Shown here: positions 1 to 64,000 of the stretch, piece after piece
Layout: every line of letters starts with the position of its first letter
How positions within the stretch are numbered: position 1 is the stretch's first letter
Assembly: GCA_945876185.1 (NCBI GenBank)
Contig: CAMCMZ010000001.1
Span: forward strand, 66,310-130,309
Length of the DNA: 64,000 nucleotides
Direction of reading: 5' to 3'
DNA from: Candidatus Kuenenia stuttgartensis
GTDB taxonomy: Bacteria > Planctomycetota > UBA11346
Translations under genes and position numbers: made by a program
The notes under the pieces: model-generated
The model's input: only the letters and a program-made list of their open reading frames with translations
Database searches by the model: none
Told to the model about the DNA's origin: nothing

Positions 1-606
1 GGCAAAGGGCTGGCGCTGATCGCTGCCGCGCTGTTTGTCGCGGGATTGCTGATTCTGCCGTTGTTTTCCGGCACCTCGCCCTGGTGTCGCACCGCCGCCG
101 ATCTGTTCCGCGACGGCAGTCTGGTGTTCGGTGGCGGCCACGTCGTGCTGCCGCTCCTGGCCGCGGATCTGGTCGACAGCGGGCTCATGCCGGCCGACCG
201 GTTCCTCGCCGGCTACGGCCTCGCCCAGGCGATGCCGGGGCCGATGTTCAGCTTCGCCGGGTTCCTTGGCGCGGCCCTGCATGGCCCTGGAATCGGTGCG
301 ATATTCGGGGGGATTCTCGCCCTGGTGGCGATCTTCCTGCCCGGCGCGCTGATCGCGCTTGCCGTTCTACCGCTCTGGAGCCGGCTGCGGTCACGCCCGC
401 TGGCCGCCGGCGCCGGTGCAGGTCTCGGAGCCGGCGTGGTCGGGATCCTCGGCGCGGCCTGCTACGACCCGGTGTTCACCAGCGCCATCCATCGCCCGGC
501 GGACCTCGCCCTGGCGATCGCCGCGTTCGCCGCCCTGACCGCGCTGCGCCTGCCACCTTGGGCCGTGGTCGCCGCCTGCGCTGGGATCGGTGCCCTGCGA
601 GGCTGA
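1..606 (+). CDS. chrA: chromate transporter (CHR/ChrA family), 5' end truncated by window edge
   Basis: Frame 1 is open from base 1 (the ORF track starts it at TTG 46). Translation GGGHVVLPLLAADLVDSGLM...FLAGYGLAQAMPGPMFSFAGFLG followed by Gly/Ala/Leu-rich helices fits the CHR-family pattern. Stop at 604-606. Confidence 0.7.
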   Translation, partial: GKGLALIAAALFVAGLLILPLFSGTSPWCRTAADLFRDGSLVFGGGHVVLPLLAADLVDSGLMPADRFLAGYGLAQAMPGPMFSFAGFLGAALHGPGIGAIFGGILALVAIFLPGALIALAVLPLWSRLRSRPLAAGAGAGLGAGVVGILGAACYDPVFTSAIHRPADLALAIAAFAALTALRLPPWAVVAACAGIGALRG

Positions 607-610
607 TCCC

Positions 611-925
611 CCTGGGACCGCCGGTTTCCAACCGGCAGGGAAGCAAGACCAGTCTGGTTTCCTGGGATGCGTCTTGGAAATCTGCCGGTTACAAACCGGC
701 GGTCCCAGGGGCTTGCCTTGGCCTGGGACCGCCGGTTTCCAACCGGCAGGGTAGCAAAAGCAGTCTGGTTGACCGGGATGCGTCGTGGAAATCTGCCGGT
801 TACAAACCGGCGGTACCAGGGGGCTTGCCTTGGCCTGGGACCGCCGGTTTCCAACCGGCAGGTCAGCAAAAGCAGTCTGCTTGACCGGGATGCGTCGAAT
901 ATTTCTGCCGGTTGGATACCGGGTC
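611..925. repeat. tandem array of three 111-112 bp units, each an inverted doublet of the CCTGGGACCGCC-hairpin element
   Basis: Units start at 611, 722 and 834 (CCTGGGACCGCCGGTTTCCAACCGGCAGG). Each carries the inverted copy CTGCCGGTTACAAACCGGCGGT(C/A)CCAGG (682-709, 793-820). The third unit degenerates after ~905. Located between the chrA stop and the SGNH hydrolase start. Confidence 0.9.
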
Positions 926-986
926 TTTTCGTGAGCCCTTCCCCAGATATGTCCACCATCCGCCACCACCCGCAAGGATTTCCACT

Positions 987-1652
987 ATGCCCCTGCTCTT
1001 CCAGCCCAAGGAAAAAATCGTCTGCATCGGTGATTCGGTCACCGACGCCGAACGCGCCAAGCCTATCGGTGAGGGTTTGTTCGGGGCGCTCGGCAAGGGC
1101 TGGGTGACCCAGGTCGATGCGCTGCTGTCGGTGACGTATCCCGCGCATCAGGTGCGGCTGGTCAACATGGGCACGAGCGGCAATCAGGTCACTCACCTCG
1201 CCCAGCGCTGGCAGACCGATGTCCTCGACCTCAAGCCCGACCACGTCGTTGTGATGATCGGCATCAACGATGTCTGGCGCCAGTTCGACCTGCCGCGTCA
1301 GCCGGAACAGCACGTTCTGCCGAAAGCCTACGAGGCCACCCTCGACAAGCTCGTCGCCAAGACCCTGCCCACGGTGAAGAGCCTGATCCTGATGACCCCG
1401 TTCATCATCGAATCCAGCCCGGCCGACGCGATGCGCGCGCGCATGGATGAATACGGTACCATCGTGCAGAAGATCGCGACCAAACGGAAGACCCGGTTCA
1501 TCGACACCCAGGCCGCCTTCAACCGTGTATTGGAGCACCAGCATTCGTCGTCGATCGCCTGGGACCGCATCCACCCGAACCAGGTCGGGCACATGGTGAT
1601 CGCGCGGGCGTTTTTGCAGGCGGTGGGGTTCGAGTGGAGCGGCGGTGAGTGA
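987..1652 (+). CDS. SGNH/GDSL-family hydrolase (lipase/esterase fold)
   Basis: ORF 912..1652. Start moved to ATG 987 (MPLLFQPKEKIVCIGDSVTD) because codons 912-986 lie in the repeat array. SGNH blocks are visible: GDS (CIGDSVTD), GTSGN, GINDV, DRIHPN..GH. Confidence 0.8.
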   Translation: MPLLFQPKEKIVCIGDSVTDAERAKPIGEGLFGALGKGWVTQVDALLSVTYPAHQVRLVNMGTSGNQVTHLAQRWQTDVLDLKPDHVVVMIGINDVWRQFDLPRQPEQHVLPKAYEATLDKLVAKTLPTVKSLILMTPFIIESSPADAMRARMDEYGTIVQKIATKRKTRFIDTQAAFNRVLEHQHSSSIAWDRIHPNQVGHMVIARAFLQAVGFEWSGGE

Positions 1653-1715
1653 TCGCCTGCAACCACGTCACTTAGGCCTGCGAACCGGGCACCGCTCGCC
1701 AGTGTGCTTGTCCAA

Positions 1716-2723
1716 CTAACGCCGCTTACGCTTCCACCCGCCCCCGCCCGGCCCGAAGCGCGAGAGCAGCCACCAGCTGAACCAGGCGATCAGCAGCATC
1801 GCGATGGTGAACAGGGTGTAGGCCAGCCACCAGGGGCAGTTGTACTTCTCAATGGTGAAGCGTGAGAATTCCGACATGCCGCCGATGCCGGCGAGGATGT
1901 TGAGCGGCGCGACCGCGACGGTGATCAACGAGAAGAACTTGAAGATGCGGTTCTGCTCGAAGTTGATGAAGCCGATCGAGGCATCGAGCAGGAACTGCAT
2001 CTTGTTGGCGGTGAATGACGCGTGGTCGGTGAGCTGCTGGATGTCGCGCTGGATCGCGGCGAGGCGGGCTTTCGACTCGGGGCCCATCCAGTCCTCGGTC
2101 GCCTGGCGCGCGAAAGTCACCATGCGGCCCTTGTCGACCAGCGACTCGCGCACCTTGCTGAGGATGTGGCCGGCGCGGCCGATGTTGATGAGGGCGCGCT
2201 GCAAGTCAGGTTCGACCTCTTCGCGTGGGCCATGATGGCGGAAGACTTTGCTCGACAGGTTCTCCAGCTCGACCGAGACGATCTCCAGCATGTCGGCCAG
2301 GCGTTCGACCGTGGTCTCGAGGATGCAGACGAAGGCGAGTTCGGCGCTGGTCGCGCCCGACTTCGGCGCGCGCTGGGGAAAGACCCGGAAGGTCCACGGT
2401 TCGTCGTAGCGCAGGGTGATCAGACGTTCGCGGCTGAAGATGAAGGTCACGGCGGTAGTGAGTGGTGACGGCGTTTCCGTCTTGGTGAGCATCGTCGCGG
2501 TCATGTAGACCACGTGCCCGTCGCGGTAGAGCCGGCTCGACGCTTCGATCTCCTGCATCTCGGCCTTGGTCGGCATGTCGAGATGGAAGGTCGATTCGAG
2601 GAGTTTCGATTCCTCCGGCGTGATCTCGACCACGTCGATCCAGGCCGCCGCCGGATGCAGCGCCTGGCCTTCCGCCTGACTTTTGCAGAGGCCCTTGTCC
2701 GTGGTAGTCCAGGAGGTGATCAC
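1716..2723 (-). CDS. CorA-like divalent cation channel with GMS instead of the canonical GMN motif
   Basis: 335 aa with a long soluble N-terminal domain and two C-terminal TM helices. The CorA signature position reads LAGIGGMSEF (GMS codons at 1872-1880). Basic tail WKRKRR. Confidence 0.65.
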   Translation of the reverse strand: MITSWTTTDKGLCKSQAEGQALHPAAAWIDVVEITPEESKLLESTFHLDMPTKAEMQEIEASSRLYRDGHVVYMTATMLTKTETPSPLTTAVTFIFSRERLITLRYDEPWTFRVFPQRAPKSGATSAELAFVCILETTVERLADMLEIVSVELENLSSKVFRHHGPREEVEPDLQRALINIGRAGHILSKVRESLVDKGRMVTFARQATEDWMGPESKARLAAIQRDIQQLTDHASFTANKMQFLLDASIGFINFEQNRIFKFFSLITVAVAPLNILAGIGGMSEFSRFTIEKYNCPWWLAYTLFTIAMLLIAWFSWWLLSRFGPGGGGWKRKRR

Positions 2724-2782
2724 GCGGGCGGTGGATTACTTGCGCGGAGCAACCGGCGCAAGCGCGGGAGTCGCCGTTGCCC

Positions 2783-2875
2783 CAGGGTGCCTCAAAAGTC
2801 GGCCTTCCTGGGAGCGCCGGCGTCTCGCCGGCCGGGAAAGCAGCATCCGCAGGATGCCGCCTGGCCAGTGCCCGC
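2783..2875. repeat. truncated copy of the ~94 bp hairpin element also seen at 48984-49077
   Basis: GGTGCCTCAAAAGTCGGCCTTCCTGGGAGCGCCGGCGTCTCGCCGGCCGGGAAAGCAGCATCCGCAGGATGCC is near-identical to 48983-49055. It lacks the right terminal inverted repeat. Located in the divergent spacer between the corA-like and radical SAM genes. Confidence 0.85.
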
Positions 2876-2959
2876 CGTCGCCGCCGTTGCGACCCGCTCA
2901 GAGCAGGCTGGGGCGGTTCGTGACTGGCCCGCCGGCGTTGACCCGCTCTGATCCCACCC

Positions 2960-3814
2960 GTGACCGCACTCTTCGCCAGCCATCCCCGCCTGTGGGCGGG
3001 CAACGCGTACGTCTACCCCGTGGTCAGCCGGCGTTCGCGCGGGTTGTCGCTCGGGGTGAACTTGAACCCCGACAAGGTCTGCAACTTCGACTGCGTGTAC
3101 TGCTCGGTCGACCGGAACGTCGAGCCCACCGTGCGCCACGTCGATCTTGCCGTGGTCGCGCGAGAACTGGAAGCGATCCTCGATCCTGCGGCCTCGGGCA
3201 CGCTGTTTGCCGCGCCGCCTTTCGACCAGACGCCAGCGGCGCTGCGGCGCCTGAACGACGTGGCCTTCAGCGGCGACGGCGAGCCGACCGCCTATCCGCA
3301 GTTCGCCGCCGCGCTGGATCTCGCGGTGCGGGCGCTCGATGCGCGCGGTCTTTCCCAGGTGAAGGTGGTGGTGATCACCAACGCGACCCTGTTCGACCGC
3401 CCCGCCGTCGCCGACGCGCTGGTCGCGCTCGACCGCCGCGCGAGCGAGGTCTGGGCCAAGCTCGACGCCGGCACGGACGAGCACTTCGCCCGCGTCGACC
3501 GCAGCCGGTTTCCGCTCGACCGGATCTGCGCCAACCTGCTGGCGCTCGGTCGCCGCCGGCCGCTGGTGATCCAATCGCTGTTCCTGCGCGTCGCGGGTGT
3601 GCCGCCGTCGTCGGTCGAGATCGTGGCGTACCTCGACCGCTTGCGCGATTTGCGCTCCGGTGGCTGCCGCATCAGCCGGGTCCAGGTCTACACCACCGCG
3701 CGGCCGACCGCCGAAAATACCTGCGCCCCGCTGACCCGGACCGAGGTCGATGCGATCGCCGCTGGCGTGCGTGCGCTCGGCATTGAGGCCGAGGCGTTCT
3801 ACGCGCCGGAGTGA
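2960..3814 (+). CDS. radical SAM domain protein (function unknown)
   Basis: 284 aa with a GTG start. CxxxCxxC cluster CNFDCVYC near the N-terminus, and SGDGEPT (SAM-binding GGE-like motif) downstream. Confidence 0.75.
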   Translation: MTALFASHPRLWAGNAYVYPVVSRRSRGLSLGVNLNPDKVCNFDCVYCSVDRNVEPTVRHVDLAVVARELEAILDPAASGTLFAAPPFDQTPAALRRLNDVAFSGDGEPTAYPQFAAALDLAVRALDARGLSQVKVVVITNATLFDRPAVADALVALDRRASEVWAKLDAGTDEHFARVDRSRFPLDRICANLLALGRRRPLVIQSLFLRVAGVPPSSVEIVAYLDRLRDLRSGGCRISRVQVYTTARPTAENTCAPLTRTEVDAIAAGVRALGIEAEAFYAPE

Positions 3815-3949
3815 ACTGGGGGCATCTTGTCTGCCAGTCCATCCACCCGGTCTATTCCAATCCATTGGATAACCCCAGAAAGCCCAGCGGTTCCTGAGCG
3901 ACGGACTATCGCGCCCTTGAGTTCTGGCTATTCTGGCTAGATTCCTTTC

Positions 3950-4219
3950 ATGACCCACTCATCCACCTGGCAACTGCACGAGGCGAAGAATCGCCTCAGC
4001 GAGATGATTCACGCGGTCAAAGAGCACGGACCCCAGACGATCACCCGGCATGGGGTACCGGTGGTGGTGCTGGTGCCCGTCGGCCCGGCGACCGCGTTGG
4101 ACGGATCGCCCTCAGCCTGGGAACTGCTGCGGGATGATGTGGTGGCAGAATTGGGCGGGCCGCCGCCCGTGCCGGAGCGGGTGGTGGAGGCGTCGCCCGT
4201 GGCCACGTTGCCATGGTAG
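3950..4219 (+). CDS. type II antitoxin, Phd/YefM family
   Basis: 89 aa. N-terminus TWQLHEAKNRLSEMIHAVKEHGPQTITRHGVPVVVLVP is the Phd/YefM pattern. It overlaps the downstream PIN toxin gene by 7 nt. Confidence 0.8.
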   Translation: MTHSSTWQLHEAKNRLSEMIHAVKEHGPQTITRHGVPVVVLVPVGPATALDGSPSAWELLRDDVVAELGGPPPVPERVVEASPVATLPW

Positions 4220-4674
4220 GAGGCTACCTGCTGGATACCTGTGTGGTGTCCGAGACCGGGAAGCCGCGTCCTGACGCGAACGTCGAGCACTGGTTGCGTC
4301 ATCTGCCAGCCCATCGGATCTGGACCAGCGTGCTGGTGCTGGGCGAACTCCAGCACGGAATAGCGCTGCTGGAAGAAAGCCCCCGCCGTCGCGCTTTGGT
4401 GGCATGGTTGGGCCGTCAGCGCGCCTGTTTCGGAGAGCGCTGCCTGGGTATCGATGAGGCCGGCGCCCGAGCCTGGGGCGATCTGTACGCAGCCAGGCAA
4501 CGCCAGGGCCGACCTCTGCCGGTGATTGATGGCCTGCTGGCCGCGACTGCCATCGTGCGCGGACTCGCGTTGGTCACCCGCAATGTGACCGACTTTGCCG
4601 ACTGCGGCTTAAACCTGGTGAATCCCTGGGCGGGGACAGAGCAAACGCCAGCGGATTTGCTCAACCCACCTTGA
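4213..4674 (+). CDS. vapC: type II toxin, PIN-domain ribonuclease VapC/FitB-like
   Basis: 153 aa. [10 protein letters not shown] (N-terminal acidic residue), LGELQHG, and C-terminal LVTRNVTDF are typical of VapC. Translationally coupled to the upstream antitoxin. Confidence 0.8.
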
Positions 4675-7567
4675 ACCGCGCCACGGCCGCGTTGAGTTCC
4701 TGACTCAGTTTCGCCAGGTCGCGCGCGGCGGCACCGGCCTCGCCGGCGGCGGTGTCAGTCCGGCGCGATTCCTCGGCGACGGTGGCGATGCCGCCGGCGA
4801 TGCCGGTCGCGCCCTGGGCGGCCTCCTGCACCGAACGGCCCATTTCGCTCGTGGTCGCGGCCTGTTCCTCGACCGCGGACGCGACGGTCTGCTGCAAGGC
4901 GTCGATGCGCTGGATGGTGCCGTCAACGGCGGCGAGTTCGCTGGCGGTGGTGCGCAGGCCCTGCTGGATCTGGCCGATGCGGGTGGCGACCTCGCCGCTC
5001 GCCTTCTGGGTCTGGCGTGCGAGTTCCTTCACCTCGCCGGCCACGACGGCGAAGCCCTTGCCAGCGTCTCCGGCGCGCGCGGCCTCGATGGTGGCGTTGA
5101 GCGCGAGCAGATTCACCTGATCGGCGATGTCGTTGATCAGCTTGATGATCGAGCCGATCTCATCGCCGACCTTGGCCAGGGCGGCCATGCCGGCGTTGGC
5201 GCGGCTGCTCGCCGCCACGCCATCTTTCGCGGCGCCGGCGGCCTGCTGCGCGGTGCGGGCGATCTCGCGCGTGCTGGCGTCGAGTTCCTGCACCGCGGTG
5301 GCGACGGCGGCGACGGCGGCGGAGACCTGCGACGCGGTGCTGGCGACGGACTGGGCCTGGCGTGCGGTCTCGCTGGCGGAACTCCCCAGCCCGCTGCCGA
5401 TGCCGGTCAGGCGGGTCGATTGCTCTGCCAGACCCTTGGCGTTGCTGGCGATGGTGCGGACCGCCGCCGCCATCGCGGCAAGGGCGCGGTCGAGCGCGCC
5501 GGCCATGCGGCCGAACTCGTCGCTGCGCTTGAGGTCCAGCCGGGCGGTGAGATCGCCATCGGCGACGGTGCCCAAGGCGCGTTCGGCCAGCACCGCCGGG
5601 CGGGCGAAGCGCGCGCCCAGGGCCAGGCTGACGAGCAGACCAACCACCGTCACCGCCAGTCCGGCCAGGGCGAGATGGATCGCGACGCCCAGGCTGCGCT
5701 GCACCGCATCGCGGCTGATCTGCTGCGGGATCTCCAAGAGTTCTTCAGCGGGCTGAGTGGTGGCCACGCCGAAACGTTGCGATCCGATGGTGAGCGGCGT
5801 CCAGGCGCAGAACTTCTGCACGCCTTCGAAGGAATACGCCGAGGTGCCCTCCTGCCCCGTCAGGATCCGGTCCCGCACGATCGCGGCCAGTTCAACCCCG
5901 CGCTTGGGATCGCTCAGGTCCACGCCGTCCTTGAGCGTGTACTTCGGGTGCGAGATCAGCACGCCCCGATCATTGATCATCCACGGATAGCCGGTGCGGC
6001 CATAGCGATGGCTTTTGAAAGCGGCGGAAACCACCGCCCAGTCGAGATTGATCGTTACTAGGCCCAACGTTCTGCCGGCCTGGGCAATGGGTACCACGGC
6101 GCGCAGTTCCGACCGACCGGTGTTGGCAGAGAGTTCCACTGAGTGGAAGTAGATCTTGCCGGGTGGTGCCACCAGACCGGCCTTGCACCACTCCAACTGG
6201 ATCTTGGGTTTCAACTCGGCGGCCGGCTTGCCATCGATGATCGCGACCTGTTCCATGCCCTTGGCGTCGAGCACCCGCAACTGGCTGTACATCGGCCGAG
6301 TCTTCCCATCGATAGTCACGACTGCCGAGTCATGGAGTCGGATCAGATCGGCTTGCAAGGACGCGGCGCAGCGTCGGCTGTCCTCGGCGACCACCCCTGC
6401 CACCGGGCCAGTGTACAGCAGGGTCCAACCCCAGCTCGGCATGCGGACATAGGCGGCGAAGCGAGGTTCGTTGTTGATCACGTAATCGAATGAGGCCGCC
6501 TGGCCTTCGGGCAGGGTCGAGGCCACGATCGGGCGGAAGCTTTCCAGTTTCAGGTCTTCGAGCACCCGCTTGCCCAGGCGTTCGGGATTCAGGTGGAAGA
6601 TCAGTCGGCCGATCCCGTCCATCACCGCCCCGTAACCACCCGGGATGCCGAACTCGGCAGCCAAAATCCGGCGTTTGATGTCGATGGCCTCAGTCAGGTC
6701 GTAGCCGACGAACGTCATGCCCACGACCTTCGCCCCGCTGTCGAGCAGGGGCTTGTAGGCCGTCATGCACCAGGTGTCGACCACCTTCGCCACGCCGACG
6801 TAGGTCTTGCCGGCCAAGACGCTGGCGATGACCGGATTCGGACTGCCATCGGTGCGCAGTACGGGAATGAACGTCCCGACTGCACGATTGCCCTCGGCGG
6901 TCTTGACGCTGGTGGCGATGCGCAGCATGGCACCGGCATCGTCAAGGCGTTGGAAGACGGTGCAGCGATTGCCGGTCAACCGAGTGACTTCATCGACCAC
7001 CGGGGCCTCGCTGCCGAAAGTGGCGATCTTTGGCAACGGACGATCATCGAACAGCATCTGCGGCAGTTCGAACGTGGCCGTCTTGCGGGAGTCCTGGTCG
7101 GTGATCTCCCACGTCGCGGTGATCGTTCCCAGGTTGGGCGTGCCGCGCAGCAACAACAGCCGTTCCGCCACGGCGACGTTGCCTTGCAACTGGCTCGCGA
7201 TGGTCTGGCGTTGGATCTGGAATTCGCGCGCTGTCGCCGTCAGACTGCGTTCGACCTCTGCCTTGGTCGGGGCGATGGCCTCGCTTCCCCCGGCAAGGTT
7301 GGTCAACAAAGGCCGCAACTTGCCCAACTGGGTCAGGCCCTGGATGTCGGATTCGACCCGCTCAACGATCGCCGCCACCTGATCGCGTTCGCGTCGTGCC
7401 CCATCAAGCAGAACGGAACGCTGGGATTCCTCCATCTTGGTGGCGGCCTCGGTCGCGGTGGTCTGCAAGGCCGCCCGGAACGACCACAAGGCCACCAGGG
7501 CCAGCACCAGCGACGGCACCAGAACCAGGGCGAGGGAAACGAACGAGAGTTTGGCGCGGATGTTCAT
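4661..7567 (-). CDS. methyl-accepting chemotaxis protein with a large periplasmic (double Cache-like) sensor, HAMP and MCP signalling domain
   Basis: 968 aa with an N-terminal TM, a ~600 aa periplasmic region, a second TM and a HAMP-like segment. Contains the highly conserved hairpin [33 protein letters not shown]. Confidence 0.9.
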
Positions 7568-7713
7568 AGGGTTTGAGGCGCGATGCAGCGCCTCAATGAT
7601 TACCCTACGAACGGGTTAGGCGAAAGCGGGATTTGCCCAGTTTTCAGGGCGAAGGGGAATCCATCTGGGCGGGTTACCGATCGCAGCCGTTCCCAGAGTC
7701 GAGCGGGGGACGC

Positions 7714-9447
7714 CTATTGCAGGCCCTGGAAGAACAGCTCGTCCAGTTCGGGCGCGGCGCCGAACGAGTTGAGCGCTTCGCTGTAGCGGTAGTAGACCTC
7801 GAGGCAGAGCGCGCCCAGGGCCGTGGTGTAGACCCGGCCGGCGGCTTTGCCCCAGCGGTCGCCCTTGGGGTCCCAGCTGCCGGCGTGTTCGCCGGTACGG
7901 GTCTGGAACTCGAGGAGGACGTCGCGGATCTTGCGGTTCCACCAGATGCGGTGCTCGCCACCCATGTTGTGCATGGCGTAGGTGGCGTAGTACCAGTAGT
8001 AGAAATCCTTTTGCGGCCAGGTCGGCGCGAAGCGGCGGACGATGTTGGCGCCTTTGACCAGCAGGTGGCTGCTCACGCCCATGCCGTTGAATTGGCGGAT
8101 GACCATGCTGGCCGAGGTCATGACCCCGAGGTGGGTCACCGTTTGCTGGTTCTCGTAATAGACCTCGCCGTTGGAATGCTGCGCGCCGCCCTCGTTGGTG
8201 ACGCTGTCGAGGTAGTTGAGCGCCTGAGAAAAGACCCGGCTTTCAAATTTGACCTGGGCGAGCTTGGCGGTCTTGAACGCCTGGATGAACCAGGCGGTGA
8301 CCGAGGTGTCGGTGCTGGCGGAATTCGGTTCATAGCGCCAGCCGCCGCTGGTGTTGACGGCTTTGGCGCTGAAGTCGATCGCGCGCTGGGACGCGCTCTG
8401 CAGGTTCTCATCGTGGGCCCGGCCGAAGGCCTCGCACACCGCGATGGTGCAGATCGCGTGGGTGTAGAGGTTCTCCCGCGATTCGCTCCAGAAACGGCCG
8501 TTGGCGTCCTGGTGCCGCAGGATGTAATCGAGGCCCTTGATCACGTTGCGGCGGTATTCGCCGCGCCGGGTGTTATGGCCGCCGCCCATGAAGGCGAGGC
8601 AGGATAGGGCGGTCACCGCCAGGCTGGCACTGGCCTCGCCCTCGTAGCGCTCGGCCTTCCATCCGCCATCTGCCTCTTGGTGGATGGCGAGCCAGTGCAG
8701 GGCGGCATCGACGGCGGTGCGCGCCTTGATCCCGCCGGACCGATCCATGGTGCGCATGAAGTCGCCGGTGCCAAAAAGGTTGATGTCCATCGGCCCAAGT
8801 TGGCCGCTGGCCTTGACTTCTTGCTCGCCGAACTGCTTGGGCAGGGCGGTGAGGTGCTTGCCGGGCCGCGGCGCCATCGAGATGTGGTGGACCATGGGCA
8901 GGTCGCTCGGGCGCGGCTCCTTGTATTTGAAGATGTCGGCCGGCTTGAGCGAGTCGGCGGCGATGGTGTTGAGCGCCACCGTCACCGTTTCGGAAACCTG
9001 GGTGATCTCGACCGGCGCCTCCTGGACCTCGACGTTGGTGGCGGTGACATCGATCTTGGGCGAGGTGATGTCGACGTTCTTGGACTTGACGATCTCCTGG
9101 GTGTTCTCGACCGGGTTGGGATCGGTGGTCATCTGGATGTTGGGACGTTCCTCCTTCAGGACCTCCTCCGGCTTCATCTCCTCCTGGCGCTCCTTGATGA
9201 TGTCGCGCACCGGATCCTTGAGCTTCATCTCCTCGGGCTTGACGTCGGCGACCGAGAACTGGAACTCTTCAAGTTTTTTCAGCTTGTCGCCGACCCCACC
9301 CATCCGCCACACCAGCGCCCCGGCGGCGAAGGCGACGGCAGAGACCAGCCCGATCACCAGGGCGCGCTTGTCGAGAATGGTCTCGGCCGCAGCCGTACGC
9401 CGGCGGCGCTTGCGGTTCTCAGCGGGGATCTCGGCGGCGGTGGGCAT
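7714..9447 (-). CDS. membrane-anchored prenyltransferase/squalene-oxidase-repeat (alpha/alpha toroid) protein with TonB/TolA-like N-terminal layout
   Basis: 577 aa. Basic tail (RKRRRR), one TM (LVIGLVSAVAFAAGALVW), and a Glu/Lys/Pro-rich spacer (KPEEMKLKDP...EEMKPEEVLKEERP). The C-terminal ~330 aa carry QW-like repeats HQEADGGW, HQDANGRFW, NTSGGW, HAGSW. Last gene of the TPR-TPR-exbB-exbD operon. Confidence 0.65.
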   Translation of the reverse strand: MPTAAEIPAENRKRRRRTAAAETILDKRALVIGLVSAVAFAAGALVWRMGGVGDKLKKLEEFQFSVADVKPEEMKLKDPVRDIIKERQEEMKPEEVLKEERPNIQMTTDPNPVENTQEIVKSKNVDITSPKIDVTATNVEVQEAPVEITQVSETVTVALNTIAADSLKPADIFKYKEPRPSDLPMVHHISMAPRPGKHLTALPKQFGEQEVKASGQLGPMDINLFGTGDFMRTMDRSGGIKARTAVDAALHWLAIHQEADGGWKAERYEGEASASLAVTALSCLAFMGGGHNTRRGEYRRNVIKGLDYILRHQDANGRFWSESRENLYTHAICTIAVCEAFGRAHDENLQSASQRAIDFSAKAVNTSGGWRYEPNSASTDTSVTAWFIQAFKTAKLAQVKFESRVFSQALNYLDSVTNEGGAQHSNGEVYYENQQTVTHLGVMTSASMVIRQFNGMGVSSHLLVKGANIVRRFAPTWPQKDFYYWYYATYAMHNMGGEHRIWWNRKIRDVLLEFQTRTGEHAGSWDPKGDRWGKAAGRVYTTALGALCLEVYYRYSEALNSFGAAPELDELFFQGLQ

Positions 9448-9467
9448 GACAGGTTCCGATCGATCAG

Positions 9468-9520
9468 GACGTGGCGAAAAAGACGTGGCGAAAAAGCAGA
9501 TGGCGAAAAAGCAGAGCGAA
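9468..9520. repeat. 14-15 bp tandem repeat (GACGTGGCGAAAAA x2, GCAGATGGCGAAAAA, partial) in the exbD-downstream spacer
   Basis: Read directly: 9468-9481, 9482-9495 and 9496-9510, plus a partial unit to 9520. It fills most of the 81 nt gap between the exbD stop (9529) and the next start (9447). Confidence 0.8.
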
Positions 9521-9528
9521 TCGCAGGC

Positions 9529-9966
9529 TCAATCTTTGACCTCGACGGTGGCCGAGACCTTGGTGATTCCGGCCTGGGCGCAGGCGCTCATGACCGCAGC
9601 CACATGCTCCCATTTCACGTTGCGGTCGCCACGGATGACTACCTCCTGGTCGGGGTTCTTGACCTTGGCCCGACTCAGGCTGGTGACCATGCGCGGGACG
9701 CTCATGACCTCGTTCTCAATGTGGTAGACTGGCGGCTTGCTGCCGCCTTGGAAGCGGACGTTGACGATCACCGGGCGGGCAGGCGGGGCCTTCGATTTGA
9801 CCTCTTTGCCCTGGGTCGGCAGGTTGATCGTGAGATCCTGTTCCAGGCTGTCGATGAACGAGGAGCACACCAGCAGGAAGAGGATGATGGCGAAGATGGC
9901 GTCGACCATCGGCGTCATGTCGATGCTCATCGCCTCGTAGGGTTCGCGGTCGAATTTCAGGGCCAT
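9529..9966 (-). CDS. exbD: biopolymer transport protein ExbD/TolR
   Basis: 145 aa. SIDMTPMVDAIFAIILFLLV is the single TM carrying the conserved Asp, followed by a periplasmic domain (VVIRGDRNVKWEHVAAVMSACAQAGI). Confidence 0.9.
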   Translation of the reverse strand: MALKFDREPYEAMSIDMTPMVDAIFAIILFLLVCSSFIDSLEQDLTINLPTQGKEVKSKAPPARPVIVNVRFQGGSKPPVYHIENEVMSVPRMVTSLSRAKVKNPDQEVVIRGDRNVKWEHVAAVMSACAQAGITKVSATVEVKD

Positions 9967-9987
9967 GGGAGGTTCCTTGCCAGCGCT

Positions 9988-11169
9988 TCAGCGGTTCGGC
10001 CGGGCGGCTTTGCCCGGACGCGGGGCGGGCGGATCCTCGTCATCATCCTCGCGCCCGGCTTTCGCCTTCTCCGTCTCCTTTTCCGCACTGGTCGCCACCA
10101 CATCGGTGTCCTCGTCGTCCTCCTCGTCGTCGTCCTGGGCGCCCTCGCCGACGGCTTCGCGGCGCTTGAGGGTCGCGATGCGGTGGATGAACCGTTCGCT
10201 CAGGATCTCGACCTCAGCGATCATGCTGTTGAGGTAGCTGTTGAAGAAGAAGAAGGAAAACAATGAGGGGATGGCGACGAACAGCGCGAAGGCGGTCGAG
10301 AACAGCTTGACCCGGATGCCGGCGGCAAGGATCGAAGCCTTGGCCGCCCCGGTGGTTGAGGCCACGCCTTCGAACACGATCACCATGCCGATGATGGTGC
10401 CGAGCAGGCCGAGCAGCGGGGCCGCCACCGAGATCACGTTGAGCAGCCGCACCGGGAAGCGCAGGCGGTTGATCTGGGCGCTGGCCGCGACGCTGACCCG
10501 TTCCTTGATGTCCTCCAGGTTCGACGAATGCCAGTGCGCGACCATGGCCCGACAGACCACCGCGAACAGGCCCTTGCGCGCGTAGGCGAGATCGGTGAAG
10601 CCTTCAATGTCGCCGGCCTTGAGCAGCTTCAGCCCGCGCTGTTCGAGATCCTGGTCGATCTGGCGCCGCCGCCGGAAGATCCAGATGCAGTTGATGGTCA
10701 TGACCAGGGTCACCACCCCGAGCAGGGCGATGGGATGGAGGGCGGGACCGCCCTGGATGTAGAGGTCGAGCAGGGTCAGACTGGCGGCGATGGTCGCGGG
10801 GCCGGCCCCCTGGACGCGCTGGAAGCGCTGACCGGGTTCGGCGGTGCCGTTGGTGCGCTGGAGCACGAACGATCCGCCGTTCTGGCCCTTGGAGCTGATC
10901 CGCACCACCTTGAAGAAGGTCTTCTGGTCGTTGCGGTAGATGTCGCCTTCCGCCAGGGTGGTGATGTTCTCGTCGGTGTTGACCGGGAATTCCTTCTTGT
11001 CACCGGCTCCGGCGTCCTCGGCCTCGGCCTTGGCCTTGTCGTCGTCGACGATCACCTTGGTGAGATCGAGCGGTTTCTCCTCGACCGCCGCCGGCAAGGC
11101 CGGCGCGCCGATGCCTGCGAAAATGGCGAGGAAGGCCAGGAGGATGAGGGACAAGGGGATGGATCGCAT
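9988..11169 (-). CDS. exbB: MotA/TolQ/ExbB proton-channel protein with signal peptide, ~110 aa N-terminal periplasmic extension and acidic C-terminal tail
   Basis: ORF 9988..11292. Start moved to ATG 11169 (MRSIPLSLILLAFLAIFAG, signal-like) because upstream codons are a 12 bp tandem repeat. Conserved PLLGLLGTIIGMVIVFEG motif. Tail DDDEEDDEDTD. Confidence 0.85.
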   Translation of the reverse strand: MRSIPLSLILLAFLAIFAGIGAPALPAAVEEKPLDLTKVIVDDDKAKAEAEDAGAGDKKEFPVNTDENITTLAEGDIYRNDQKTFFKVVRISSKGQNGGSFVLQRTNGTAEPGQRFQRVQGAGPATIAASLTLLDLYIQGGPALHPIALLGVVTLVMTINCIWIFRRRRQIDQDLEQRGLKLLKAGDIEGFTDLAYARKGLFAVVCRAMVAHWHSSNLEDIKERVSVAASAQINRLRFPVRLLNVISVAAPLLGLLGTIIGMVIVFEGVASTTGAAKASILAAGIRVKLFSTAFALFVAIPSLFSFFFFNSYLNSMIAEVEILSERFIHRIATLKRREAVGEGAQDDDEEDDEDTDVVATSAEKETEKAKAGREDDDEDPPAPRPGKAARPNR

Positions 11170-11187
11170 GGTGGCTCCGGAGCGGAC

Positions 11188-11280
11188 GGGAAGGCGGGTG
11201 GAAAGGCGGGTGGAAAGGCGGGTGAAAAGGCGGGTGGGAAGGCGGGCGGGGGATAGGAAGGCGGGTGGGGGTGGGAAAGC
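11188..11280. repeat. G-rich 12 bp tandem repeat (GGAAAGGCGGGT-like, ~5 good copies then degenerate)
   Basis: GGGAAGGCGGGT GGAAAGGCGGGT GGAAAGGCGGGT GAAAAGGCGGGT GGGAAGGCGGGC..., read directly. Located in the 119 nt spacer between the TPR-1170 stop (11289) and the exbB start (11169). Confidence 0.85.
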
Positions 11281-11288
11281 AGGCATGG

Positions 11289-14200
11289 TCACTTGTTAGC
11301 CGGACTCTTGGCGAGTTCCTTCTGTACCGCGACCAGTAGGGCGCGGGCCTCGTCGATGGCCTGGCGGTCGCCCTTGGGGAAGTCGCGCAGCAGGCGTTCG
11401 AGCAGATCGCGCGATTTCTCAAAGGCTTTGAGCTGTTGCGCGCAACGGGCCGCCTCAAGCAGGCTGGTCTCGCGGGCGAAGGTGGCGACGCTGGTCTCGA
11501 ACCAGGTCATCGCCTCCTTGGGGTTCGGCGGTGGACCGCTGCGCACGGTGACCGCCACCTGGAAGGCGGCGTCGGCCTTGACGTCCTCGTAGGTGTCCGC
11601 CTTGGCCAGACTCTTGAGCACGGCCAGGCCCTCGGCGGTCTTGCCCTGGCCGAGCAGGCTGCGGCCGCTCAGCACCTCGAGGCGGGTACGCCAGTCGCTG
11701 CGCGGGAATTCGCGGTTGAACTGCTGGAAGCACGCGTCGAAGTCCTTCCAGGCCTTGGCCTCGATCCAGGCTCGGCCGGTCCAGATCGCGACTTCCTCAA
11801 TCGCCGGGAAGCGGGGGTGATCGCGTTTGAGGATGGCCAGGGTCTTGCCGGCACCGGCGAAATCACTGCGGCGAAACTGGCTCTGCCCAGCCATGAACAA
11901 GGCCCGGTCGCGGCTGGGGTTCTTGGCCAGGGCGGGATCGTCGGCGAAGGGCTGCAGCGCCAGCGCAGCCTGGGTGAAGTCGTCCTTCTTGAAATGGAGG
12001 ACGCCAAGATTGTAGCGGATTTCGCCTTGATCGAGATCCTTGGGCACCGGCAGGCGGATGCCATCCCAGCGTGAGGACCGGTTCAGGCGTTCTTGCGCCG
12101 GGATCGGGATCGCCTGGTTGGTCTTGGGGTCGAGCTTGTTCTCGCCGTATTCATCAAGGAGCGCGGCATAGGCGTTGACCGCGATCTGGTAGTTGTCGGC
12201 GGTACCGGCCTGGACCCCGAGGATCTTCAGGGCTGACAGGCGGAAACGCTGATTGCTCGGATCGCGCAGGCCGTCGAGGTACGGCTTCCAGGCGTTGATC
12301 AGGCGGGTGAGGTCGCCGAGCTCCTTGTACGCCGAACCGAGGGCATAGCGGGCGATGGGGACCTGGTCATCAAGTGCATAGGCCACGCGCTCCGGCTCGC
12401 TCAGCCGGCTGGGGTCGCGCTGATAACGATCCAGGAAGCATTGGAAGACGGCGGCGGCGCGCTCGTGCTCGCCGAGTTCGAGCCAGATCTGGCCGGCGCG
12501 CATCATCGCGGCACGGACATAGCGGACGGCGCTGTCATCGTTGGCGGCAACCCAGGGCTGCCAGTTCTTGGCGAATTCAGCCGGAACCAGGCTCTTGCAC
12601 ACCACCTGGGTCCACAGCGCCTCGGCCAGGGCCTTGCGGTTCTCTTTGGTCTCGCCGGCCTTGCCCTTGCCCAGTTCCAGGGCCAGCCAGTACTTCGCCT
12701 CGGGCAGCCAGCGGTTGCGCTCGGGCAGATTCTTCACCAGCCACTGGTAGGCGGCGACCATGTTCCTTTCATGGCCCTGCATGTACCAGGCCTGGGCGAT
12801 GCGGCCGGAGGCATCCTGGATCTGCTTGGTCACTTCGTCATCGGCGGGGACGAAGGCGGCGGTGAAGTTGCCGTCGCCGTCCTGTTTCGGCCCATAGGTG
12901 ATGATGAATTCCTTCCAGGACTTTGCCGCCTTGGAGAAATCCTTGCGCAGGTAGTGCAGCTCGGCGAGGTAGAACCGGGCGTTGCGGGCCACGTCCGACA
13001 GCGGCCCGGCGTCGGCGATGAGTTTTTCGGTATCAGCGATGGCGTCCTTCACCGCGTCGTCGCCGGCGACCCGGGTGATCATTCCCTTGAGGTAGTCGTT
13101 AGCCTTGGCCTGGAGTTTGACATCGGCTTTTTCTTCCAGCGCCTGTTTGCGGGTGATGTCGAACAGCTCCTGGTATTTCTTGCGGGCAAGGTTGGTGTTC
13201 CCGGCGATCTCGGCGATCCGGGCGACGGCCTCCAGGCCGGGCACGCGGTAGCGGTTGCTGCTGTCGGCCGGCAGGATGGAGATGGATTTTTCGTAGGCTA
13301 CGATGGCGGTAGCCCAAGATTCCTTGGTGCCGCCATGGCCCAGGCAGTAGCCGTTCTGGGCGTGGCAGTAGGCGGTCAGGTCGGGCGTGAGGACCGTCAC
13401 ATAGGTCTTTAGGATCTGCTGGTATTCCACCGCCAGGGCGGCGGTCGCGACGGCGCTGCGGGGGTCGCGGGGATTGCGATTGCGGTCGAGCCGGCCCAGG
13501 GCCTGGTCCTGGATGGCGATGGCGGCCTCGGCGGCGGCCAGGGTGCCCGGCTGCTTGGCGATGATGTCCTTCCAGAATTGATCATCGAGGGTGATGTCGG
13601 GTCGCGCCTTCTCGCCCAGGGCGTCCTGGCAGGCGATGATCCGGCCGAGCACGTTGATCTTGGTGCCGAGCGAACGCAGCATGAGGTAATAATCGAGCGC
13701 GACGGCCCAGTTCTTCTTCAGGTAGTTGGCCTCGGCGAGGTTGAACCAGCACTGTTCCAGGATCTCGGTCTTGCGCGCGGTTTCGATGTCACGGACGAGG
13801 TTGGCCGCCACCTCAAAGCGCTGCAGGGCCTGGTCCTGATCCTTGAGGTCACGCTGCCAGATCTGGGCCGCCAGTACCAGCGCCTCGGCGGCGAAGGCGC
13901 GCAGCGAGGGCTGGGTGTACTTGCCGACCGCGTCGAGCGTCTTAGTTGCGCCGGCAAAGTCCTTGCGTTCGTGCAGGATCACCCCGAGCAGGTATTCGGC
14001 GGCGACCGCCTCCTGGCTGCCGGGGAAGCGCGTGCGTACCTGTTCGCACAATCCGGCCGCGACGTCGAGCTTGCCTTTCTGGCGGTTGAGCGCCGCGACC
14101 TTCAGCAGCAGTTCAGGAAGATGGACGTCGCTCGGCCATTTCTCGGCGAGGTAAGTGATCGCCTGGACCGCGTCGTCAAGTTTTTCCGCATGCAGCCACA

Positions 14201-14801
14201 GCAGGGCCAATTTGTAGGCCGCGACCGGGGCGAGCGGGGAGGTGCGCCGGCGCAGGATGTTGAACTTGGCGGCGGCGTCGTCCCATTTGGTCAGGATGGC
14301 GTAATAGCCCCCCGCCAGCATGAGGGCGTCGTCCTCGTACAAACCGCCGCCGCCGGCGAGGAGCTTTTCGAGGATGGCCACCGCCTCTTTGTGGTTCTTG
14401 AGCGAGGCCTGGAGCTTGCCGAGCGAGAACAGGGCCTCGTCGCGGCCGCGGAACTTGGCCTGGGTGTTGGCGACCGCAGTGTACTGCTCCACCGCCTCTT
14501 CCAGCTTGCCGAGGTCCTCATAGCAGCGGCCGAGCCGGTAACGCGTCTCGAAGGCCTGGCTGTGGTCGGGATAGCGCTTGAGGAAGTCTTCATAGACCTT
14601 GGCAGCCGCGCTGCTGTTGCCGTCCTTGGTCAGGCGCTCGGCCCCGACCAGGGATTCCTCCGGGGTCGCAGCCGTGAGCGGCGCCGGCAGCACGACGGCG
14701 GCGGCGAGGAGCAGGCCTGCGAGGCTGCCCCAGTGCCTGCCCCGATGCTCGGCGAGAGGATGTCGGGCACGCAACGAATCCGCCTTGGGGTGGAAGGCCA
14801 T
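11289..14801 (-). CDS. large secreted tetratricopeptide-repeat protein (1170 aa)
   Basis: N-terminal signal-like segment (LAGLLLAAAVVLPAPLTAA). The rest is a recurrent 34-residue helical-pair pattern (A..Y..FL..YP.......A.Y.LG.CY...G....A). The 3 nt gap to the upstream TPR gene implies co-transcription. Confidence 0.8.
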   Translation of the reverse strand: MAFHPKADSLRARHPLAEHRGRHWGSLAGLLLAAAVVLPAPLTAATPEESLVGAERLTKDGNSSAAAKVYEDFLKRYPDHSQAFETRYRLGRCYEDLGKLEEAVEQYTAVANTQAKFRGRDEALFSLGKLQASLKNHKEAVAILEKLLAGGGGLYEDDALMLAGGYYAILTKWDDAAAKFNILRRRTSPLAPVAAYKLALLWLHAEKLDDAVQAITYLAEKWPSDVHLPELLLKVAALNRQKGKLDVAAGLCEQVRTRFPGSQEAVAAEYLLGVILHERKDFAGATKTLDAVGKYTQPSLRAFAAEALVLAAQIWQRDLKDQDQALQRFEVAANLVRDIETARKTEILEQCWFNLAEANYLKKNWAVALDYYLMLRSLGTKINVLGRIIACQDALGEKARPDITLDDQFWKDIIAKQPGTLAAAEAAIAIQDQALGRLDRNRNPRDPRSAVATAALAVEYQQILKTYVTVLTPDLTAYCHAQNGYCLGHGGTKESWATAIVAYEKSISILPADSSNRYRVPGLEAVARIAEIAGNTNLARKKYQELFDITRKQALEEKADVKLQAKANDYLKGMITRVAGDDAVKDAIADTEKLIADAGPLSDVARNARFYLAELHYLRKDFSKAAKSWKEFIITYGPKQDGDGNFTAAFVPADDEVTKQIQDASGRIAQAWYMQGHERNMVAAYQWLVKNLPERNRWLPEAKYWLALELGKGKAGETKENRKALAEALWTQVVCKSLVPAEFAKNWQPWVAANDDSAVRYVRAAMMRAGQIWLELGEHERAAAVFQCFLDRYQRDPSRLSEPERVAYALDDQVPIARYALGSAYKELGDLTRLINAWKPYLDGLRDPSNQRFRLSALKILGVQAGTADNYQIAVNAYAALLDEYGENKLDPKTNQAIPIPAQERLNRSSRWDGIRLPVPKDLDQGEIRYNLGVLHFKKDDFTQAALALQPFADDPALAKNPSRDRALFMAGQSQFRRSDFAGAGKTLAILKRDHPRFPAIEEVAIWTGRAWIEAKAWKDFDACFQQFNREFPRSDWRTRLEVLSGRSLLGQGKTAEGLAVLKSLAKADTYEDVKADAAFQVAVTVRSGPPPNPKEAMTWFETSVATFARETSLLEAARCAQQLKAFEKSRDLLERLLRDFPKGDRQAIDEARALLVAVQKELAKSPANK

Positions 14802-14804
14802 CGC

Positions 14805-17800
14805 TCAATTCTCTTTCTTGGTGTTTGGCTTCGCGTTTGGCTGCGCGTTGGGTACGGAGGTCGGGGTGACCACGGGGGCCGGCGTAGGCACCGCAACCGG
14901 CGCCGCATCACCGCCGGATTCGCCAGAAGGCCCCGGATTGCCGACCGGCTTGGCACCGATCCCGGGCGGCAGCCCGAGCCGGGCGCGCGCGCGTTCTGCA
15001 TACGGTGAGAGCGGGAAGCGGTCGACGACCTGCTGCAAGCGTTCCCGGGCGAGATCCTTTCGGCCGAGCTGGTCGAGACATTCACCCAGATGGTAGGTGC
15101 CGCGCACCGCCGACTCGGCGGTGGTGGTGAACACCAGCAGGTATTCCAGGTTCTCGCGCGCCTTGTCCCAATCCTGGGTGCGCATGCCGATGCGGGCGAG
15201 CTGGATGAGCGCATCGGCTGCGAGGTAATCGTCGGGCGCCGAGGCGCAGGCCTGCAGGCGCTCGTTCGCCTTGGCCCAGCGCCCCTCGCGCACGTCGGCC
15301 TGGGCCAGGGCCCAGTAGTTCCAGGTCGCGCGGGCGTGATCGGTGCGCGGTCGCGCCTTGCGCAGGTCGTCGGGCAGGTCGAGGTAGGAGCGCAGGAAAG
15401 CGGTCTCCTCGGCCGGGAAGTCGCGCTCGCTGGCTTTGCCGGCGCTCAGCTTGCAGGCCCATTCCGCCAGGGCGGCGATGCGGCGTTCCGACGGCAGCGC
15501 GGCTTCTTTGGTCAGCAGCGCATATTGCTCGGCCGCTGCGCTGGCCTGGCCGGCGCGCATCAGGGCGCGGGCATAGGCATCGCGCAGGCGCTGCAGTTCC
15601 TCACCAGGCTGGGCCGAGGTCAGCAGCGGCTTCAGGCGATCCGCCGCCCCGGCGTAGTCGGCCATATCGAAGCGGATCCACGCGACCTCGATCTCGATCC
15701 GGCGCTTCTCGGCTGGATCCTTGGCCTCCTTGGCCAGGGTCTCAAGCATGGCGATGACCTCGGGGAAGCGCTTCAGGCCGCGGTAGACGGCCAGCATCAG
15801 GCCCTGGGTCTCGCGCCGGCGCTCGGTCTCGGGATAGCGCCGAAGCAGGAGCTGGGCGTTTTCCAGGGCCTGCGGCATCAGGCCATCCTTGCGGTAGGCC
15901 GAGGCGAGACGGAAGTAGGCCCGTTCGGCGATCGGGGGTTCGAGATTCTCTATCCGCACCGCCAGGCCCTGCTCTTCGAGCACGTCGCAGAGCAGATCGA
16001 AGCCGCTCTGCGCGATCGCAGGGCGGTTGATCGGGGTGAAGCCGGTCTGGGCGGTCGGGTCGAGCACCAGGTTCACGTGCGCCTGGATGCGCATGAAGTC
16101 GGTGAACTGGTCCGGACCCGCGTCCTTGAGCGCACCCGTCACCTTTTCGCCGAGGACGAACTGGGTGTCGTAGGCCATCAAGGCACGCACCGCCTCGCGA
16201 TCGAGCTTGGGCTTTTCCGGCGGCTGAGCGTCCGGCACCTTAGTTTCAGGCGTCGCGCTGGCGGGCGCTGCTGCGGCAGGCGTCGCGCTGGCGGCCGGCT
16301 TGGCGTCCGGCCCCGGTTTGGGCCGGTAGACCACCACGCGCTCCTCGGCGGCGCGGGCGTAGTAGGTCACCGCCTCGTTGAACTTCTTCTCGTTTTCCAG
16401 GATCCAGCCGATCCAGAAATTGGCCTGGTGCCAGTATTCATACGCCGGCTGGTCGAAGACCTTGAGGTATTCGCGCAGGATCGCGCGCATGCGCTCGTAG
16501 TCCTTGAGGCTGTAGAAGTTGATCGCGACCATGAACAGAGCGCGTTCGCCGTAGTTCGACTTGGGGTCGAGCTTGCGCACCTTGTTGAAGCAGTCCTTGG
16601 CGAATTCGTACCATTCGCCGGCGACATCCTGGCGCACCACCTGCGCCTGCAGGCTCTGGCTGGCGAGCAGGGTGGTGAGCACCTCGGCACAGGACTGCTG
16701 CTCTTTCCCCGCATCCTTGAACTCAGCCGCGAGCTTGCCTTCCTTGTCGATCCCCGGGGTCCAGGTGACTCGCAGCCGGGTCGCGGCCTCGATCTGCTTG
16801 AGGATGTCATAAAGCATCGGCGCGCGGCCCGGGGTGTTGATCCGGCCAATCCGCGCCGCGAGCTGGGGGAAGCGGGCGAGGCCCTGGTGGCTGTCATAGA
16901 TTTCCAGCACCCGCACCCGTTCATGGTCAGGATCATCCTCGGCGGCGGCGGGCGGCTCGATGGTCGGCTTGCCACCGCTGAGCCCGACATCAAAGGCGAC
17001 CCGGAAGGCAGGATCAAGAATGCGATCGAGCGCCTCGGCCACGGTCTGCGAACCATCAGCCAGGTCGCGCCGGGTCGTCGCCAGCCAGCCGGCGATGGTC
17101 TTGGGGTCGGTTGGATTGGACTTGGAGTTGGAGTTGGAGTTGGAGTTGGAGTGAGTCCAGACCAGGGGGATGCCGGCAGTCTTGCTCAACGCCACCAGCG
17201 CCTCGCCGGCCAGCACCTGCTTGCCGCCATTAGGCCAGGTCAACTCGACGCGCTTGCTCAGGGGCGCATAGGTCCGGCGCACCTCGTCGCCGAGATCGAT
17301 CCCGGCCTTGGCCCCGATCTGGATGACATAGGAGCTGAGATCGCGTGCCTTCAGCGCCTCGCGGCCGGCCCGGCTGTAGAGGCTGCCGGCGGTGAAATAC
17401 AAGCGGGTGAGATCCTCGGCGGCGAGTTCGCGGCCGCGATCCGCGACCCCGGCATATTGTTTGCCCGCCTCGGCAAAGCGGCTCTGGTCGCGATACCAGT
17501 CGCCGAGATCGAGGGCGAGCTTCTGGAAGCGCGGATCGGCGCCGTATTCGCCTTCGAGTTCCTGATAGCGCGCCTCGGCCTTGATCCGGTGCTCCGGCAC
17601 CGGCGATTTCAGCATCGCCTCAAGCAGGGCGAGTTCGATGCTCTTGACCAGCTCCAGGCGCTTGGGCGGCACCGTGGCGCGGGCCTTCTGCAGGATCGCG
17701 ACCGCAGTTTCGGCCTTGGCATCCTTGCGCCAGACCGGTGCCACCTCGCCGCGCTTGGGTTCAGGCGGCTGCACCGAGGCGATCTCGGCGCTGCCGCGCA

Positions 17801-19376
17801 GCAGCCCGGCCTCGGCGCGCAGCGCGGCCCACGATTCCTCAGCGAGGCCGGCACCGGTGAAGGCGCGCTCATCGAGCAGCCGGTCACAGGCCGCTGCGGT
17901 GGCCATCCAGTCGGGGGCCTTGAGCACTTTCCTGGTTTTTTCCTCGACCAGGGTCTTGGCGTGATGGCGGGCGAGGCTGAGCAGGGATTCCGCCGCCTCG
18001 CTGCTGCCCGGACGATCCTTGGCGGTGCGTTCCCAGAGCTTGAGCTGGTCGTCGGCGCTGCGGGCAAAGGCGGTGTCCTGGCCCTTGCTGGTCAGGACCG
18101 CGATGTGCTCGGGCGCCTTCTTGGTCTCGGGCGCGAGCGGAAAGCGGGTGAAAAGCTGAGCGAAATATTCGCGCGATTTGGCGAAATGCGCCGCCGCCTG
18201 GGCCGGGCGGGCATCCAGGCCCTGATCGAGTTCGAACTTCCCGAGGTGGAACAGAGCATTCGCGGCGTAGGCGGTATTGCCGGTCGCCAGCACCCTTTCA
18301 TAGCATGGCGCAGCCTGGGTGGTCAGCGCCTTCTCGCGATAGAGGTCGCCCAGGGTGTTCTGCACCTGGGCGTAGCCCTGGGAATCGGCGCCGACCTTGC
18401 GCAGCCAGTTCTCGACCTTGGCGGGATTGCCATCGGACTTCGCCTTCTCGCTCAGGCCAAGGAGCAGGAACATGTCGGATTTCAGCCCCGAGGCCGGCAC
18501 CAGATCAATGAAGCCATCGCGCAGGAGCTGCTGTTGCGCACCGTTATGATCGCCGGTCTCATATGCCAGCTTGGCCAGGAGCAGTCGCGCCTTGGCCATC
18601 ACGGCGCTGTCGAAACGCACGGTTTCCAGGTGCTGGCGCGCCTCGGGGATCTTCTTGCGCTCCAGGTACAAGGCCCCGAGCTGGAGGCAGACCTGATCAT
18701 GCGCGGCGCCCACCGCCGCCGGAACCTGGGCCCGCTGGGACTCGGCCTGCTGAATCTGTTTTCGCAGCCCGTTGAGGATCCGGGCGAAGAGATCGAACGC
18801 CTTGTCGGCCATCCCGTTCTGGGCGAAGAAATTGCACAGGATCTGGTCCGCCTCGGTCAGGGTGTTGGCCGCGATCTTGCCGCTGTCGGCGTAGAGCTTC
18901 TGGTGGATCCCTTCGAGTTCGGCCTGCACGCCGCGACCGCGCGGGGCGAGGATGCTCATCTTATAGACCAGCAGGGTGCCGACCTGGGCGTCGACCGCGC
19001 GCTGGGCCGCGTAGCCATCGATGCGTTCAAGCGCGGCGGTGAAATCACCGAGCCGGTAGAGGGCGCAGGCGAGCCGATAGTCCGCTTTGGCCTTGTCGGT
19101 GGCAGAGCTGAGATTCTTCAGCGCCTTGGTGAAGGCAGTCCGAGCCGGATCATACTGGCCGGCGCGGTAGTGGGCTTCGCCCAGCAGGAGGAACTGGGTG
19201 CCGCAGGCGTCCTCGGATTTGCCCTGGATGTCGGCGGTCAGCAGCTTGATCGCATCGTTGAAGCGGCGGGTCTTGATGAGTTCGCCGGCCTGCGGCAGGA
19301 CATTCTGGTCGGCCGCCGCCAGACTGCCGGCGAACGCGCAAAGACTGGCGACGAGCAGGCCGGTACGGAAGCGCAT
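14805..19376 (-). CDS. giant secreted tetratricopeptide-repeat protein (1523 aa) with a non-TPR central insert
   Basis: Signal peptide MRFRTGLLVASLCAFAGSLAAA. TPR-like repeats occupy both thirds. The central ~200 aa (about 16680-17310) is non-TPR and includes an (SN)n tract encoded by a TGGAGT hexamer repeat at 17112-17152. Confidence 0.8.
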   Translation of the reverse strand: MRFRTGLLVASLCAFAGSLAAADQNVLPQAGELIKTRRFNDAIKLLTADIQGKSEDACGTQFLLLGEAHYRAGQYDPARTAFTKALKNLSSATDKAKADYRLACALYRLGDFTAALERIDGYAAQRAVDAQVGTLLVYKMSILAPRGRGVQAELEGIHQKLYADSGKIAANTLTEADQILCNFFAQNGMADKAFDLFARILNGLRKQIQQAESQRAQVPAAVGAAHDQVCLQLGALYLERKKIPEARQHLETVRFDSAVMAKARLLLAKLAYETGDHNGAQQQLLRDGFIDLVPASGLKSDMFLLLGLSEKAKSDGNPAKVENWLRKVGADSQGYAQVQNTLGDLYREKALTTQAAPCYERVLATGNTAYAANALFHLGKFELDQGLDARPAQAAAHFAKSREYFAQLFTRFPLAPETKKAPEHIAVLTSKGQDTAFARSADDQLKLWERTAKDRPGSSEAAESLLSLARHHAKTLVEEKTRKVLKAPDWMATAAACDRLLDERAFTGAGLAEESWAALRAEAGLLRGSAEIASVQPPEPKRGEVAPVWRKDAKAETAVAILQKARATVPPKRLELVKSIELALLEAMLKSPVPEHRIKAEARYQELEGEYGADPRFQKLALDLGDWYRDQSRFAEAGKQYAGVADRGRELAAEDLTRLYFTAGSLYSRAGREALKARDLSSYVIQIGAKAGIDLGDEVRRTYAPLSKRVELTWPNGGKQVLAGEALVALSKTAGIPLVWTHSNSNSNSNSKSNPTDPKTIAGWLATTRRDLADGSQTVAEALDRILDPAFRVAFDVGLSGGKPTIEPPAAAEDDPDHERVRVLEIYDSHQGLARFPQLAARIGRINTPGRAPMLYDILKQIEAATRLRVTWTPGIDKEGKLAAEFKDAGKEQQSCAEVLTTLLASQSLQAQVVRQDVAGEWYEFAKDCFNKVRKLDPKSNYGERALFMVAINFYSLKDYERMRAILREYLKVFDQPAYEYWHQANFWIGWILENEKKFNEAVTYYARAAEERVVVYRPKPGPDAKPAASATPAAAAPASATPETKVPDAQPPEKPKLDREAVRALMAYDTQFVLGEKVTGALKDAGPDQFTDFMRIQAHVNLVLDPTAQTGFTPINRPAIAQSGFDLLCDVLEEQGLAVRIENLEPPIAERAYFRLASAYRKDGLMPQALENAQLLLRRYPETERRRETQGLMLAVYRGLKRFPEVIAMLETLAKEAKDPAEKRRIEIEVAWIRFDMADYAGAADRLKPLLTSAQPGEELQRLRDAYARALMRAGQASAAAEQYALLTKEAALPSERRIAALAEWACKLSAGKASERDFPAEETAFLRSYLDLPDDLRKARPRTDHARATWNYWALAQADVREGRWAKANERLQACASAPDDYLAADALIQLARIGMRTQDWDKARENLEYLLVFTTTAESAVRGTYHLGECLDQLGRKDLARERLQQVVDRFPLSPYAERARARLGLPPGIGAKPVGNPGPSGESGGDAAPVAVPTPAPVVTPTSVPNAQPNAKPNTKKEN

Positions 19377-19594
19377 GGGATACTCACTCGCTGATGGCTG
19401 GTGAGGGCGAGATGACGGTCAGCCTCATCATACCCTTGGAAGGGGATCGCGTTGAAAAGAATCTTCATGGGCTTGCCGGGTTGTAGATCCTGTGGCAGAG
19501 CAGGCGACCGATGGGCGCAACCAGACCGCCCGTGGGCAGCCTGCGGCATCGTATCCGCCCCAGCGACCCTGGGGGGTCGTTACCAACTTGATCC

Positions 19595-21418
19595 ATGATC
19601 CTTCATTCCCTGGGTTCCCCCATGCCAGATGCTTCCGACCACCTGAAGATCCAATGCCCGGCCTGCCAGCTTCGGATCAAGTTTCCTGCGCACCTGGTGG
19701 GAAAAACCGCCAAATGTCCGAAATGCGGCGCTTCTCTGCGCCTGGAAACACCACACCGGGATCCTACCGTTCCTCCATCCCCAATTCCTGAACCGGCCTC
19801 AAATGCCGAGCCAGCCCCAATTGCCGAGCCAGCCTCTGGTGCGGAGCCTGACTCCGGCCTGAGGCCAAAGGTACCGCCCAAGCCGGACGCCGCTCAACCG
19901 GAGTCGGGATCCCGTGCTGCCGCTGGGGCTCCGACGGTGCCGCGTTCCCGCCGCCGGAAGGTGGTCGCAGCGGTGCTCGCCCTCATCGCCGGATTGGTGA
20001 CCGTTGAACTGGCGTGGCGACCGCTTCGTGGTGCGCCCAACGGAACCGTCTCTGCCACCACCGCCACCACCTCCACGTCCGCCGCCACCGCCACAACGAT
20101 CGGTAAAACCAGTCAATCGGCTCCGACCGTTTCCCGCCCAGGTCAAGGAGGCGATGATCGGGCTGTCGTCGCTGCCTCTGACCCACCCCGGACGACTTCT
20201 CGCGATGATGGAGCGGCGGAACACCTGATCCGGGGCAGCGATCCTTGCATCGTCTCCACCGGCGCCACCCGGGCCCTGGATGCCAACCTGATGAGCAGGG
20301 ATGGGCAGTACGGGACCGCCGCCAGTAAATTCACCAGCACCCTCACCTTCACCGGCAGCGGCGTGCGCTGGGTCACCTGGAATGATTCGAATCGCGGCTT
20401 CGCCGAAGTCTGGATCGACGGCAAGAAGGAGGCTACGGTCGATCAGAAGACTCCTGGGCCTGTCTATAAAGCGACGATGTTCACCAAAACCTGGCCCAGC
20501 GAAGACCGGCACACCATCCGCATCGTCGCCACCACCGACCGCACCACGGTCGACGCATTCCTGGTGACAGCGAAGGAACCGCCTTGCCTGGAACTGCCGC
20601 CGGGAAAGCCGGTTGCGGATGCGCAGCCCGGACTCGTCGCCGAATATGCCGCCTGCAAGGGAAACGCGGCATTTTTCCCCCCGGAAGGCCGGGCCGAGGC
20701 CAGCGTCACGATCCAGGCGATGCCGGTCGTCGACCTGCAATCCACCCATTGGGGGACTGCCCCCTTGCGCAAGCATTTCGCGGTCCGCTTCACCGGCATC
20801 CTGCGCATCGCCCGGGCCGGGGTCTACGCATTCTATCTCTCTTCTGACGATGGTTCGCGTTTGCTCCTCAACCACACCTTGGTTCTCGAGGGCGGAAATT
20901 CCTTCAACAAGGTTGCGAGCCGGTTGCGGCTGGTACCCGGAGACTATCCGATCCAGATCGATTTCTTTCAGACATCCGGATCATTCCACCTGCTCGCCGG
21001 CTGGATCCCCGCCGGCGGCGAACCCGAGGCCCTGCCGCCAGGGGTACTCTTCCATCGCCCGGTAGCCAATCTCAAGAAAGCCGAGGTGGCCTCGCCCATG
21101 CGCGAGGCGCTCATCGACGACTGGCGCCGGACGACCGTCCGGACGGCCATCCTCGCCAATGCGCTGGCCGTCCAGGAGGACACCGTCACGGCGACCCATG
21201 CCGACCTGGCTCCAAGCCGCAACGCCCTGGAGTCCGCGCGCCAGAACTTTGCCACGGCCCAGCAGCAGGTGGCCGAGGCCGAGCGCGCCTTCGCCGCCGC
21301 CCGAACCAGCACCCTTGACCGCAATGGCCGCCGCCAGGATCTGCGCCAGGCCCAGGAACGTGAACAAAAACTGCTGGAGAAACTCAACCATCAGATCGGG
21401 GCTCTGCCGCAGGACTGA
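19595..21418 (+). CDS. zinc-ribbon / single-TM / PA14-domain protein with C-terminal coiled coil
   Basis: 607 aa (alternative start ATG 19621). CPACQLRIKF...KCPKCGASL zinc ribbon, Pro-rich linker, TM (VVAAVLALIAGLVTVELAW). PA14-like block FAVRFTGILRIARAGVYAFYLSSDDGSRLLLN...GDYPIQIDFFQ. Ala/Gln/Glu-rich helical tail. Confidence 0.7.
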   Translation: MILHSLGSPMPDASDHLKIQCPACQLRIKFPAHLVGKTAKCPKCGASLRLETPHRDPTVPPSPIPEPASNAEPAPIAEPASGAEPDSGLRPKVPPKPDAAQPESGSRAAAGAPTVPRSRRRKVVAAVLALIAGLVTVELAWRPLRGAPNGTVSATTATTSTSAATATTIGKTSQSAPTVSRPGQGGDDRAVVAASDPPRTTSRDDGAAEHLIRGSDPCIVSTGATRALDANLMSRDGQYGTAASKFTSTLTFTGSGVRWVTWNDSNRGFAEVWIDGKKEATVDQKTPGPVYKATMFTKTWPSEDRHTIRIVATTDRTTVDAFLVTAKEPPCLELPPGKPVADAQPGLVAEYAACKGNAAFFPPEGRAEASVTIQAMPVVDLQSTHWGTAPLRKHFAVRFTGILRIARAGVYAFYLSSDDGSRLLLNHTLVLEGGNSFNKVASRLRLVPGDYPIQIDFFQTSGSFHLLAGWIPAGGEPEALPPGVLFHRPVANLKKAEVASPMREALIDDWRRTTVRTAILANALAVQEDTVTATHADLAPSRNALESARQNFATAQQQVAEAERAFAAARTSTLDRNGRRQDLRQAQEREQKLLEKLNHQIGALPQD

Positions 21419-21493
21419 GGACGGCGGGAATAAAACAACGAACCGCGAGCCGTGACCGCGAGAACTATCGGTGCTGATCCATCGAAAGCACGT

Positions 21494-21649
21494 TCACGGC
21501 GATCCACCGCGATGCGGCCGCTTGGTCGGGCACGAATCGCACCCACAGCCGGGGCCGCCTTTGCGGAACGTGCGCCAGGCCAGGAATCCCAGCCAGGCGG
21601 CGCACAGGCCGACGACGATCAGGGCCATAGCAGTTTGAGCGGTCTGCAT
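21494..21649 (-). CDS. FeoB-associated Cys-rich small membrane protein (51 aa; below the ORF-track length cutoff)
   Basis: Hand translation: MQTAQTAMALIVVGLCAAWLGFLAWRTFRKGGPGCGCDSCPTKRPHRGGSP. One TM followed by a CGC..C cluster. The ATG at 21647-21649 lies 1 nt after the feoB stop (21651-21653). Confidence 0.7.
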   Translation of the reverse strand: MQTAQTAMALIVVGLCAAWLGFLAWRTFRKGGPGCGCDSCPTKRPHRGGSP

Positions 21650-21650
21650 G

Positions 21651-23903
21651 TCAGCCGCCGAAACCCAGGCGCAGGCCGAGCTGGAACACCGCGAAGCAGA
21701 CGATCCAGGCGAGGGCGTTCATGTAGCCGATCTGGACCAGCGGCCAGGCCCAGCCGCCGGTTTCGCGCCGCACCACGGCGGTGGTGCTGACGCACTGCAT
21801 CGCGAGGACGAACCACACCAGGAGCGAAATCGCGGTCAGGGTGGTCCAGACCGGTCTGCCATCGGGATGGTGGTCAGAGCGCAGAGCCTGCTGGAGGTTC
21901 TGGGTGTCCTCGCCGTCGCCGACGCTGTGCACGATGCCCATGGTCGAGACGAACACTTCGCGCGCGGCGAACGCGCCGACCAGGCCGATGCCGGTCTTCC
22001 AGTCGAAACCCAGCGGCGCGATGACTGGTTCGATGACGTGGCCGAGGCGGCCGGCGAGGGAGTGCTCCAGCGCGGCGGCGGCGACCTTGCGGTCGGCCTC
22101 GGCAGCAGCGGTTTTCGCGGCGTCCGTGCCTTGGCCGGGCGCAACGGCGGCAGCGACCGGTTTCCCCGGATCAGGGAACGTGCTCTGCGGCCCTGGGGCG
22201 GGAACTGTGGCCGGAATTGGGGCCGCCGGTGCCGCCACAGTGACGCTGGCGCGGATCGCGGCCTCGCGTTCCGCCGGCAGACCGGGGAAGGTCGCGAGTG
22301 CCCACAGCACGACGCTGAGGGCGAAGATGATGGTGCCGGCGCGGACCAGGAATTCGCGCGTCTTGCCCCAGACTGCGAGCGTGACCTGCTTCGCTTGCGG
22401 TACCTGATAGGTCGGCAGTTCGAGGATGAACGGCGTCGCCGCGCCGATGCGTGCGAACAGTCGCACCGCGAGCGCGGTGAACACCGCCGCGAGGATGCCC
22501 AGGACATAGGCGCCCATCAGCAGCAGGCCCTTCTGCCACCAGGCCCACGGCGCGAAGAACGTCTCGATCATCAGGCCGTAGACCGGCAGGCGGGCGCTGC
22601 ACGACATGAACGGCGCGACCAGAATGGTGGCCAGGCGTTCGCGCCGGCCGTCGATGGTGCGGGTGGCGAGGATCGCCGGGATGGCGCAGGCGAACGAGGA
22701 CAGCAAGGGGATGAAGCTTTTTCCATGCAGGCCGATGCGCGCGAGCAATCGGTCCATAAGAAACGCCGCTCGCGCCAGGTAGCCGGAGTCCTCTAGCAAC
22801 GCGAGGAAAGCGAAGAGCAGCACGATCTGCGGCACGAACCCGACCACGCCGCCGACCCCGGCGATGACGCCGTCTTTCAGCAGATCGGTGAGCAGCCCCG
22901 GTCCGATCCAGGCGGTGAGATTGCCGCCGAGCCAGTCCATGCCGGCGTCGAGCACCTCCTTCACCGGTGCGGCGATGAGGAAGATAGCCGCGAACAGGCT
23001 CGCCATGATCAGCGCGAAGATGCCGAGACCGAGCACGGGATTCAGCAGCACCGCATCCGCACGCTCGGTCAGGCTCGGCGTCGCCGGGCCGGCCACGACG
23101 CAGCGTGCCACCACGCCGTCGATCCAGCGGTAGCGCGCCTCGATGTCGGCCTGCACCGCGTCGGTGCGCGCGGCCGCCAGGCGGGTGCGGGCGGCTTCAA
23201 GATGCGGCTTCACGCCCGGGTCCGCGCGCAGGCGATCGAGATCGGGCGACGGATCGTCGAGCAACAGGCGCCGGGCGGACACCGGGCTGGCGCCGCAAAA
23301 TGCTGACAAAGGAGCAATTTCGCGCTCTAGCGCTTCGACGCTCGCCCACGGTGCGGGCAGCGCGTCAGGGCCGGTGGCCAGAGCGCGCTCGATGGCTGCG
23401 CGCAAGGTGTCGATGCCGGTGCCCTGGCTGCCCACGACCGGGATCACCGGAACGCCAAGCGCGGTCGCGAGCGCCGCCGCATCGATGCGGGCGCCGCGGC
23501 GTTCAGCCACGTCGGTCATGTTGAGGGCGACGACCAGTGGCAGGCCGAGTTCGCTGAGCTGGCTGAACAGGAAGAGATTGCGCGCCAGGTTGCTCGCATC
23601 GACCACCGCGATGAGCGCATCCGGACGCGGGGTGTCCGCGCGCAGCCCGCGCAGGACCTCCATCGCGACGCGTTCATCCGGCGACGCCGGCACCAGGCTG
23701 TAGGTGCCCGGCAGGTCGATTACGTCGATCAGTCGCCCTGCTACCACCGCGCGGCCGGTCTTCTTCTCGACCGTGACGCCGGGATAGTTGGCGACGTGCT
23801 GGCGCAGCCCGGTCAGCGCGTTGAACAGCGTCGTTTTGCCGCTGTTGGGGTTTCCCGCGAGGGCGACGGTGGGGATGGGGGATGGATGGGGGATGGAGGT
23901 CAT
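21651..23903 (-). CDS. feoB: ferrous iron transporter FeoB
   Basis: 750 aa. N-terminal G-domain GNPNSGKTTLFNALTG...NYPGVTVEKKTG, followed by a polytopic membrane domain. Confidence 0.95.
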   Translation of the reverse strand: MTSIPHPSPIPTVALAGNPNSGKTTLFNALTGLRQHVANYPGVTVEKKTGRAVVAGRLIDVIDLPGTYSLVPASPDERVAMEVLRGLRADTPRPDALIAVVDASNLARNLFLFSQLSELGLPLVVALNMTDVAERRGARIDAAALATALGVPVIPVVGSQGTGIDTLRAAIERALATGPDALPAPWASVEALEREIAPLSAFCGASPVSARRLLLDDPSPDLDRLRADPGVKPHLEAARTRLAAARTDAVQADIEARYRWIDGVVARCVVAGPATPSLTERADAVLLNPVLGLGIFALIMASLFAAIFLIAAPVKEVLDAGMDWLGGNLTAWIGPGLLTDLLKDGVIAGVGGVVGFVPQIVLLFAFLALLEDSGYLARAAFLMDRLLARIGLHGKSFIPLLSSFACAIPAILATRTIDGRRERLATILVAPFMSCSARLPVYGLMIETFFAPWAWWQKGLLLMGAYVLGILAAVFTALAVRLFARIGAATPFILELPTYQVPQAKQVTLAVWGKTREFLVRAGTIIFALSVVLWALATFPGLPAEREAAIRASVTVAAPAAPIPATVPAPGPQSTFPDPGKPVAAAVAPGQGTDAAKTAAAEADRKVAAAALEHSLAGRLGHVIEPVIAPLGFDWKTGIGLVGAFAAREVFVSTMGIVHSVGDGEDTQNLQQALRSDHHPDGRPVWTTLTAISLLVWFVLAMQCVSTTAVVRRETGGWAWPLVQIGYMNALAWIVCFAVFQLGLRLGFGG

Positions 23904-23954
23904 GCGTCGGTTTTCATCAAGGAATCAGGCTCAAACTTGGGCAGATACGCCTCG

Positions 23955-24028
23955 GCCAGGCTGGAGCCTGGCGGTCCCAGGGTCGATGCCGGGAACCTGC
24001 CCTGGGACCGCCACGCTCCAGCGTGGCA
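23955..24028. repeat. inverted doublet of the CCTGGGACCGCC-hairpin element inside the feoA-feoB spacer
   Basis: GCCAGGCTGGAGCCTGGCGGTCCCAGG (23955-23981) and CCTGGGACCGCCACGCTCCAGCGTGGCA (24001-24028) are reverse complements. They differ only by a paired stem change (CCAGGCT/AGCCTGG versus CCACGCT/AGCGTGG). Confidence 0.9.
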
Positions 24029-24101
24029 CGGCGCGTCGCTAGCAAGATGAATCGAGGGAATTCGGCAGCTATTCCAGGCCCACTCCACCCGGGCACGACA
24101 A

Positions 24102-24392
24102 TCACTCCCGGGTGCAGGCGACGTGGGCGGCTTGTTCCGCGCGCAGACTCAAAAGGTACCCGCGTACTTTGAGCTCAATCGGATCACCGAGCGGTGCGCG
24201 GCGGACCACGTTCACCTCGATCCCCCGGGTCAGGCCCATCTCCAGCAACCGACGGCGCAGGCCGGTGTCGCCGGCCACGCTGTTGATGCGGGCGCGACTG
24301 CCCGCTGGCAAAAGATCAAGCCGGGTCGGCACGGTCGGGGTATGGGCAGGGGCGGCAGAGACGCTGGCGGTGGCGAGGCTCATGGGCGGCAC
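24102..24392 (-). CDS. feoA: ferrous iron transport protein FeoA
   Basis: 96 aa. LDLLPAGSRARINSV...RRRLLEMGLTRGIEVNVVRRAPLGDPIELKVRGYLLSLR is the FeoA SH3-like pattern. Located upstream of feoB. Confidence 0.85.
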   Translation of the reverse strand: MPPMSLATASVSAAPAHTPTVPTRLDLLPAGSRARINSVAGDTGLRRRLLEMGLTRGIEVNVVRRAPLGDPIELKVRGYLLSLRAEQAAHVACTRE

Positions 24393-24418
24393 GCTACCTT
24401 ATTGAGAACCACTTGCAA

Positions 24419-25249
24419 CTACGACAGGGTTGCGCCATCAAGGCGGGCCCCGCTGCGCGCCGCCAGGTGCTCGAACCAGGACGAGCCGAAATGCACGCGA
24501 CCCCAGGCCAAAAGCTGGATGCGCGCGACCGGCGTCGGCTGCGGATCGTCCTGGATCGCGGCCGCGAGCGCCACCGCCTCGGCGGCGACCACCCAGGGCC
24601 GGTCGTGTTCTTCCGGATCCAGGCGATCTTCGATCGCCCTGCGATCGAGCGCGACGTGGGCGGCGAACAGCAGTTCAGGCTGGACCAGCTGGTCGTCCTC
24701 GACCAGGCCGAGGCAGTCGAGATGCAGCAGGTCATCGTCCTCGAGTCCGGCCTCTTCGGCCAATTCGCGCCGGATCTCGCCAGCCACATCGTTCGCCCGT
24801 GCTGGTTCGACGCAGCCGCCGAAAGGATGCACCCGGCCTGCATACAGCGCCACCCGCTGGCTGCGCCGACCCAGGATCAGCCAGTTGTCGGCGGTGACGA
24901 CGACGGCGCTGACCCCGAGCGGATTCGCCCGGCGCTCACGCGGCAAGGTGCGATCGCGGCAGTTCGTGCCCCAGAACCAGCGATAACTCGTCGGACTGAG
25001 CGCGAGGTCGAGCCGGCCGGCGCTGGCGCGGTGGCCTTCCAGCCGGGCGAGCGGCCCGTCGAAAAGGTGCTTGCCGGTCTTCGCCGCCTCGGCCAGGGCG
25101 GCGGCCCAGGAATTTTCCACGCGGGTGGTGTCGGCCGCCGTGGGCCGGAAACCGCTCGGCACGGACAGCGAGCAGACCTGCTCCGGCGTCCAGCGGCCGA
25201 GGGCTTGCACGGTGATGGCGGGATCCGGTTGTCCTGGGGCCGGTGTCAT
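24419..25249 (-). CDS. NUDIX-family hydrolase
   Basis: ORF 24419..25279. Start set at ATG 25249, which forms an ATGA overlap with the mutL stop. Nudix-box-like FGGCVEP...GEIRRELAEEAGL. Confidence 0.7.
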   Translation of the reverse strand: MTPAPGQPDPAITVQALGRWTPEQVCSLSVPSGFRPTAADTTRVENSWAAALAEAAKTGKHLFDGPLARLEGHRASAGRLDLALSPTSYRWFWGTNCRDRTLPRERRANPLGVSAVVVTADNWLILGRRSQRVALYAGRVHPFGGCVEPARANDVAGEIRRELAEEAGLEDDDLLHLDCLGLVEDDQLVQPELLFAAHVALDRRAIEDRLDPEEHDRPWVVAAEAVALAAAIQDDPQPTPVARIQLLAWGRVHFGSSWFEHLAARSGARLDGATLS

Positions 25250-27204
25250 CGCTGAAACCGCTTGGCCAATTCTTCCCAACTCAAATCGAGCGTGGTCGGC
25301 CGGCCGTGCGGGCAGTGCTCCATGTGCTCCATCTCGAACAGCATCCGCACGAGTTCGAGCTGTTCATCGGCGTTCAGAATCTGCCCAGCCTTGACCGCCG
25401 CATGGCAGGCGGCGCGATGCGCGAGGCGGGTGCGCAGCAGGTCGATCCCGCCGCCCGTGGCGACCTCTCCCAGGAAGGCAGCCCAGTTCAGCCGCCGCAG
25501 CGCCTGCGGATGGGCGTGGACGTGGACCTCGGTCGCGCCGGCGACTTCCAGGTCGATGCCCAGGTTGGCGAGTTCGTTGACCAGCGGCCGCAGGCCCGCG
25601 ACCTCGGCCGCGTCCAGGCGGACGACCAGCGGCACCAGCAGTTCCTGGCGTCCGCCCGCGAACGGATCCGCGTCGCCAGCCAGGGAATTGAACAGGGCTT
25701 TTTCATGCAGCGCGTGTTGATCGACGAGACGGATGCCGTGCTCGGTTTCGATCAGCAGAAACATCCGGTTGAGCTGCACGACGCGCCGGACTGAAGGCAG
25801 ATGCTGCGTCGCCGCGACGCGGGCGGCGTCGGGCGCAGGTGCCGCTGGTCCCGTTGGCACCGGCGTGGCCGCGGCATCGGTGGCTGGCGGAGCAGAAGGG
25901 AGTGGCGCGGAGGAGAGCAGCGCGGAGGGGGTCGGAAATGGTCCCGCCTGATACGCGATCGCAGGTTCCTGCGTTTTCAGCGGCCGATCCGGCACATCAA
26001 AGCCGGCGATGTGGTCGGCGGCGGGAACCGGCCGCGTGACCTCGGGCGTCACCACCGGCGTCGCTGGCAGGAAGCGCTCCTGATACACTGGCGCCGCTGC
26101 CTTCACCACCGTGCGCGACAGGATCGGAGAGTCGGCGGTTGGCGCTGGCGCGGCCGGGGCCGCCGGCTGCGGCCGGTCGGCGGGCGTGAGCAACGTGAAG
26201 CCGCCCGCGTGCTTGGCCACCGCCGCGTTGATCGCTTTGGAAACCAAGGAAAACACATCACCTTCGCGGCGGAAGCGCACCTCGGACTTGGTCGGGTGCA
26301 CGTTGACGTCGACCTGCGACGGATCGAGGTCGAGGTGGAGAAACACCGTGCCGTGCAGGCGCGGTTCAAGGAATCCCTTGTAGCCCTCGCGCACCGCCAC
26401 GATCAGGATGCGGTCCTTGACGAAGCGGCCGTTGAGAAAGAGGTACTGCCGCTTCGCGGTCGGCCGCGCCTCGCGCGGGTGCGCGACGAAACCGCTGACC
26501 TGCATCGCGTTCGCCTGCTCTGCCACCGCGATCAGGCTGCCGGCGACCTCGGGGCCGAACAGCGCGGCGATGCGTGCCTCCAGCGTCGATGCCGGTGGCA
26601 GGTCGATATCGGTGCGGCCGCCGACTTTTAGCCGGAAGCCGACCTTGGGATGCGACAGCGCCAGGCGCACCACCTGGTCGTGGACGTGGCCAGTTTCCGA
26701 CGCCTCGCTTTTGAGGAATTTCAGCCGCGCCGGCACGTTCCAGAACAGGTTGCGCACGCTGATCCGCGTGCCCGGCGACATGGCGCACGGCTGGTAGGTG
26801 GTCTCATTGCCGCCGGTCAGGCGGACCAGCTGCCCCGCGATGGCGTCGTGCGGGCGCGAGGCCAGTTCCATCTCGCTCACCGCCGCGATCGACGGCAGGG
26901 CCTCACCGCGGAAACCCAAGGTCGCGATGCGGAACAGGTCGTCGGAACTTGACAGCTTGGACGTCGCATGGCGGCTGATCGCGCGGCGTAAATCAGCCGG
27001 ACGCATGCCGTGGCCGTCGTCGCTGACCTCGATCAGGCGGCGACCGCCGTCCTCGATCTCGATCTGGATCCGCGTCGCGCCGGCATCCAGGCTGTTTTCG
27101 CCGAGTTCCTTCACCACCGCCGCCGGGCGTTCGACCACCTCGCCAGCGGCGATCTGGTTCGCGACCTGCTCGCTCAGTTGGATGATTTCGGGCGGGGCGC
27201 GCAT
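25246..27204 (-). CDS. mutL: DNA mismatch repair protein MutL
   Basis: ORF 25246..27366. Start moved to ATG 27204 (MRAPPEIIQLSEQVANQIAAGEVVERPAAVVKELGENSLDAGA, GHKL ATPase N-terminus). The upstream 54 codons run through a repeat element. Confidence 0.9.
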   Translation of the reverse strand: MRAPPEIIQLSEQVANQIAAGEVVERPAAVVKELGENSLDAGATRIQIEIEDGGRRLIEVSDDGHGMRPADLRRAISRHATSKLSSSDDLFRIATLGFRGEALPSIAAVSEMELASRPHDAIAGQLVRLTGGNETTYQPCAMSPGTRISVRNLFWNVPARLKFLKSEASETGHVHDQVVRLALSHPKVGFRLKVGGRTDIDLPPASTLEARIAALFGPEVAGSLIAVAEQANAMQVSGFVAHPREARPTAKRQYLFLNGRFVKDRILIVAVREGYKGFLEPRLHGTVFLHLDLDPSQVDVNVHPTKSEVRFRREGDVFSLVSKAINAAVAKHAGGFTLLTPADRPQPAAPAAPAPTADSPILSRTVVKAAAPVYQERFLPATPVVTPEVTRPVPAADHIAGFDVPDRPLKTQEPAIAYQAGPFPTPSALLSSAPLPSAPPATDAAATPVPTGPAAPAPDAARVAATQHLPSVRRVVQLNRMFLLIETEHGIRLVDQHALHEKALFNSLAGDADPFAGGRQELLVPLVVRLDAAEVAGLRPLVNELANLGIDLEVAGATEVHVHAHPQALRRLNWAAFLGEVATGGGIDLLRTRLAHRAACHAAVKAGQILNADEQLELVRMLFEMEHMEHCPHGRPTTLDLSWEELAKRFQR

Positions 27205-27305
27205 GGGCGAAGCGTAGACGCGCCGTGCGCGAAACCATCCAGCCCGCCCCGACCTGGGTCCTGCGCCTTGGGTCTGTGGCAACAATTCCTCGGAAATGCT
27301 TGCCG

Positions 27306-27342
27306 ACGCTTGCGCCTGGGACCGCCAGGCTCCAGCCTGGCC
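27306..27342. repeat. CCTGGGACCGCC-hairpin element (single copy)
   Basis: CGCTTGCGCCTGGGACCGCCAGGCTCCAGCCTGGCC, near-identical to 28561-28596. Located in the divergent mutL/trxB spacer. Confidence 0.85.
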
Positions 27343-27526
27343 GTGAACACGAGGTGTCCAACCCAATCATGAATCACGAGAAAACCTAGATTTCCAGCTC
27401 AGATTACCGAACCAGTCAGCGATCATTTTTCCGATCCGTTCCGGACCGGCTTCCCATCAGATGGTCGCGCGTTGCTGGCTTGACGTCGCATGCGGGAGGA
27501 CTCGACTGCCGCCAGAGGACCACCCC

Positions 27527-28489
27527 ATGCCCGACCTCGCCATCATCGGTTCCGGCCCCGCCGGCTACACCGCCGCCATCTATGCCGCCCGCGCCAACCT
27601 CGCGCCGCAATTGTTCACCGGTCGCCAGGCCGGCGGCCAGCTCACCACCACCACCGAGGTCGAGAACTTCCCTGGTTTCCCCGAGGGCATCCAAGGCCCC
27701 GAACTCATGGCCCGGATGGAGCAACAAGCGACCCGGTTCGGCACCGTGGTGAAGATGGGCTGCGAGGTCACCGCGATCACCCGCGCGGCTGACGGCACCT
27801 TCACCCTCGCCTGGAGCGATCTCTTCCAGGGAACCGACGAAAAAGCCCAGTTTCGCGCCATCATCATCGCCACCGGGGCAAGCGCGCGTTACCTCGGCCT
27901 ACCCGGCGAAGACGACTTCCTGACCGACAAGCCCGGCCGCAAGCACGGCCTGACCGCCTGCGCGACCTGCGACGGCGCGTTCTACAAAAACGTGCCGGTG
28001 GCGGTGGTCGGCGGCGGCGACACCGCGTGCGAGGAAGCCAACTTCCTCACCCGCTTCGCATCCAAGGTCTACCTCGTGCATCGCCGGGGCGAACTGCGCG
28101 CCAGCAAGCCGATGCAGGCGCGCGTGCTCGCCAACCCCAAGATCACCCCGGTCTGGCACCAGACCCTGGGCGGTTACCACGTCGACGCGAAGCAGAAGCT
28201 GGAAGCCGTGACCCTGGTCGACCTGCGCGACCAGAAGACCAGCCGGTTGGAGGTGAAGGGCGTCTTCATGGCGATCGGCCACACGCCGAACACTGCGTTC
28301 GTGAAGAACGTGCCTGGCCTCAAATTCGACGAAAACGGCTACCTGGAGGTCGAGCACGGCTGCCAGACCGGCGTCCCCGGCCTGTTCGCCGCCGGCGACG
28401 TGCGCGACCACCGCTATCGCCAGGCGATCACCGCCGCCGGCATGGGCTGCATGGCGGCGCTCGAGGCCGAGCACTACCTCGCGAGTTGA
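27527..28489 (+). CDS. trxB: thioredoxin-disulfide reductase
   Basis: Start at ATG 27527 (MPDLAIIGSGPAGYTAAIYAARA, FAD-binding GxGxxG). Redox-active CATCDG is present. 320 aa. Confidence 0.95.
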   Translation: MPDLAIIGSGPAGYTAAIYAARANLAPQLFTGRQAGGQLTTTTEVENFPGFPEGIQGPELMARMEQQATRFGTVVKMGCEVTAITRAADGTFTLAWSDLFQGTDEKAQFRAIIIATGASARYLGLPGEDDFLTDKPGRKHGLTACATCDGAFYKNVPVAVVGGGDTACEEANFLTRFASKVYLVHRRGELRASKPMQARVLANPKITPVWHQTLGGYHVDAKQKLEAVTLVDLRDQKTSRLEVKGVFMAIGHTPNTAFVKNVPGLKFDENGYLEVEHGCQTGVPGLFAAGDVRDHRYRQAITAAGMGCMAALEAEHYLAS

Positions 28490-28743
28490 GTAGCGCCGGC
28501 TTCAGCCGGCACGAAGGGGCTTGGCCATTCGGCCCCAATGTCACGGAAACGATGGTAAAACGCTTGCGCCTGGGAGCGCCAGGCACCAGCCTGGCCCTCG
28601 CCACTGTGAGGAGCGAAATCCGGTAATTCACTGCAAATGACCACTCATGCCCGAGTTGGGCCGCCCGGCGACCACGCACCAATGGCCAATCCCCAGGCGG
28701 CGGGTTGAAACCCGCCGTCCGTGCCGGCTGAAGCCGGCGCTAC
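28490..28743. repeat. mosaic repeat cluster bounded by inverted GTAG-headed REP-like hairpins
   Basis: GTAGCGCCGGCTTCAGCCGGCAC at 28490-28512. Its inverted copy GTGCCGGCTGAAGCCGGCGCTAC is at 28721-28743. Inside are CGCTTGCGCCTGGGAGCGCCAGGCACCAGCCTGGCC (28561-28596) and the hairpin GGCGGGTTGAAACCCGCC (28699-28716). It fills the whole trxB/miaA convergent spacer. Confidence 0.9.
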
Positions 28744-29708
28744 GGCGAAGGGTTTCCATCGCGTAAGAATTTCCGCGCCAACGCCTCCACCCGCTCCAGC
28801 AGATCCGTCGCAGCCCCATCCAGCCACACGATGTCGGGGAAACGCCGGTACCACGTCATCTGGTGCTTTGCGAGGTGCCGGGTGTTGCGTTCGACCAGCG
28901 TCCTCGCCGTCGCCAGATCGTGCTTTCCGTCAAGGAAATCCAGCGCTTCCTTGTAGCCCACCGCCTGGCGCGCCTCGGGGCAGAGCCGGTCTTTCAACCC
29001 GCGCACCTCGTCCACCAGGCCGGCCGCGAACATCGCTTCGCAGCGCTTGGCGATGCGCTCATGCAGCACCGCGCGGTCCCACTGCAAGCCGATCTGGAGC
29101 GCCGTGAGATCCGTTCGCCGCCGCCGGTCAGTCGTGTGAAACGACGAATACGGCCGGCCAGTCAGGCGGAACACCTCCAACGCCCGCACGATCCGGCGCT
29201 GGTCGTTGGGGTGGCGCCCGGCGGCATAGACAGCATCGACGCGCAGCAGTTCCGCCCACAGCGCAGCCGGATCGGCGATGAATGCCGCGTTCAGTGCCGC
29301 GCGCACCGTCTCGTCACGCGGTGGCCCGGCGGACAACCCTTCGATGAGCGCCTTGGTGTACAGCGGGCTGCCGCCGGCGACGATGGCCGGGGCGCCGCGC
29401 GCTCGCAGCCCCGCAAGAACCCCCTCCGCCAAGTCAAGCCACCGGCTGACATCGCAGCGGTCGGCGGGGTCGAGCACCGACACCAGGTGGTGCGGCGCCA
29501 GGGCGCACTCGGCCGCACCGGGCTTGGCGGTGCCGACATCCATTCCCCGGTACACCGCCATCGCATCGGCGCTGAGGACCTCGCCCCCCAGCCGGGCCGC
29601 CAAACGCGCGGCCAGCAAGCTTTTTCCCGACGCAGTCGGGCCGATGACGACAATGATGCGGTGGGCGGCGGGCACGCCGGCAGCATCGCCAGGATCGACC
29701 CGAACCAA
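28740..29708 (-). CDS. miaA: tRNA dimethylallyltransferase MiaA
   Basis: 322 aa. P-loop VIGPTASGKS, then SADAMAVYRGMDVGTAKP. The TAG stop (28740-28742) lies inside the GTAG head of the REP-like element. Confidence 0.9.
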   Translation of the reverse strand: MVRVDPGDAAGVPAAHRIIVVIGPTASGKSLLAARLAARLGGEVLSADAMAVYRGMDVGTAKPGAAECALAPHHLVSVLDPADRCDVSRWLDLAEGVLAGLRARGAPAIVAGGSPLYTKALIEGLSAGPPRDETVRAALNAAFIADPAALWAELLRVDAVYAAGRHPNDQRRIVRALEVFRLTGRPYSSFHTTDRRRRTDLTALQIGLQWDRAVLHERIAKRCEAMFAAGLVDEVRGLKDRLCPEARQAVGYKEALDFLDGKHDLATARTLVERNTRHLAKHQMTWYRRFPDIVWLDGAATDLLERVEALARKFLRDGNPSP

Positions 29709-29928
29709 GGCCGAACCGGCGGTATCAACCGCCCGAGAACCCCTTCAAACCCTGTCCAGCCGCATTGCACAGCCACTGAGACACGACGAGGACACCCCCA
29801 GACCTACGCCTTCCCTACCGCTGCGGCTTCTACGATCCAGCCAAGCAAGCCCGCCAATCGCCACACCCCTTGCCGCCCCGCGGCGGTCCCTCTTTGCCTC
29901 ACGCCTTCTTCGCCCGAAAGGCCAGCCC

Positions 29929-32900
29929 ATGACCCGTTCGCTCCTTCGCGCCTTCGCCACCTGTGCCCTCATCCTCGCAACGTCCATGTCCGGGATGTTC
30001 GCCCAGGATCCGGTGCCGACGACACCGACGAGTCAGGACAATGTCAAGCGCTTGCTGTTCATCCGAGTAAACTTTCCCGATGATCCGCGTGAACCCGATT
30101 CCTACGCGACCGCCCACGCGTTGTCGGAAGACGTCGCGGCGTGGTACGCCGAATCATCTTACGGACTGATGCAGATCGCGACCACGGTCACCGAAGTTCT
30201 GACCATGCCCCGGCCGTGGCGATACTATCCAGAACTGACCATGTGGCCTACTTCCCCAGCACGCGGGATGGAAGTCAATGATCCGGCAATCGGACCCCCC
30301 GCATTGCATGATGATGCCAGAGCGGTCGCCGCTGCGGCGGGTTACGACGTTGCTGGTGCCTATATTGTCACCGTGCGCCATCGCCGCATATGGAGTTTCG
30401 GTGGCCTGGGCGGTGGTTTGAAGACGTGGCTGCAGGTCGATTCGGTGCCGGTACAGTGTCATGAGATAGGCCACGCCATCGGGTTGGACCATGCGGATCG
30501 CTGGGATAATACCGCCGCGTCAGGAAGTCCGACCGACAAGGACCTCGACCGCATCACCGTGATCAACGCTAACGCGACTGGCGCCAATGGCTACAGGTAT
30601 GAGCAGGAAGTGGTTTCGTATGGTGATCTCTGGGATAATATGGGCTCCGGTGGCACCGGGCATTGGAATCCAATCTATAAAAGTTACGTGGGGTGGTTGA
30701 CCGGCGACCGCATCGTTACCGTTACCACAAGTGGGCGTTACAAGGTCTATTCTTACAATCAGCCCTACCTGGAAGATGGCCGGACCTATGCGCTCAAGAT
30801 CCAGCGCAATCAGCAGCAGACCTATTGGGCCGGTTTACGCGGCTACTTGCCAGACATGATCTATAAGCAGCAACCCGGTGAGAGATACCTTCATTCCAGC
30901 CTGCTTTTATGGATGGAAGGTTGGGATTCCCAACGTGAACAACTGCCAGAAGATGGTGCAAAGGTCAGCTGCCTGCTTGATACCACCCCCGGCACGCCGG
31001 CTGCGACCAGTGGTACCGATGAGGATGGTGCCTTGATCCAGGCTGGCTCTCTGGCTGACGCCGGAATCGAGGTCAATCGCACCTACTCCGACCTTGCTGC
31101 CGGCATTCACATCACCGTCACTGATCGAAACGAAACCACGCCGCAATCCCTGGATGTCGTGGTCAACTTGGGGACTTTCCCGAGCAACCACGCTCCAGAG
31201 GTTAGCGACATGACCGTCGTCATCCCGGCGGTGACGTCGGATCCGCAAGTCGTCAAGGCAGGGGCGATCCAGGTGGCCTACAATGGCACCGATGCTTTCA
31301 CCAAGGACGTGACGTTCAGCGTGACCGGAACCGATGCCGATGGCGATGAACTTGCGTATTGGTGGGATTTCGGTGATTCCACCCCGAACTCGGTCCGTAA
31401 CGGTTCGACGGTCTCGCATAAATGGTCCCAGAGCATTATTCCACGCCTGTTCCCCACCAGCATCAGCGATCTGCGTCGTGGGGCCCAGTTCACAGTCACC
31501 TGCGTCGTCACGGACATGAAGGGCGGTACCGCCCGGATTTCCAAGGTCGTCAACATCGGCCAGCCTGCCTATCCGGGTATTGACTCCAGTGATATCAATG
31601 GTCGCCAGACGTTCATCGCCACCGGTCGGGTCACCGACCAGCAGGGCAACCCGATGACCGGCGTCTTGGTGACCCGCGTCGGTGGTGCCGACTTCCGTGG
31701 GGTCTGGACCGACAGCGATGGCATGTTCCGCCTGTCTGGGCTCGTGTCCGGCAACATCGTCATCCAACCAAAACTGGAGGGTTGGCATTTCATCGGCAAG
31801 GATGTTGCCAAGCCCTTGCCGTCACCGATCTCCATCCCCAACCACGACATCCAGGATGTGAATTTCATCGCGCATCATCGCCAGTGGGTGAAAGTCGAAG
31901 CCCTGAATCCGACCATCACTGAAGGTGGATCCCCTGGCATTTTCCGCATTACTCGCACCGGGCCGACCCCGCACAATGACACGGATTACGTCCTCAATTC
32001 CTGGAACGACACCACCGACTTGGTGGTAAGAATTTACACCGAGGGAGGTTTTGGTGATGGCAATTTCATCGAACTCGACCGGTGGGACCGGTTCGTCCGA
32101 CCAAATCCCGACAATCGGTTCTATTATCGTCCCTTCCCGGTTACGGCCATTACAACGCCCGGACTTCCAACGCTGAACGCCCCGCGGAATTTGAACGGTG
32201 CCGTTGCGGGTGGAGCGACGGCCGATGGCGCCATTGTCGAACCGGATTATCCACTGATCTCCCGTGGTGGTGATTCGCCAAATACTCCCCCGAGTGCAGG
32301 CGGAACCCTAGTGGAAGAAGACCAATATGTGATCATTCGTCGCCAGGGCACTTTCTTGGCGCATGCCAGCGATGACAGCGTGACCACGACTTTCACTAAG
32401 GACTATGTCGATCTCCAATACATTCCAATTCCAAGCGACGGGATTTGGAGTCCTCGCTCGAGACAGGCAAAAGTAATGGTCGCCTACAGTCCCGACTACT
32501 ATGTCGAAAATACTGAAGCGGTGATTTCCATCGTGGACTCCAGCCCCATACCAGCGCTCCCGACCGTTAACCTGGCGACCATGTCGGCAAGCGAAAATGG
32601 CTCGAACAAAGGAGCGTTCACCTTCTCCCGTACCGGCGATATTAGCGAATCCCTCCAGGTCGGTTTCACCATCTCGGGAACAGCAACCGAAGGAGTCGAT
32701 TATCAGACGTTGCCGCGTTCGATCATTTTCCCTGCCGGAGTTGGTACAGTGGTGCTTCCGGTTCTGCCCATTGCGGATGGCATTTTGGAGGGTCGTACCT
32801 ATGATGCAGAGGACGACCGGTGGCGAGAACAGTACATCAGACTTTTTCTAACCGCCAACCCCACCTTGTACAATGGTAGTGGATACGCGAAGTTGGAAAT

Positions 32901-35900
32901 TGGCGACGATGACCGGCCGTCGATCGCGGTCGCATTGACTCAAGGTCCGGCCATGGAACCGGTTGGCACCGGCGGTGCACGCTCCGGTACCTTCACCATC
33001 ACTCGGCATGGGGATCTCAGTTCCAACCTGACGGTGAATTTCGGCTTTGCTGGTACTGCAACTTATTTGACCGATTACGTCTCCAGTCCGGCCTTGGATG
33101 GCGGTGTCGGCGGCAATGGCAAGGTGATCATCCCGGCGGGCCGGGTTTCTGCCACCGTGACCGTCACTCCGGTCAAGGATTCCACCGTCGAAGGTCCGGA
33201 ATACGTCCGCCTACTGCTCAGGAACAGTACGACCTACCAGATCCTGTCCACTGGTTCCCAATCGGATCTGACCATCCTGGACGGTGATCTGCCATTGGTC
33301 AGCGTCGCACTCCCAAATGGAGCACCTGCAAGCATCGCCAAGGCGACCCAGGGCAAGACAACCGTACGGTTTAGTCGCAACAGCAGCCAGAATGTCACGT
33401 CGCCCATGTTCATCTACTTCTACACCTCGGGCCAGGCCCAGAATGGTCTGGATTACAGCTTCACCCAAAATGTACCTACAGCGGGTCAGGTGTTGCTCCT
33501 CGCCAGCGAGACATTCAAGGATGTCGAGGTGACCGCGTCTAACGACAACAACACCAATAAAGATGACAAGGAATTATACATCTTCGTCAAGGAGGACTCT
33601 TCCTACACCATCGACCCGAATCTCGTCCACGCTGATATCATGGTCAATTCGGTGCGGAACGGCAAACCCGAGGTCCGCTTCGAGAAACTGGGTGGCCGTT
33701 TCTGGGAAAGCGGAGAATACAAGGCTTGGGTCGTTTTGAGCGACTGGCCGACCGCTATCAACACGGTCGACACGAACCTTGTTCCGCCGCAGAAGAATCT
33801 CATCCGCATCGACTACGAGGTCGTCGCCGATGACCGCACTGGCATCCCGAACAAGAATGCGGCTGTTCCGGGCACCGACTTCGGGGTCAAGTCCGGCACG
33901 TTGACCTTCTGGTGGAAGCAGGATGGCGGCTATACTGATGCGTATGTCGACCCATTGGTAACACCCAACAATCCTCCGGGCGACTATGCCAACCCTTCTG
34001 ATGATGGCCACGATATGCGTAGACGCCGCTGGCCGGTCACTTTCACCATCAACAACGACAACCTGGACACCAAGGATCGGACGTTCCTGATCCGCCTCAA
34101 AGCCCATATGGTCAGTGGCAATGATCTGTCGAATTGCAGCCTACCTGGGCAGTTGAACGGTGAAGCCTTCGCGTCGGTCTTCGTGGTCACCATCGCGGAT
34201 GATGACGCGGCAGCCTATACCCTGGAAGGCACCAAGCTGAATGCCTCAGAAGTGGTCTCTGGGCCGACCGAAGACGGCAAGGTCACCATCAAGCGCACCG
34301 GCCTCACCCTCGCCCCGTCTACGGTCAGCCTGAGTCTCAAGGGCCAGGCCGCGCCCTGGGCTGATTACACGCCGATCAGCAGCCCGACCGTCGTGCCGGT
34401 CGCTCCCGCGAACACCGCGGATCGCGAAACCATCGTCATGGTGACCTTTGTCCAGGATGAGCTGGAAAAACCCATTACCATCAAGCCGATCCGCAACCTG
34501 ATCGCCACCGGTCCACGCCTGGCGACTATCGCATTGGTTTCGGCTACCGATGGCAAAGTGAACACGGCCGCACAATCGGTCACGATCGCCGATGTCGACA
34601 CCCAGCCGCCGGTCTTCGTTTCGGCCACCGCCGTCAATGCGGTTGCCAAGGAAGGTGGGCATAATGCCACGGTTCGAATCGGCCGCGTCGGTGATCTGAC
34701 CAACGCCCTGACCGTGAACCTCAAGGCCGGTCTACTTGGGACGGCCATTGCAGCGGACTACAGCGGAATGCCGGGAAGTGCCGTCATTCCCGCCAATAGC
34801 GACCATGTCGATTTCGACATTACCGCGAACGATGATCTGGTCATCAATGGAACCCGGACCCTGGATGTGGCCATCAACGCTGATGGCAGCACCTATCAGG
34901 CCGGAGAACCATCTCTGGCCCGCATCTACATCCTGGATAACGATGGGGCCACGCCCTTGGTGCGCGTCTGGGCTGATCCAGCCAATGTGAATGAAACCGA
35001 GACCCTGTCGGGGGCCAAGTTCCATTTCCGGCGCAGCCTGGACATTGTCGATAGTCTAACGGTCAACTACACCCTCGCTGGAACCGCAGTGAACGGAGTC
35101 GATTACCAATTGATCGATACCGCCCAGGTGCTGTTCGCCCCAGGCCAGGCAGAGGCAATCGTCGAGATCCTGCCCATTGCTGACGCGTTAGCCGAGGGCG
35201 TGGAAACGGTCACCGTCGAAATCGCTGCCGGAACCGGCTACACGGTCAGCACCACCCAGACTTCGGCCACCATCAACATCATCGATGACGATTTCCCGAC
35301 CCTGGCGATCGCCCCCCTGGTCACCGAAGTCGTGGAAGGCAGCACCTCTCCAGCCGTGTTCCGGGTCAGCCGCCTCGGCGGCATACCGGCAACGCCGCTG
35401 ACGGCCACGGTCCAGGTTGCGACCAGCAGTACCCTACTGAACCTGGCCACGCTTGCGGATCTGGCAGTTGCCACACCGAATCCGATCACGGTTACGCTTG
35501 CTGCCAACGAGATGTACAAGGATCTCTCGCTGTTGACCCAAGCCGATGGCTTGTCCGAAGGAGATGAGGATTTGCGGGTTGTCATCGCAGCGAACCCGGC
35601 TTTCGCCCGTTTGAGCGCGGAACCCTCGGATCCGGTGATCATCCGCGACATCGACCGTTCGCGTATCACAGTCCGGGTCGATCCCGCCAACCGGAATGCG
35701 ACTCAGAATGTCTATCCTGCGGCTTCGACGGCTGGGAAATTCCTCATCGAACGGACGGGATCAGCGGCAGAACTGGCGACGGCCGTGCGCGTGCGCTTCG
35801 CGCTGACCGGTTCGGCCATTGAGGGTGTCGACTACCAGTATGTCGGGACCTCAGTACTGATCCCCGCCAATCAGACCTCGGTGGCGGTATCCATCCTGCC

Positions 35901-38712
35901 TCTGGTAAATGAGCGGGTGAAACCGGTGCAAAATGTGGTGCTGACCCTGACGGCCGATCGCACTGGATCCGTCTATAACCGCGGTGTTCCGAAGTCTGCC
36001 CGGATGGATGTGATCGATCTCAACCCGGTGCTCGTCACTATCGCCAGCCCGGCCGACTACATGTTCAAGAACGAGATCACCCAGTTCGTGGTGACCCGCG
36101 TTGGCACCACCGATGGCCCTCTGCGGGTGAACTACAAGGTCAAGAATACATCTACTGCGGTGATGGGCGTGGACTTCGACCTGCTCATCGGTTATGTCGA
36201 CATTGCCGACGGCAGCGCGACCACCACCATCGACGTCAAACAGAATGTCGATCCCACGGCGGCGAGAACGCTCACCCTCTATGTGGATACCCCGACCTTG
36301 CCCGGTACCTATGTCCCGGGCAACCCAGTCGAGGCATCGGTCACCATGCTCCCGCCGGGTCAGATGCTGGTCAACATCGTTGCCAACAACGATGCCAAGG
36401 AAAGAAACCTGGTTCAGGGCAAGCTCACGGTCACCCGCTCCGGCGGATCGATCGCGAACCCCCTGCCGGTGTCGCTGAGCATCAGCGGTACGGCAATATG
36501 GCCGGAAGATTACACCCTGACCATCGATGGCGCTGCGGTCACACCCAACAGCGGCATCCTGGACTTCAACCTCGGTGGCGGCAAGAAAACCGCGATCATC
36601 AATGTGGTGCCGATCGCGGACAGCAATCCGACCGAAGGCGACGAGACGGTGGTCCTCACGTTGCGCAACACCAGCCCGGTTGGCTACCTGATCAACAAGC
36701 CAGTTGCAGCGACAGCCCTTATTATCGACGATGCCCCGGCCGCCCCGGTGTTCGTCAACACGGTCGGTCCGCAGATTGCAATGGCGGGTTATATCAACGG
36801 GAAGATCACCCTGACGGTGAATGACAACGATTCCGCCCTGAGTTCCCTGGTCTTGACCGCCACCTCGGCGGATCCGGACATTCTGCCGAATTCAGCGTTT
36901 GCCTTTGGCGGGACGGACGGCAATCGTTGGATGACCATCCAGCCGCCGGCCGATACTTCGGATACCACCCTGGTCACGGTCAGGGTTAGCGATGGAACCT
37001 TGTTCAGCACCATCACCTTCCCCGTCATGATGGCGGTGAACGTCGATCCGGTGGTGTCGCCTGATACCTTCCCCGATCATGAGGTGCTGATCGACCATAC
37101 CGATGTCATCGCCTTCAAGGCCAACGACCCGGATGCGCTGCCCAAGCCACTCAGCGTCACCGTGCTGTCCAGCGACCTGACCCTGCTGCCTGCCAACCGG
37201 ATCACGGTCGCCCATAATGGTGGCGACTATACCATCTCGCTGTCACCTGCCGCGACCCGCTTCGGTGCGGTGACCGTCACCATCCTGGTTGATGATGGTG
37301 TAGTCCAGATATCGAAGTCCTTCGTGCTGTCCGTGGTCAGCAAGCTTGGCGCATCGATCGGGAAGATCACCATCGCGAGGGAGGTCGATGTCGCCCAGAA
37401 GTTGCTGGTGCCAGGATCCTTCCTGATCACCCGATCGGTCTGGACCTCGAACACCATCACGGTCAACGCCACGATCGGTGGCACGGCGGTGGGTGGAACC
37501 GACTACGCGAGTCTCGGAGGATTCGGCCAGATCACCGTGACCATGACCCCAGGTCAATCCACGGCGAAGATCTACGTCAATCCGCTCTTCAATCCGCTCG
37601 CTCTGACCGACAAGACCGTCACCTTGACCATCCAACCCAATCCGAGCGCTTATACCATCGGAGCGGCAAGCTCGGCCTCGTTGACCATCACCGGCAACAC
37701 GCCGACCGCACCGACGATCACCCCGATCGCGTCGATCCCGGCGGTCGCTGGCTATGCCACGAAGCCGATCGCCGTCACGGTCAACGATGTGGATACGCCG
37801 CCAGCCAACCTGGTTGTCACGGCAACCTCATCAGATCAGGCGCTGCTGCCGAACTCCGCCATCACGGTGACCGGTAGCGGGAAGAACTGGCAGTTTGTGG
37901 TAGCGCCGACGGCAGGCGGCAACGGTACGTCCACCGTGACGGTGACCGTCAGCGACGGCGTACTCACCACGACCACCACCTTCCCGGTGACGATCGGTGT
38001 GAACCAGGCGCCTGTGTTCACCGTCGCCAATACCGCGATGGATCAGGACACCACCGTGACGGTGCCCGTCAGCTGGTTGGTCACCGATCCGGACAGTCTG
38101 CCTGGTAATCTGGCAGTGACCGCCACATCCAGCGATACGGCGATCGTGGCGAACAGTGGGTTGACGGTCACGGCGGCCGGCCTGACCATCACGCCTGTGC
38201 CCGGAGCCCATGGGACCACGACCATCACTCTGACCGCCAACGATGGGGCGACCACCGTGCTGGCCTCGTTCGTCCTGACGGTCAATCAGGTGATCCCACC
38301 GCCGCAGAACCTGTTCCCGGTGGCCACCAGCCAGATCCTGGCGACGAAGTCCGGCGTTCCGCTGGCTTTCACCATAAGTGCGACCGACCCGGAGGGTCAG
38401 CCCCTGATCTGGAGCGTTGTTGTCGGACCTCAGGTCCAGAACGCGACGCTGACTGGTACTGGCCCGTCGTTCATCTACACGCCGAAGGCGAGTTTCGTCG
38501 GTACTGAGACCCTGACCATTGGCGTCAGTGACGGCACCAATCTGACCCGGCCGACGGTCACGATCACGGTTGCCAGTGATCAGACGACCAAGATCGATGT
38601 CACCAACGGGCCGGGTGCGAACGCTGGCGGCTGCGGTCTGGGTGGCGGACTGGGCCTGATCGGCTTCGCGGCCCTGCTGGCCATGGTGGGCGCCCGCCGT
38701 CGCCGGCATTAG
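29929..38712 (+). CDS. giant (2927 aa) secreted surface protein: metzincin-type zinc protease domain, PKD, CarboxypepD_reg-like, many Calx-beta repeats, Ig/cadherin-like modules, MYXO-CTERM-like sorting tail
   Basis: ORF 29278..38712. Start set at ATG 29929 (MTRSLLRAFATCALILATSMSGMFAQDP signal peptide), because upstream codons are antisense to miaA. HEIGHAIGLDH at 30460-30492. WWDFGDSTP (PKD). Recurrent ..SGTATEGVDYQ.. Calx-beta signatures from about 31900 to 36700. Repeated TATS(A/S)D..LLPNS modules from 36720 to 38300. C-terminus GGCGLGGGLGLIGFAALLAMVGARRRRH. Confidence 0.85.
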   Translation: MTRSLLRAFATCALILATSMSGMFAQDPVPTTPTSQDNVKRLLFIRVNFPDDPREPDSYATAHALSEDVAAWYAESSYGLMQIATTVTEVLTMPRPWRYYPELTMWPTSPARGMEVNDPAIGPPALHDDARAVAAAAGYDVAGAYIVTVRHRRIWSFGGLGGGLKTWLQVDSVPVQCHEIGHAIGLDHADRWDNTAASGSPTDKDLDRITVINANATGANGYRYEQEVVSYGDLWDNMGSGGTGHWNPIYKSYVGWLTGDRIVTVTTSGRYKVYSYNQPYLEDGRTYALKIQRNQQQTYWAGLRGYLPDMIYKQQPGERYLHSSLLLWMEGWDSQREQLPEDGAKVSCLLDTTPGTPAATSGTDEDGALIQAGSLADAGIEVNRTYSDLAAGIHITVTDRNETTPQSLDVVVNLGTFPSNHAPEVSDMTVVIPAVTSDPQVVKAGAIQVAYNGTDAFTKDVTFSVTGTDADGDELAYWWDFGDSTPNSVRNGSTVSHKWSQSIIPRLFPTSISDLRRGAQFTVTCVVTDMKGGTARISKVVNIGQPAYPGIDSSDINGRQTFIATGRVTDQQGNPMTGVLVTRVGGADFRGVWTDSDGMFRLSGLVSGNIVIQPKLEGWHFIGKDVAKPLPSPISIPNHDIQDVNFIAHHRQWVKVEALNPTITEGGSPGIFRITRTGPTPHNDTDYVLNSWNDTTDLVVRIYTEGGFGDGNFIELDRWDRFVRPNPDNRFYYRPFPVTAITTPGLPTLNAPRNLNGAVAGGATADGAIVEPDYPLISRGGDSPNTPPSAGGTLVEEDQYVIIRRQGTFLAHASDDSVTTTFTKDYVDLQYIPIPSDGIWSPRSRQAKVMVAYSPDYYVENTEAVISIVDSSPIPALPTVNLATMSASENGSNKGAFTFSRTGDISESLQVGFTISGTATEGVDYQTLPRSIIFPAGVGTVVLPVLPIADGILEGRTYDAEDDRWREQYIRLFLTANPTLYNGSGYAKLEIGDDDRPSIAVALTQGPAMEPVGTGGARSGTFTITRHGDLSSNLTVNFGFAGTATYLTDYVSSPALDGGVGGNGKVIIPAGRVSATVTVTPVKDSTVEGPEYVRLLLRNSTTYQILSTGSQSDLTILDGDLPLVSVALPNGAPASIAKATQGKTTVRFSRNSSQNVTSPMFIYFYTSGQAQNGLDYSFTQNVPTAGQVLLLASETFKDVEVTASNDNNTNKDDKELYIFVKEDSSYTIDPNLVHADIMVNSVRNGKPEVRFEKLGGRFWESGEYKAWVVLSDWPTAINTVDTNLVPPQKNLIRIDYEVVADDRTGIPNKNAAVPGTDFGVKSGTLTFWWKQDGGYTDAYVDPLVTPNNPPGDYANPSDDGHDMRRRRWPVTFTINNDNLDTKDRTFLIRLKAHMVSGNDLSNCSLPGQLNGEAFASVFVVTIADDDAAAYTLEGTKLNASEVVSGPTEDGKVTIKRTGLTLAPSTVSLSLKGQAAPWADYTPISSPTVVPVAPANTADRETIVMVTFVQDELEKPITIKPIRNLIATGPRLATIALVSATDGKVNTAAQSVTIADVDTQPPVFVSATAVNAVAKEGGHNATVRIGRVGDLTNALTVNLKAGLLGTAIAADYSGMPGSAVIPANSDHVDFDITANDDLVINGTRTLDVAINADGSTYQAGEPSLARIYILDNDGATPLVRVWADPANVNETETLSGAKFHFRRSLDIVDSLTVNYTLAGTAVNGVDYQLIDTAQVLFAPGQAEAIVEILPIADALAEGVETVTVEIAAGTGYTVSTTQTSATINIIDDDFPTLAIAPLVTEVVEGSTSPAVFRVSRLGGIPATPLTATVQVATSSTLLNLATLADLAVATPNPITVTLAANEMYKDLSLLTQADGLSEGDEDLRVVIAANPAFARLSAEPSDPVIIRDIDRSRITVRVDPANRNATQNVYPAASTAGKFLIERTGSAAELATAVRVRFALTGSAIEGVDYQYVGTSVLIPANQTSVAVSILPLVNERVKPVQNVVLTLTADRTGSVYNRGVPKSARMDVIDLNPVLVTIASPADYMFKNEITQFVVTRVGTTDGPLRVNYKVKNTSTAVMGVDFDLLIGYVDIADGSATTTIDVKQNVDPTAARTLTLYVDTPTLPGTYVPGNPVEASVTMLPPGQMLVNIVANNDAKERNLVQGKLTVTRSGGSIANPLPVSLSISGTAIWPEDYTLTIDGAAVTPNSGILDFNLGGGKKTAIINVVPIADSNPTEGDETVVLTLRNTSPVGYLINKPVAATALIIDDAPAAPVFVNTVGPQIAMAGYINGKITLTVNDNDSALSSLVLTATSADPDILPNSAFAFGGTDGNRWMTIQPPADTSDTTLVTVRVSDGTLFSTITFPVMMAVNVDPVVSPDTFPDHEVLIDHTDVIAFKANDPDALPKPLSVTVLSSDLTLLPANRITVAHNGGDYTISLSPAATRFGAVTVTILVDDGVVQISKSFVLSVVSKLGASIGKITIAREVDVAQKLLVPGSFLITRSVWTSNTITVNATIGGTAVGGTDYASLGGFGQITVTMTPGQSTAKIYVNPLFNPLALTDKTVTLTIQPNPSAYTIGAASSASLTITGNTPTAPTITPIASIPAVAGYATKPIAVTVNDVDTPPANLVVTATSSDQALLPNSAITVTGSGKNWQFVVAPTAGGNGTSTVTVTVSDGVLTTTTTFPVTIGVNQAPVFTVANTAMDQDTTVTVPVSWLVTDPDSLPGNLAVTATSSDTAIVANSGLTVTAAGLTITPVPGAHGTTTITLTANDGATTVLASFVLTVNQVIPPPQNLFPVATSQILATKSGVPLAFTISATDPEGQPLIWSVVVGPQVQNATLTGTGPSFIYTPKASFVGTETLTIGVSDGTNLTRPTVTITVASDQTTKIDVTNGPGANAGGCGLGGGLGLIGFAALLAMVGARRRRH

Positions 38713-38733
38713 TCCAGGGGAAAACCTTGCCGG

Positions 38734-38768
38734 CGCAGGAACGGCACCTTCTGGGTGCCGTTCCTGCG
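38734..38768 (+). terminator. putative intrinsic terminator hairpin after the giant gene
   Basis: Perfect 15 bp stem CGCAGGAACGGCACC / GGTGCCGTTCCTGCG with a 5 nt loop, followed by TTGT. Begins 22 nt after the stop at 38712. Confidence 0.55.
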
Positions 38769-38810
38769 TTGTAGGCTTGCTGCAGCTTCGGCGCGACCAA
38801 CCTGCCGCCC

Positions 38811-40667
38811 ATGCCCGATCCGAGCATCTTGCCGCCTGTGCTGCTGCCGGCCCCGCGCCAACTGGTGCTGACCGGTGGACGCGCCTCGGTTCCGGCCACG
38901 TTTCGGTGCCGGGGCAGCCAGCCTGCTGATATTGCCGTCATCGCGCAGACTATCCTGGGTGCGATCGCGTTTGCCGGGTTGGCCGTGCCGGTGCTGGAGG
39001 CGGATTCTTCGGCGGACTGGCTGCGCATCCACCTCGGAGCGGACACAGGCCCAGGGGGCGAGGGCTACCGCCTTGCCCTGCGTCCAGACCACGCCGACCT
39101 GTCGGCGGCAGGCCTCGCCGGGGTCCGCCACGGCTGCCAGACCCTGCGCCAGATCCTGGTCCAATTCGGGACCTCACCACCTTGCCTGGAAATTACCGAC
39201 GCCCCGGCATTTCCGGTGCGCGGGGTGGTGCTCGACCTTTCGCGCGACCGTGTGCCGACGATGCCGGAACTGGAGCGTCTGATCGACACGCTCGCCGGCT
39301 GGAAGATCAACCACCTGCAATTCTACACCGAGCACACCTTCGCGTATTCGGGCCACGAAGCGGTGTGGGCCGAGGCCAGCCCATTGACTTCCGCCGAGGT
39401 GCAGCGCCTCGATGCGCGTTGTCAGCAGCAGGGCATCACCCTTGCCGCGAACCAGAATTGCCTGGGTCACCTCGAACGCTGGTTTGAACAGCCACGGTAC
39501 CAGCCGCTGGCTGAGATCCCGCCAGGCCAGTCCTGGGACTTTGCCGGGATCGCGACCAAGACCGGGCCATTCAGCCTGTGTCCGATCGATCCCGGTTCGA
39601 TCGCTTTGGTTGACGACCTGCTCGGTCAGTTGCTGCCGAATTTCACGGCTCCGTGGGTGAACATCGGCTGCGACGAGGCGTTCGATGTTGGTCAGGGTCG
39701 TTCAGCGTCGGCCGTGGCCCAGCGCGGTCGGGCGGCGGTCTACCTCGACCATGTCCGGGCGGTGTGCGCGATCGCCCGCCGACATGGCAAACGCCCGCAA
39801 TTTTGGGCCGACATCGCCCTGGAGCATCCCGAGGCCCTGCGCGATCTGCCGCGCGACCTCGTCTCCCTGGCCTGGGGCTACGAGGCTGACGCGCCCTTCG
39901 CACGTTGGTGCCGGCAGGTGCGGGAAGTCGGCAACGAGGTCTGGGTCTGCCCGGGAACCTCGTGCTGGCGTTCCATCACCGGTCGTACTGCGGATCGCCG
40001 GGCCAACCTGCTGGCCGCCGCCCGCGAGGGCATTGAACACGGTGCGACTGGCTACCTGACCACCGCCTGGGGCGATCTCGGCCATCGTCAGCAGTGGCCG
40101 TTGACCGTGCACGGACTGGCCGAAGGCGCGCATCGCGCCTGGTCCGGCACCGCCGAATTGCCGCATCGCGCGGTGTCGCTGCACGCCCATGGCGATCGGA
40201 CCCTGACGGCCGCGCGCTGGTTCGACGACCTGGGCGATGTCGATCGCGAATTGCGCCTGATGTTCGGCAAGCCCGGATCCGACGGCGGCTCGCGCCCACT
40301 GCGCAATGCGACCGCGCTGTTCACTGATCTGCATCGGCCATTCGCTGAACCACGGCGTGGCTCGGAACAGGCCTGGCGCGACGCCTGGGAATACCTGCTG
40401 CCGCTGCGGAACCTGCCGACCGGGGTTTCCGAGCAGGTTCAGGATGAACTGCGCCACACCTGGGAAATGGCAGCCTTCGCCGTGCGCCGTGCCCTTGCCC
40501 GCGACAGCATCGGGGACGAGCGCAGCGCGCAGCGCCGGGCGCTCGGCGAACGTCTGCGCGAGCTCATCGCCGAGCACCGCCGCCTGTGGGCGCTCCGCTC
40601 GCGCCCTGGTGGCCTCGAACGCAGCGTGGCGTACTATACTGCTGTTCTCACTGACCTGGAGGCATGA
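38811..40667 (+). CDS. glycoside hydrolase family 20-like (beta-N-acetylhexosaminidase family)
   Basis: 618 aa. RGVVLDLSRDRVPTM..L..LIDTLAGWKINHLQFYTEHTFAY and NIGCDEAF (the D-E catalytic pair position) fit the GH20 TIM-barrel pattern. Confidence 0.7.
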   Translation: MPDPSILPPVLLPAPRQLVLTGGRASVPATFRCRGSQPADIAVIAQTILGAIAFAGLAVPVLEADSSADWLRIHLGADTGPGGEGYRLALRPDHADLSAAGLAGVRHGCQTLRQILVQFGTSPPCLEITDAPAFPVRGVVLDLSRDRVPTMPELERLIDTLAGWKINHLQFYTEHTFAYSGHEAVWAEASPLTSAEVQRLDARCQQQGITLAANQNCLGHLERWFEQPRYQPLAEIPPGQSWDFAGIATKTGPFSLCPIDPGSIALVDDLLGQLLPNFTAPWVNIGCDEAFDVGQGRSASAVAQRGRAAVYLDHVRAVCAIARRHGKRPQFWADIALEHPEALRDLPRDLVSLAWGYEADAPFARWCRQVREVGNEVWVCPGTSCWRSITGRTADRRANLLAAAREGIEHGATGYLTTAWGDLGHRQQWPLTVHGLAEGAHRAWSGTAELPHRAVSLHAHGDRTLTAARWFDDLGDVDRELRLMFGKPGSDGGSRPLRNATALFTDLHRPFAEPRRGSEQAWRDAWEYLLPLRNLPTGVSEQVQDELRHTWEMAAFAVRRALARDSIGDERSAQRRALGERLRELIAEHRRLWALRSRPGGLERSVAYYTAVLTDLEA

Positions 40668-40719
40668 TGCGCGTCCGGGTCATTCCTTGTACGTCCGTAA
40701 TCACCGACCTGGAGGCCTG

Positions 40720-41928
40720 ATGCGCGCCCGAATCGTTCCTGCCTCCAGCCGACTGCCGCCGATCCGTGCGGACGAGCCGCGCCGCGCCACTGATCCGTAC
40801 ACCGATGAACCCCCGAAGTACGGTCGCCGGGCCGGACCGGTGAGCGGTCGGCGCGCGAGTGACGATCGCCTCGTGCTGGGCTGCATGACCGGCACCTCGA
40901 TCGACGGTCTGGACGTCGCTTTGGTGTGCATCCGCGGCAATGGGTTGAGCATGCGGGTGGAACTGCGTGACCAATGCAGCCGTGAACTGGGGAAGCTCGC
41001 ACCCCGGTTGCGAGCCTTGGCGGAACAGCAGCCCTGCACCGCCGGGGACATCGCCGCGATGGCGCGCGACCTCGCGCTGATCCATCTCGACGCCTGCCGC
41101 GAACTGACCAAAGGCCAGCACATCGACCTGGTCTGCGTCCATGGCCAGACCGTCTTCCACGCGCCGCCGCTGTCGTGGCAGCTTTTCAATCCGGCGGTGC
41201 TCGCGCAGGGCCTGCACGCCCCGGTGGTGTGCGACCTGCGCGCGGCGGATCTCGCCGCCGGCGGCCAGGGGGCGCCGATCACCCCGCTCGCCGACTGGAT
41301 CCTGCTCCGCCATGCGGTGGAGGCCCGCGCGGTGATCAATCTGGGCGGCTTCGTGAATCTGACGCGACTGCCAGCCGATAGCGGGGTTGATCGCATCACC
41401 GGCGGCGACGTGTGCGCCTGCAACCAGGTCCTGGATGCGGTCGCGCGCACGGTGCTGGACCGCGCCTATGATGAAAACGGCGCGGCAGCCCTGGCTGGGC
41501 AAGCCTCGCCCAAGGCGGTCGCGGATCTCAGCCGACGCCTGGGCATGCAGGCGATGGCCGGCCGCAGCCTAGGCACCGGCGATGAACTGTCCTCGTGGCT
41601 GGAACGCTTCACCGATCTGCCGCCGGAAGACCTCGCGCGCAGCGCCTGCGCCGCGATCGCCGCCGTGGTCGCCAAGGCGGCGGCGCCGGCGAACCGGCTG
41701 ATCCTGGCCGGTGGCGGCACGCGCAATCGCGCCCTGGTCGCCGAACTCACCGCCCGGGCCGGCGTACCGGTGCAGATCAGCAATGAACTGGGCGTGCCGG
41801 CCACCCTGCGCGAAGCGATGGCGTTCGCCGTGCTGGGCGCGCTGTGCCAAGATGGCGTGCCGATCACCCTTCCCGCCATCACCGGCGTAGATCGCGCGCC
41901 GGTAGCGGGGTGCTGGACCTGGCCATGA
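40720..41928 (+). CDS. anmK: anhydro-N-acetylmuramic acid kinase
   Basis: ORF 40306..41928. Start taken at ATG 40720 (an in-frame GTG at 40873 is an alternative). LGCMTGTSIDGLDVALV N-terminal motif and an ASKHA-fold pattern downstream. ATGA overlap with murQ. Confidence 0.85.
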   Translation: MRARIVPASSRLPPIRADEPRRATDPYTDEPPKYGRRAGPVSGRRASDDRLVLGCMTGTSIDGLDVALVCIRGNGLSMRVELRDQCSRELGKLAPRLRALAEQQPCTAGDIAAMARDLALIHLDACRELTKGQHIDLVCVHGQTVFHAPPLSWQLFNPAVLAQGLHAPVVCDLRAADLAAGGQGAPITPLADWILLRHAVEARAVINLGGFVNLTRLPADSGVDRITGGDVCACNQVLDAVARTVLDRAYDENGAAALAGQASPKAVADLSRRLGMQAMAGRSLGTGDELSSWLERFTDLPPEDLARSACAAIAAVVAKAAAPANRLILAGGGTRNRALVAELTARAGVPVQISNELGVPATLREAMAFAVLGALCQDGVPITLPAITGVDRAPVAGCWTWP

Positions 41929-42971
41929 TTCCCGATCGGGCCCACATCCTCACTGAGCAGCGCAATCCCCGCACCACGCACCTGCACGAACTCGACGTCG
42001 CCGGCCTGGTTGCTGCGATCCAGGCCGAGGACGCCGCCGTCCCCGCCGCGATGGCGGCGGCGGGCGCGTCGCTGGCCGGCTTGATCGCGGCGATCGAACC
42101 AGGATTTCTCGCTGGCGGCCGGCTGATCTACCTCGGTGCCGGCACCAGCGGCCGGCTGGGCGTGCTCGATGCCAGCGAGGTCGGCCCGACGTTCCAGATT
42201 CCGCCGGGCCGGGTCATCGGATTGATCGCCGGTGGCGACCGCAGCCTGCGCCATTCCAGCGAGGGTCGCGAGGATGATCCTGAGGGCGCGGTCGCAGAAT
42301 TGGAGGCACTCCATCTCAGTCCTGATGACGCGGTGGTCGGCATCGCCGCCGGCGGCACCACGCCGTATGTGCTCGGTGCGTTGGAATGGACCTTCAAGCA
42401 TCGGCACCAACGCCAGCATGGCCATGGCCAGCAACTCCACGGCCACCATGCCCAGGGTCAGCAGCACGCGTCGACCACGTCGTCCACCGCAGCGATCTCA
42501 GCCAGGTTGCGCGCTACCCAGCCCTCAGCCCAACCGCCGCGCAGTGGACCGCTGACCGGGTTGATTTCGTGCGCACCGATGGACCGCCCAGCTTTCGCCG
42601 ACCACCTGGTGGTGCTCGCGGTCGGGGCTGAAGTCCTCACCGGTTCGACCCGGATGAAGGCGGGCACGGCGACGAAACTCGCGCTCAATACCATCTCGAC
42701 CGCACTCATGGTCCGCGCCGGCAAGGTGTACGGCAACCTGATGGTCGATCTGCGCGCCTCGAATCTCAAGTTGCGAGACCGCGCCGCGCGCATCGTCGGG
42801 CTTCTGACCGGCGAACCACGCGAGGCCTGCTTTGCCCTGCTCGACCAGGCCGGCGAATCGGTCAAGACGGCGGTGGTGATGCAGCGGCTCGGTTGCGATC
42901 GCGCCCGCGCCGAGGCTATTCTCGCCGCCTGTGGTGGTCATCTCGACCAGGCTCTGGCGCAGCAGGGCTGA
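41925..42971 (+). CDS. murQ: N-acetylmuramic acid 6-phosphate etherase with a 54-codon in-frame insertion
   Basis: Start at ATG 41925 (MIPDRAHILTEQRNPRT). SIS motifs RLIYLGAGTSGRLGVLDASE, TPYVLGALE, GAEVLTGSTRMKAGTA, GKVYGNLMVD. The His/Gln/Ser-rich segment at 42390-42551 has no counterpart in the canonical MurQ layout. Confidence 0.8.
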   Translation: MIPDRAHILTEQRNPRTTHLHELDVAGLVAAIQAEDAAVPAAMAAAGASLAGLIAAIEPGFLAGGRLIYLGAGTSGRLGVLDASEVGPTFQIPPGRVIGLIAGGDRSLRHSSEGREDDPEGAVAELEALHLSPDDAVVGIAAGGTTPYVLGALEWTFKHRHQRQHGHGQQLHGHHAQGQQHASTTSSTAAISARLRATQPSAQPPRSGPLTGLISCAPMDRPAFADHLVVLAVGAEVLTGSTRMKAGTATKLALNTISTALMVRAGKVYGNLMVDLRASNLKLRDRAARIVGLLTGEPREACFALLDQAGESVKTAVVMQRLGCDRARAEAILAACGGHLDQALAQQG

Positions 42972-42995
42972 ACCAGCCCATCGTCCGGTCGACCT

Positions 42996-43022
42996 TCTGG
43001 GAACGCCGGCGTCCCGCCGGCC
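42996..43022. repeat. degenerate copy of the CCTGGGAGCGCC-GCCGGCG hairpin element
   Basis: TCTGGGAACGCCGGCGTCCCGCCGGCC, compared with CCTGGGAGCGCCGGCGTCTCGCCGGCC at 2807 and 49004. Located between murQ and the efflux adaptor gene. Confidence 0.75.
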
Positions 43023-43131
43023 AGGAAAACAGCGGTATCGGAATATCACGCAACGTTGGCAGGTTTGCAGCGTAGCGCGCGGTCGGCCGCTTGTGCTTGT
43101 GGCCACCGAGGCCGGGCCAGACTCGCGCAGC

Positions 43132-44259
43132 ATGCGTCAGTCCATGCCGGTCGCCTGCGCCCTCGCCTTGCTGACCCTCCTCTGTGGCTGCGGTGGCGAG
43201 GGCGCCAAACCGGCGGGATCGGGGAAGTCCGGCGGCCCGCCGAAGCCGCCGGTCGAGGTGCAGGCCGTCGCGGCGCGCGCGGTGCAGTTCAACGTCTGGG
43301 CGACCGGTCAGGTGGAGGCCTATGAGACCATCGCGGTCACGGCACGGGTCGCCGGAACGGTCGAACGGGTTTCGTTCCGCGAGGGGGACCAGATCACCGC
43401 CGGCACCACCCTGATCGAGGTCGACGTGGATCGCTACCGTCTGGTGCGGGACGCCGCCACGGCGGCGGTGGCCGAGGCGAAGGCCGCCCAGGCCGAGGCC
43501 CTGAGTGGCCTGAAGCGGCGCGAATCCGCCAACGCCGCTGGCGAATACGTGCGCGCGGACGAGATGGACGCCTGGCGCGCCAAGACCGCCGGCGCCCAGG
43601 CCACGGTCGATCGTCTGGCAGCAGCAGCGGCGCGGGCGGAACTCGACCTGCGTGATGCCAAGGTCACGGCGCCCGCTGCCGGCGTGGTGCAGAGCCGCAG
43701 CGTCGCGACCGGCGCCTGGGTCCAGCCCGGCACGACCATCGCCACCCTGGTCCGCCGCGATCCACTGCTCTTGCGTTTCCGCGTGCCGGTTGCCGAGGCA
43801 GCGCGGCTGAGCCTGGGCATGACGGCGCGTTTCACCGTGCCCGGTCTCGCGCGCGAACGCGCGGCGGCCGTTGTCCACCTGGGCGCCAGTGCGGACGCGA
43901 CCTCGCGCATGGTCGAGGCCGTGGCCACCGTCGTTCCGGCCGATGCCGCCGATCTGGTGCCGGGCAGCTTCGCCCAGGTCGCCTTGACCGTGGCCAGCCG
44001 CACCGCCCCGGTGGTGCCGCAGATGGCGATACGACCCAGCGAAGCCGGTTTCCTGGCCTTCATCGTCGAAGGTGCCGGCGACGCCTTCGTGGCCCGCCGG
44101 CGGGTGCTCGAACTTGGCCTGCGCACCAGCGATGGTCTGGTCGAAGTATCCTCTGGCCTGGCCGTGGGCGAATCGCTGATCGTGCGCGGAGCCGAACAAC
44201 TGCGCGAGGGCCAGGTGGTGCGCGTGATCACCGACGCCAAATCGCCGGGCGGACGATGA
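43132..44259 (+). CDS. efflux RND transporter periplasmic adaptor (membrane fusion protein), lipoprotein
   Basis: ORF 42931..44259. Start at ATG 43132 (MRQSMPVACALALLTLLCGCGG, lipobox). Followed by barrel-sandwich and coiled-coil MFP patterns (IAVTARVAGTVERVSFREGDQITAGTTLIEVD). Confidence 0.85.
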   Translation: MRQSMPVACALALLTLLCGCGGEGAKPAGSGKSGGPPKPPVEVQAVAARAVQFNVWATGQVEAYETIAVTARVAGTVERVSFREGDQITAGTTLIEVDVDRYRLVRDAATAAVAEAKAAQAEALSGLKRRESANAAGEYVRADEMDAWRAKTAGAQATVDRLAAAAARAELDLRDAKVTAPAAGVVQSRSVATGAWVQPGTTIATLVRRDPLLLRFRVPVAEAARLSLGMTARFTVPGLARERAAAVVHLGASADATSRMVEAVATVVPADAADLVPGSFAQVALTVASRTAPVVPQMAIRPSEAGFLAFIVEGAGDAFVARRRVLELGLRTSDGLVEVSSGLAVGESLIVRGAEQLREGQVVRVITDAKSPGGR

Positions 44260-44305
44260 AACCGCGCGGTTCTTTCAGGGACCACCGAGCGGCCAGGAAA
44301 CTCCC

Positions 44306-47300
44306 ATGCGTTTGACCGAAGCCTGCATCCGCAAGCCGGTCATGGCGTGGATGCTGATGTTCGCGGTGCTGACCATCGGCGGACTGTCCTGGTGGCGCCT
44401 GGGCGTGAGCCAGTACCCGGACATCGACAAGCCGCAGGTGACAATCGCGCTGTCGCTGCTTGGCGCCGCGCCCGAGGTGATGGAGCGTGACGTCGTCGAA
44501 CCGTTGGAAGAACGCCTGGCCCAGATCGAGGGCGTCACCCAGCTCAGCGCGTTTTGCCGGCGCGGCTCGGCGTACCTGGTCCTCACCTTCGACCTGGCGC
44601 GCGACATCGATTCCGCCCTGCAGGACGTGCAGAACAAGGTCATGGGCACGCGCGGACTGCCGCGCGACCTCGACCCACCGATCGTCAACAAGTCCAATCC
44701 CGAAGACGATCCCATCCTGTGGATCACCGTCGGTGGCCCGTTCAGCCGCCAGGTGCTGGCCGATGCGGCGCGCTATCAGGTGGCGGACCGGCTGGCCACC
44801 ATCCCCGGCGTCGGTGAGATCAGCATCGGCGGCAGCATGAACCGCAACCTGCGGGTCTGGCTCGACGTCCAGCGCCTGGCGGCCCAGGGACTGACCGCGG
44901 CCGAGGTTCTGGCGGCGATCGGGCGCAACCACCTCGAACAACCGGCCGGCCGCATCCAGGCCGGCGGGCGCGAGATCGACGTGCGCGTGCTGGGCGAGGC
45001 CGGCGGCATCGAGGCCTTCCGCGAACTCGCAGTCGCGGTGCGCCCCCAACCCGGCGGGCCGCCGGCGGTGGTCCGCCTGCGCGATGTGGCAATGGTTGAA
45101 GACGGCTTCGCCGACGACCAGCGCATCATCCGCCGCGACGGCGAGACCGCCCAGGGCCTGGGCGTGCGCAAGGTGCGCGGGGCGAACGCGGTCCAGGTCG
45201 CCGCCGCCGTGCGCGCCCGTCTGGCCGAGATCCAGCGCACGTTGCCACCGCAGATGCGCCTGATGGTCAACGTGGACTCGACCCGGTTCATCAGCGCCAG
45301 CGTGCAGGGGATGCAGCATGAACTTCTCACCGCCATCGTGCTGACCGCGCTCGTGTGCTGGCTGTTCCTCGGTTCGCTCACCGCCGCCGCCAACATCCTG
45401 CTCGCCATCCCGATGTCGATGCTCGGCACCATGGCGGTGCTCTACGCCTGCGGCATGACGCTCAACACCTTCACCCTGCTCGGGCTCGCCCTGGCGATCG
45501 GGCTGGTGGTCGATGACGCGATCATGGTGCAAGAAAACATCATGCGGCATCGCGCCCTGGGCCTGGCGCCGATCCCGGCGGCGCGCAAGGGCACGCGCGA
45601 GATCGCCTTCGCCGCCTTGGCCGCCAGCCTGGCGGTGGTGGCGGTGTTCTCGCCAGTGCTGTTCATGGGGGGCGAGATCGGACGTTCGTTTCTGCATCTT
45701 GGCGTGGCTTTGTGCGTGGCGGTGATGCTGTCCTACATCGAGGCCGTCACCCTCGCCCCGGCCCGCCTGGCGCACCTGGGCGGGTCGCTCGAACCGGGCC
45801 GCTTCGGCCGTTGGATCGAACGCGGTCTCGCCCGTCTCTCGGCGCTCTATGGCCGGATCCTGGGGCCGGTGGTGCGCCATCCCTGGCCGGTGCTGGGGCT
45901 CGGTCTTGCGGTGACCCTGCTCGGGGCCTGGCTCGCCATCCTGCTGCCGCGCGAGTTCCTGCCGCCGCAGGACGCGGGCATGATGGACATCCGGTTTTCC
46001 TCCGCGACCGGTAGCGAGATCGAGGAGACCGACACGCTGACGCGCCGGGTCGAGGCGCTGCTGTCGCGCCGGGCCGACTTCGCCCGCCTGTTCACCAACG
46101 TCGGTTCCGACGGCAACAGCGAGGCGCGCATCCGGGTGGTCCTGGCCCCGCGCCAGGAGCGTGCTGGGGTGGAACGCATCCGCGACGAGGTCCGGCGCGA
46201 ACTCGGCCGCATCCCCGGGATCTACAACCTCAAGGTCGACGATGCTTCGCCCCCGCTCGTCCAGACCTCGTCCGGGACCAAGGCGGTCGATCTCAGCCTG
46301 CGTGGCCCGGAATGGGGCGCCCTCATCACCGCCCACGATGCGCTGATGCTCCGGCTGCGCTCCGATACCGCCAATCTCGCCGACGTCATCAGCGACTACC
46401 GCCTGGGCGCCCCGGAATTGCAGGTCATCCCCGACCGCGACCGCTGCGCCGAACTCGACGTGCCGATCGAGGCGGTGGCAAGCACGGTCGGCATCCTGGT
46501 TGGCGGCCAGCGCGCCGGCACCTTCAGCCTGGGCGGCCGGCGTCAGGACGTGCTGGTGCGGGTGCGCGCCGATCAGCGCACCGTCGCCGACGACCTTGGC
46601 CGTCTGCTCGTCCGCACCCGTTCCGGCACGCCGGTGCCGTTGTCAGGCCTGGTGCGTTTCGAGGAGCGCCCCGCCCTGTCCCGGATCACCCGCAAGGATC
46701 GCGATCGTGCGATAAGCATTTCCGCCGGCCTGCCCCCTGGCGTCCCCCAGGCCGCCGCCCAGGCGGCGGCGCTGGCCCATGCCGTCGACCTGCCTGCCGG
46801 CGTGCGCGCGATCCCGGGCGAATCCGCGACCGCCACGCAGACGGCGATGTGGGGCCTGCTGTTCGCTCTCGCCGGCGGGATTCTTGCCGCCTACATGGTG
46901 CTGGGCGCGCAGTTCAACTCGTTCGTTCATCCCATCACCATCCTCTGCATCCTGCCCATGGCGGTGGCCGGCGCGGCGATCGCGCTGTGGCTCGGCGGCA
47001 GCAGCCTCAACACCCTGAGCGTCATCGGCGTGCTGCTGTTGATGGGCATCGCCAAGAAGAACTCGATCATCCTGGTCGACGTGGCGCGCCAGATCCAGCT
47101 CGATGAGGCGAAAACGTCGGCCGAGGCCGCCATGCTGCGCGCCGGGCCGCTGCGCCTGCGCCCGATTCTGATGACTAGCGCCGCCACCGCGATGGCGGCG
47201 GTGCCGATCGCGCTTAGCCAGTACCTCGGCCTGGGCGCGGGCAGCGAAGTGCGCGCACCGATGGGTCTGGCGGTGCTCGGCGGCGTGGTGCTGTCGACTG

Positions 47301-47383
47301 CGCTCAGCCTGGTCGTGGTGCCGGCGTTCTATGTCCTCATGGACCGGTTGGTGCGCCGGGTGCGCGGAGCTAAGCCGACCTGA
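44306..47383 (+). CDS. RND efflux pump inner-membrane permease (AcrB/AcrD/AcrF family)
   Basis: 1025 aa. N-terminus MRLTEACIRKPVMAWMLMFAVLTIGG. Twelve-TM layout with two large periplasmic loops. Immediately downstream of the MFP gene. Confidence 0.9.
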   Translation: MRLTEACIRKPVMAWMLMFAVLTIGGLSWWRLGVSQYPDIDKPQVTIALSLLGAAPEVMERDVVEPLEERLAQIEGVTQLSAFCRRGSAYLVLTFDLARDIDSALQDVQNKVMGTRGLPRDLDPPIVNKSNPEDDPILWITVGGPFSRQVLADAARYQVADRLATIPGVGEISIGGSMNRNLRVWLDVQRLAAQGLTAAEVLAAIGRNHLEQPAGRIQAGGREIDVRVLGEAGGIEAFRELAVAVRPQPGGPPAVVRLRDVAMVEDGFADDQRIIRRDGETAQGLGVRKVRGANAVQVAAAVRARLAEIQRTLPPQMRLMVNVDSTRFISASVQGMQHELLTAIVLTALVCWLFLGSLTAAANILLAIPMSMLGTMAVLYACGMTLNTFTLLGLALAIGLVVDDAIMVQENIMRHRALGLAPIPAARKGTREIAFAALAASLAVVAVFSPVLFMGGEIGRSFLHLGVALCVAVMLSYIEAVTLAPARLAHLGGSLEPGRFGRWIERGLARLSALYGRILGPVVRHPWPVLGLGLAVTLLGAWLAILLPREFLPPQDAGMMDIRFSSATGSEIEETDTLTRRVEALLSRRADFARLFTNVGSDGNSEARIRVVLAPRQERAGVERIRDEVRRELGRIPGIYNLKVDDASPPLVQTSSGTKAVDLSLRGPEWGALITAHDALMLRLRSDTANLADVISDYRLGAPELQVIPDRDRCAELDVPIEAVASTVGILVGGQRAGTFSLGGRRQDVLVRVRADQRTVADDLGRLLVRTRSGTPVPLSGLVRFEERPALSRITRKDRDRAISISAGLPPGVPQAAAQAAALAHAVDLPAGVRAIPGESATATQTAMWGLLFALAGGILAAYMVLGAQFNSFVHPITILCILPMAVAGAAIALWLGGSSLNTLSVIGVLLLMGIAKKNSIILVDVARQIQLDEAKTSAEAAMLRAGPLRLRPILMTSAATAMAAVPIALSQYLGLGAGSEVRAPMGLAVLGGVVLSTALSLVVVPAFYVLMDRLVRRVRGAKPT

Positions 47384-47420
47384 GCCGACCTGAGCCGACC
47401 TGAGCCGACCGAAGCCGGAC
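47371..47420. repeat. 10 bp tandem repeat (CTGAGCCGAC-like x5) spanning the RND stop codon
   Basis: TAAGCCGACC TGAGCCGACC TGAGCCGACC TGAGCCGACC GAAGCCGGAC, read directly. The first TGA (47381-47383) is the RND stop. Confidence 0.85.
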
Positions 47421-47421
47421 G

Positions 47422-48921
47422 CTATTTGACCAGCACGCCCAGGCGCTGGGCAGCGGCCGCAAGGCGTTCAATCACCCGCACCTGGCCGATCGCGGCCAGG
47501 GTCTCGAACAGCGGGGGCGATTCCTTGCGGCCGCTGGCGGCGACGCGCAGGAGCATGAACACCGTCTTGCGGTTCCAAAGCCTGGCCTCGGCGAGTTGCG
47601 CCGGCGTCGCCTCCGGTTTTTCCACTGCGCGTTCGTCGATCGCCCCGCCGATCAAGGTTTCCAGGGCTTTCGCATCCCAGGTGCCGTTCGCGCCGGCGTG
47701 GTCTTTCAGCACGCGGACGAGCTTTTCCAGGATCAGCTTCGCCTGCGGCCGATCGAGGCCCTTGGGCACCAGGTCGTCCAGGTGCGGCTCGACCGTTTCG
47801 GCATAGAACGGCGCTGATTGCAGTAGGTAGTCGCCGCCGAAGACCATGCGTTCGCGTAAGAGCGGCAGAAGCTCATCAACCCGCGCGTCGACAGCGCGGT
47901 GGATCTCGGCCTTGAGTTGGTCCGGCCCGAGTTCGCGAAACCACAGGCCTTGCAGGTGTTTCAGCTTCGCGAGGTCGAACACCGGTCCGGCGACGTTGAT
48001 GCGGTCGAGGTCGAACACTGGGGCGAGTTCGGCGGCGGTGAACTTTTCCCGGCCATCGGGATGGCTGTGGCCGAGCAGGGCGAGGAAGTTGAGCAGCGCG
48101 TCGGGCAGGTAGCCCTGGCGGCGGTACCAGAGCAGGCTGGTGGGATTCTTGCGCTTGCTGATCTTCGACTTGTCGGCGTTGCGCAGCAGGCCGACGTGGA
48201 CGTATTCCGGCGCGGTGAAACCCAGGTGCTGGTTAAGCCACAAATGCTTGGGCAGCGAATTCAGCCATTCCTCGGCGCGAATGACGTGGGTGATGCCCAT
48301 CAGGTGGTCGTCGACCACCGCCGCGAGGTGGTAGGTCGGCCAGCCGTCGGATTTGAGCAGCACCTGATCGTCGATCTCGGCCCATTGCTTCACCACCGGC
48401 TGGCGGCGCAGGCGATCATTGTAGGTGGAAGCGCCCTCGGTCGGGGCCTTCATGCGCACGACGTGGGTCTCTCCAGCCTCGGCGCGCTTGGCGGATTCGG
48501 TGGCAGATAAGGCGCGGCAGCGGCGGTCGTACATCACCGGCTGCTTGGCCGCGAGCTGGCGCTCGCGCATGCCGCTCAGGTCGTCTGCCGTGCAGAAGCA
48601 GCGGTAGGCGTCATTCTGGGCGAGCAACTGATCTGCGTATTTCCGGTAGATCCCGAGCGCGACGCGCTCGCTTTGCACGTACGGGCCGTGATCGCCGCCG
48701 ACGTCGGGACCTTCGTCATAGCTCAGGCCGAGCCACTTGAGCGAGGCGTAGATCGCCTGCGCGCTGGCGTCGCTGCATCGGCCGCGATCGGTGTCTTCGA
48801 TGCGCAGGATGAACTTCCCGCCATGGCGGCGGGCGAAGCACCAGTTGATCAGGCCGATGTAGGCGGTGCCGACATGGGGATCACCGGTGGGGGACGGGGC
48901 GATGCGGACGCGGACGGTCAT
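47422..48921 (-). CDS. gltX: glutamate--tRNA ligase
   Basis: ORF 47422..49032. Start moved to ATG 48921 (MTVRVRIAPSPTGDPHVGTAYIGL, HIGH-type motif). KISKRK (KMSKS-type) is present. The 37 upstream codons (MAGETPALPG...) are repeat-element read-through. Confidence 0.9.
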   Translation of the reverse strand: MTVRVRIAPSPTGDPHVGTAYIGLINWCFARRHGGKFILRIEDTDRGRCSDASAQAIYASLKWLGLSYDEGPDVGGDHGPYVQSERVALGIYRKYADQLLAQNDAYRCFCTADDLSGMRERQLAAKQPVMYDRRCRALSATESAKRAEAGETHVVRMKAPTEGASTYNDRLRRQPVVKQWAEIDDQVLLKSDGWPTYHLAAVVDDHLMGITHVIRAEEWLNSLPKHLWLNQHLGFTAPEYVHVGLLRNADKSKISKRKNPTSLLWYRRQGYLPDALLNFLALLGHSHPDGREKFTAAELAPVFDLDRINVAGPVFDLAKLKHLQGLWFRELGPDQLKAEIHRAVDARVDELLPLLRERMVFGGDYLLQSAPFYAETVEPHLDDLVPKGLDRPQAKLILEKLVRVLKDHAGANGTWDAKALETLIGGAIDERAVEKPEATPAQLAEARLWNRKTVFMLLRVAASGRKESPPLFETLAAIGQVRVIERLAAAAQRLGVLVK

Positions 48922-48983
48922 AGGGCGGCGGATCGTTGGCGGGGTGCGGCAGGTGCAACCGTTGGCCCCGAGTGCGGCTCGGG

Positions 48984-49077
48984 GTGCCTCAAAAGTCGGC
49001 CCTCCTGGGAGCGCCGGCGTCTCGCCGGCCAAAAAAGCAGCATCCGCACGATGCCACCAACCGACTTTTGAGGCGAC
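48984..49077. repeat. ~94 bp MITE-like element with 14 bp terminal inverted repeats and a central GCCGGCG hairpin
   Basis: GCCTCAAAAGTCGG (48986-48999) and CCGACTTTTGAGGC (49061-49074) are perfect inverted repeats. The core is CCTGGGAGCGCCGGCGTCTCGCCGGCC (49004-49030). A left-half copy lies at 2783-2875. Confidence 0.85.
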
Positions 49078-49107
49078 CTGTGTTGTGATCGCTGCCGCTG
49101 CAGCGCG

Positions 49108-49947
49108 TCAGCGAAATGGGAAGCCAACGCCGTGCACCATCTCGCCGCCGAAGTGCCCAGCGAGGCCGACCGCGAGCGCGGTGGCGACGAGGGCAAGTTC
49201 CAGGATCCAGCGCCGTGAGGGATCGCGCTGGTGCAGGGCGGCGAGCAGGGCGCAGACGACCGTGCCCGACGCGGCGATCCAGCCGACCAGTTCGTGGCGG
49301 GCCAACATCTGTGGATCCTGATGGCCGGCGAAGAAGAGGCCGCTCGCTACCGCCGCCACCGCCGACGCGGCCCCGGCGTAGACGAGCAGGGCAAGCGCGG
49401 TGTCCCAGGTGCCACCACGCCGCCGTGCGATGAGGGCGAACGGCAGCACGATCAGGGTCAAGGCGATCGGGAAGTGGACGATGAGCGGATGCATCCGCCC
49501 GGCGAGCGGAGGGCCTGCTTTCGCAACCGGAACGTTCGCGACTGGCGTCGACTCGGCTCGGCTCATTGGCCAGGGCGCGCCGATCTCGACCCAGCGGGCG
49601 AGGTCGGCCACCACCTGCGCCGGCAGCGAGTCATCTGGCGGCATGTGCGGTTCCTGCGTTCGCCGCACGCTGGTCACCAGCCGGCTGTGATCCGAGTCGC
49701 CAGGGATGAGCGCGGGTCCATTTTCGCCGCCAGCCAGGGTGGCGGCGAGCGAATCCAGGCGCAGGCCGGCCTTCTGCTTTGTCGCGCCGTGGCAGCGCCA
49801 GCAATGCTCGCGCAGCACGGGTTCGATGCGGTTGCGGAAGAACGCAGCAGCGCTGGGATTCGCCCCGACGTCGACCCGATCGTCGCTGGCGGTCAGGGTG
49901 GCGCAGAGCATCAGCGCTGCGGTCAGGACGAGCAGGCTGCGGATCAT
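49108..49947 (-). CDS. Planctomycete-type cytochrome c domain (PSCyt1) fused to a DUF2231-like membrane domain
   Basis: ORF 49108..50583. Start set at ATG 49947 (MIRSLLVLTAALMLCATL signal peptide), because the upstream part is antisense to yqgE. FFRNRIEPVLREHCWRCHG (CxxCH). HPLIVHFPIAL followed by four hydrophobic helices. Confidence 0.7.
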   Translation of the reverse strand: MIRSLLVLTAALMLCATLTASDDRVDVGANPSAAAFFRNRIEPVLREHCWRCHGATKQKAGLRLDSLAATLAGGENGPALIPGDSDHSRLVTSVRRTQEPHMPPDDSLPAQVVADLARWVEIGAPWPMSRAESTPVANVPVAKAGPPLAGRMHPLIVHFPIALTLIVLPFALIARRRGGTWDTALALLVYAGAASAVAAVASGLFFAGHQDPQMLARHELVGWIAASGTVVCALLAALHQRDPSRRWILELALVATALAVGLAGHFGGEMVHGVGFPFR

Positions 49948-50058
49948 GCTGGGATGATCCTGGGCCGGTGTCTTGGTTCCAGCCGGAGCACCGTGGGCGC
50001 GTGACAGCGCAGGAATCAGCCACGGGTATGCAGTTGTCCCGCTGATGGCCGGATTACC

Positions 50059-50601
50059 GTGCCGGGCATGGATCCCGCCCCTGGCCGGCTGCTGGTCGCG
50101 AGCCCCGCGCTCACCGATGCCAACTTCGTCCGCAGCGTGATCTACCTGATCGAGCATTCCGCCCAGGGGACGCTGGGCGTGATCATCAACCGCCCGATCG
50201 ACATGCCGCTGGCCGACATCTGGAGCGAAGTGCCTGAGGGCCTGGCCCAGGCCCGCACGGCGGCCCAGGGCGGTCCGGTCGAACCCGATAAGGGTCTCCT
50301 TCTGCATGCCTGCGCCGACCTCGACGGGGCCGGCACCATGGGCAAGGGCATCTGCGTCGGCGGCAGCATCGAGGCGTTGGCGGAACGCTTCCGTTCTGGC
50401 CCGGATCAACAGGGCCCTCGCCTGTTTCTCGGTCACAGCGGTTGGTCGCCCGGCCAGCTCGACAACGAGATCGACGAAGGCGGTTGGATCGTGCGCAGCG
50501 GTCGCCCGGGGCAGCTCTTCGATCCGCGACCCTCGCCCAATCTCTGGCAGCAGCTCGCCGAGGGTCGCAGCGTGGGGCTGCACGATCCCAGTCCGAACTG
50601 A
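50059..50601 (+). CDS. YqgE/AlgH family protein (UPF0301)
   Basis: 180 aa (GTG 50059; in-frame ATG at 50068). GRLLVASPALTDANFVRSVIYLIEHSAQGTLGVIINRP is the family signature. Confidence 0.8.
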   Translation: MPGMDPAPGRLLVASPALTDANFVRSVIYLIEHSAQGTLGVIINRPIDMPLADIWSEVPEGLAQARTAAQGGPVEPDKGLLLHACADLDGAGTMGKGICVGGSIEALAERFRSGPDQQGPRLFLGHSGWSPGQLDNEIDEGGWIVRSGRPGQLFDPRPSPNLWQQLAEGRSVGLHDPSPN

Positions 50602-50683
50602 TTACTTGGTCAATCACCGCGTCTGCCATGGCGTCAGAACGGGTTTGGAGGACGTAAAACCGCTTTAGACTTCCGCCCGTCAA

Positions 50684-50756
50684 GGGCCTGTAGCTCAATG
50701 GTTAGAGCAGGTGACTCATAATCACTCGGTTGTCGGTTCGAGTCCGGCCAGGCCCA
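50684..50756 (+). tRNA. tRNA with CAT anticodon (Met, or Ile2 read via lysidine; anticodon arm looks ileX-like)
   Basis: Acceptor stem GGGCCTG/CAGGCCC. D arm TAGCTCAATGGTTAGAGCA. Anticodon stem GGTGA/TCACT with loop CTCATAA. T arm GTCGGTTCGAGTCCGGC. No encoded CCA. Confidence 0.9.
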
Positions 50757-51082
50757 TAAATGTTCGGGGAAACTGGGGCGGGGGTCTGTGTCTCACGCTG
50801 CAAGGATTGGCAGGTTTGGGTCAGGTCAACGCTGCCGCTGATGATTCGTAACCATTACAGGAACAACAGGAACACCAACATGCCGCATCAGATCAGGGGA
50901 TGCTGCTCACGTTTTGCCGGTCTGGGTCGGGTTGTAGCCACGGCCGGAATACAATGGTCTGATGGCGATAGCCCCGAGTCGCGGACTCGATTCCTAGAAA
51001 TCACACACCAATTCAAGCTGCCTTGGTGTCTCGCCAGCCACCTCTCAGCTCGCACTTCTCGCTACCCAAGGGACTAAGCATC

Positions 51083-53455
51083 ATGAACCATCTGAATTCA
51101 ATTTTGGGCCTGCTGGCCCTTTTCTGTCCCACCCTGCTTGCCGTCGATAGCGGCGGCAAACCTCCAGAGTACCCAGATATTCCTGCGGGACAGACCCGTG
51201 GAATCAAGGCGACGAAGGGGGGAAAGCTTCCCTATTGGGGCGACCGGCCGGACATGGCCAAGGTCATGACGGCAACCTTCATCGGCGGCAAGGGATCTGA
51301 ATGGCTGTGTGCGGGTGGCTTCCAGGCTGATGGGACCATCGTCCTTGCCGGAAACGTCAATGGCGGTGAGTTCGGCCTGGGCGTGGCTGAATCGGTGCTG
51401 GGCAGCGATGGTGCCCGGCCACCGACGGCAACATTCCTGCCGGCTACCGCTAAGACGGCCGCAGAAAAACCGAGCTGGCGACGCCCGGACACCACCGGTT
51501 TCCTGGTCTTCACCAGTCCTGATCTCAAGCAAATCAAGAAGGTTGTGCGTTTCCCCTGGTTGGCAGGGGCGATCACCAGCATGGCCATCGGCAAGGACGG
51601 TGAGATCTATCTCGCTGGACGGCCCGGTGACGCTGTGGCCGCTCTCGGCGGTACTCAGGGCGTGCTGGAAGTCGCTGCGGAACCGACCAAGAAGGAACCG
51701 CAGTGCACGGCTACCTTCGTGGCCAAGCTCAGCAAGGACGCGGGAAAGGTGGAATGGCTGTTCACCGCCAAAGGTCCCAGCGAAAGCCCCAGTGTTTCGC
51801 TGAAGAGCGACGGCAACGTGTACTTCGTGGGCCAGGACATGCGGATCGTCTCCGCCGCAGGTAAAACTCTGAGCGTAGCGGACATTCCGGGCGCAGCTTC
51901 ACACCTGCTCGCGGTCAATCCCAAGGATGGCACCTTCATCAAGGGCGGCGAATACAACACCGGTACGGGTCGTGAACCCTGGCGCTGCCCAGTGCTCAAC
52001 GTGCTTGAACCCGATGGAAAGCTGCGTTATCAGCTGTACGAATGGCCGTCGAACTACGTCGTACTTGACAATTGCCGCCAGGTCTCGGACACGGCAGTAC
52101 GCTTGGTCACCACGGATCGCGATGGGAATATTTTCGTGGTCATGTGGTCGGACGGCGGCAACAGCGTCGCAACCACCCTGCCAACCGACATCCGTCGGAG
52201 CGTTGGCACCCAGGGCACCGGCCTGAACGCTGCCGGAGCCGGGGCCACCAGCTTTGCCTACCTGGTGAAGCTGGATCCGGTCGATTACCAGGTGCTCGGC
52301 TGGACGATGTGGTGCAGTCGCTATAACGGCAAGGGCAACGGCGCCGGCGTCTCTACCATCTGTCAGTCTGACGACGGCTCTTTTCTCTTCGCCGGCGGAT
52401 CCGCCTGGGGCTTGGTCCAGACCAGCAACAAATTGGCGAACGGCGAACCCGGGGGGAGTTACATCACGGTGCTGACTCCGGATCTCTGTGGCGTACGCTA
52501 CTCCTCGTGCGTGCCTGGTGCAAGTGCCGCTGTGGTCGCGGGTGCATCGAACAACTGGGCCATTGGCAGCGGGTCGGTGGAGGGCAAGCAGCGCGCTCTC
52601 TTCCTGTGCGGGGCCAAGGCCGAGGAGGACGTCTACGGCCTGGTCACCCGGACGCCGACGGTGAATGCGCTGCAATCCACCTTTGGCGGCGGCCAAAGTG
52701 ACGGCTACGTGGTCATGCTCGACCTATCGGCGCCAGTGACCAAGCCGCAACCGAAAAAGGATCCCCCTCCGCGCCTGAACCTTGCCCGCGATGCGCATCC
52801 GGTCGGCCAGAAACCCAGGCCACCGAGGCCGGGCGAATACGTCGCCCCTACCCCTGCCACCTATGCGTTCAGCGATTCCGTACCACGCTGGAACAGTGCT
52901 GACGCGGAATTCCGGGTCGCTGATGGTTCCCACTGGCCCAACTTTGCGGTTGGTCGGCCGCAATCGGGTAGCCTGGATTGGTCGGCGGATGGTGCCAAGG
53001 GCGCCTTTACGTTGAAGATGGCTCGTTGGGCCCAGTCCAAGGGCAAGCAGGATCGACGCGTTCTGGGCGATCTTTTCACGGATGAGAAAGGGCCGGAGCT
53101 GACCTTCACGGTAACTTCAGTAGGTCCGCGCAAGACCGACAAGATCACCCACGTTGATGACAAGGGTCGCAATAGCGAACGAGAAGTGACCTCGCAAACC
53201 TTGGAGGCAACCCTTGGCCTGGGCACGCAATCTCACAAGATCACCTTCCAGGCCACCTTTGCCCAGGGGCTGGTCGTCGAGAAAAAAACCATGGAGAAGC
53301 TCCAGATCAATGCCTACGCCACCGTGAAGGGCAGCCAGCTCGGTCTGAAAGGGGATCTCGCCAGCAAAGAAATCGACATCCGTGTCAGTTGCCAGGGCAT
53401 CATTGGCGGTGCCGCCGCCACCAATGCCGGGGACTCCAAGAAGAAGCCAAAGTGA
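51083..53455 (+). CDS. secreted hypothetical protein with SBBP/beta-propeller-like repeats
   Basis: ORF 51023..53455. Start at ATG 51083 (MNHLNSILGLLALFCPTLLA signal). Recurrent motifs of the ..DG.I.LAG. / ..DGNVYFVG. / ..DGNIFVV. type. The C-terminal ~170 aa may be a YceI-like barrel (unverified). Visibly lower GC than the flanks. Confidence 0.55.
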   Translation: MNHLNSILGLLALFCPTLLAVDSGGKPPEYPDIPAGQTRGIKATKGGKLPYWGDRPDMAKVMTATFIGGKGSEWLCAGGFQADGTIVLAGNVNGGEFGLGVAESVLGSDGARPPTATFLPATAKTAAEKPSWRRPDTTGFLVFTSPDLKQIKKVVRFPWLAGAITSMAIGKDGEIYLAGRPGDAVAALGGTQGVLEVAAEPTKKEPQCTATFVAKLSKDAGKVEWLFTAKGPSESPSVSLKSDGNVYFVGQDMRIVSAAGKTLSVADIPGAASHLLAVNPKDGTFIKGGEYNTGTGREPWRCPVLNVLEPDGKLRYQLYEWPSNYVVLDNCRQVSDTAVRLVTTDRDGNIFVVMWSDGGNSVATTLPTDIRRSVGTQGTGLNAAGAGATSFAYLVKLDPVDYQVLGWTMWCSRYNGKGNGAGVSTICQSDDGSFLFAGGSAWGLVQTSNKLANGEPGGSYITVLTPDLCGVRYSSCVPGASAAVVAGASNNWAIGSGSVEGKQRALFLCGAKAEEDVYGLVTRTPTVNALQSTFGGGQSDGYVVMLDLSAPVTKPQPKKDPPPRLNLARDAHPVGQKPRPPRPGEYVAPTPATYAFSDSVPRWNSADAEFRVADGSHWPNFAVGRPQSGSLDWSADGAKGAFTLKMARWAQSKGKQDRRVLGDLFTDEKGPELTFTVTSVGPRKTDKITHVDDKGRNSEREVTSQTLEATLGLGTQSHKITFQATFAQGLVVEKKTMEKLQINAYATVKGSQLGLKGDLASKEIDIRVSCQGIIGGAAATNAGDSKKKPK

Positions 53456-53466
53456 CCCAAACCGGG

Positions 53467-54282
53467 TCATAATTTGCCCTGATTTTCTTGGCGCAACGAT
53501 CCCGGCGGGCACCCATGTTCCAGGCGGATCCAGCGGCTGAGGTGGCTGGCCGAATCGAAGCCGCACTGGTCGGCGATCGCGTCCAGGGTGAGGTCGGTGC
53601 GGGTCAGCAGATCGACAGCACGGCGGATCCGCCGGCGGCGCAGGGCGATGGCCGGTGGTTCGCCCCGGTGCTGATTGAAGGCCACGCGCAGGGTGGATGC
53701 GGCCACGCCCAGGCGTTTGGCGAGGGCGGTGAGCCGCAGTGGGGCATCGTGGCCCTGATCAGAGAGCGCCTCGGCCTCGGTCACCAGCGCCAGGCCCGGG
53801 TTGGCGCTTCCCCGGGTCGCTGCGCGGCGCAGGCGCAGGTCCAATTCGCCAGCCAGGAAGGCGAGCATGGCGTCGCGATCCGTCCCGGTGCTGGCCAGTT
53901 CACTGACGATCGCCGCGCACAGCCGTTCGATCGATCCCGCCGCATCGTCCTGGGTCTGGGTCGGCCAGGGTTGGTCGGGCGGCGCATCGAAGCAGATGTA
54001 CCAGTTCATGAAGCCGTTGCCGGCGATTTCAGCGTGCACGAGACCGGGCGGGGTCAGCCAGACGACGCCGGGTCTGGCCTGCGTCGCCACCCCGTCGACG
54101 ACGAAGCGCGGCCGGCCGCGCCGGTAATACACCAGTTCCCAGGCGGTATGCCGGTGCGGCGGAGTGTCGCGCCGGGGCGGGGCGGTGAAGCCGCCGCCAG
54201 CGAGGAACCGGATTGGCGATCCGTGCAAGCCTGGAATCGAAGTGTGCATGGAATACTTGGCTGGATAGGCATATACTGCCAA
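53467..54282 (-). CDS. AraC-family transcriptional regulator (cupin sensor + HTH)
   Basis: 271 aa. C-terminal double HTH LAKRLGVAASTLRVAFNQH...LTLDAIADQCGFDSASHLSRWIR. Divergent from the PhyH/URO-D gene pair. Confidence 0.85.
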   Translation of the reverse strand: MAVYAYPAKYSMHTSIPGLHGSPIRFLAGGGFTAPPRRDTPPHRHTAWELVYYRRGRPRFVVDGVATQARPGVVWLTPPGLVHAEIAGNGFMNWYICFDAPPDQPWPTQTQDDAAGSIERLCAAIVSELASTGTDRDAMLAFLAGELDLRLRRAATRGSANPGLALVTEAEALSDQGHDAPLRLTALAKRLGVAASTLRVAFNQHRGEPPAIALRRRRIRRAVDLLTRTDLTLDAIADQCGFDSASHLSRWIRLEHGCPPGSLRQENQGKL

Positions 54283-54287
54283 CCATC

Positions 54288-55118
54288 ATGAATGCACCCA
54301 TCGATCCATGCCAGACGGCTCCTCTTCTCGCCGGACCTACGTCCGGCCCCCTTCTTGCCGTGCCTACGGCCGGCCGCCTGGAACCATCCGCGTGCGTCGA
54401 CTTCGCCCGTGACGGGATGCTCCTGCGGCGCGGCTATTTCAGCCGGGCCGAGATGGACGCCCTGCTGTCCTATGCGCGCAATGACGCGCCATTGCAGCAG
54501 GGGGCGAGGGTGATGAAGGATGCCGCCGGCCGCGCCAGCCGGCTCAATCTCTGGACCACGTTGAGCGACGATCTGTATGCGCGCTTTTCGCGTTGCCGGC
54601 GGGTGGCCGGCGCGGCGGCGCAACTTCTCGGCGAGGAGGTCTACCACTGGCACGCCAAGATGATGCTCAAGGAACCCAAGATCGGCGGCGCCTGGGAATG
54701 GCACCAGGACTATGGTTACTGGTACCAGGACAAATGCCTCTCGCCGCAGTTGGTCAGTTGCATGGTCGCGGTCGATCGCGCGACCAAGGCCAACGGTTGT
54801 CTTCAGGTCCTGCGCGGCAGCCACCACTTTGGCCGCATCGACCACGGCAAGTTCGGCGATCAGGTCGGAGCCGATCCCGTCCGGGTCGCGGCGGCGCGGG
54901 TACGCTGCGAACTCGTCCATTTCGAGGCCGAACCAGGCGACGTGATTTTCTTCCACGGCAACCTGCTGCATGGATCCGAGGCCAACACCTCGGACCATTC
55001 ACGCTGGTCGCTGATCATGACCTACAACGCACGCTCGAACTCGCCCTTAGTCAGCGGCGGGTTCCATCCTGATTATAGCCCGCTGCCGATTCTTGAGGAC
55101 GATCTGATCTTGGGTTGA
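54288..55118 (+). CDS. phytanoyl-CoA dioxygenase (PhyH) family Fe(II)/2-oxoglutarate oxygenase
   Basis: Start at ATG 54288. WHQDYGYW (HxD iron ligands), then GDVIFFHGNLLHGSEAN (distal His). Confidence 0.8.
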   Translation: MNAPIDPCQTAPLLAGPTSGPLLAVPTAGRLEPSACVDFARDGMLLRRGYFSRAEMDALLSYARNDAPLQQGARVMKDAAGRASRLNLWTTLSDDLYARFSRCRRVAGAAAQLLGEEVYHWHAKMMLKEPKIGGAWEWHQDYGYWYQDKCLSPQLVSCMVAVDRATKANGCLQVLRGSHHFGRIDHGKFGDQVGADPVRVAAARVRCELVHFEAEPGDVIFFHGNLLHGSEANTSDHSRWSLIMTYNARSNSPLVSGGFHPDYSPLPILEDDLILG

Positions 55119-55177
55119 GCGTCTCCTTCGCCGCCGCGCCTTCGTCCTCACCGGGCATCACTGGGGAAAGCGAATCC

Positions 55178-56344
55178 ATGACCATCGTCAGCGAAGAGAC
55201 CGTCCACCTGCACCAGGCAGCGAGCGTCAGCCAGCAGCCCGCCGGTGGTTTGACCCCCGGTGAACGCGTGGTGTGCTGCCTGGCGGGCGGCACCCTCGAC
55301 CGCATCCCCTTTGGCATCGGGCTGGGCTGGCGTCCCTGGGGCGAGACCATGGCACGCTGGCAGCGCGAGTCCGGCCTGGAGAAACTCAATCTGGCGCGCG
55401 AACTTGGCTACGACACTGGTTTCGCCCTGCCGCGCATCGAACCCGGCGTCTTCCCGTTGTTTCCGGTTCAGGTCCTGGAGGAAGACGCGAACTACCGCAC
55501 CATGCGCGATGGCCGGGGCATCACCCGACGCGAACTGAAGAACAGCGGGAACATGCCGGAGTTCCTCGCCTGTCCGGTGAAGACCGAGGCGGACTGGGAA
55601 CGCTTCAAGCGCGAGCGCCTCGATCTGGCCACGTCTGGCCGCATCAGCGAGGACTGGCCCGCCTTCCGCGCCCGCCTGGCGCAGACCGGCGAGGCGGTGC
55701 AGGTCGGGGTCTTCCCCTGGGGCATCTTTGGCACCCCGCGCGATTTCCTTGGGGTCGAAAACCTGCTGGTCGACTTCTGCGACCGGCCGGAACTGCTTCA
55801 CGACATGATGGACACCCTCACCAGCCTGTGGATCGGTCTGTGGGAAAGCGTCGCCGCTGAGGTGCAGATCGACCACATCCACATCTGGGAGGACATGTCT
55901 GGCCGCCAGGGCTCGCTGATCTCGCCGCGCATGGTCGAGAAATTCATGATGCCGTGCTACGACCGCATCGTGGCCTTCGCCCGCAGTCACGGCGTGCGGG
56001 TGATCTCGGTCGACAGCGATGGCGATGTGAAGCAGCTCGTGCCGATCATGCGCTCGCACGGCATCAACGCGTTCTTCCCCTTTGAGGTCCAGGCCGGCTG
56101 CGACATCGAACGCTACCGCGACCAGTACCCGGATCTCGGCCTATGGGGCGGCCTCGACAAGCGCGCCCTCGCCCTTGGCCGTTCCGCCATCGACGTCGAG
56201 GTTGAACGCTGTGCCCGGATGTGCGAACGCGGCCGCTACCTGCCGATGTTCGACCACCTCATCCCGCCCGATGTCCCCTGGGCCGACTTCGTTTACGCTG
56301 CCGGCCGCATCCGCCGGGTGTGTTTCGGGCAGTCGCTGGGCTGA
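55178..56344 (+). CDS. uroporphyrinogen decarboxylase (URO-D) fold family protein
   Basis: ORF 55115..56344. ATG 55178 preferred (GGGGAAAG 8-14 nt upstream). TIM-barrel URO-D-like C-terminal pattern DSDGDV..L.P......IN.FFPFEVQAGCDI...R..YP.L.LWGGLDKR. Confidence 0.7.
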   Translation: MTIVSEETVHLHQAASVSQQPAGGLTPGERVVCCLAGGTLDRIPFGIGLGWRPWGETMARWQRESGLEKLNLARELGYDTGFALPRIEPGVFPLFPVQVLEEDANYRTMRDGRGITRRELKNSGNMPEFLACPVKTEADWERFKRERLDLATSGRISEDWPAFRARLAQTGEAVQVGVFPWGIFGTPRDFLGVENLLVDFCDRPELLHDMMDTLTSLWIGLWESVAAEVQIDHIHIWEDMSGRQGSLISPRMVEKFMMPCYDRIVAFARSHGVRVISVDSDGDVKQLVPIMRSHGINAFFPFEVQAGCDIERYRDQYPDLGLWGGLDKRALALGRSAIDVEVERCARMCERGRYLPMFDHLIPPDVPWADFVYAAGRIRRVCFGQSLG

Positions 56345-56394
56345 CCGCAAGAAGGACAGTCACCGTCGCGATTATTTTTTTGCGGGAATAGTTG

Positions 56395-56597
56395 GAAAAA
56401 TCGCAAGTGTACCCCAGCTGCAAGGCGGGAGGAAGGAGTGTGGCAGCGCTGCGTCCGGACAGGTGTGGCCGCACGGTCGCTTGGGGGCTCTGACGTAACT
56501 GAATTTGTCGAAGGCGTTCGCAGGCGCAGAGAAACACCTGTCCGGACGACGGAAGCCGACGACTAACGCCGCAGATGGGGTGCAATTGCGATTTTTC
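56395..56597. repeat. ~200 bp nested inverted repeat (27 bp outer arms, 15 bp inner arms)
   Basis: GAAAAATCGCAAGTGTACCCCAGCTGC (56395-56421) pairs with GCAGATGGGGTGCAATTGCGATTTTTC (56571-56597), 24/27 matched. CGTCCGGACAGGTGT (56452-56466) pairs with ACACCTGTCCGGACG (56534-56548), 15/15. Located between convergent gene ends. Confidence 0.8.
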
Positions 56598-56599
56598 AG

Positions 56600-58231
56600 T
56601 CAGCCCAGATCGCGCGTCGCCTTGCGGATGATCGTCGTCGCGCGCACGTCGCCTTGTTTTTCGCAGAGCGCCGCCGCCTGGTCGAAGAACTGCTTGGCGG
56701 AGTCGCGCCGGCCGAGCAGACCGTGCGCGTTGCCGATGCCGACCAGGACCTTGGCGTGGATTTTTTCTTCCGGTTCCAGGTCGAGATCCTTGAGCGCGGT
56801 TTCGAACTGGGTCAGGGCGGCCTCGCCTTCGCGCAGCGCGAGATGGCACGAACCGATCTGGTAGCGCAGTTTCGCCCGGTCGTCGGGCTGGCGGTCACCG
56901 AGTCCCGTCAGGGCGCTGCCCAGGAACTCAATCGCCTCGTGGAACTGCCCACGCTTGGCCAGCAGCACGCCCAATGAATGCTGGGCGCGGATGCGTTCGC
57001 TGCGGTCTTCAGGTCGGGTGCAGACGCTGATCAGCCGGCGTAGGTGCGCCTCGGCCTCGCCCAGGGCGCCGCGCTCCTGCTGGATCTCGGCCATGGTGCC
57101 CAGCACCTTGAGCTGATCGCTGCGGTCGCCGAGCACTTTCAAAATCTCGACCCAGCGCTGCATGATCGCGAGCGCCTGTTCCGGTTCGCCGAGCGAGCGA
57201 TGCAGGTTGGCGAGCGCCGACAATGCCTGCTCCATGTGGGCGGGGTTGTTGTGCGCCTCGGCGGCGGCGAGCGACTGTTCGAAGGCGGCGCGCGCGGGTC
57301 CGGCGCGGCCGGCGCGGGCATTGGCGGCGCCGATCAGGTAGAGCGTGCGCGAGACGCCGTCGTGGTCGTCGACCGAGCGGCAGAGGTCAAGCGCGCGCTG
57401 GTAGCGTTCGATCGCCTGGTCGAGCTGGCCGCGCTTGACCTCGACCATGCCGACCCGGCGCAGGGTCTGGGCTTCCAGCATCGCGTTGCCGGCCTGGTGA
57501 TGCAGGGTCAGACAGCGTTCGTGCAAGGCGATGGCGGCGACATGGTCGCCACGATCGCGCTGCATGTCGGCGTAGCGCGCCAAGGTCTCGCCGGCTTCGA
57601 AGCCACGGCCGAGTTCCTGCGAAATCGCGGCCGAGGTCTCATAGTTTTCGCCCGCCTGCTGCGGTCGATCGGCGATCGCATGCGCCGCGCCCATCAGTTC
57701 GTGCACCAGGGCGCGTTGGATGCCCTTCTTGAAGGCGGTGAAGATCGCGAGCGCGCGGGTGAGCGCCGCCAGCGCCGGTTCGGCCTCGCGTCGGGCGATC
57801 AGGCAGCGAGCGAGGTCGACAAGGCACAGCGCGATCTGGACGTGGTCGTTGCGCTCCTCGGCCAGTTCGACCGCGCGCTTCAGCAGGCGCAGGGCCTGGT
57901 CGAAATCGCTCTGTTCGACCCAGGCGGCGCCGGCCAGGCCGGCGGCCTCGCCCGCATTCTTGGCGTCGCGGGCGGCTTCGAAGACGCGCAGGGCGTCGCC
58001 GAAGACCTGGCCCGCATCGGCGTGGTTGCCCGCCTTGGCGTGCAGCCGGCCGAGATCCATCAGGCATTCAGCGCGCCGGGTCGGCCAGCCGGCCTTTTCA
58101 AAGCCTTCGGCGGCGGCGCGGAAATGCGGCACGCCGGCGGCAAGCGCGGCGCCGGTCTTCTGCTCCAGGATGAGCAGACCCAAGCGGCGTTCGGACTGGG
58201 CGAGTTCTTCATGGTGCTGCTGGTCGGTCAT
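56600..58231 (-). CDS. cytoplasmic tetratricopeptide-repeat protein (543 aa)
   Basis: No signal peptide. About 12 regular ~40-residue repeats of the form A...L..A..I......D....A..L..LG.....G....A. Confidence 0.8.
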   Translation of the reverse strand: MTDQQHHEELAQSERRLGLLILEQKTGAALAAGVPHFRAAAEGFEKAGWPTRRAECLMDLGRLHAKAGNHADAGQVFGDALRVFEAARDAKNAGEAAGLAGAAWVEQSDFDQALRLLKRAVELAEERNDHVQIALCLVDLARCLIARREAEPALAALTRALAIFTAFKKGIQRALVHELMGAAHAIADRPQQAGENYETSAAISQELGRGFEAGETLARYADMQRDRGDHVAAIALHERCLTLHHQAGNAMLEAQTLRRVGMVEVKRGQLDQAIERYQRALDLCRSVDDHDGVSRTLYLIGAANARAGRAGPARAAFEQSLAAAEAHNNPAHMEQALSALANLHRSLGEPEQALAIMQRWVEILKVLGDRSDQLKVLGTMAEIQQERGALGEAEAHLRRLISVCTRPEDRSERIRAQHSLGVLLAKRGQFHEAIEFLGSALTGLGDRQPDDRAKLRYQIGSCHLALREGEAALTQFETALKDLDLEPEEKIHAKVLVGIGNAHGLLGRRDSAKQFFDQAAALCEKQGDVRATTIIRKATRDLG

Positions 58232-58498
58232 GACGGCTCCTCTCCCAAGAGATCGCGATGCCGGAGCATGGCCGATCCTGCCCGCAAGTCATCCGGCAAG
58301 CGATCCCCGCACCGGGTGGTGTCGGGAGCACGGTGGTCGGGACGTTCAGGAGGCGTCGCGGGTGCGCCCCTGTCGGGTTTCTGGACTGATGCGAGGGGGG
58401 CACGCAGCTCCCATTTGTGCGAACCTGCGCATTCTGGACATGGAAATCCGGGCGTACCGCCTAGGGTGCTGCGCGCATCTTCAGACCGGGGACCCGTC

Positions 58499-59542
58499 AT
58501 GACCGCCGCTATGTCCGCGCCTGCTTCCGCGCCAACCGCCATCCGCTGGTACCACAGCCCGGTATCGCGCGAGGACCTGCGCGACCTCCTGCGCCGCGAC
58601 AATCGCCTGGCCTGGGCCCAGACCCTGGGCTTTCTGCTGCTCATGGTCTTCACCGGTGGGGCGGTTCTGGCGGCGGGATTCACAGGGGTGTGGTGGGCGG
58701 TGCCGTTGCTGTTGCTGGTGCATGGCACCTGCACGCATTTCCTCATCAACGCCGTGCACGAACTCGGCCATGAGACCGTGTTCTCGAGCCGGTGGCTCAA
58801 CCGCTTCTTCGCTGCGCTCTTCGCCTTCCCGGGCTGGATCAACCATCTTCACTTCGACGCCAGCCATTCCCGGCACCACCGCTACACGCTGCACCAACCC
58901 GATGATCTTGAGGTGGTCGTGCCCATCCGTCTGACCCTGGCTGATTTCCTGCGCATCGCCGTGTTTGATGCCAAGCACCCGTGGGAGGAGTTCAGCAAGG
59001 CGCTGCGTTACGCGCGCGGCGGCTTCATCGGGCCGTGGAACGCGACGATCTTCCCTTCCGACAAGCCCGACGATCGCGTTCCGGTGGTGCGCTGGGCGCG
59101 GTGCCTGATCGCCGGCCACCTGCTGATCCTTGCCGCCGCCGTCGCGCTGGCCTGGTTCCACCACCTGGCCTGGCTGCTGCTGCCGCTGGTCGTGAGCTTC
59201 CCGAACATGTGGGGCGGTTGGCTGCAATGGCTCTGCAACAATCCCCAGCATGCCGGCATGGAGGATCGCGTCCCCGACGCTCGCCGCTGCTGCCGCACCA
59301 TCCTCCTCAATCCGGCGCTGCAATTCCTTTACTGGCACATGAACTACCACATCGAGCACCACATGTTCGCCGCCGTGCCCTGCTACCACCTCGGCCGGCT
59401 CCACCGCCTGATCCGTTCAGATCTGCCCGCCTGCCCGGTTGGTCTGGTCGCCACCTGGCGTGAGATCCTCGCCATCCAGCTCCGCCAGCAGGCGGATCCG
59501 CTCTGGCGGCCGCAGGTCATTCTGCCTGCCGCTACGGTCTGA
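58499..59542 (+). CDS. membrane fatty acid desaturase family protein
   Basis: ORF 57044..59542. Start at ATG 58499, because the upstream part is antisense to the TPR gene. Three His boxes: HELGH, HSRHH, HIEHH. Confidence 0.85.
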   Translation: MTAAMSAPASAPTAIRWYHSPVSREDLRDLLRRDNRLAWAQTLGFLLLMVFTGGAVLAAGFTGVWWAVPLLLLVHGTCTHFLINAVHELGHETVFSSRWLNRFFAALFAFPGWINHLHFDASHSRHHRYTLHQPDDLEVVVPIRLTLADFLRIAVFDAKHPWEEFSKALRYARGGFIGPWNATIFPSDKPDDRVPVVRWARCLIAGHLLILAAAVALAWFHHLAWLLLPLVVSFPNMWGGWLQWLCNNPQHAGMEDRVPDARRCCRTILLNPALQFLYWHMNYHIEHHMFAAVPCYHLGRLHRLIRSDLPACPVGLVATWREILAIQLRQQADPLWRPQVILPAATV

Positions 59543-59614
59543 TCCGCAATGGCAGAGTCGAACCGCTGTGCTTCGCAGCATTGCCGTGCCGGGGCCGCAG
59601 CTAGCCTGCCGGCC

Positions 59615-60208
59615 ATGAACAAAATCCTCGCCCCCGTCGCCGTCCTGCTCGCCACCACGCCCGTGCTTCTCGGTCATCCTGGCCATGGCGAGAGCGGCGT
59701 CGCCGCCGGCGCGATGCATCCGCTCCACGGTCTCGACCACATCCTGGCGATGATCGCGGTCGGCCTGATGGGCGTGCGCTGCGCCACCGGGCCGATGGGA
59801 AACCGGCATGCGCTCTGGCTGGTACCGGCCACATTCATGGCCGCAATGGCGGCCGGATCGGGTCTCGCGCTCGCCGGTGTGCCGATGCCGGGCGTCGAAT
59901 GGGGCATCGCGCTGTCGGTGCTGGTGTTCGGCGTGATTGTCGCGCTCGGCACCGCACCGCGCACCTGGGTCGCCTGCCTGGTCGCGGGGGCGTTCGCCCT
60001 CCTGCATGGCCACGCCCACATCGCCGAGATGGGCGACACCAGTGTCCTGGCCTACATGGGCGGCTTCCTGGCCACCACAGGCCTGCTCCACGCCGGTGGC
60101 GTCCTTGCCGGCTGGTGCATCGCCCGCGCTTGGAGCACCAGCATCGTCCGCCTCGCCGGGGCCGGCGTCGCCCTGGCCAGCTTTTGTCTGTTCGCCGCCC
60201 TCGTCTGA
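59615..60208 (+). CDS. HupE/UreJ family metal (Ni/Co) transporter accessory protein
   Basis: Start at ATG 59615 (MNKILAPVAVLLATTPVLLGHPGHGE). HPLHGLDHILAMIAVGL followed by six hydrophobic helices. Confidence 0.8.
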   Translation: MNKILAPVAVLLATTPVLLGHPGHGESGVAAGAMHPLHGLDHILAMIAVGLMGVRCATGPMGNRHALWLVPATFMAAMAAGSGLALAGVPMPGVEWGIALSVLVFGVIVALGTAPRTWVACLVAGAFALLHGHAHIAEMGDTSVLAYMGGFLATTGLLHAGGVLAGWCIARAWSTSIVRLAGAGVALASFCLFAALV

Positions 60209-60258
60209 CGTTCGGGCCGTGGGCGTGCCAGCCCACCCGACCCTTGGAGATCAAAGCC

Positions 60259-60299
60259 AAACGACAAAACGCACGGCATTACCGTGCGTTTTGTCGTTT
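60259..60299. terminator. bidirectional terminator-like hairpin between hupE and tRNA-Leu
   Basis: Perfect 18 bp stem AAACGACAAAACGCACGG / CCGTGCGTTTTGTCGTTT with a 5 nt loop. It lies 6 nt from the tRNA-Leu 3' end. A T-run follows on the minus strand (TTTGGCTTTG). Confidence 0.6.
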
Positions 60300-60305
60300 G
60301 CGTCG

Positions 60306-60389
60306 TGCCCGGGACAGGACTCGAACCTGCACGCTTTTGAGGGCGCTAGGACCTGAACCTAGTGCGTCTGCCAATTCCGCCACCCGGGC
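60306..60389 (-). tRNA. tRNA-Leu (anticodon CAG), class II with long variable arm
   Basis: Reverse complement reads GCCCGGGTGGCGGAATTGGCAGACGCACTAGGTTCAGGTCCTAGCGCCCTCAAAAGCGTGCAGGTTCGAGTCCTGTCCCGGGCA. Acceptor stem GCCCGGG/CCCGGGC. Anticodon stem CTAGG/CCTAG with loop TTCAGGT. T arm CAGGTTCGAGTCCTG. Confidence 0.9.
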
Positions 60390-60509
60390 TGGACGGCGAG
60401 GCGCGGAAGCTAGGGTCACTTCCATGCTGATCAAGCGGATGTCTTTCGCGACGGGGCGGCGGAGGTCATCCGACCCGAGGCGACAGCGGTCATCCGACCC
60501 GGGGCGACC

Positions 60510-61292
60510 ATGCGCCTGAAACCGCCCGGCGGCCTGGTGCATGCGATCGCCTGGGGTCTGACCCGCTCGCTCACCTTCCATACCTACGGCGTCGCCAACC
60601 TGCGCCGCGCGGCGGCGATGTCGCCCACGGGTTCGATCGTGGCGTGCCTGTGGCATCAGAGCCTCTTCGCCGCGATCGGCGGCAACGACGCCATGAACCG
60701 GCGCGGCATCCGCGTCGCTGCGCTCGCCAGCCTGTCCGGCGACGGCGCGATCATCGCGGACTACCTCAAACGCATCGGCATCCGCCCGATCCGGGGTTCA
60801 TCGGCGCGTGGCGGCGCGCGCGCGGCCAAGGAACTCATGCAGGCGATCGACGAGGGCTGGCTGCTCGCGATCGCCCTCGACGGCCCGCGTGGCCCGTGGA
60901 AGGAAGCCAAGACCGGTCCGCTCGAACTCGCCCGCCGCCACCGCCTGCCGATCCTGCCGGTCGCCGCCCGCGCCACGCGCGAACTCTGCTTCAAGCGTTC
61001 GTGGGATCGCTTCCGCCTGCCCCTGCCGCGCGCCCACGTCGCGCTGTGCTACGGCGAACCGTACCTGCTGCCCGAGGCCGAACCCGACGCCGCTGAACTT
61101 GAGCGCCGCCGCCGCACCCTGGCCACCCAGATCAATGGCCTGGAGGCCTTCGCCTCGCGCCTGGCCCATCGGCGCGACCTCGGCCCGCCGGCGCACGCGC
61201 TGGCGTGGATGCACGCCGCAGAACGGTCGGAACCGGAACCCAGGCCTGGGGTGGAGTCGTCTCCGGCAGGGGCAGGATCCGCTCATGGCTGA
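60510..61292 (+). CDS. DUF374 / lysophospholipid acyltransferase-superfamily protein
   Basis: 260 aa. ACLWHQSLFAA....ALASLSGDGAIIADYLKRIGIRPIRGSSARGG..A..E....I..G....IALDGPRGP is the DUF374 pattern usually found in LPS/Kdo contexts. Confidence 0.7.
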   Translation: MRLKPPGGLVHAIAWGLTRSLTFHTYGVANLRRAAAMSPTGSIVACLWHQSLFAAIGGNDAMNRRGIRVAALASLSGDGAIIADYLKRIGIRPIRGSSARGGARAAKELMQAIDEGWLLAIALDGPRGPWKEAKTGPLELARRHRLPILPVAARATRELCFKRSWDRFRLPLPRAHVALCYGEPYLLPEAEPDAAELERRRRTLATQINGLEAFASRLAHRRDLGPPAHALAWMHAAERSEPEPRPGVESSPAGAGSAHG

Positions 61293-62814
61293 CCGCGCTC
61301 CGATCGATCACGATCAACCCCGAGCCCGCTTCCGCTGGAGCGTGGTCAGCATCGCGTGGACCATCTTCGTCATTCTGCTCGTCACGGTGATCGCCGCCGT
61401 CATCACCCGCTCGATCCTGATGGACCGCTATCAAGCCGAACTCGCCCAGGTCCGCGCCGAGATCAAGGCCGCCGGGCTTCCGACCACGATTGAAGAAATC
61501 ATCCCCAAGCCCGTGCCCGAGGCCGAGGACGCGGCGCCGCTTTGGTACCAGGTGTTTGGGATCATGACGGCGGGGACGTTTTCGACCGCGAAACGGGCCC
61601 GGATCACCACCGCCAAATCAATCGAGGCGATGCTGGAGGATTCTAACGAACCCGCTGAAAAAGCTAACAAGCGGACGAGAAAGGACCTGCCGTCACCTGA
61701 AGATGCCGCACTTTTCCTGGCACGTCAGGATGCGGTCCCGGAACTGTGGAGCCTGGCCGCAGAGGCCTCGCGCCGGCCGTATTGCCGGTTTCACAGGGAT
61801 TGGACCACCGGAGCCTATGTCCACATGCCGGAAACATCTCAGGTGACGATGCTCGGCAAACTTCTGATCTGGCGCGCGCGTTGCCAGTTTGCGCTGAACC
61901 AGGATGAATCAGCAATGCAGACTTTGGTCATTTTGCCAGGCGCAGCGCGGCATTTCCGAAATGAACCGCAACTGATCTCCAGCTTGATCGGAAGGGCGCT
62001 GGATGGACGAGTACGTGGTGAACTCCAGCGAATCCTGGAGATTCGTCTAGTGCGTATTCCCAACGACATACACGAGTCGGTCCTGTCTCTAGCCGATGAT
62101 CGTGGGAGTCGCCTTTTGGCGTGCGACGGAGAACGCATTATCTTGGGAGATTGGGCCTTCGAGCAAATTGAGAGCGACAAGGTGAAGCTATCGGGGATCG
62201 TCAAGATGTCGGATTTTTTGGGCGGAGGATCTGTTGAACATTGGTGGAACGAGGCGGTCTGGTGGGTCCGTGATTCCTGGTTCGGAAAGCCGTTGATCTA
62301 CCACGATCACGCGGCTTTTTTGAGATTGATGATGCAATACCGGAAGACGATCCAAGAGTCGGGGTCCAGGTCCGGCGAGAATCCCGGTCTTCAGAGTGGA
62401 TCCACGGTCTCCACGTCCGGTCCTCACCTGTGCTGTGGCAATGCAGTATCCCCTATGTGCATCACCCCGGTCACCAGCACGCTTTCCTCAGGTTGGATCT
62501 CTGTGATGCGCCTAGATCAGAAAGAAACGCTTCTGAACACCCAATGCCGTTTTTCCCTGGCTCTCGCAGCGGTGGCTCATCGCGAGGGACAATTCCCAAC
62601 CGACCCCCAGGCAATCGGTATCCTCATTCCACCCGGTCTGACCTACATCCGCGACGGCGACCGCGCGATCATCGGTTTCGATGCCGACATGGCCAAGCAA
62701 TGCAACATCCCGCCGATGAGCCTGATTCCGGAAACCGACAAGAGCAAGGAATCCACGCGCAAACGCTTCCTCTGGTACCTCGCCGCCCCGAACCAGGGGA
62801 AGTCTTCCCCGTAG
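61285..62814 (+). CDS. hypothetical N-terminally anchored protein
   Basis: ORF 60808..62814. Start at ATG 61285, with an 8 nt overlap onto the DUF374 stop. TM segment WSVVSIAWTIFVILLVTVIAAVI followed by a helical region. No recognisable domain. Lower GC in the second half. The TAG stop lies in the GTAG of a REP-like element. Confidence 0.55.
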   Translation: MADRAPIDHDQPRARFRWSVVSIAWTIFVILLVTVIAAVITRSILMDRYQAELAQVRAEIKAAGLPTTIEEIIPKPVPEAEDAAPLWYQVFGIMTAGTFSTAKRARITTAKSIEAMLEDSNEPAEKANKRTRKDLPSPEDAALFLARQDAVPELWSLAAEASRRPYCRFHRDWTTGAYVHMPETSQVTMLGKLLIWRARCQFALNQDESAMQTLVILPGAARHFRNEPQLISSLIGRALDGRVRGELQRILEIRLVRIPNDIHESVLSLADDRGSRLLACDGERIILGDWAFEQIESDKVKLSGIVKMSDFLGGGSVEHWWNEAVWWVRDSWFGKPLIYHDHAAFLRLMMQYRKTIQESGSRSGENPGLQSGSTVSTSGPHLCCGNAVSPMCITPVTSTLSSGWISVMRLDQKETLLNTQCRFSLALAAVAHREGQFPTDPQAIGILIPPGLTYIRDGDRAIIGFDADMAKQCNIPPMSLIPETDKSKESTRKRFLWYLAAPNQGKSSP

Positions 62815-63090
62815 CGCCGGCTTCAGCCGGCACAGCGTTTCGCTGCGTCTTGTCCATGCCGACTGAAGCCGGCGTTGGGGATTGGTCATCTGTACGAAGT
62901 GGTCAGGCAATCCGGCCATGGCCGCTCACGATCACTCCGCAATAGTTCGATTTTCGGGCCATGGCCGGATCGCCTCGGGACGAGCGGCCGGTTGGAAACC
63001 GGCGGTCCCAGACGCAAGCGTTCTCGTTGGCTTTTGTCGCTTATCGACGCGAAGGGCCGATTCCTCGAGCCGGCTCAAGCCGGCGCTACG
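62811..63090. repeat. second mosaic repeat cluster bounded by inverted GTAG-headed REP-like hairpins
   Basis: GTAGCGCCGGCTTCAGCCGGCAC (62811-62833). Inverted partner ATGCCGACTGAAGCCGGCGTTGG (62856-62878). GCCGGTTGGAAACCGGCGGTCCCAG (62987-63011). GCCGGCTCAAGCCGGCGCTAC (63069-63089). It fills the whole convergent spacer. Confidence 0.9.
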
Positions 63091-63832
63091 CGCGCAGCAG
63101 CCGATATTTCCGTGCGGCATAGCGCGCCGAGGCCAGGCTCCAGCGCCAGCCGTCGAGGCCGCTGAGGATGTAGCCGCGTGCCAGCCATTCGCGCAGGAAG
63201 GCGCCGATCGCCGCGATTGGTGGTTTCCACGCGGCGGCGCGCTTGCCGGCGGCGCGGGCGGTCTCGGCCCAGGTGGCGGCGTAGCGGTCGTGGCGGCGGG
63301 CGCAGTCGTCCCAGTCGCGGTAGGTCAGGTGGTCGAGGATGCCGTCCAGGTGGCCGACCGGGCCGTCGCTCTGCACGGATTCGTGCACTTTCACGGGGCT
63401 GAAGCGGGCGCAGCGGCGGTCGTAGAGCCGCACCTGAAGATCCCAGCCCCACGGCCAGTGCTTGAGCGAGCGGCCGCCGACGTAATTGCGCCGGCGTACG
63501 GTGTAGGCCGAGTTTTTCGGCGTGTCGCCAAGCGCAGCGATGGCTGCGGCCAATGCGGGATCGACGCGTTCATCCGCATCGAGGTTGAAGATCCAGTCAT
63601 TGCGGGCGATGGCGGCGGCGCGGTTCTTGTGTGGGCCGAATCCCTGCCAGGGCTCATTCGCGACCACCGCCCTGGCGGCGCGGGCAAGATCCGGCGTCGC
63701 ATCGGTCGAACCGGAATCGAGCACCACGACCTCATCCGCCCAGGTCACGCTCGCCAAGGCCGCCGGCAGGCGTTCGGCCTCGTTCAGGGCGATGATGGTC
63801 ACGGTTACGCGCGGCATGGGCCGGGACGACAC
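63086..63832 (-). CDS. family 2 glycosyltransferase (LPS-core-type)
   Basis: 248 aa (alternative start ATG 63817). VTIIALNEAERL...VVVLDSGSTDAT...IFNLDADERV are the GT-A fold motifs. The TAG stop lies in the GTAG of a REP-like element. Confidence 0.8.
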   Translation of the reverse strand: MSSRPMPRVTVTIIALNEAERLPAALASVTWADEVVVLDSGSTDATPDLARAARAVVANEPWQGFGPHKNRAAAIARNDWIFNLDADERVDPALAAAIAALGDTPKNSAYTVRRRNYVGGRSLKHWPWGWDLQVRLYDRRCARFSPVKVHESVQSDGPVGHLDGILDHLTYRDWDDCARRHDRYAATWAETARAAGKRAAAWKPPIAAIGAFLREWLARGYILSGLDGWRWSLASARYAARKYRLLRA

Positions 63833-64000
63833 CGGTGCGCAGCGTGAAGTCCAGGGATCGTTCCCGCTGCGGCCGTTCTTAGCCGGAATCCTTCCTTGCT
63901 GGCGTCGCCCCTTGTCGGCCTAGCCAGAGCGCGACGATCCCGCCATGTCCGAGATGCGCGCCTTCGTGGTTGAGTTAGCCAAGCACGGCGGGCGGATCGC

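Follow-up and report, generated by a model that had tools for sequence, protein, structure and literature searches.

Hairpins joined to a conserved flank recur between the genes of the window (the whole 64,000-nt stretch of DNA analysed here), raising the question of what kind of element they are and which protein, if any, recognises them. An earlier note on this DNA had listed thirteen copies and offered two readings, an element of the REP/REPIN type with a recognition protein of its own and a structured RNA motif. All thirteen were found at those positions and in those orientations, each of them between gene calls (Table 1). From the evidence described below, it is very probable that these dispersed hairpins belong, as its REP sequences, to the RAYT system (TnpA-REP, an HUH/Y1 transposase) of an uncultured planctomycete.

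Structure and genomic distribution of the repeat

The repeat is a unit of 26-27 nt in which a single-stranded tag, CCTGGGA-S-C, is followed by a 7-bp stem and a 3-4-nt loop. The flank described in the earlier note, CCTGGGA(C/G)CGCC, is indeed conserved, but its extent has to be revised: since every stem begins with the pairs G-C and C-G, the final GCC already belongs to the stem, as its foot, which leaves CCTGGGA-S-C as the true tag. Three G-C pairs form this foot, the first and second invariant (G-C, C-G) and the third either C-G or G-C. The stems were correctly described as varying while remaining self-complementary; however, instead of four types of 6-8 bp there are at least 12 genome-wide, uniformly 7 bp long and GC-clamped. 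Tag variants were counted as CCTGGGA (226), TCTGGGA (29) and CCCGGGA (27). GGAS lies where classical REPs have GTAG, one nucleotide off the stem foot, and the main repeat has neither GT[AG]G nor CGTC at its 5' foot. A separate family of GTAG-tagged hairpins (cGTAGC-GCCGGC, 40 copies) is also present in the genome.

The exact 12-mer flank has 179 matches genome-wide, against 1 with a reversed control. Allowing at most one mismatch in the tag and requiring a perfect stem of at least 6 bp, we counted 305 copies, compared with 3 for a reversed tag; 290 of the 305 are canonical, in one fixed register (296 with a relaxed GGA-N-C definition). According to our own codon-usage gene caller, 262 of the 305 (86%) are fully intergenic, as opposed to 13.5% of randomly placed 29-mers. 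This census, which the earlier note had proposed, thus confirms a conserved flank, complementary stems and a mainly intergenic location. In the window alone, the 12-mer with up to one mismatch occurs 13 times versus 2.6 +/- 1.9 in shuffled sequence (0/100 shuffles reach 13); one of these matches, at 1558, is a chance occurrence within a gene and has no hairpin. With respect to GC skew, the copies showed no detectable preference for either strand, which weighs against the REP/RAYT reading.

Complementarity was evaluated on 143 unique 30-mers chosen by the tag alone, 112 of which have 7/7 Watson-Crick pairs at the fixed register, versus 3 of 5000 random 30-mers. In a formal covariation test, paired cells amounted to 80.3% (56% after shuffling) and the covariation score was 0.551, against 0.183 for shuffled data (0/500 shuffles) and at most 0.19 for slid registers. 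Covariation is strong at stem positions 3-7, and G-U pairs are nearly absent. It is exceedingly improbable that the repeats are operators, to which a dimeric regulator or a nucleoid protein would bind in duplex form: they are palindromic, dispersed and intergenic, as such a site could be, but it is an asymmetric tag on one side that is conserved, and the free variation of the stem with complementarity kept favours shape over a sequence read on duplex DNA.

The arrangement of the copies was also considered. Neighbouring copies genome-wide are oriented F-R in 59 cases, R-F in 14, F-F in 18 and R-R in 5, with preferred spacings of about 47, 79-81 and 113 nt; tag-outward inverted pairs (REPINs) are therefore the commonest arrangement, and tandem BIME-like clusters are also present. 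In the window cluster at 611-925, F and R copies alternate with a period of 111 nt, and the pair at 611-709 is a 99-nt REPIN that folds into a single long hairpin (-37.9 kcal/mol, z = -8.4).

Table 1. Tagged hairpins and the longer elements that carry them in the window (F, forward; R, reverse; G001, a genome of the same genus)
Feature	Position	Strand	Remarks
REP copy, F	611-639	+	tag CCTGGGACC, stem GCCGGTT, loop TCC; opens BIME-like cluster
REP copy, R	682-709	-	loop TGT; pairs with the 611-639 copy
REP copy, F	722-750	+	second 111-nt cluster unit
REP copy, R	793-820	-	tag CCTGGTACC, one mismatch
REP copy, F	834-862	+	followed by decayed tag-less partner CTGCCGGTTGGATACCGGG, ~905-925
Family A element (94-nt), one-armed	2789-2858	+	left inverted terminus GCCTCAAAAGTCGG; core 2807-2833, stem GCCGGCG, loop TCT; second hairpin GCATCC-GCA-GGATGC; 61 nt upstream of corA-like gene start
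REP copy, R	23955-23981	-	stem GCCAGGC, loop TCCA; decayed orthologue in G001
REP copy, F, second arm type	24001-24028	+	stem GCCACGC, loop TCCA; orthologous G001 site without copy
REP copy, CGCTTGCG-prefixed subfamily	27315-27342	+	stem GCCAGGC, loop TCCA; divergent mutL-trxB spacer; G001 equivalent is a degenerate tagged hairpin with another stem
B-type element, 181 nt	28516-28696	+	inverted termini GGGGCTTGGCCATT...AATGGCCAATCCCCAG; core 28569-28596, stem GCCAGGC, loop ACCA; within spacer of GTAG-type inverted pair (28490-28510 F, 28723-28743 R); missing from G001
Degenerate family-A-like copy	42996-43022	+	tag TCTGGGAAC, 2 mismatches; perfect stem GCCGGCG, loop TCC
Family A element, complete	48986-49074	+	14-nt terminal inverted repeats; core 49004-49030; 60 nt upstream of gltX start; orthologous G001 site without element
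B-type element, ~192 nt	62877-63068	-	core 62987-63012, tag TCTGGGACC, stem GCCGGTT, loop TCC; between two GTAG-type hairpin copies; G001 has a single copy there

RAYT genes and the repeats that bracket them

The search for a RAYT partner gene, also proposed in the earlier note, was successful. On contigs C4, C12, C31 and C11 this genome has four paralogous RAYT genes, whose products contain the HUH and Tyr motifs. The proteins are ~185-190 aa long and carry an N-terminal G-W-x-S-R-G-Y-L-P-H-F-D extension; the C4 paralog reaches 100.4 bits on NCBIfam NF047646 (cut-off 80), and the top PDB match of the RAYT is 4ER8 (E = 5e-12). NHVH is invariant in all four and the Tyr motif is of the Y-I-x-x-N-P type (YIHANP, YIENNP, YIHRNP, YVVNNP), while WQ is found in C4 and C31, with WL in C12 and WG in C11.

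The C4, C12 and C31 genes have inverted pairs with the CCTGGGA-S-C-type tag on both sides. The C11 gene, which encodes the most divergent paralog, is instead flanked on both sides by cGTAGC-GCCGGC hairpins, so that the tag goes with the protein. The stems next to the three RAYTs belong to minor families of roughly 5-30 tagged copies. It weighs against the REP/RAYT reading that the most abundant ones (GCCGGTT, GCCAGGC/GCCACGC, GCCGGCG) flank no RAYT in this 82%-complete assembly; among the close RAYT loci considered next, some carry stems abundant here, GCCGGTT and GCCGAGC.

Bracketing by tagged pairs was observed at 17 of the 20 close RAYT loci, which come from this genome and from relatives in the same family, and at 42 of 80 distant homologue loci from many phyla. 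Of the 12 genomes in which the 12-mer occurs 20 times or more, 10 have a RAYT, versus 4 of 13 others (Fisher p = 0.015). G001 has 45 copies of the 12-mer, yet no close RAYT was found in it. Across the 80 homologue loci, CTGGGA is the commonest hexamer 5' of hairpins (68 hairpins, 25 loci) and CCGGGA precedes 36 hairpins in 17 loci, compared with mostly 0-6 for control hexamers and 23 for CGTC, which is already known as a REP tag. On the RAYT protein tree the tags are clustered (21 changes versus 32.7 shuffled, 0/500), with a noisy tag-to-clade mapping that includes several switches. The CCTGGGA-type tag adjoins homologous RAYTs in Acidobacteriota, Planctomycetota, Lentisphaerota, Verrucomicrobiota and Chloroflexota, and also in Proteobacteria, Cyanobacteria, Thermotogota and Bdellovibrionota. 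The bracketed RAYTs, the tag following the RAYT lineage and the F-R pairs support the earlier proposal of a REP/REPIN-type element with a dedicated protein.

By analogy with E. coli TnpA-REP (4ER8) and IS608 TnpA, it is possible to hypothesize how this protein acts. On transiently single-stranded DNA the hairpin would be recognised by its shape, so that any self-complementary stem would be tolerated and sub-families could differ, and the tag would be read base-specifically. The RAYT would bind the single-stranded repeat, cleave it and rejoin it near the hairpin, with the spread of REPs and REPINs as the outcome.

The IS200/IS605 family was also considered, on the assumption that the repeats were its ends. 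The only IS200-type gene (C8:10866-11195; NF033573, 68 bits) has no CCTGGGA tag within 2.5 kb and is flanked by GCGTCCC-GTAG-GGACGC and CCCGGGGTT-GAA-ACCCCGGG repeats, and this candidate was discarded.

Longer elements carrying the repeat

About one third of the canonical copies (98/290) are cores within two families of longer elements, A (94 nt) and B (~194 nt), which are non-coding, have inverted termini and contain one core each, placed at the same internal position. In the window, mobile elements of this kind, which are absent from the description in the earlier note, carry six of the 13 copies. The 98 copies followed a second spreading route, as passengers of the 94-nt and ~194-nt elements, and their number therefore reflects the spread of A and B and not RAYT activity. 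Similarity among the 187 other copies is limited to the 26-27-nt unit, with no flanking position above 0.45 bit. Family A elements were seen ~58 nt upstream of start codons.

A different explanation would be that tag and hairpin are a cis-module of DDE-type miniature elements (A, B and relatives), the plain copies being their remnants and the RAYT link secondary. It would account for the fixed position of the 98 cores, for B-type variants that swap core stems at one position, and for the presence/absence polymorphism of A and B elements with respect to G001. However, the 187 remaining copies share just the unit, copies outside A and B make their own inverted pairs and clusters, and the units that bracket RAYTs in many phyla are bare, with no A or B sequences; A/B termini are also missing, as far as the partial data go, from tagged hairpins outside the genus, while RAYT-flanking copies persist. 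We consider this explanation highly improbable.

The plain copies also bear on the structured RNA motif, which would act at the transcript level, by terminating transcription, stabilising 3' ends or binding a protein. The stability, high GC content and intergenic location of the hairpins would fit such a role, and classical REPs affect mRNA stability (Di Nocera 2013, PMC3733652), so that a secondary effect at the RNA level is possible. However, the distribution of plain copies over tandem, divergent (27%) and convergent (15%) spacers follows spacer length, both orientations occur, and no terminator-like placement, context bias or orientation bias was found among them. Moreover, no T-run follows the stem, its pairs are Watson-Crick with few exceptions, the elements are tied to a DNA transposase gene, and a search of the elements against Rfam gave no match at gathering thresholds. 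An RNA motif is thus highly improbable, and this alternative of the earlier note found no support.

Comparison with known systems and consequences for annotation

The REP/RAYT kind of element is already known, and the system described here is a variant of it with a tag other than the classical GTAG. As in the REP/BIME/REPIN-RAYT systems of E. coli (YafM, 4ER8) and Pseudomonas fluorescens SBW25, short, high-copy extragenic hairpins have a conserved 5' tag, sub-families have alternative complementary stems, inverted dimers fold into long hairpins, tandem mosaic clusters are formed, and an HUH/Y1 gene is bracketed by its own repeats, its paralogs being of low identity and not identical IS copies. 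Unlike those systems, the planctomycete one has a tag with seven conserved bases, CCTGGGA-S-C, in which GGAS replaces GTAG, perfect stems of just 7 bp without a bulge, a protein of ~190 aa with the N-terminal extension reported above, and several stem families with one tag and three tag-matched paralogs in one genome.

TnpA-Y1 subclass 2.4 (Quentin et al. 2018, PMC6006769), equivalent to RAYT group 4 (Bertels et al. 2017, PMC5581495), is characterised by the motifs NH[IFV]H, WQ and YIxNNP and by a median length of ~194 aa. Our proteins resemble it in key motifs and length, as judged by comparison with the published motif table alone, and also in the wide, patchy spread over phyla and the three consecutive G-C pairs at the REP stem foot. 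REPs of subclass 2.4 are described as long, sometimes with a 'double foot', and as having a 5' GT[AG]G tag, which here is found only at C11 and not at C4, C12 or C31. Since Quentin et al. detected REPs by GTAG or GTGG, repeats with a CYGGGA tag would have gone unscored; the 16-mers flanking group 4 RAYTs were of modest abundance, with 14 occurrences (Bertels et al., PMC5581495).

The GTAG and CGTC super-families (PMC3733652), especially GTAG-1 and GTAG-2, share with our repeats a tag, a short unpaired spacer, a 6-9-bp stem, a very short loop, covarying stem residues in sub-families, a preference for head-to-head dimers and occurrence in PVC bacteria. However, neither tag matches CCTGGGA-S-C: the reported degeneracies of GTAG (GYAG, GTRG, GTMG, GTGG) include no G at position 2 and no CCTG extension. 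G-T pairs, common in those families, are nearly absent from the planctomycete stems.

The CYGGGA tag class appears to be undescribed in the literature searched. A broader reading, tentative and in our opinion rather doubtful, is that C(T/C)GGGA-N-C could be a third phylum-spanning REP super-family beside GTAG and CGTC, its 6-7-nt tag read by a large clade of subclass-2.4-like RAYTs and missed earlier because detectors required GTAG or GTGG; the 26-nt module would here also be a portable building block, acquired by miniature elements unrelated to each other. One of these elements would dock upstream of leaderless-gene promoters, always at the same distance. Searches that make no assumption about the tag would probably extend the range over which REP/RAYT systems are known. 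The shared tag beside homologous RAYTs across phyla offers a natural experiment on the reading of hairpin-foot nucleotides by HUH enzymes, and swaps should be straightforward, as paralogs with 42-54% identity in one genome pair with GGGA or GTAG.

The elements also have practical consequences, because about 300 hairpins and their carrier elements inflate ORFs in this genome and in the family, with recurrent fake N-termini, and also break assemblies, many RAYT genes of relatives being located at contig ends. The artificial extension of gltX and mutL pointed out in the earlier note was verified: the mechanical ORFs run through the elements to 49032 and 27366, respectively, and the MutL profile starts at residue 7 of the trimmed gene 25246-27204, that of GltX at residue 2 of 47422-48921.

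Structure, placement and arrangement of the tagged hairpins

All 13 hairpin copies that the earlier note had claimed in the window were found at their positions, and all 13 lie between gene calls, as it had also claimed. The 12-mer CCTGGGASCGCC, allowing at most one mismatch, occurs 13 times in the window against 2.6 expected; across the whole assembly (3.80 Mb, 66% G+C, 123 contigs, 82% complete), in which the window spans C1:66310-130309, its exact form was counted 179 times, and the reversed control once. Genome-wide, 305 copies combine the tag, with no more than one mismatch, and after it a perfectly paired stem of 6 bp or longer; the reversed tag gave three. A single register is common to 290 copies: CCTGGGA and the bases S and C, then a stem of 7 bp whose first pairs are always G-C and C-G, then a 3- or 4-nt loop. 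Every window copy, folded as single-stranded DNA, adopts this layout with the tag unpaired. The proposed flank CCTGGGA(C/G)CGCC is thus conserved, but given the fixed layout its terminal GCC belongs to the foot of the stem. The stems differ between copies as described, in at least 12 families genome-wide rather than the four first listed, the main ones being GCCGGTT, GCCAGGC, GCCACGC, GCCGGCG, GCGCCGC, GCCGAGC, GCCGGGC, GCGCGCC and GCGGGCC. A "double foot", in which CCT on the 5' side would pair with AGG on the 3' side, was dropped, being true for only about 17-20 of 96 GCCGGTT copies.

For covariation, copies were chosen by the exact 11-mer tag alone, which avoids a bias towards pairing. All seven Watson-Crick pairs are formed in 112 of 143 unique tagged 30-mers, compared with 3 of 5000 random genomic 30-mers, and each of stem positions 3-7 shows three pair types. 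In a 42-row alignment 80.3% of cells are paired, against 56% after shuffling (0/500 shuffles), and the stem has a covariation score of 0.551 (shuffled rows, 0.183; slid registers, 0.19 at most). The self-complementary, covarying stems were therefore confirmed at the genome scale. Sub-families with complementary stem changes were already reported by Di Nocera 2013 (PMC3733652), where the GTAG and CGTC super-families were defined, so that covariation itself is a known property of REPs. An operator read as duplex DNA is disfavoured because the sequence of the stem is free to vary.

Gene calls were made with our own codon-usage caller, which trims non-coding N-terminal extensions and assigns 84.7% of the genome to coding sequence. 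Fully intergenic copies amount to 262 of 305, against 13.5% for random placements, and many of the 40 copies "inside" genes are repeat clusters miscalled as genes. The artificial extension of ORFs by these elements holds for both mutL and gltX (see the table). Plain copies are distributed over divergent spacers (27%), convergent ones (15%) and tandem ones about as expected from spacer length, and in both orientations; no T-run is present, and G-U pairs are nearly absent from the stems. Rfam at gathering thresholds returned two tRNAs only and no family for the hairpins. A terminator or structured RNA motif, the latter being the second option of the earlier note, is disfavoured on these grounds. 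No strand bias relative to local GC skew or gene strand was detected, with small numbers and fragmented contigs.

Among neighbours within 300 nt, pairs with the tags outward (forward-reverse, F-R) are the most frequent (59, vs 14 R-F, 18 F-F and 5 R-R), with preferred spacings of about 47, 79-81 and 113 nt. Two arm types, GCCACGC with GCCAGGC, are often combined in one pair, like the Y and Z REPs in the mosaic clusters (BIMEs) of E. coli.

Features in the window, in other contigs of the same assembly (C4-C31) and in G001, a comparison genome of the same genus
Feature	Sequence	Position	Observation
Alternating F/R cluster	window	611-925	111-nt period
Inverted pair	window	611-709	one 99-nt hairpin, -37.9 kcal/mol, z = -8.4
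Family A	window	2789-2858; 48986-49074
mutL	window	25246-27204	ORF artificially extended
gltX	window	47422-48921	ORF artificially extended
Copies within longer repeats	window	2807; 28569; 42996; 49004; 62987
Copy arguably within a longer repeat	window	27315	CGCTTGCG prefix
B-type elements	window	28490-28743; 62811-63089 (regions)	each lies inside a GTAG-type inverted pair, in its spacer: GTAGC-GCCGGC-TTCA-GCCGGC ... GCCGGC-TSAA-GCCGGC-GCTAC
B-type copy	window	62877-63068	between two GTAG-type hairpin copies; that hairpin is single in G001
Degenerate A-like copy, spacer	window	42995-43071
Extra DNA, about 3.9 kb	G001, C1	~210960-214880	exactly at the spacer matching window 42995-43071
RAYT genes	C4; C12		inverted CCTGGGASC-hairpin pairs on both sides, stems GCGCCGC and GCGCGCC
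RAYT gene	C31		flanking pairs carry a CCGGGA tag
RAYT cassette	C31	5000-6300 (region)	four flanking hairpins; directly after a gene ending in KLEAAIRANLSGLGYAL and stop; then a small ORF ending in KLEQAIAANLKGLGYGG and stop
RAYT gene, most divergent paralog	C11		flanked by cGTAGC-GCCGGC-TTY-GCCGGC
IS200-type Y1 gene (NF033573, 68 bits)	C8	10690-11780 (region)	downstream array of about six units; a further unit upstream

Probable partner RAYT genes and the variant tag

A REP/REPIN-type element with a dedicated protein, as the earlier note had suggested, is supported by tag-flanked genes for REP-associated tyrosine transposases (RAYTs) both here and in relatives. Four RAYT paralogs were found among the weaker Pfam Y1_Tnp matches (about 190 aa, 42-54% identity), with NHVH and Y-I-x-x-N-P-V invariant, and three of them (C4, C12 and C31) are bracketed by tagged inverted pairs. 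The C4 protein matches NCBIfam NF047646, "REP-associated tyrosine transposase", with 100.4 bits (cut-off 80), and in the PDB the family profile has its best match in 4ER8, E. coli TnpA-REP. The classical GTAG REP found at the C11 gene has 40 genome copies, four of them in the window. Since the tags are of the GGGA type at C4, C12 and C31 and GTAG at C11, tag type follows the paralog within one genome. Among the residues contacting GTAG in 4ER8, no simple swap tells the GTAG paralog apart from those with GGGA, W-D-R-F-I-R-D-E being common to the four (Y-D-R-F in C11).

The only strong Pfam Y1_Tnp match, the IS200-type gene of C8, was rejected as a partner, being flanked by unrelated GTAG palindromes. 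Its array, in which CCCGGGGTT-GAA-ACCCCGGG hairpins alternate with GCGTCCC-TAC-GGGACGC palindromes, is a third hairpin system of the same genome. On C31 a mechanical ORF of 318 aa runs through RAYT and hairpins, and the cassette may have inserted at, or into, a gene 3' end that was duplicated.

Within the family the 12-mer is abundant in many genera, with 258, 186, 81 and 49 copies in individual genomes; outside the family it was absent in the genomes compared. A close RAYT is present in 10 of 12 genomes with at least 20 copies, against 4 of 13 others (p = 0.015), and outward-tagged hairpins bracket 17 of 20 close RAYT loci in this genome and its same-family relatives. Two stems that are abundant here without a cognate gene in the assembly flank RAYTs of relatives: GCCGGTT (loci L093, L100) and GCCGAGC (L094, L099, L112). 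The RAYTs of L012 and L088 are identical. Of the close homologue matches in same-family assemblies, 7 of 25 are no more than about 300 nt away from the end of a contig (positions 93-644, 92-640, 102-647 and 48-566 among them), consistent with flanking repeats breaking short-read assemblies.

Going farther, named genomes of many phyla were scanned around 80 RAYT homologues of about 40-55% identity. CTGGGA is followed by a perfect hairpin within 0-3 nt 68 times, at 25 loci, and CCGGGA 36 times, at 17 loci; most control hexamers gave 0-6 and CGTC, a described REP tag, 23. An unbiased tally of these loci also returned CTGGGA as the commonest hexamer before hairpins. Many of the remaining loci carry n-GGA-N-C and others cGTAG-C in an unchanged register, which makes GGAS the counterpart of GTAG by position. 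Tags are clustered on the RAYT tree (CYGGGA, 21 changes vs 32.7 shuffled, 0/500), where a split with SH-aLRT 98 separates 22 rows without CYGGGA (11 with GTAG) from 77 rows that include all 44 with CYGGGA; despite this clustering, tag switching does occur.

By motif table only, the proteins fit subclass 2.4 of Quentin 2018 (PMC6006769), equal to group 4 of Bertels 2017 (PMC5581495), for which the abundance of flanking 16-mers was only modest. REPs of subclass 2.4 have three G-C pairs at the foot and a GT[AG]G tag, whereas the tag here is of the CCTGGGA type; the REP detector of that study required GTAG or GTGG. None of the REP/RAYT literature searched was found to mention a CTGGGA tag, the hits for the tag string were all primer and guide sequences of no relevance, and no broad-phylum REP/RAYT survey was found beyond Di Nocera 2013 and Quentin 2018. 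Judged from sequence, the system is of the REP/REPIN-RAYT kind, and its tag is a longer variant, conserved across phyla and apparently undescribed in the literature searched. The finding is ordinary in kind, but useful for annotation and for the study of tag recognition.

Longer elements and turnover

Two longer mobile elements each carry one REP core. Family A (47 copies, 94 nt) has 14-nt terminal inverted repeats and a second hairpin, while family B (51 copies plus variants, about 194 nt) has inverted termini and its core about 55 nt from one end. The remaining 187 copies have nothing in common beyond the 26-27-nt unit; in the window, 6 of 13 copies lie within longer repeats, one of them arguably. 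Were the plain copies remnants of A and B elements, it would be left unexplained why RAYT genes of other phyla are surrounded by bare units.

By synteny, G001 is without the family A copy upstream of gltX and without both window B-type copies; at the empty family A site the junction DNA has diverged. Of the pair at 23955 and 24001, G001 has the first copy in decayed form and lacks the second; in its mutL-trxB spacer the tagged hairpin has another stem. From these differences in presence, decay and stem, the repeat family is dynamic. The doubled GTAG-type hairpin at 62.9 kb fits a hairpin-targeted insertion with duplication.

Family A is strongly position-specific. Its tag-side end is faced by a gene start in 39 of 44 copies (p = 1.4e-7); for 17 of the 39 the distance to the start codon is 55-61 nt, with all three frames represented, and the DNA in between is non-conserved. 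TTG is present at -38 to -32 from the start codon in 11 of 20 family-A-adjacent genes (about 17% expected), which suggests that, in promoters of leaderless genes, the element docks some 20 nt ahead of the -35 box. In the upstream regions of 1240 genes, TTG has its maximum at position -34 relative to the start codon (4.3% vs about 1.5% background) and Shine-Dalgarno-like motifs reach only 3-4% at -12 to -10, so that leaderless genes may be numerous in this organism.

What the first reader, a model, noticed from the sequence alone, without database searches (positions are those of the whole stretch)
7714..19376. ExbB-ExbD motor operon without TonB/TolA: the transducer slot holds a TonB-like anchored alpha/alpha-toroid protein, preceded by two giant secreted TPR proteins
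Five co-directional minus-strand genes sit at gaps of 3, 119, 21 and 81 nt.
- TPR protein of 1523 aa and TPR protein of 1170 aa, both with signal peptides.
- An ExbB-like channel with its own signal peptide, a ~110 aa periplasmic N-extension and a poly-acidic tail.
- ExbD with the conserved TM Asp (TPMVDAIF).
- A 577 aa protein at the position where tonB or tolA normally follows exbD/tolR.

The 577 aa protein copies the TonB/TolA layout: basic cytoplasmic stub RKRRRR, one TM helix, and a Glu/Lys/Pro-rich spacer (KPEEMKLKDP..EEMKPEEVLKEERP). Its C-terminal ~330 aa, however, carry QW-like repeats (HQEADGGW, HQDANGRFW, NTSGGW, HAGSW). These are typical of the prenyltransferase / squalene-cyclase / thioester-domain toroid, not a TonB_C or TolA-III domain.

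No TonB_C, TolB or Pal gene is visible in the window. The TM lacks the SxxxH motif of TonB/TolA, so any coupling to ExbBD would be non-canonical. The central non-TPR insert of the 1523 aa protein (about 16680-17310) shows two short segments that look loosely like secretin/TonB-N (STN)-type modules; that impression is weak and unverified.

Inference: this is a proton-motive-force-driven envelope machine whose output domain is a toroid rather than a TonB box binder. I know of no characterised system with this composition.
Basis: partly seen in the sequence, partly recalled or inferred. Interest (0 to 1): 0.72.

Follow-up and report, generated by a model that had tools for sequence, protein, structure and literature searches.

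The report
Proton motor operon with toroid-headed transducer
A five-gene operon conserved across Planctomycetes-Verrucomicrobia-type bacteria pairs an ExbB/ExbD proton motor with a membrane-anchored protein whose head is an alpha/alpha barrel instead of the usual TonB or TolA head, which probably marks an undescribed way of powering the outer cell envelope.

Summary
Five minus-strand genes lie at gaps of 3, 119, 21 and 81 nt: TPR 1523 aa, TPR 1170 aa, ExbB-like 393 aa, ExbD 145 aa and a 577 aa protein.

The 577 aa protein has a basic stub, one TM helix (27-49), a 190-residue linker and a confidently modelled (alpha/alpha)6 toroid (240-557). No TonB_C or TolA domain is detectable.

The module is self-contained. 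About 70 PVC metagenome and MAG loci keep the same five genes, almost always in the same order, with unrelated flanks.

Three new points:
- A sister toroid family in Planctomycetota has a TonB-type TM ([SA]xxxH in 23/24) and a Glu/Pro linker. One member sits in a TPR-exbB-exbD-toroid operon.
- The window's family has no TM His (0/46). It keeps a TonB "D-box"-like strand motif (E-F-x-F-x-V-x-E-P) about 15 residues after the TM.
- The linker is conserved and gap-free, not low-complexity.

Best reading (about 0.55): a Ton/Tol-type PMF-driven envelope system with a toroid output head and giant CpoB-like TPR scaffolds. The ligand and outer-membrane partner are unknown.

It is a new variant of a known kind. 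The closest described relatives are the vWA-headed transducers reported in 2025. No paper in the searchable library describes it.

The parts
14805..19376 (-). Giant secreted TPR protein (1523 aa). It has a signal peptide, TPR arrays at both ends, and conserved non-TPR central modules.
   Evidence: ORF and translation. Pfam finds TPR_1/2/6/8/12/16 and YfiO. NCBIfam tol_pal_ybgF scores 1.5e-21, below cutoff. It is colinear with 22 full-length orthologs. The independent gene call is the same.
16602..17324 (-). Central non-TPR insert of the 1523 aa protein (residues 685-925). It may hold STN-like beta-alpha-beta modules. The window's own STN match is at residues 772-788 (17013-17063).
   Evidence: Pfam STN (PF07660) is the only recurrent family: 8 of 23 orthologs, best E 1.3e-5, and 0.0025 in the window, all below the 28.4-bit cutoff. 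Internal repeat similarity is weak (hhalign E 0.0035). A PDB profile search found nothing. The single-sequence AF2 model was unusable (pLDDT 38.7).
15927..16205 (-). Second conserved non-TPR module of the 1523 aa protein (residues 1058-1150). It follows an Ala/Pro-rich insertion that is specific to the window.
   Evidence: Alignments A3 and tpr1. It resembles the second half of the central insert weakly (hhalign E 9e-5, probability 59%).
11289..14801 (-). Giant secreted TPR protein (1170 aa) with CpoB/YbgF-type TPR repeats.
   Evidence: Pfam TPR_16 at 1e-29 and TPR_6 at 7e-27. NCBIfam TIGR02795 tol_pal_ybgF scores 8.1e-43 (145.8 bits, summed over 5 stretches). Orthologs sit at the same position in the loci.
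9988..11169 (-). ExbB/TolQ-like proton-channel subunit (393 aa). It has a signal peptide, a ~105 aa periplasmic N-extension, three TM helices and an acidic C-terminal tail.
   Evidence: Pfam MotA_ExbB at 5.9e-19. The best PDB sequence matches are TolQ (9avi, 5.9e-10). TM2 (LGLLGTIIGM) and TM3 (STAFALFVAIPSLF) keep the TolQ/ExbB Thr and Pro positions.
9529..9966 (-). ExbD/TolR-like subunit (145 aa) with the TM Asp.
   Evidence: Pfam ExbD at 1.7e-22. It aligns to E. coli ExbD (6tyi, 1.4e-6), and the Asp of TPMVDAIF falls on ExbD D25.
7714..9447 (-). 577 aa bitopic inner-membrane protein occupying the tonB/tolA slot. Its order is a basic cytoplasmic stub, a TM helix, a conserved linker, an (alpha/alpha)6 toroid and a conserved acidic C-terminal tail.
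9301..9369 (-). TM helix (residues 27-49). A29, G33 and W47 are conserved. It has no His and no SxxxH.
   Evidence: The AF2 helix spans 27-49. Conservation is shown. None of 46 family members has a TM His.
9244..9264 (-). D-box-like beta-strand motif FQFSVAD (residues 62-68; family consensus E-F-x-F-x-[VIL]-x-E-P), about 15 residues after the TM.
   Evidence: F64 is invariant and F62 is at least 90% conserved. The motif is visible in about 40 of the 43 family members whose post-TM sequence was recovered. The D-box pattern Phi-z-Phi-z-Phi-Phi-z, delimited by Pro, and its position come from PMC10907165.
8737..9300 (-). Conserved, gap-free periplasmic linker (residues 50-237). It is predicted to be unstructured on its own.
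   Evidence: pLDDT is below 50, yet many positions are conserved and almost no gaps occur across 50 homologs. This N-terminal module is found only in this family among 1.84 billion representative proteins (30 hits).
7777..8730 (-). (alpha/alpha)6 toroid (residues 240-557) of the terpenoid-cyclase/prenyltransferase superfamily. It lacks the DxDD catalytic motif.
   Evidence: pLDDT is mostly above 90. Foldseek matches GH76, AGE epimerases, AprG, single-domain SHC and MstE, with TM-scores of 0.53-0.67 normalised by target length. The family profile hits SHC at 4.3e-11 through QW motifs, and the SHC DxDD aligns to non-acidic residues.
7717..7776 (-). Conserved C-terminal tail (family consensus SEALNSFG.APDLD.LF), a possible docking peptide.
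   Evidence: It is conserved in alignment A1. The TonB-type sister toroid proteins I read through to the stop codon lack it: one ends right after EVYYRY and L070 carries an unrelated tail.

Best explanation
The five genes form a self-contained operon conserved across the PVC superphylum. I read it as a Ton/Tol-type, proton-motive-force-driven envelope system.

The proposed parts are these.
- ExbB and ExbD form the inner-membrane stator, presumably 5:2.
- The 577 aa protein is its partner. It is N-in and C-out and anchored by one TM helix.
- A D-box-like strand just outside the membrane could be captured by the ExbD periplasmic domains.
- A ~190-residue conserved extended segment and an acidic C-terminal tail probably dock onto the two giant CpoB/YbgF-type TPR scaffolds.
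- A non-catalytic (alpha/alpha)6 toroid serves as the output or binding head, in place of TonB_C or TolA domain III.

The most likely role is Tol-like: energised contact with a peptidoglycan- or outer-membrane-associated ligand for envelope maintenance or remodelling, rather than classical TonB-box gating.

What is shown: gene content, domain identities, conservation of the motor residues, topology logic, synteny, and the homology of the toroid to TonB-N-fused toroids.

What is inferred: physical coupling to ExbBD, TPR docking, the ligand and the cellular role.
For: Motor integrity
- ExbB keeps the TolQ/ExbB TM2/TM3 Thr and Pro positions, and ExbD keeps the TM Asp.

Synteny
- TPR-TPR-exbB-exbD-toroid is found in 33 complete loci: 21 genome loci after removing a duplicate and 12 metagenome loci, some of which are the same contigs.
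- About 30 further loci are cut by contig ends but are consistent with the same order.
- Record titles span Planctomycetota/Phycisphaerae, Verrucomicrobiota, Lentisphaerae and Kiritimatiellia.
- Three loci have the permuted order exbB-exbD-toroid-TPR-TPR (L018, L020, L105).
- No flanking gene family recurs downstream or upstream.
- In L002 the exbD stop and the toroid start share a base.

Topology
- The basic stub precedes the TM. Some homologs carry an N-terminal FHA domain, a cytoplasmic module, so the toroid is periplasmic.

Sister family in Planctomycetota
- The toroid is ~33% identical and keeps the same YYWYYATYA and GRVYTTA..LEVYYRY motifs.
- It has a TonB-type TM with His in 24/24 and [SA]xxxH in 23/24, followed by a Glu/Pro-rich linker.
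- L070 is a compact TPR-exbB-exbD-toroid operon of this type.

Possible coupling sites in the window's family
- The D-box-like motif sits at the TonB D-box position.
- The TM helix has a conserved small-residue face (A29, G33) and W47.

Other points
- The N-terminal module occurs with no other head domain.
- The toroid lacks DxDD.
- Precedent exists: vWA-headed transducers next to TPR plus tolQ/tolR genes in PVC (PMC12204202).
- The Tol-Pal system is reported as largely reduced in Planctomycetes (PMC8871954).
Against: - The window's family has no His or SxxxH in the TM (0/46), so the one well-established TonB/TolA-to-motor contact is missing.
- No outer-membrane partner, TolB, Pal or TBDT gene is conserved near the operon.
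- The linker is not proline-rich or rod-like.
- The D-box resemblance is a 7-residue pattern.
- No complex prediction could be run.
- Whether the genome also has canonical tonB/tolA is unknown.
- No experimental data exist.
- Every locus found comes from a metagenome or a metagenome-assembled genome. None comes from a cultured isolate.
Confidence: 0.55

Rival explanations
1. A Tol-like motor with an uncoupled accessory protein. ExbBD and the TPR proteins form the energised system. The 577 aa protein is only a membrane-tethered periplasmic enzyme or binding protein, for example one acting on envelope glycan, peptidoglycan or a polyprenyl-linked intermediate. The real force transducer is encoded elsewhere.
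For: - No SHLS-type His is present in the TM.
- Foldseek's best matches are enzymes: GH76 mannanase, AGE-family epimerases and AprG.
- Many invariant polar and aromatic residues in the barrel could form an active or binding site.
- Two MAGs that each carry a full operon on another contig (L007, L005) also carry an orphan copy (L012, L047) with no exbBD nearby.
Against: - The gene keeps a strict position after exbD across phyla.
- The D-box-like motif and TM face are conserved.
- The sister family carries the same toroid on a TonB-type N-terminus.
- No catalytic motif of any matched enzyme family was identified, and DxDD is absent.
Confidence: 0.22
2. An accessory energising module of a type II secretion or type IV pilus-like secretin machine. 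The ExbBD-toroid-TPR set would power or gate a secretin-based envelope conduit.
For: - L014 reads secretin, GspE-like ATPase (MshEN), MORN, exbB, exbD, FHA-toroid.
- L018 reads GspE, GspF, a 166 aa ORF, exbB, exbD, toroid, TPR, TPR.
- The weak STN-like modules resemble the domain type shared by secretin and TonB-dependent receptor N-termini.
- FHA fusions recall the T3SS YscD cytoplasmic domain (PF16697 hit).
Against: - The association is seen in only 2 of about 75 loci.
- tblastn with the L014/L018 GspE, GspF and secretin proteins found nothing in 30 metagenome loci, about 25 of them with 2-10 kb upstream of the operon. No gene family recurs there or in the 10 kb upstream in the window.
- Pfam finds PA14 and FeoB upstream in the window.
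- The third permuted locus, L105, has CstA, a TBDT barrel and CoaBC upstream instead.
Confidence: 0.1
3. A canonical Ton system whose tonB lies elsewhere in the genome. The toroid gene would be an unrelated passenger, such as a terpenoid or hopanoid cyclase-like enzyme.
For: - tonB is often unlinked from exbBD in other bacteria (general knowledge).
- The sequence hits are to squalene-hopene cyclase.
- One locus has a TBDT barrel gene nearby (L105).
Against: - The gene is conserved as the fifth gene of the module across four PVC lineages.
- The toroid is predicted to be periplasmic, is a single 320-residue barrel and has no DxDD.
- The N-terminal module is exclusive to this family.
Confidence: 0.06
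4. A Zorya-like anti-phage defence system built on a MotAB/ExbBD-type motor.
For: The flanks differ in every locus, as they do for mobile islands. Zorya uses a 5:2 motor (general knowledge).
Against: - PADLOC finds nothing except a 13-bit ZorA match to the generic MotA/ExbB segment.
- No nuclease, helicase or other effector gene is present.
- The proteins are secreted TPR scaffolds.
- The family is conserved at 40-60% identity across phyla, which fits vertical descent.
Confidence: 0.02

Closest known systems
Ton system (ExbB-ExbD-TonB)
   Same: - It has an ExbB/ExbD stator with conserved channel residues.
- A bitopic N-in partner is encoded right after exbD.
- A strand motif sits at the position of the TonB D-box (PMC10907165).
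- Long ExbB proteins with a periplasmic N-extension are already known (PMC9008036).
- TPR proteins occur in some Ton operons, for example Vibrio TtpD2. That TtpD2 is a TPR protein is my recollection; PMC6957404 was listed but not read.
   Different: - There is no TonB_C domain and no SHLS His in the TM.
- The linker is conserved and fixed in length, not proline-rich.
- The head is a 320-residue (alpha/alpha)6 toroid.
- Two giant TPR proteins are integral to the operon.
- No TBDT partner is evident.
Tol-Pal system (TolQ-TolR-TolA-TolB-Pal-CpoB)
   Same: - ExbB and ExbD score best against the TolQ and TolR models.
- Both TPR proteins are built from CpoB/YbgF-type repeats.
- The operon places the motor genes before the transducer gene.
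   Different: - TolQ and TolR scores are far below the equivalog cutoffs.
- There is no TolA domain III.
- No TolB or Pal gene lies in or near the operon.
- The TPR proteins are 4-6 times longer than CpoB and precede the motor genes.
vWA-headed force transducers of PVC and other phyla (Williams-Jones et al. 2025, PMC12204202)
   Same: [quoted passage not shown]
- They occur in the same lineages (Planctomycetes, Verrucomicrobia).
- Their function is also unknown.
   Different: - The head here is a toroid, not vWA.
- There is one tolR-like gene rather than a heterologous pair.
- There are two giant TPR proteins rather than one TPR gene.
- The window's family lacks the SHLS His, which many of those vWA proteins keep.
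TonB-N-type toroid proteins of Planctomycetota (found here: L060-L083)
   Same: - The toroid is homologous (~33% identity, shared motifs).
- The architecture is the same: bitopic, linker, then toroid.
- One member (L070) lies in a TPR-exbB-exbD-toroid operon.
   Different: - They carry [SA]xxxH in the TM and a Glu/Pro-rich, variable linker.
- The two I read to the stop codon lack the conserved C-terminal tail.
- They are usually unlinked from exbBD and often lie in mfd, SurA-like, toroid, toroid clusters.
- I found no description of them in the searchable literature.
Squalene-hopene and class II terpene cyclases; prenyltransferase beta subunits
   Same: They share the (alpha/alpha)6 barrel with QW-type repeats. 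These are the only significant sequence hits (Pfam PF13243; PDB 3sqc at 4.3e-11).
   Different: - It is a single barrel rather than a beta-gamma didomain.
- There is no DxDD.
- It is predicted to be periplasmic on a long tether.
- The operon contains no terpenoid pathway genes.
Agl-Glt gliding machinery of Myxococcus (TolQR-like motor, TonB-like GltG/GltJ, TPR proteins GltC/D/E)
   Same: A TolQR-type motor is combined with bitopic transducers and several large periplasmic TPR proteins. Cytoplasmic regulatory domains sit on the transducer, as in GltJ (PMC11135422), which parallels the FHA-fused variants here.
   Different: - GltG and GltJ have TonB_C-like heads.
- The NCBIfam hits to GltC and GltE are weak and generic (E 1.5e-3 and 0.03).
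- The operon has no outer-membrane Glt components.

Membership tests
Ton system | ExbB of the MotA_ExbB family with conserved TM2/TM3 channel residues | tested here: met
   PF01618 at 5.9e-19. The Thr and Pro positions align with TolQ/ExbB structures.
Ton system | ExbD with the essential TM aspartate | tested here: met
   PF02472 at 1.7e-22. The Asp of TPMVDAIF aligns to E. coli ExbD D25.
Ton system | TonB C-terminal domain (PF03544) on the transducer | tested here: not met
   Pfam finds no hit at E<=0.1, NCBIfam none, and the PDB profile none at E<=1. The model shows a toroid.
Ton system | SHLS-type TM motif with the conserved His | tested here: not met
   None of 46 family members has a TM His. 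The sister family has it in 24/24.
Ton system | D-box strand motif just after the TM (Phi-z-Phi-z-Phi-Phi-z, delimited by Pro) | tested here: inconclusive
   FQFSVAD at residues 62-68 fits the pattern and the position, and it is conserved (definition). It is only a short motif, and binding was not tested.
Ton system | TonB-dependent outer-membrane transporter as partner | not testable with these tools
   None is present in the window or conserved in the flanks. The whole genome was not available.
Tol-Pal system | TolQ and TolR equivalogs | tested here: not met
   These are the best NCBIfam hits, but they fall far below cutoff: TolQ 62.4 bits against 221, TolR 56.4 against 127.3.
Tol-Pal system | TolA with domain III; tolB and pal adjacent | tested here: not met
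   There is no TolA hit. No recurrent flanking gene family appears in about 75 loci.
Tol-Pal system | CpoB/YbgF TPR protein | tested here: inconclusive
   TIGR02795 gives 145.8 bits (cutoff 90.1) for the 1170 aa protein, but the score is summed over five repeat stretches. The architecture (1170 and 1523 aa) is not that of CpoB.
Class II terpene cyclase / squalene-hopene cyclase | (alpha/alpha)6 barrel with QW repeats | tested here: met
   PF13243 at 2.3e-8. The profile hits 3sqc at 4.3e-11. The model and Foldseek agree.
Class II terpene cyclase / squalene-hopene cyclase | DxDD general-acid motif | tested here: not met
   The SHC DVDDTA segment aligns, in a low-scoring stretch, to non-acidic residues (family consensus h-a-I-c-t-I-A).
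Class II terpene cyclase / squalene-hopene cyclase | Beta-gamma didomain architecture with access to the cytoplasmic membrane face | tested here: not met
   It is a single 320-residue barrel following an N-in TM and a 190-residue linker, so it is predicted to be periplasmic.
vWA-type motor-driven force transducers (PMC12204202) | TM, linker and globular head, encoded after TPR plus tolQ/tolR-like genes | tested here: met
   description.
vWA-type motor-driven force transducers (PMC12204202) | vWA fold in the C-terminal domain | tested here: not met
   The head is a toroid, and there are no vWA hits.
Zorya / known defence systems | ZorA/ZorB plus effector proteins | tested here: not met
   PADLOC gives only a 13.3-bit ZorA match in the generic MotA segment.
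T2SS / T4P accessory module | Linked GspE, GspF or secretin genes | tested here: not met
   They are absent from the window, and tblastn with the L014/L018 GspE, GspF and secretin proteins found nothing in 30 metagenome loci. They are present only in L014 and L018.

The most novel reading that the evidence does not exclude
PVC bacteria have a family of toroid-headed force transducers that takes the place of TonB_C or TolA-III heads.

It comes in two lineages. One is a TonB-N-type (SxxxH) lineage in Planctomycetota. The other is the operon-embedded lineage seen here, which has dropped the TM His and may rely on a D-box-like strand and giant TPR scaffolds.

On this reading, the five-gene operon is a stand-alone PMF-driven trans-envelope machine. 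It could be the functional substitute for the reduced Tol-Pal system, or the energiser of macromolecule uptake, in these phyla.
Probability: 0.4. Interest if true: 0.8.

Novelty: new variant of a known kind. Interest (0 to 1): 0.68.

Why it matters
Ton and Tol are the two textbook ways in which Gram-negative bacteria deliver inner-membrane energy to the outer envelope. Both use one head fold.

A second non-canonical head, the toroid, follows the vWA heads reported in 2025. It is conserved with its own motor and scaffold across Planctomycetota, Verrucomicrobiota, Lentisphaerae and Kiritimatiellia. That would show that the 5:2 motor-plus-tether design is modular.

It would also give a concrete candidate for how PVC bacteria energise outer-membrane or peptidoglycan processes. 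In these bacteria TonB and Tol-Pal are reported to be missing or reduced.

Finally, it offers a natural experiment on motor coupling: one toroid lineage has the SHLS His and one does not.

Tried and rejected
- **Homolog searches for the TPR insert.** Two searches (window residues 685-1150, then alignment A2) returned nothing useful. The likely cause is that low-complexity words filled the candidate list. As a result, no permitted alignment existed for a structure prediction of that insert.
- **Single-sequence AlphaFold2 of the insert.** The model was unusable (pLDDT 38.7).
- **Profile searches against PDB sequences.** Neither the insert (A2) nor the TonB-type N-termini (A5) gave a hit. The STN claim and the TonB-N claim therefore rest on sub-threshold Pfam hits and on a motif, respectively.
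- **Internal-repeat test of the insert by hhalign.** Similarity was weak (E 0.0035 and 9e-5 in pairwise comparisons).
- **Search for a conserved sixth gene or outer-membrane partner.** No flanking family recurs in more than 3 loci, either downstream or upstream.
- **T2SS linkage.** It was seen in L014 and L018 but was not confirmed in 30 further loci or in L105. I keep it as a lead, not as the explanation.
- **The 2152 aa protein after the FHA-toroid gene in L014.** It has no Pfam domain and no detectable similarity to either TPR family.
- **Defence-system reading.** Rejected.
- **Terpene cyclase enzyme reading.** Rejected, because DxDD is absent and the barrel is periplasmic.
- **Extending beyond the window to look for tonB/tolA.** This failed because my start-codon choices did not match recorded proteins. 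The ±10 kb around the toroid gene shows nothing relevant.
- **Organism name.** It could not be obtained.
- **Promoter and terminator scan.** It is uninformative: 0 promoter-like sites, and terminator-like sites below the shuffled expectation.

Full report
**1. What is in the window**

Five minus-strand ORFs occupy 7714-19376.
- 14805-19376: 1523 aa.
- 11289-14801: 1170 aa.
- 9988-11169: 393 aa from the ATG. The open frame runs up to a GTG at 11292, but orthologs align from the ATG form.
- 9529-9966: 145 aa.
- 7714-9447: 577 aa.

All five have coding-type GC3 of 0.85-0.89. An independent gene caller on the source contig (ENA ERZ27280287 k141_2096311, 164,198 bp) reports the same five products. 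The scan found no promoter-like site inside the block and no convincing terminator-like site on the coding strand. That scan is weak evidence, and co-transcription remains untested.

**2. Domain identities**

- Both giant proteins are TPR proteins with signal peptides. NCBIfam's best model for both is the CpoB/YbgF repeat (TIGR02795): 8.1e-43 over five stretches for the 1170 aa protein and 1.5e-21 for the 1523 aa protein.
- The 393 aa protein is MotA_ExbB (5.9e-19). Its nearest solved relatives are TolQ structures (9avi, 5.9e-10). The alignment keeps the Thr and Pro positions of TM2 and TM3 (LGLLGTIIGM, STAFALFVAIPSLF).
- It also has a signal peptide, a ~105-residue periplasmic extension and an acidic tail. 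ExbBs with a long periplasmic N-extension are already described (PMC9008036, seen).
- The 145 aa protein is ExbD (1.7e-22). The Asp of TPMVDAIF aligns with E. coli ExbD D25.
- So the stator looks functional.

**3. The 577 aa protein**

- Pfam finds only SQHop_cyclase_C (2.3e-8), with weaker hits to Pec_lyase (PF09492, a different alpha-barrel type) and SQHop_cyclase_N. NCBIfam finds only cyclase-type and SCO2321-type hits.
- No TonB_C or TolA model matches at E<=0.1.
- A 50-sequence family profile searched against all PDB sequences hits only squalene-hopene and class II cyclases (3sqc, 4.3e-11, through the QW-type repeats). It hits no TonB or TolA chain at E<=1.
- AlphaFold2 with that alignment gives a TM helix at 27-49, no confident structure for 50-237, and a 12-helix barrel at 240-557 with pLDDT mostly above 90.
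- Foldseek against the PDB returns only (alpha/alpha)6 barrels of many functions: GH76 mannanases, AGE-family epimerases, AprG, single-domain cyclases and MstE. TM-scores normalised by target length are 0.53-0.67, identity is 10-16%, and the best E-value is 6.6e-7.
- The fold is therefore certain, and the superfamily by sequence is terpenoid cyclase/prenyltransferase. No specific functional family is indicated.
- In a low-scoring stretch of the profile alignment, the DxDD motif of squalene-hopene cyclase falls on non-acidic residues. A cyclase activity is therefore not expected.

**4. Topology**

The basic stub RKRRRR precedes the TM. About a fifth of the homologs listed carry an N-terminal FHA domain (also matching PF16697, the T3SS YscD cytoplasmic domain) in front of the same TM-linker-toroid body. 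FHA domains are cytoplasmic. The protein is therefore N-in, and the toroid is periplasmic.

**5. Conservation and synteny**

- The protein has at least 192 homolog clusters at 90% identity, at E<=1e-5 among the candidates scored. Of the 120 listed, 119 besides the window's own sequence are 48-79% identical, and all cover at least 92% of the query.
- Looking up two of them shows the same five genes in the same order with different flanks.
- A scan of one genome per GTDB species found 80 loci, all from metagenome-derived or uncultured-organism assemblies. tblastn with the five window proteins gave these results:
  - 21 distinct loci carry all five genes in the order TPR1523, TPR1170, ExbB, ExbD, toroid.
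  - About 17 further loci are cut by contig ends, and what remains is in the same order.
  - Two loci (L018, L020) have the permuted order ExbB, ExbD, toroid, TPR, TPR.
  - One locus (L014) has ExbB, ExbD, FHA-toroid without the giant TPRs.
  - Two loci (L012, L047) are second, orphan toroid copies in MAGs that also carry a full operon.
- A metagenome scan with the N-terminus of the 1523 aa protein added 30 loci, some identical to the genome loci. Twelve were complete in the standard order, one was permuted (L105), and the rest were truncated but consistent.
- Record titles place these loci in Planctomycetota (Phycisphaerae, Tepidisphaerales), Verrucomicrobiota, Lentisphaerae/Victivallales and Kiritimatiellia. 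The depositors' labels are not verified, and some, such as 'Akkermansia', look doubtful.
- Several MAGs carry two full operons.
- Clustering of all flanking ORFs found no gene family shared by more than three loci, either downstream or upstream of the first TPR gene. The five genes are therefore a self-contained module, and no outer-membrane partner is encoded with it.

**6. The linker is not a TonB-like spacer**

- Residues 50-237 are predicted to be unstructured. Yet they are conserved and almost gap-free in 50 homologs (F64, E100, P102, I162, Y175, P180, G207 and G226 are invariant).
- A phmmer search of residues 1-237 against 1.84 billion representative proteins found 30 hits. Apart from two giant repeat proteins that match only a short repetitive segment, their lengths fit full-length members, FHA-fused members or fragments. 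No hit suggests a different head domain, although domains were not checked for the short ones.
- A conserved extended segment of fixed length suggests that it folds on partners. The two TPR solenoids are the obvious candidates, as they are for the conserved acidic C-terminal tail (SEALNSFG.APDLD.LF). The TonB-type sister proteins I read to their stop codon lack that tail. This docking model is inference.

**7. Evidence that the toroid is a transducer head**

- The genome scan also recovered a second group (L060-L083, Planctomycetota) that matches only the toroid (31-36% identity) but keeps its signature motifs.
- Their N-termini are different and look like TonB/TolA. There is a single TM with an invariant His (24/24) in an [SA]xxxH context (23/24), preceded by a P-Y-L/W motif. 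A short I-x-A strand-like motif and a Glu/Pro-rich linker of variable length follow.
- The SHLS His is the residue that contacts ExbB/TolQ (PMC12204202; PMC10907165).
- One of these proteins (L070) is the fourth gene of a compact TPR (386 aa), ExbB, ExbD, toroid operon.
- Others lie in a recurrent mfd, SurA-like PPIase, toroid, toroid cluster.
- The same head is therefore used by proteins that have the classical motor-binding anchor.
- The TonB-N resemblance is at motif level only. No HMM or PDB profile hit supports it.

**8. How the window's family might couple**

- It has no TM His at all (0/46). It does conserve A29, G33 and W47 in the helix.
- Fifteen to seventeen residues after the TM-end Trp it conserves E-F-x-F-x-[VIL]-x-E-P. 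In the window this is FQFSVAD-VKP, with F64 invariant.
- This matches the TonB D-box in both pattern (Phi-z-Phi-z-Phi-Phi-z, delimited by Pro) and position. The D-box is the strand captured by the ExbD periplasmic dimer (PMC10907165).
- The authors of that paper suggest that force may be applied through the D-box, with the SHLS contact serving mainly to localise TonB. On that view a family that keeps the D-box and loses the His is still plausible as a transducer.
- This is a short motif and an inference. I could not run complex prediction.

**9. The STN-like sub-claim**

- The 1523 aa family is colinear over its whole length. It has two conserved non-TPR regions (residues ~685-925 and ~1058-1150) and window-specific low-complexity insertions.
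- Scanning 23 orthologous inserts against Pfam gave STN (PF07660) as the only recurrent family: 8 of 23, best 1.3e-5, and 0.0025 at residues 772-788 in the window, all below the curated cutoff.
- Repeat detection within the insert is weak. The PDB profile search was negative. A single-sequence structure model failed.
- Verdict: possible, but unproven.

**10. Rivals**

- **(a) Uncoupled periplasmic enzyme or binder.** The missing His, the enzyme-rich Foldseek list and the orphan copies support it. The fixed gene position, the conserved D-box-like strand and the sister family argue against it.
- **(b) Accessory of a secretin, T2SS or T4P-like machine.** Two divergent loci place GspE (plus secretin or GspF) directly before exbB. 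Nothing similar was found in 30 further loci. Around the window operon, Pfam finds a PA14 protein, FeoB and a chemoreceptor, none of which is conserved elsewhere.
- **(c) Canonical Ton system with tonB elsewhere and a passenger cyclase.** PVC-wide retention of the gene in the module and the missing DxDD contradict it.
- **(d) Defence system.** PADLOC is negative.

**11. Comparison with the literature**

- Full-text searches found no paper that connects a cyclase or prenyltransferase-like toroid with ExbBD/TolQR.
[quoted passage not shown] It concludes that further 5:2-motor systems remain to be found (PMC12204202).
- Tol-Pal is reported as largely reduced in Planctomycetes (PMC8871954). Planctomycetes are absent from the list of phyla in which TonB had previously been detected, as quoted in PMC12204202.
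- The present system shares the design of those systems but fails the defining tests for TonB, TolA, the vWA class and terpene cyclases. I therefore file it as a new variant of the motor-plus-transducer kind, not as a member of any of them.

**12. Verdict**

The mechanism is inferred. Interest is fairly high because the system is conserved across a superphylum, is undescribed, and bears on how PVC bacteria energise their outer envelope. The limits are the lack of experimental data, the lack of any locus from a cultured isolate, the lack of a whole-genome context, and the unknown ligand.

Noticed in passing
L060-L083 (e.g. L077:9422-12721, L079:9518-11071, L065, L066, L071, L073): Planctomycetota encode toroid proteins with a TonB-type N-terminus ([SA]xxxH in the TM, then a Glu/Pro linker). 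They are often tandem pairs or triplets and lie in a recurrent mfd, SurA-like PPIase, toroid, toroid cluster. These may be the 'missing' TonB-like proteins of that phylum.
   Followed up: partly
L014:1930-18230 and L018:4831-19653: In two divergent loci, type II secretion / type IV pilus genes directly precede exbB-exbD-toroid. L014 has a secretin and a GspE-like ATPase with an MshEN domain; L018 has GspE and GspF. L014 also replaces the giant TPRs with a secreted 2152 aa protein that has no Pfam domain.
   Followed up: partly
P0006, P0009, P0016 (L002:10001-12049), P0045 (L014:8876-11647) and others: About a fifth of the toroid-family members listed carry an N-terminal cytoplasmic FHA domain (also matching the T3SS YscD cytoplasmic domain model). 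This suggests phospho-threonine-dependent regulation of the system in some lineages.
   Followed up: partly
L105:3149-5083 (minus strand): A TonB-dependent receptor beta-barrel gene lies about 1.6 kb upstream of exbB in one permuted-order locus. At least one organism with this operon therefore also has a TBDT.
   Followed up: no
window 29278-38712 (+): A 3144 aa ORF with Calx-beta, Big_9 and cadherin-like domains sits in a stretch of lower G+C (0.56-0.61 against about 0.67 elsewhere). It may be a horizontally acquired giant adhesin.
   Followed up: no
window ~3950-4674 (+): A PhdYeFM antitoxin and PIN toxin gene pair lies between the radical-SAM gene and the 3' end of the chemoreceptor gene. 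It was identified from the independent gene calls in L114 and was not evident from my own ORF choice.
   Followed up: no
window 4661-7567 (-): A 968 aa methyl-accepting chemotaxis protein (Cache_3-Cache_2, dCache_1, HAMP, MCPsignal) follows the toroid gene co-directionally after 146 nt. This neighbour is not conserved in other loci.
   Followed up: yes
window 14805-19376 (residues ~742-752 and ~1024-1055 of the 1523 aa protein): An SNSNSNSNS run and an Ala/Pro-rich stretch are insertions specific to this genome and are absent from 22 orthologs. They probably also derailed the word-based homolog searches.
   Followed up: yes
window 15090-19394 (+): A 1434 aa ORF runs antisense to the 1523 aa TPR gene. 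Its GC3 is below that of the minus-strand gene, and the independent gene calls list no gene there. It looks like the long spurious open frame that is usual in high-GC DNA.
   Followed up: yes
window 42931-47383 (+) and 49108-50583 (-): An HlyD-type adaptor plus AcrB-type RND pump pair and a PSCyt1 (planctomycete cytochrome c) domain protein are present. They fit a PVC-type genome and are unrelated to the finding.
   Followed up: no
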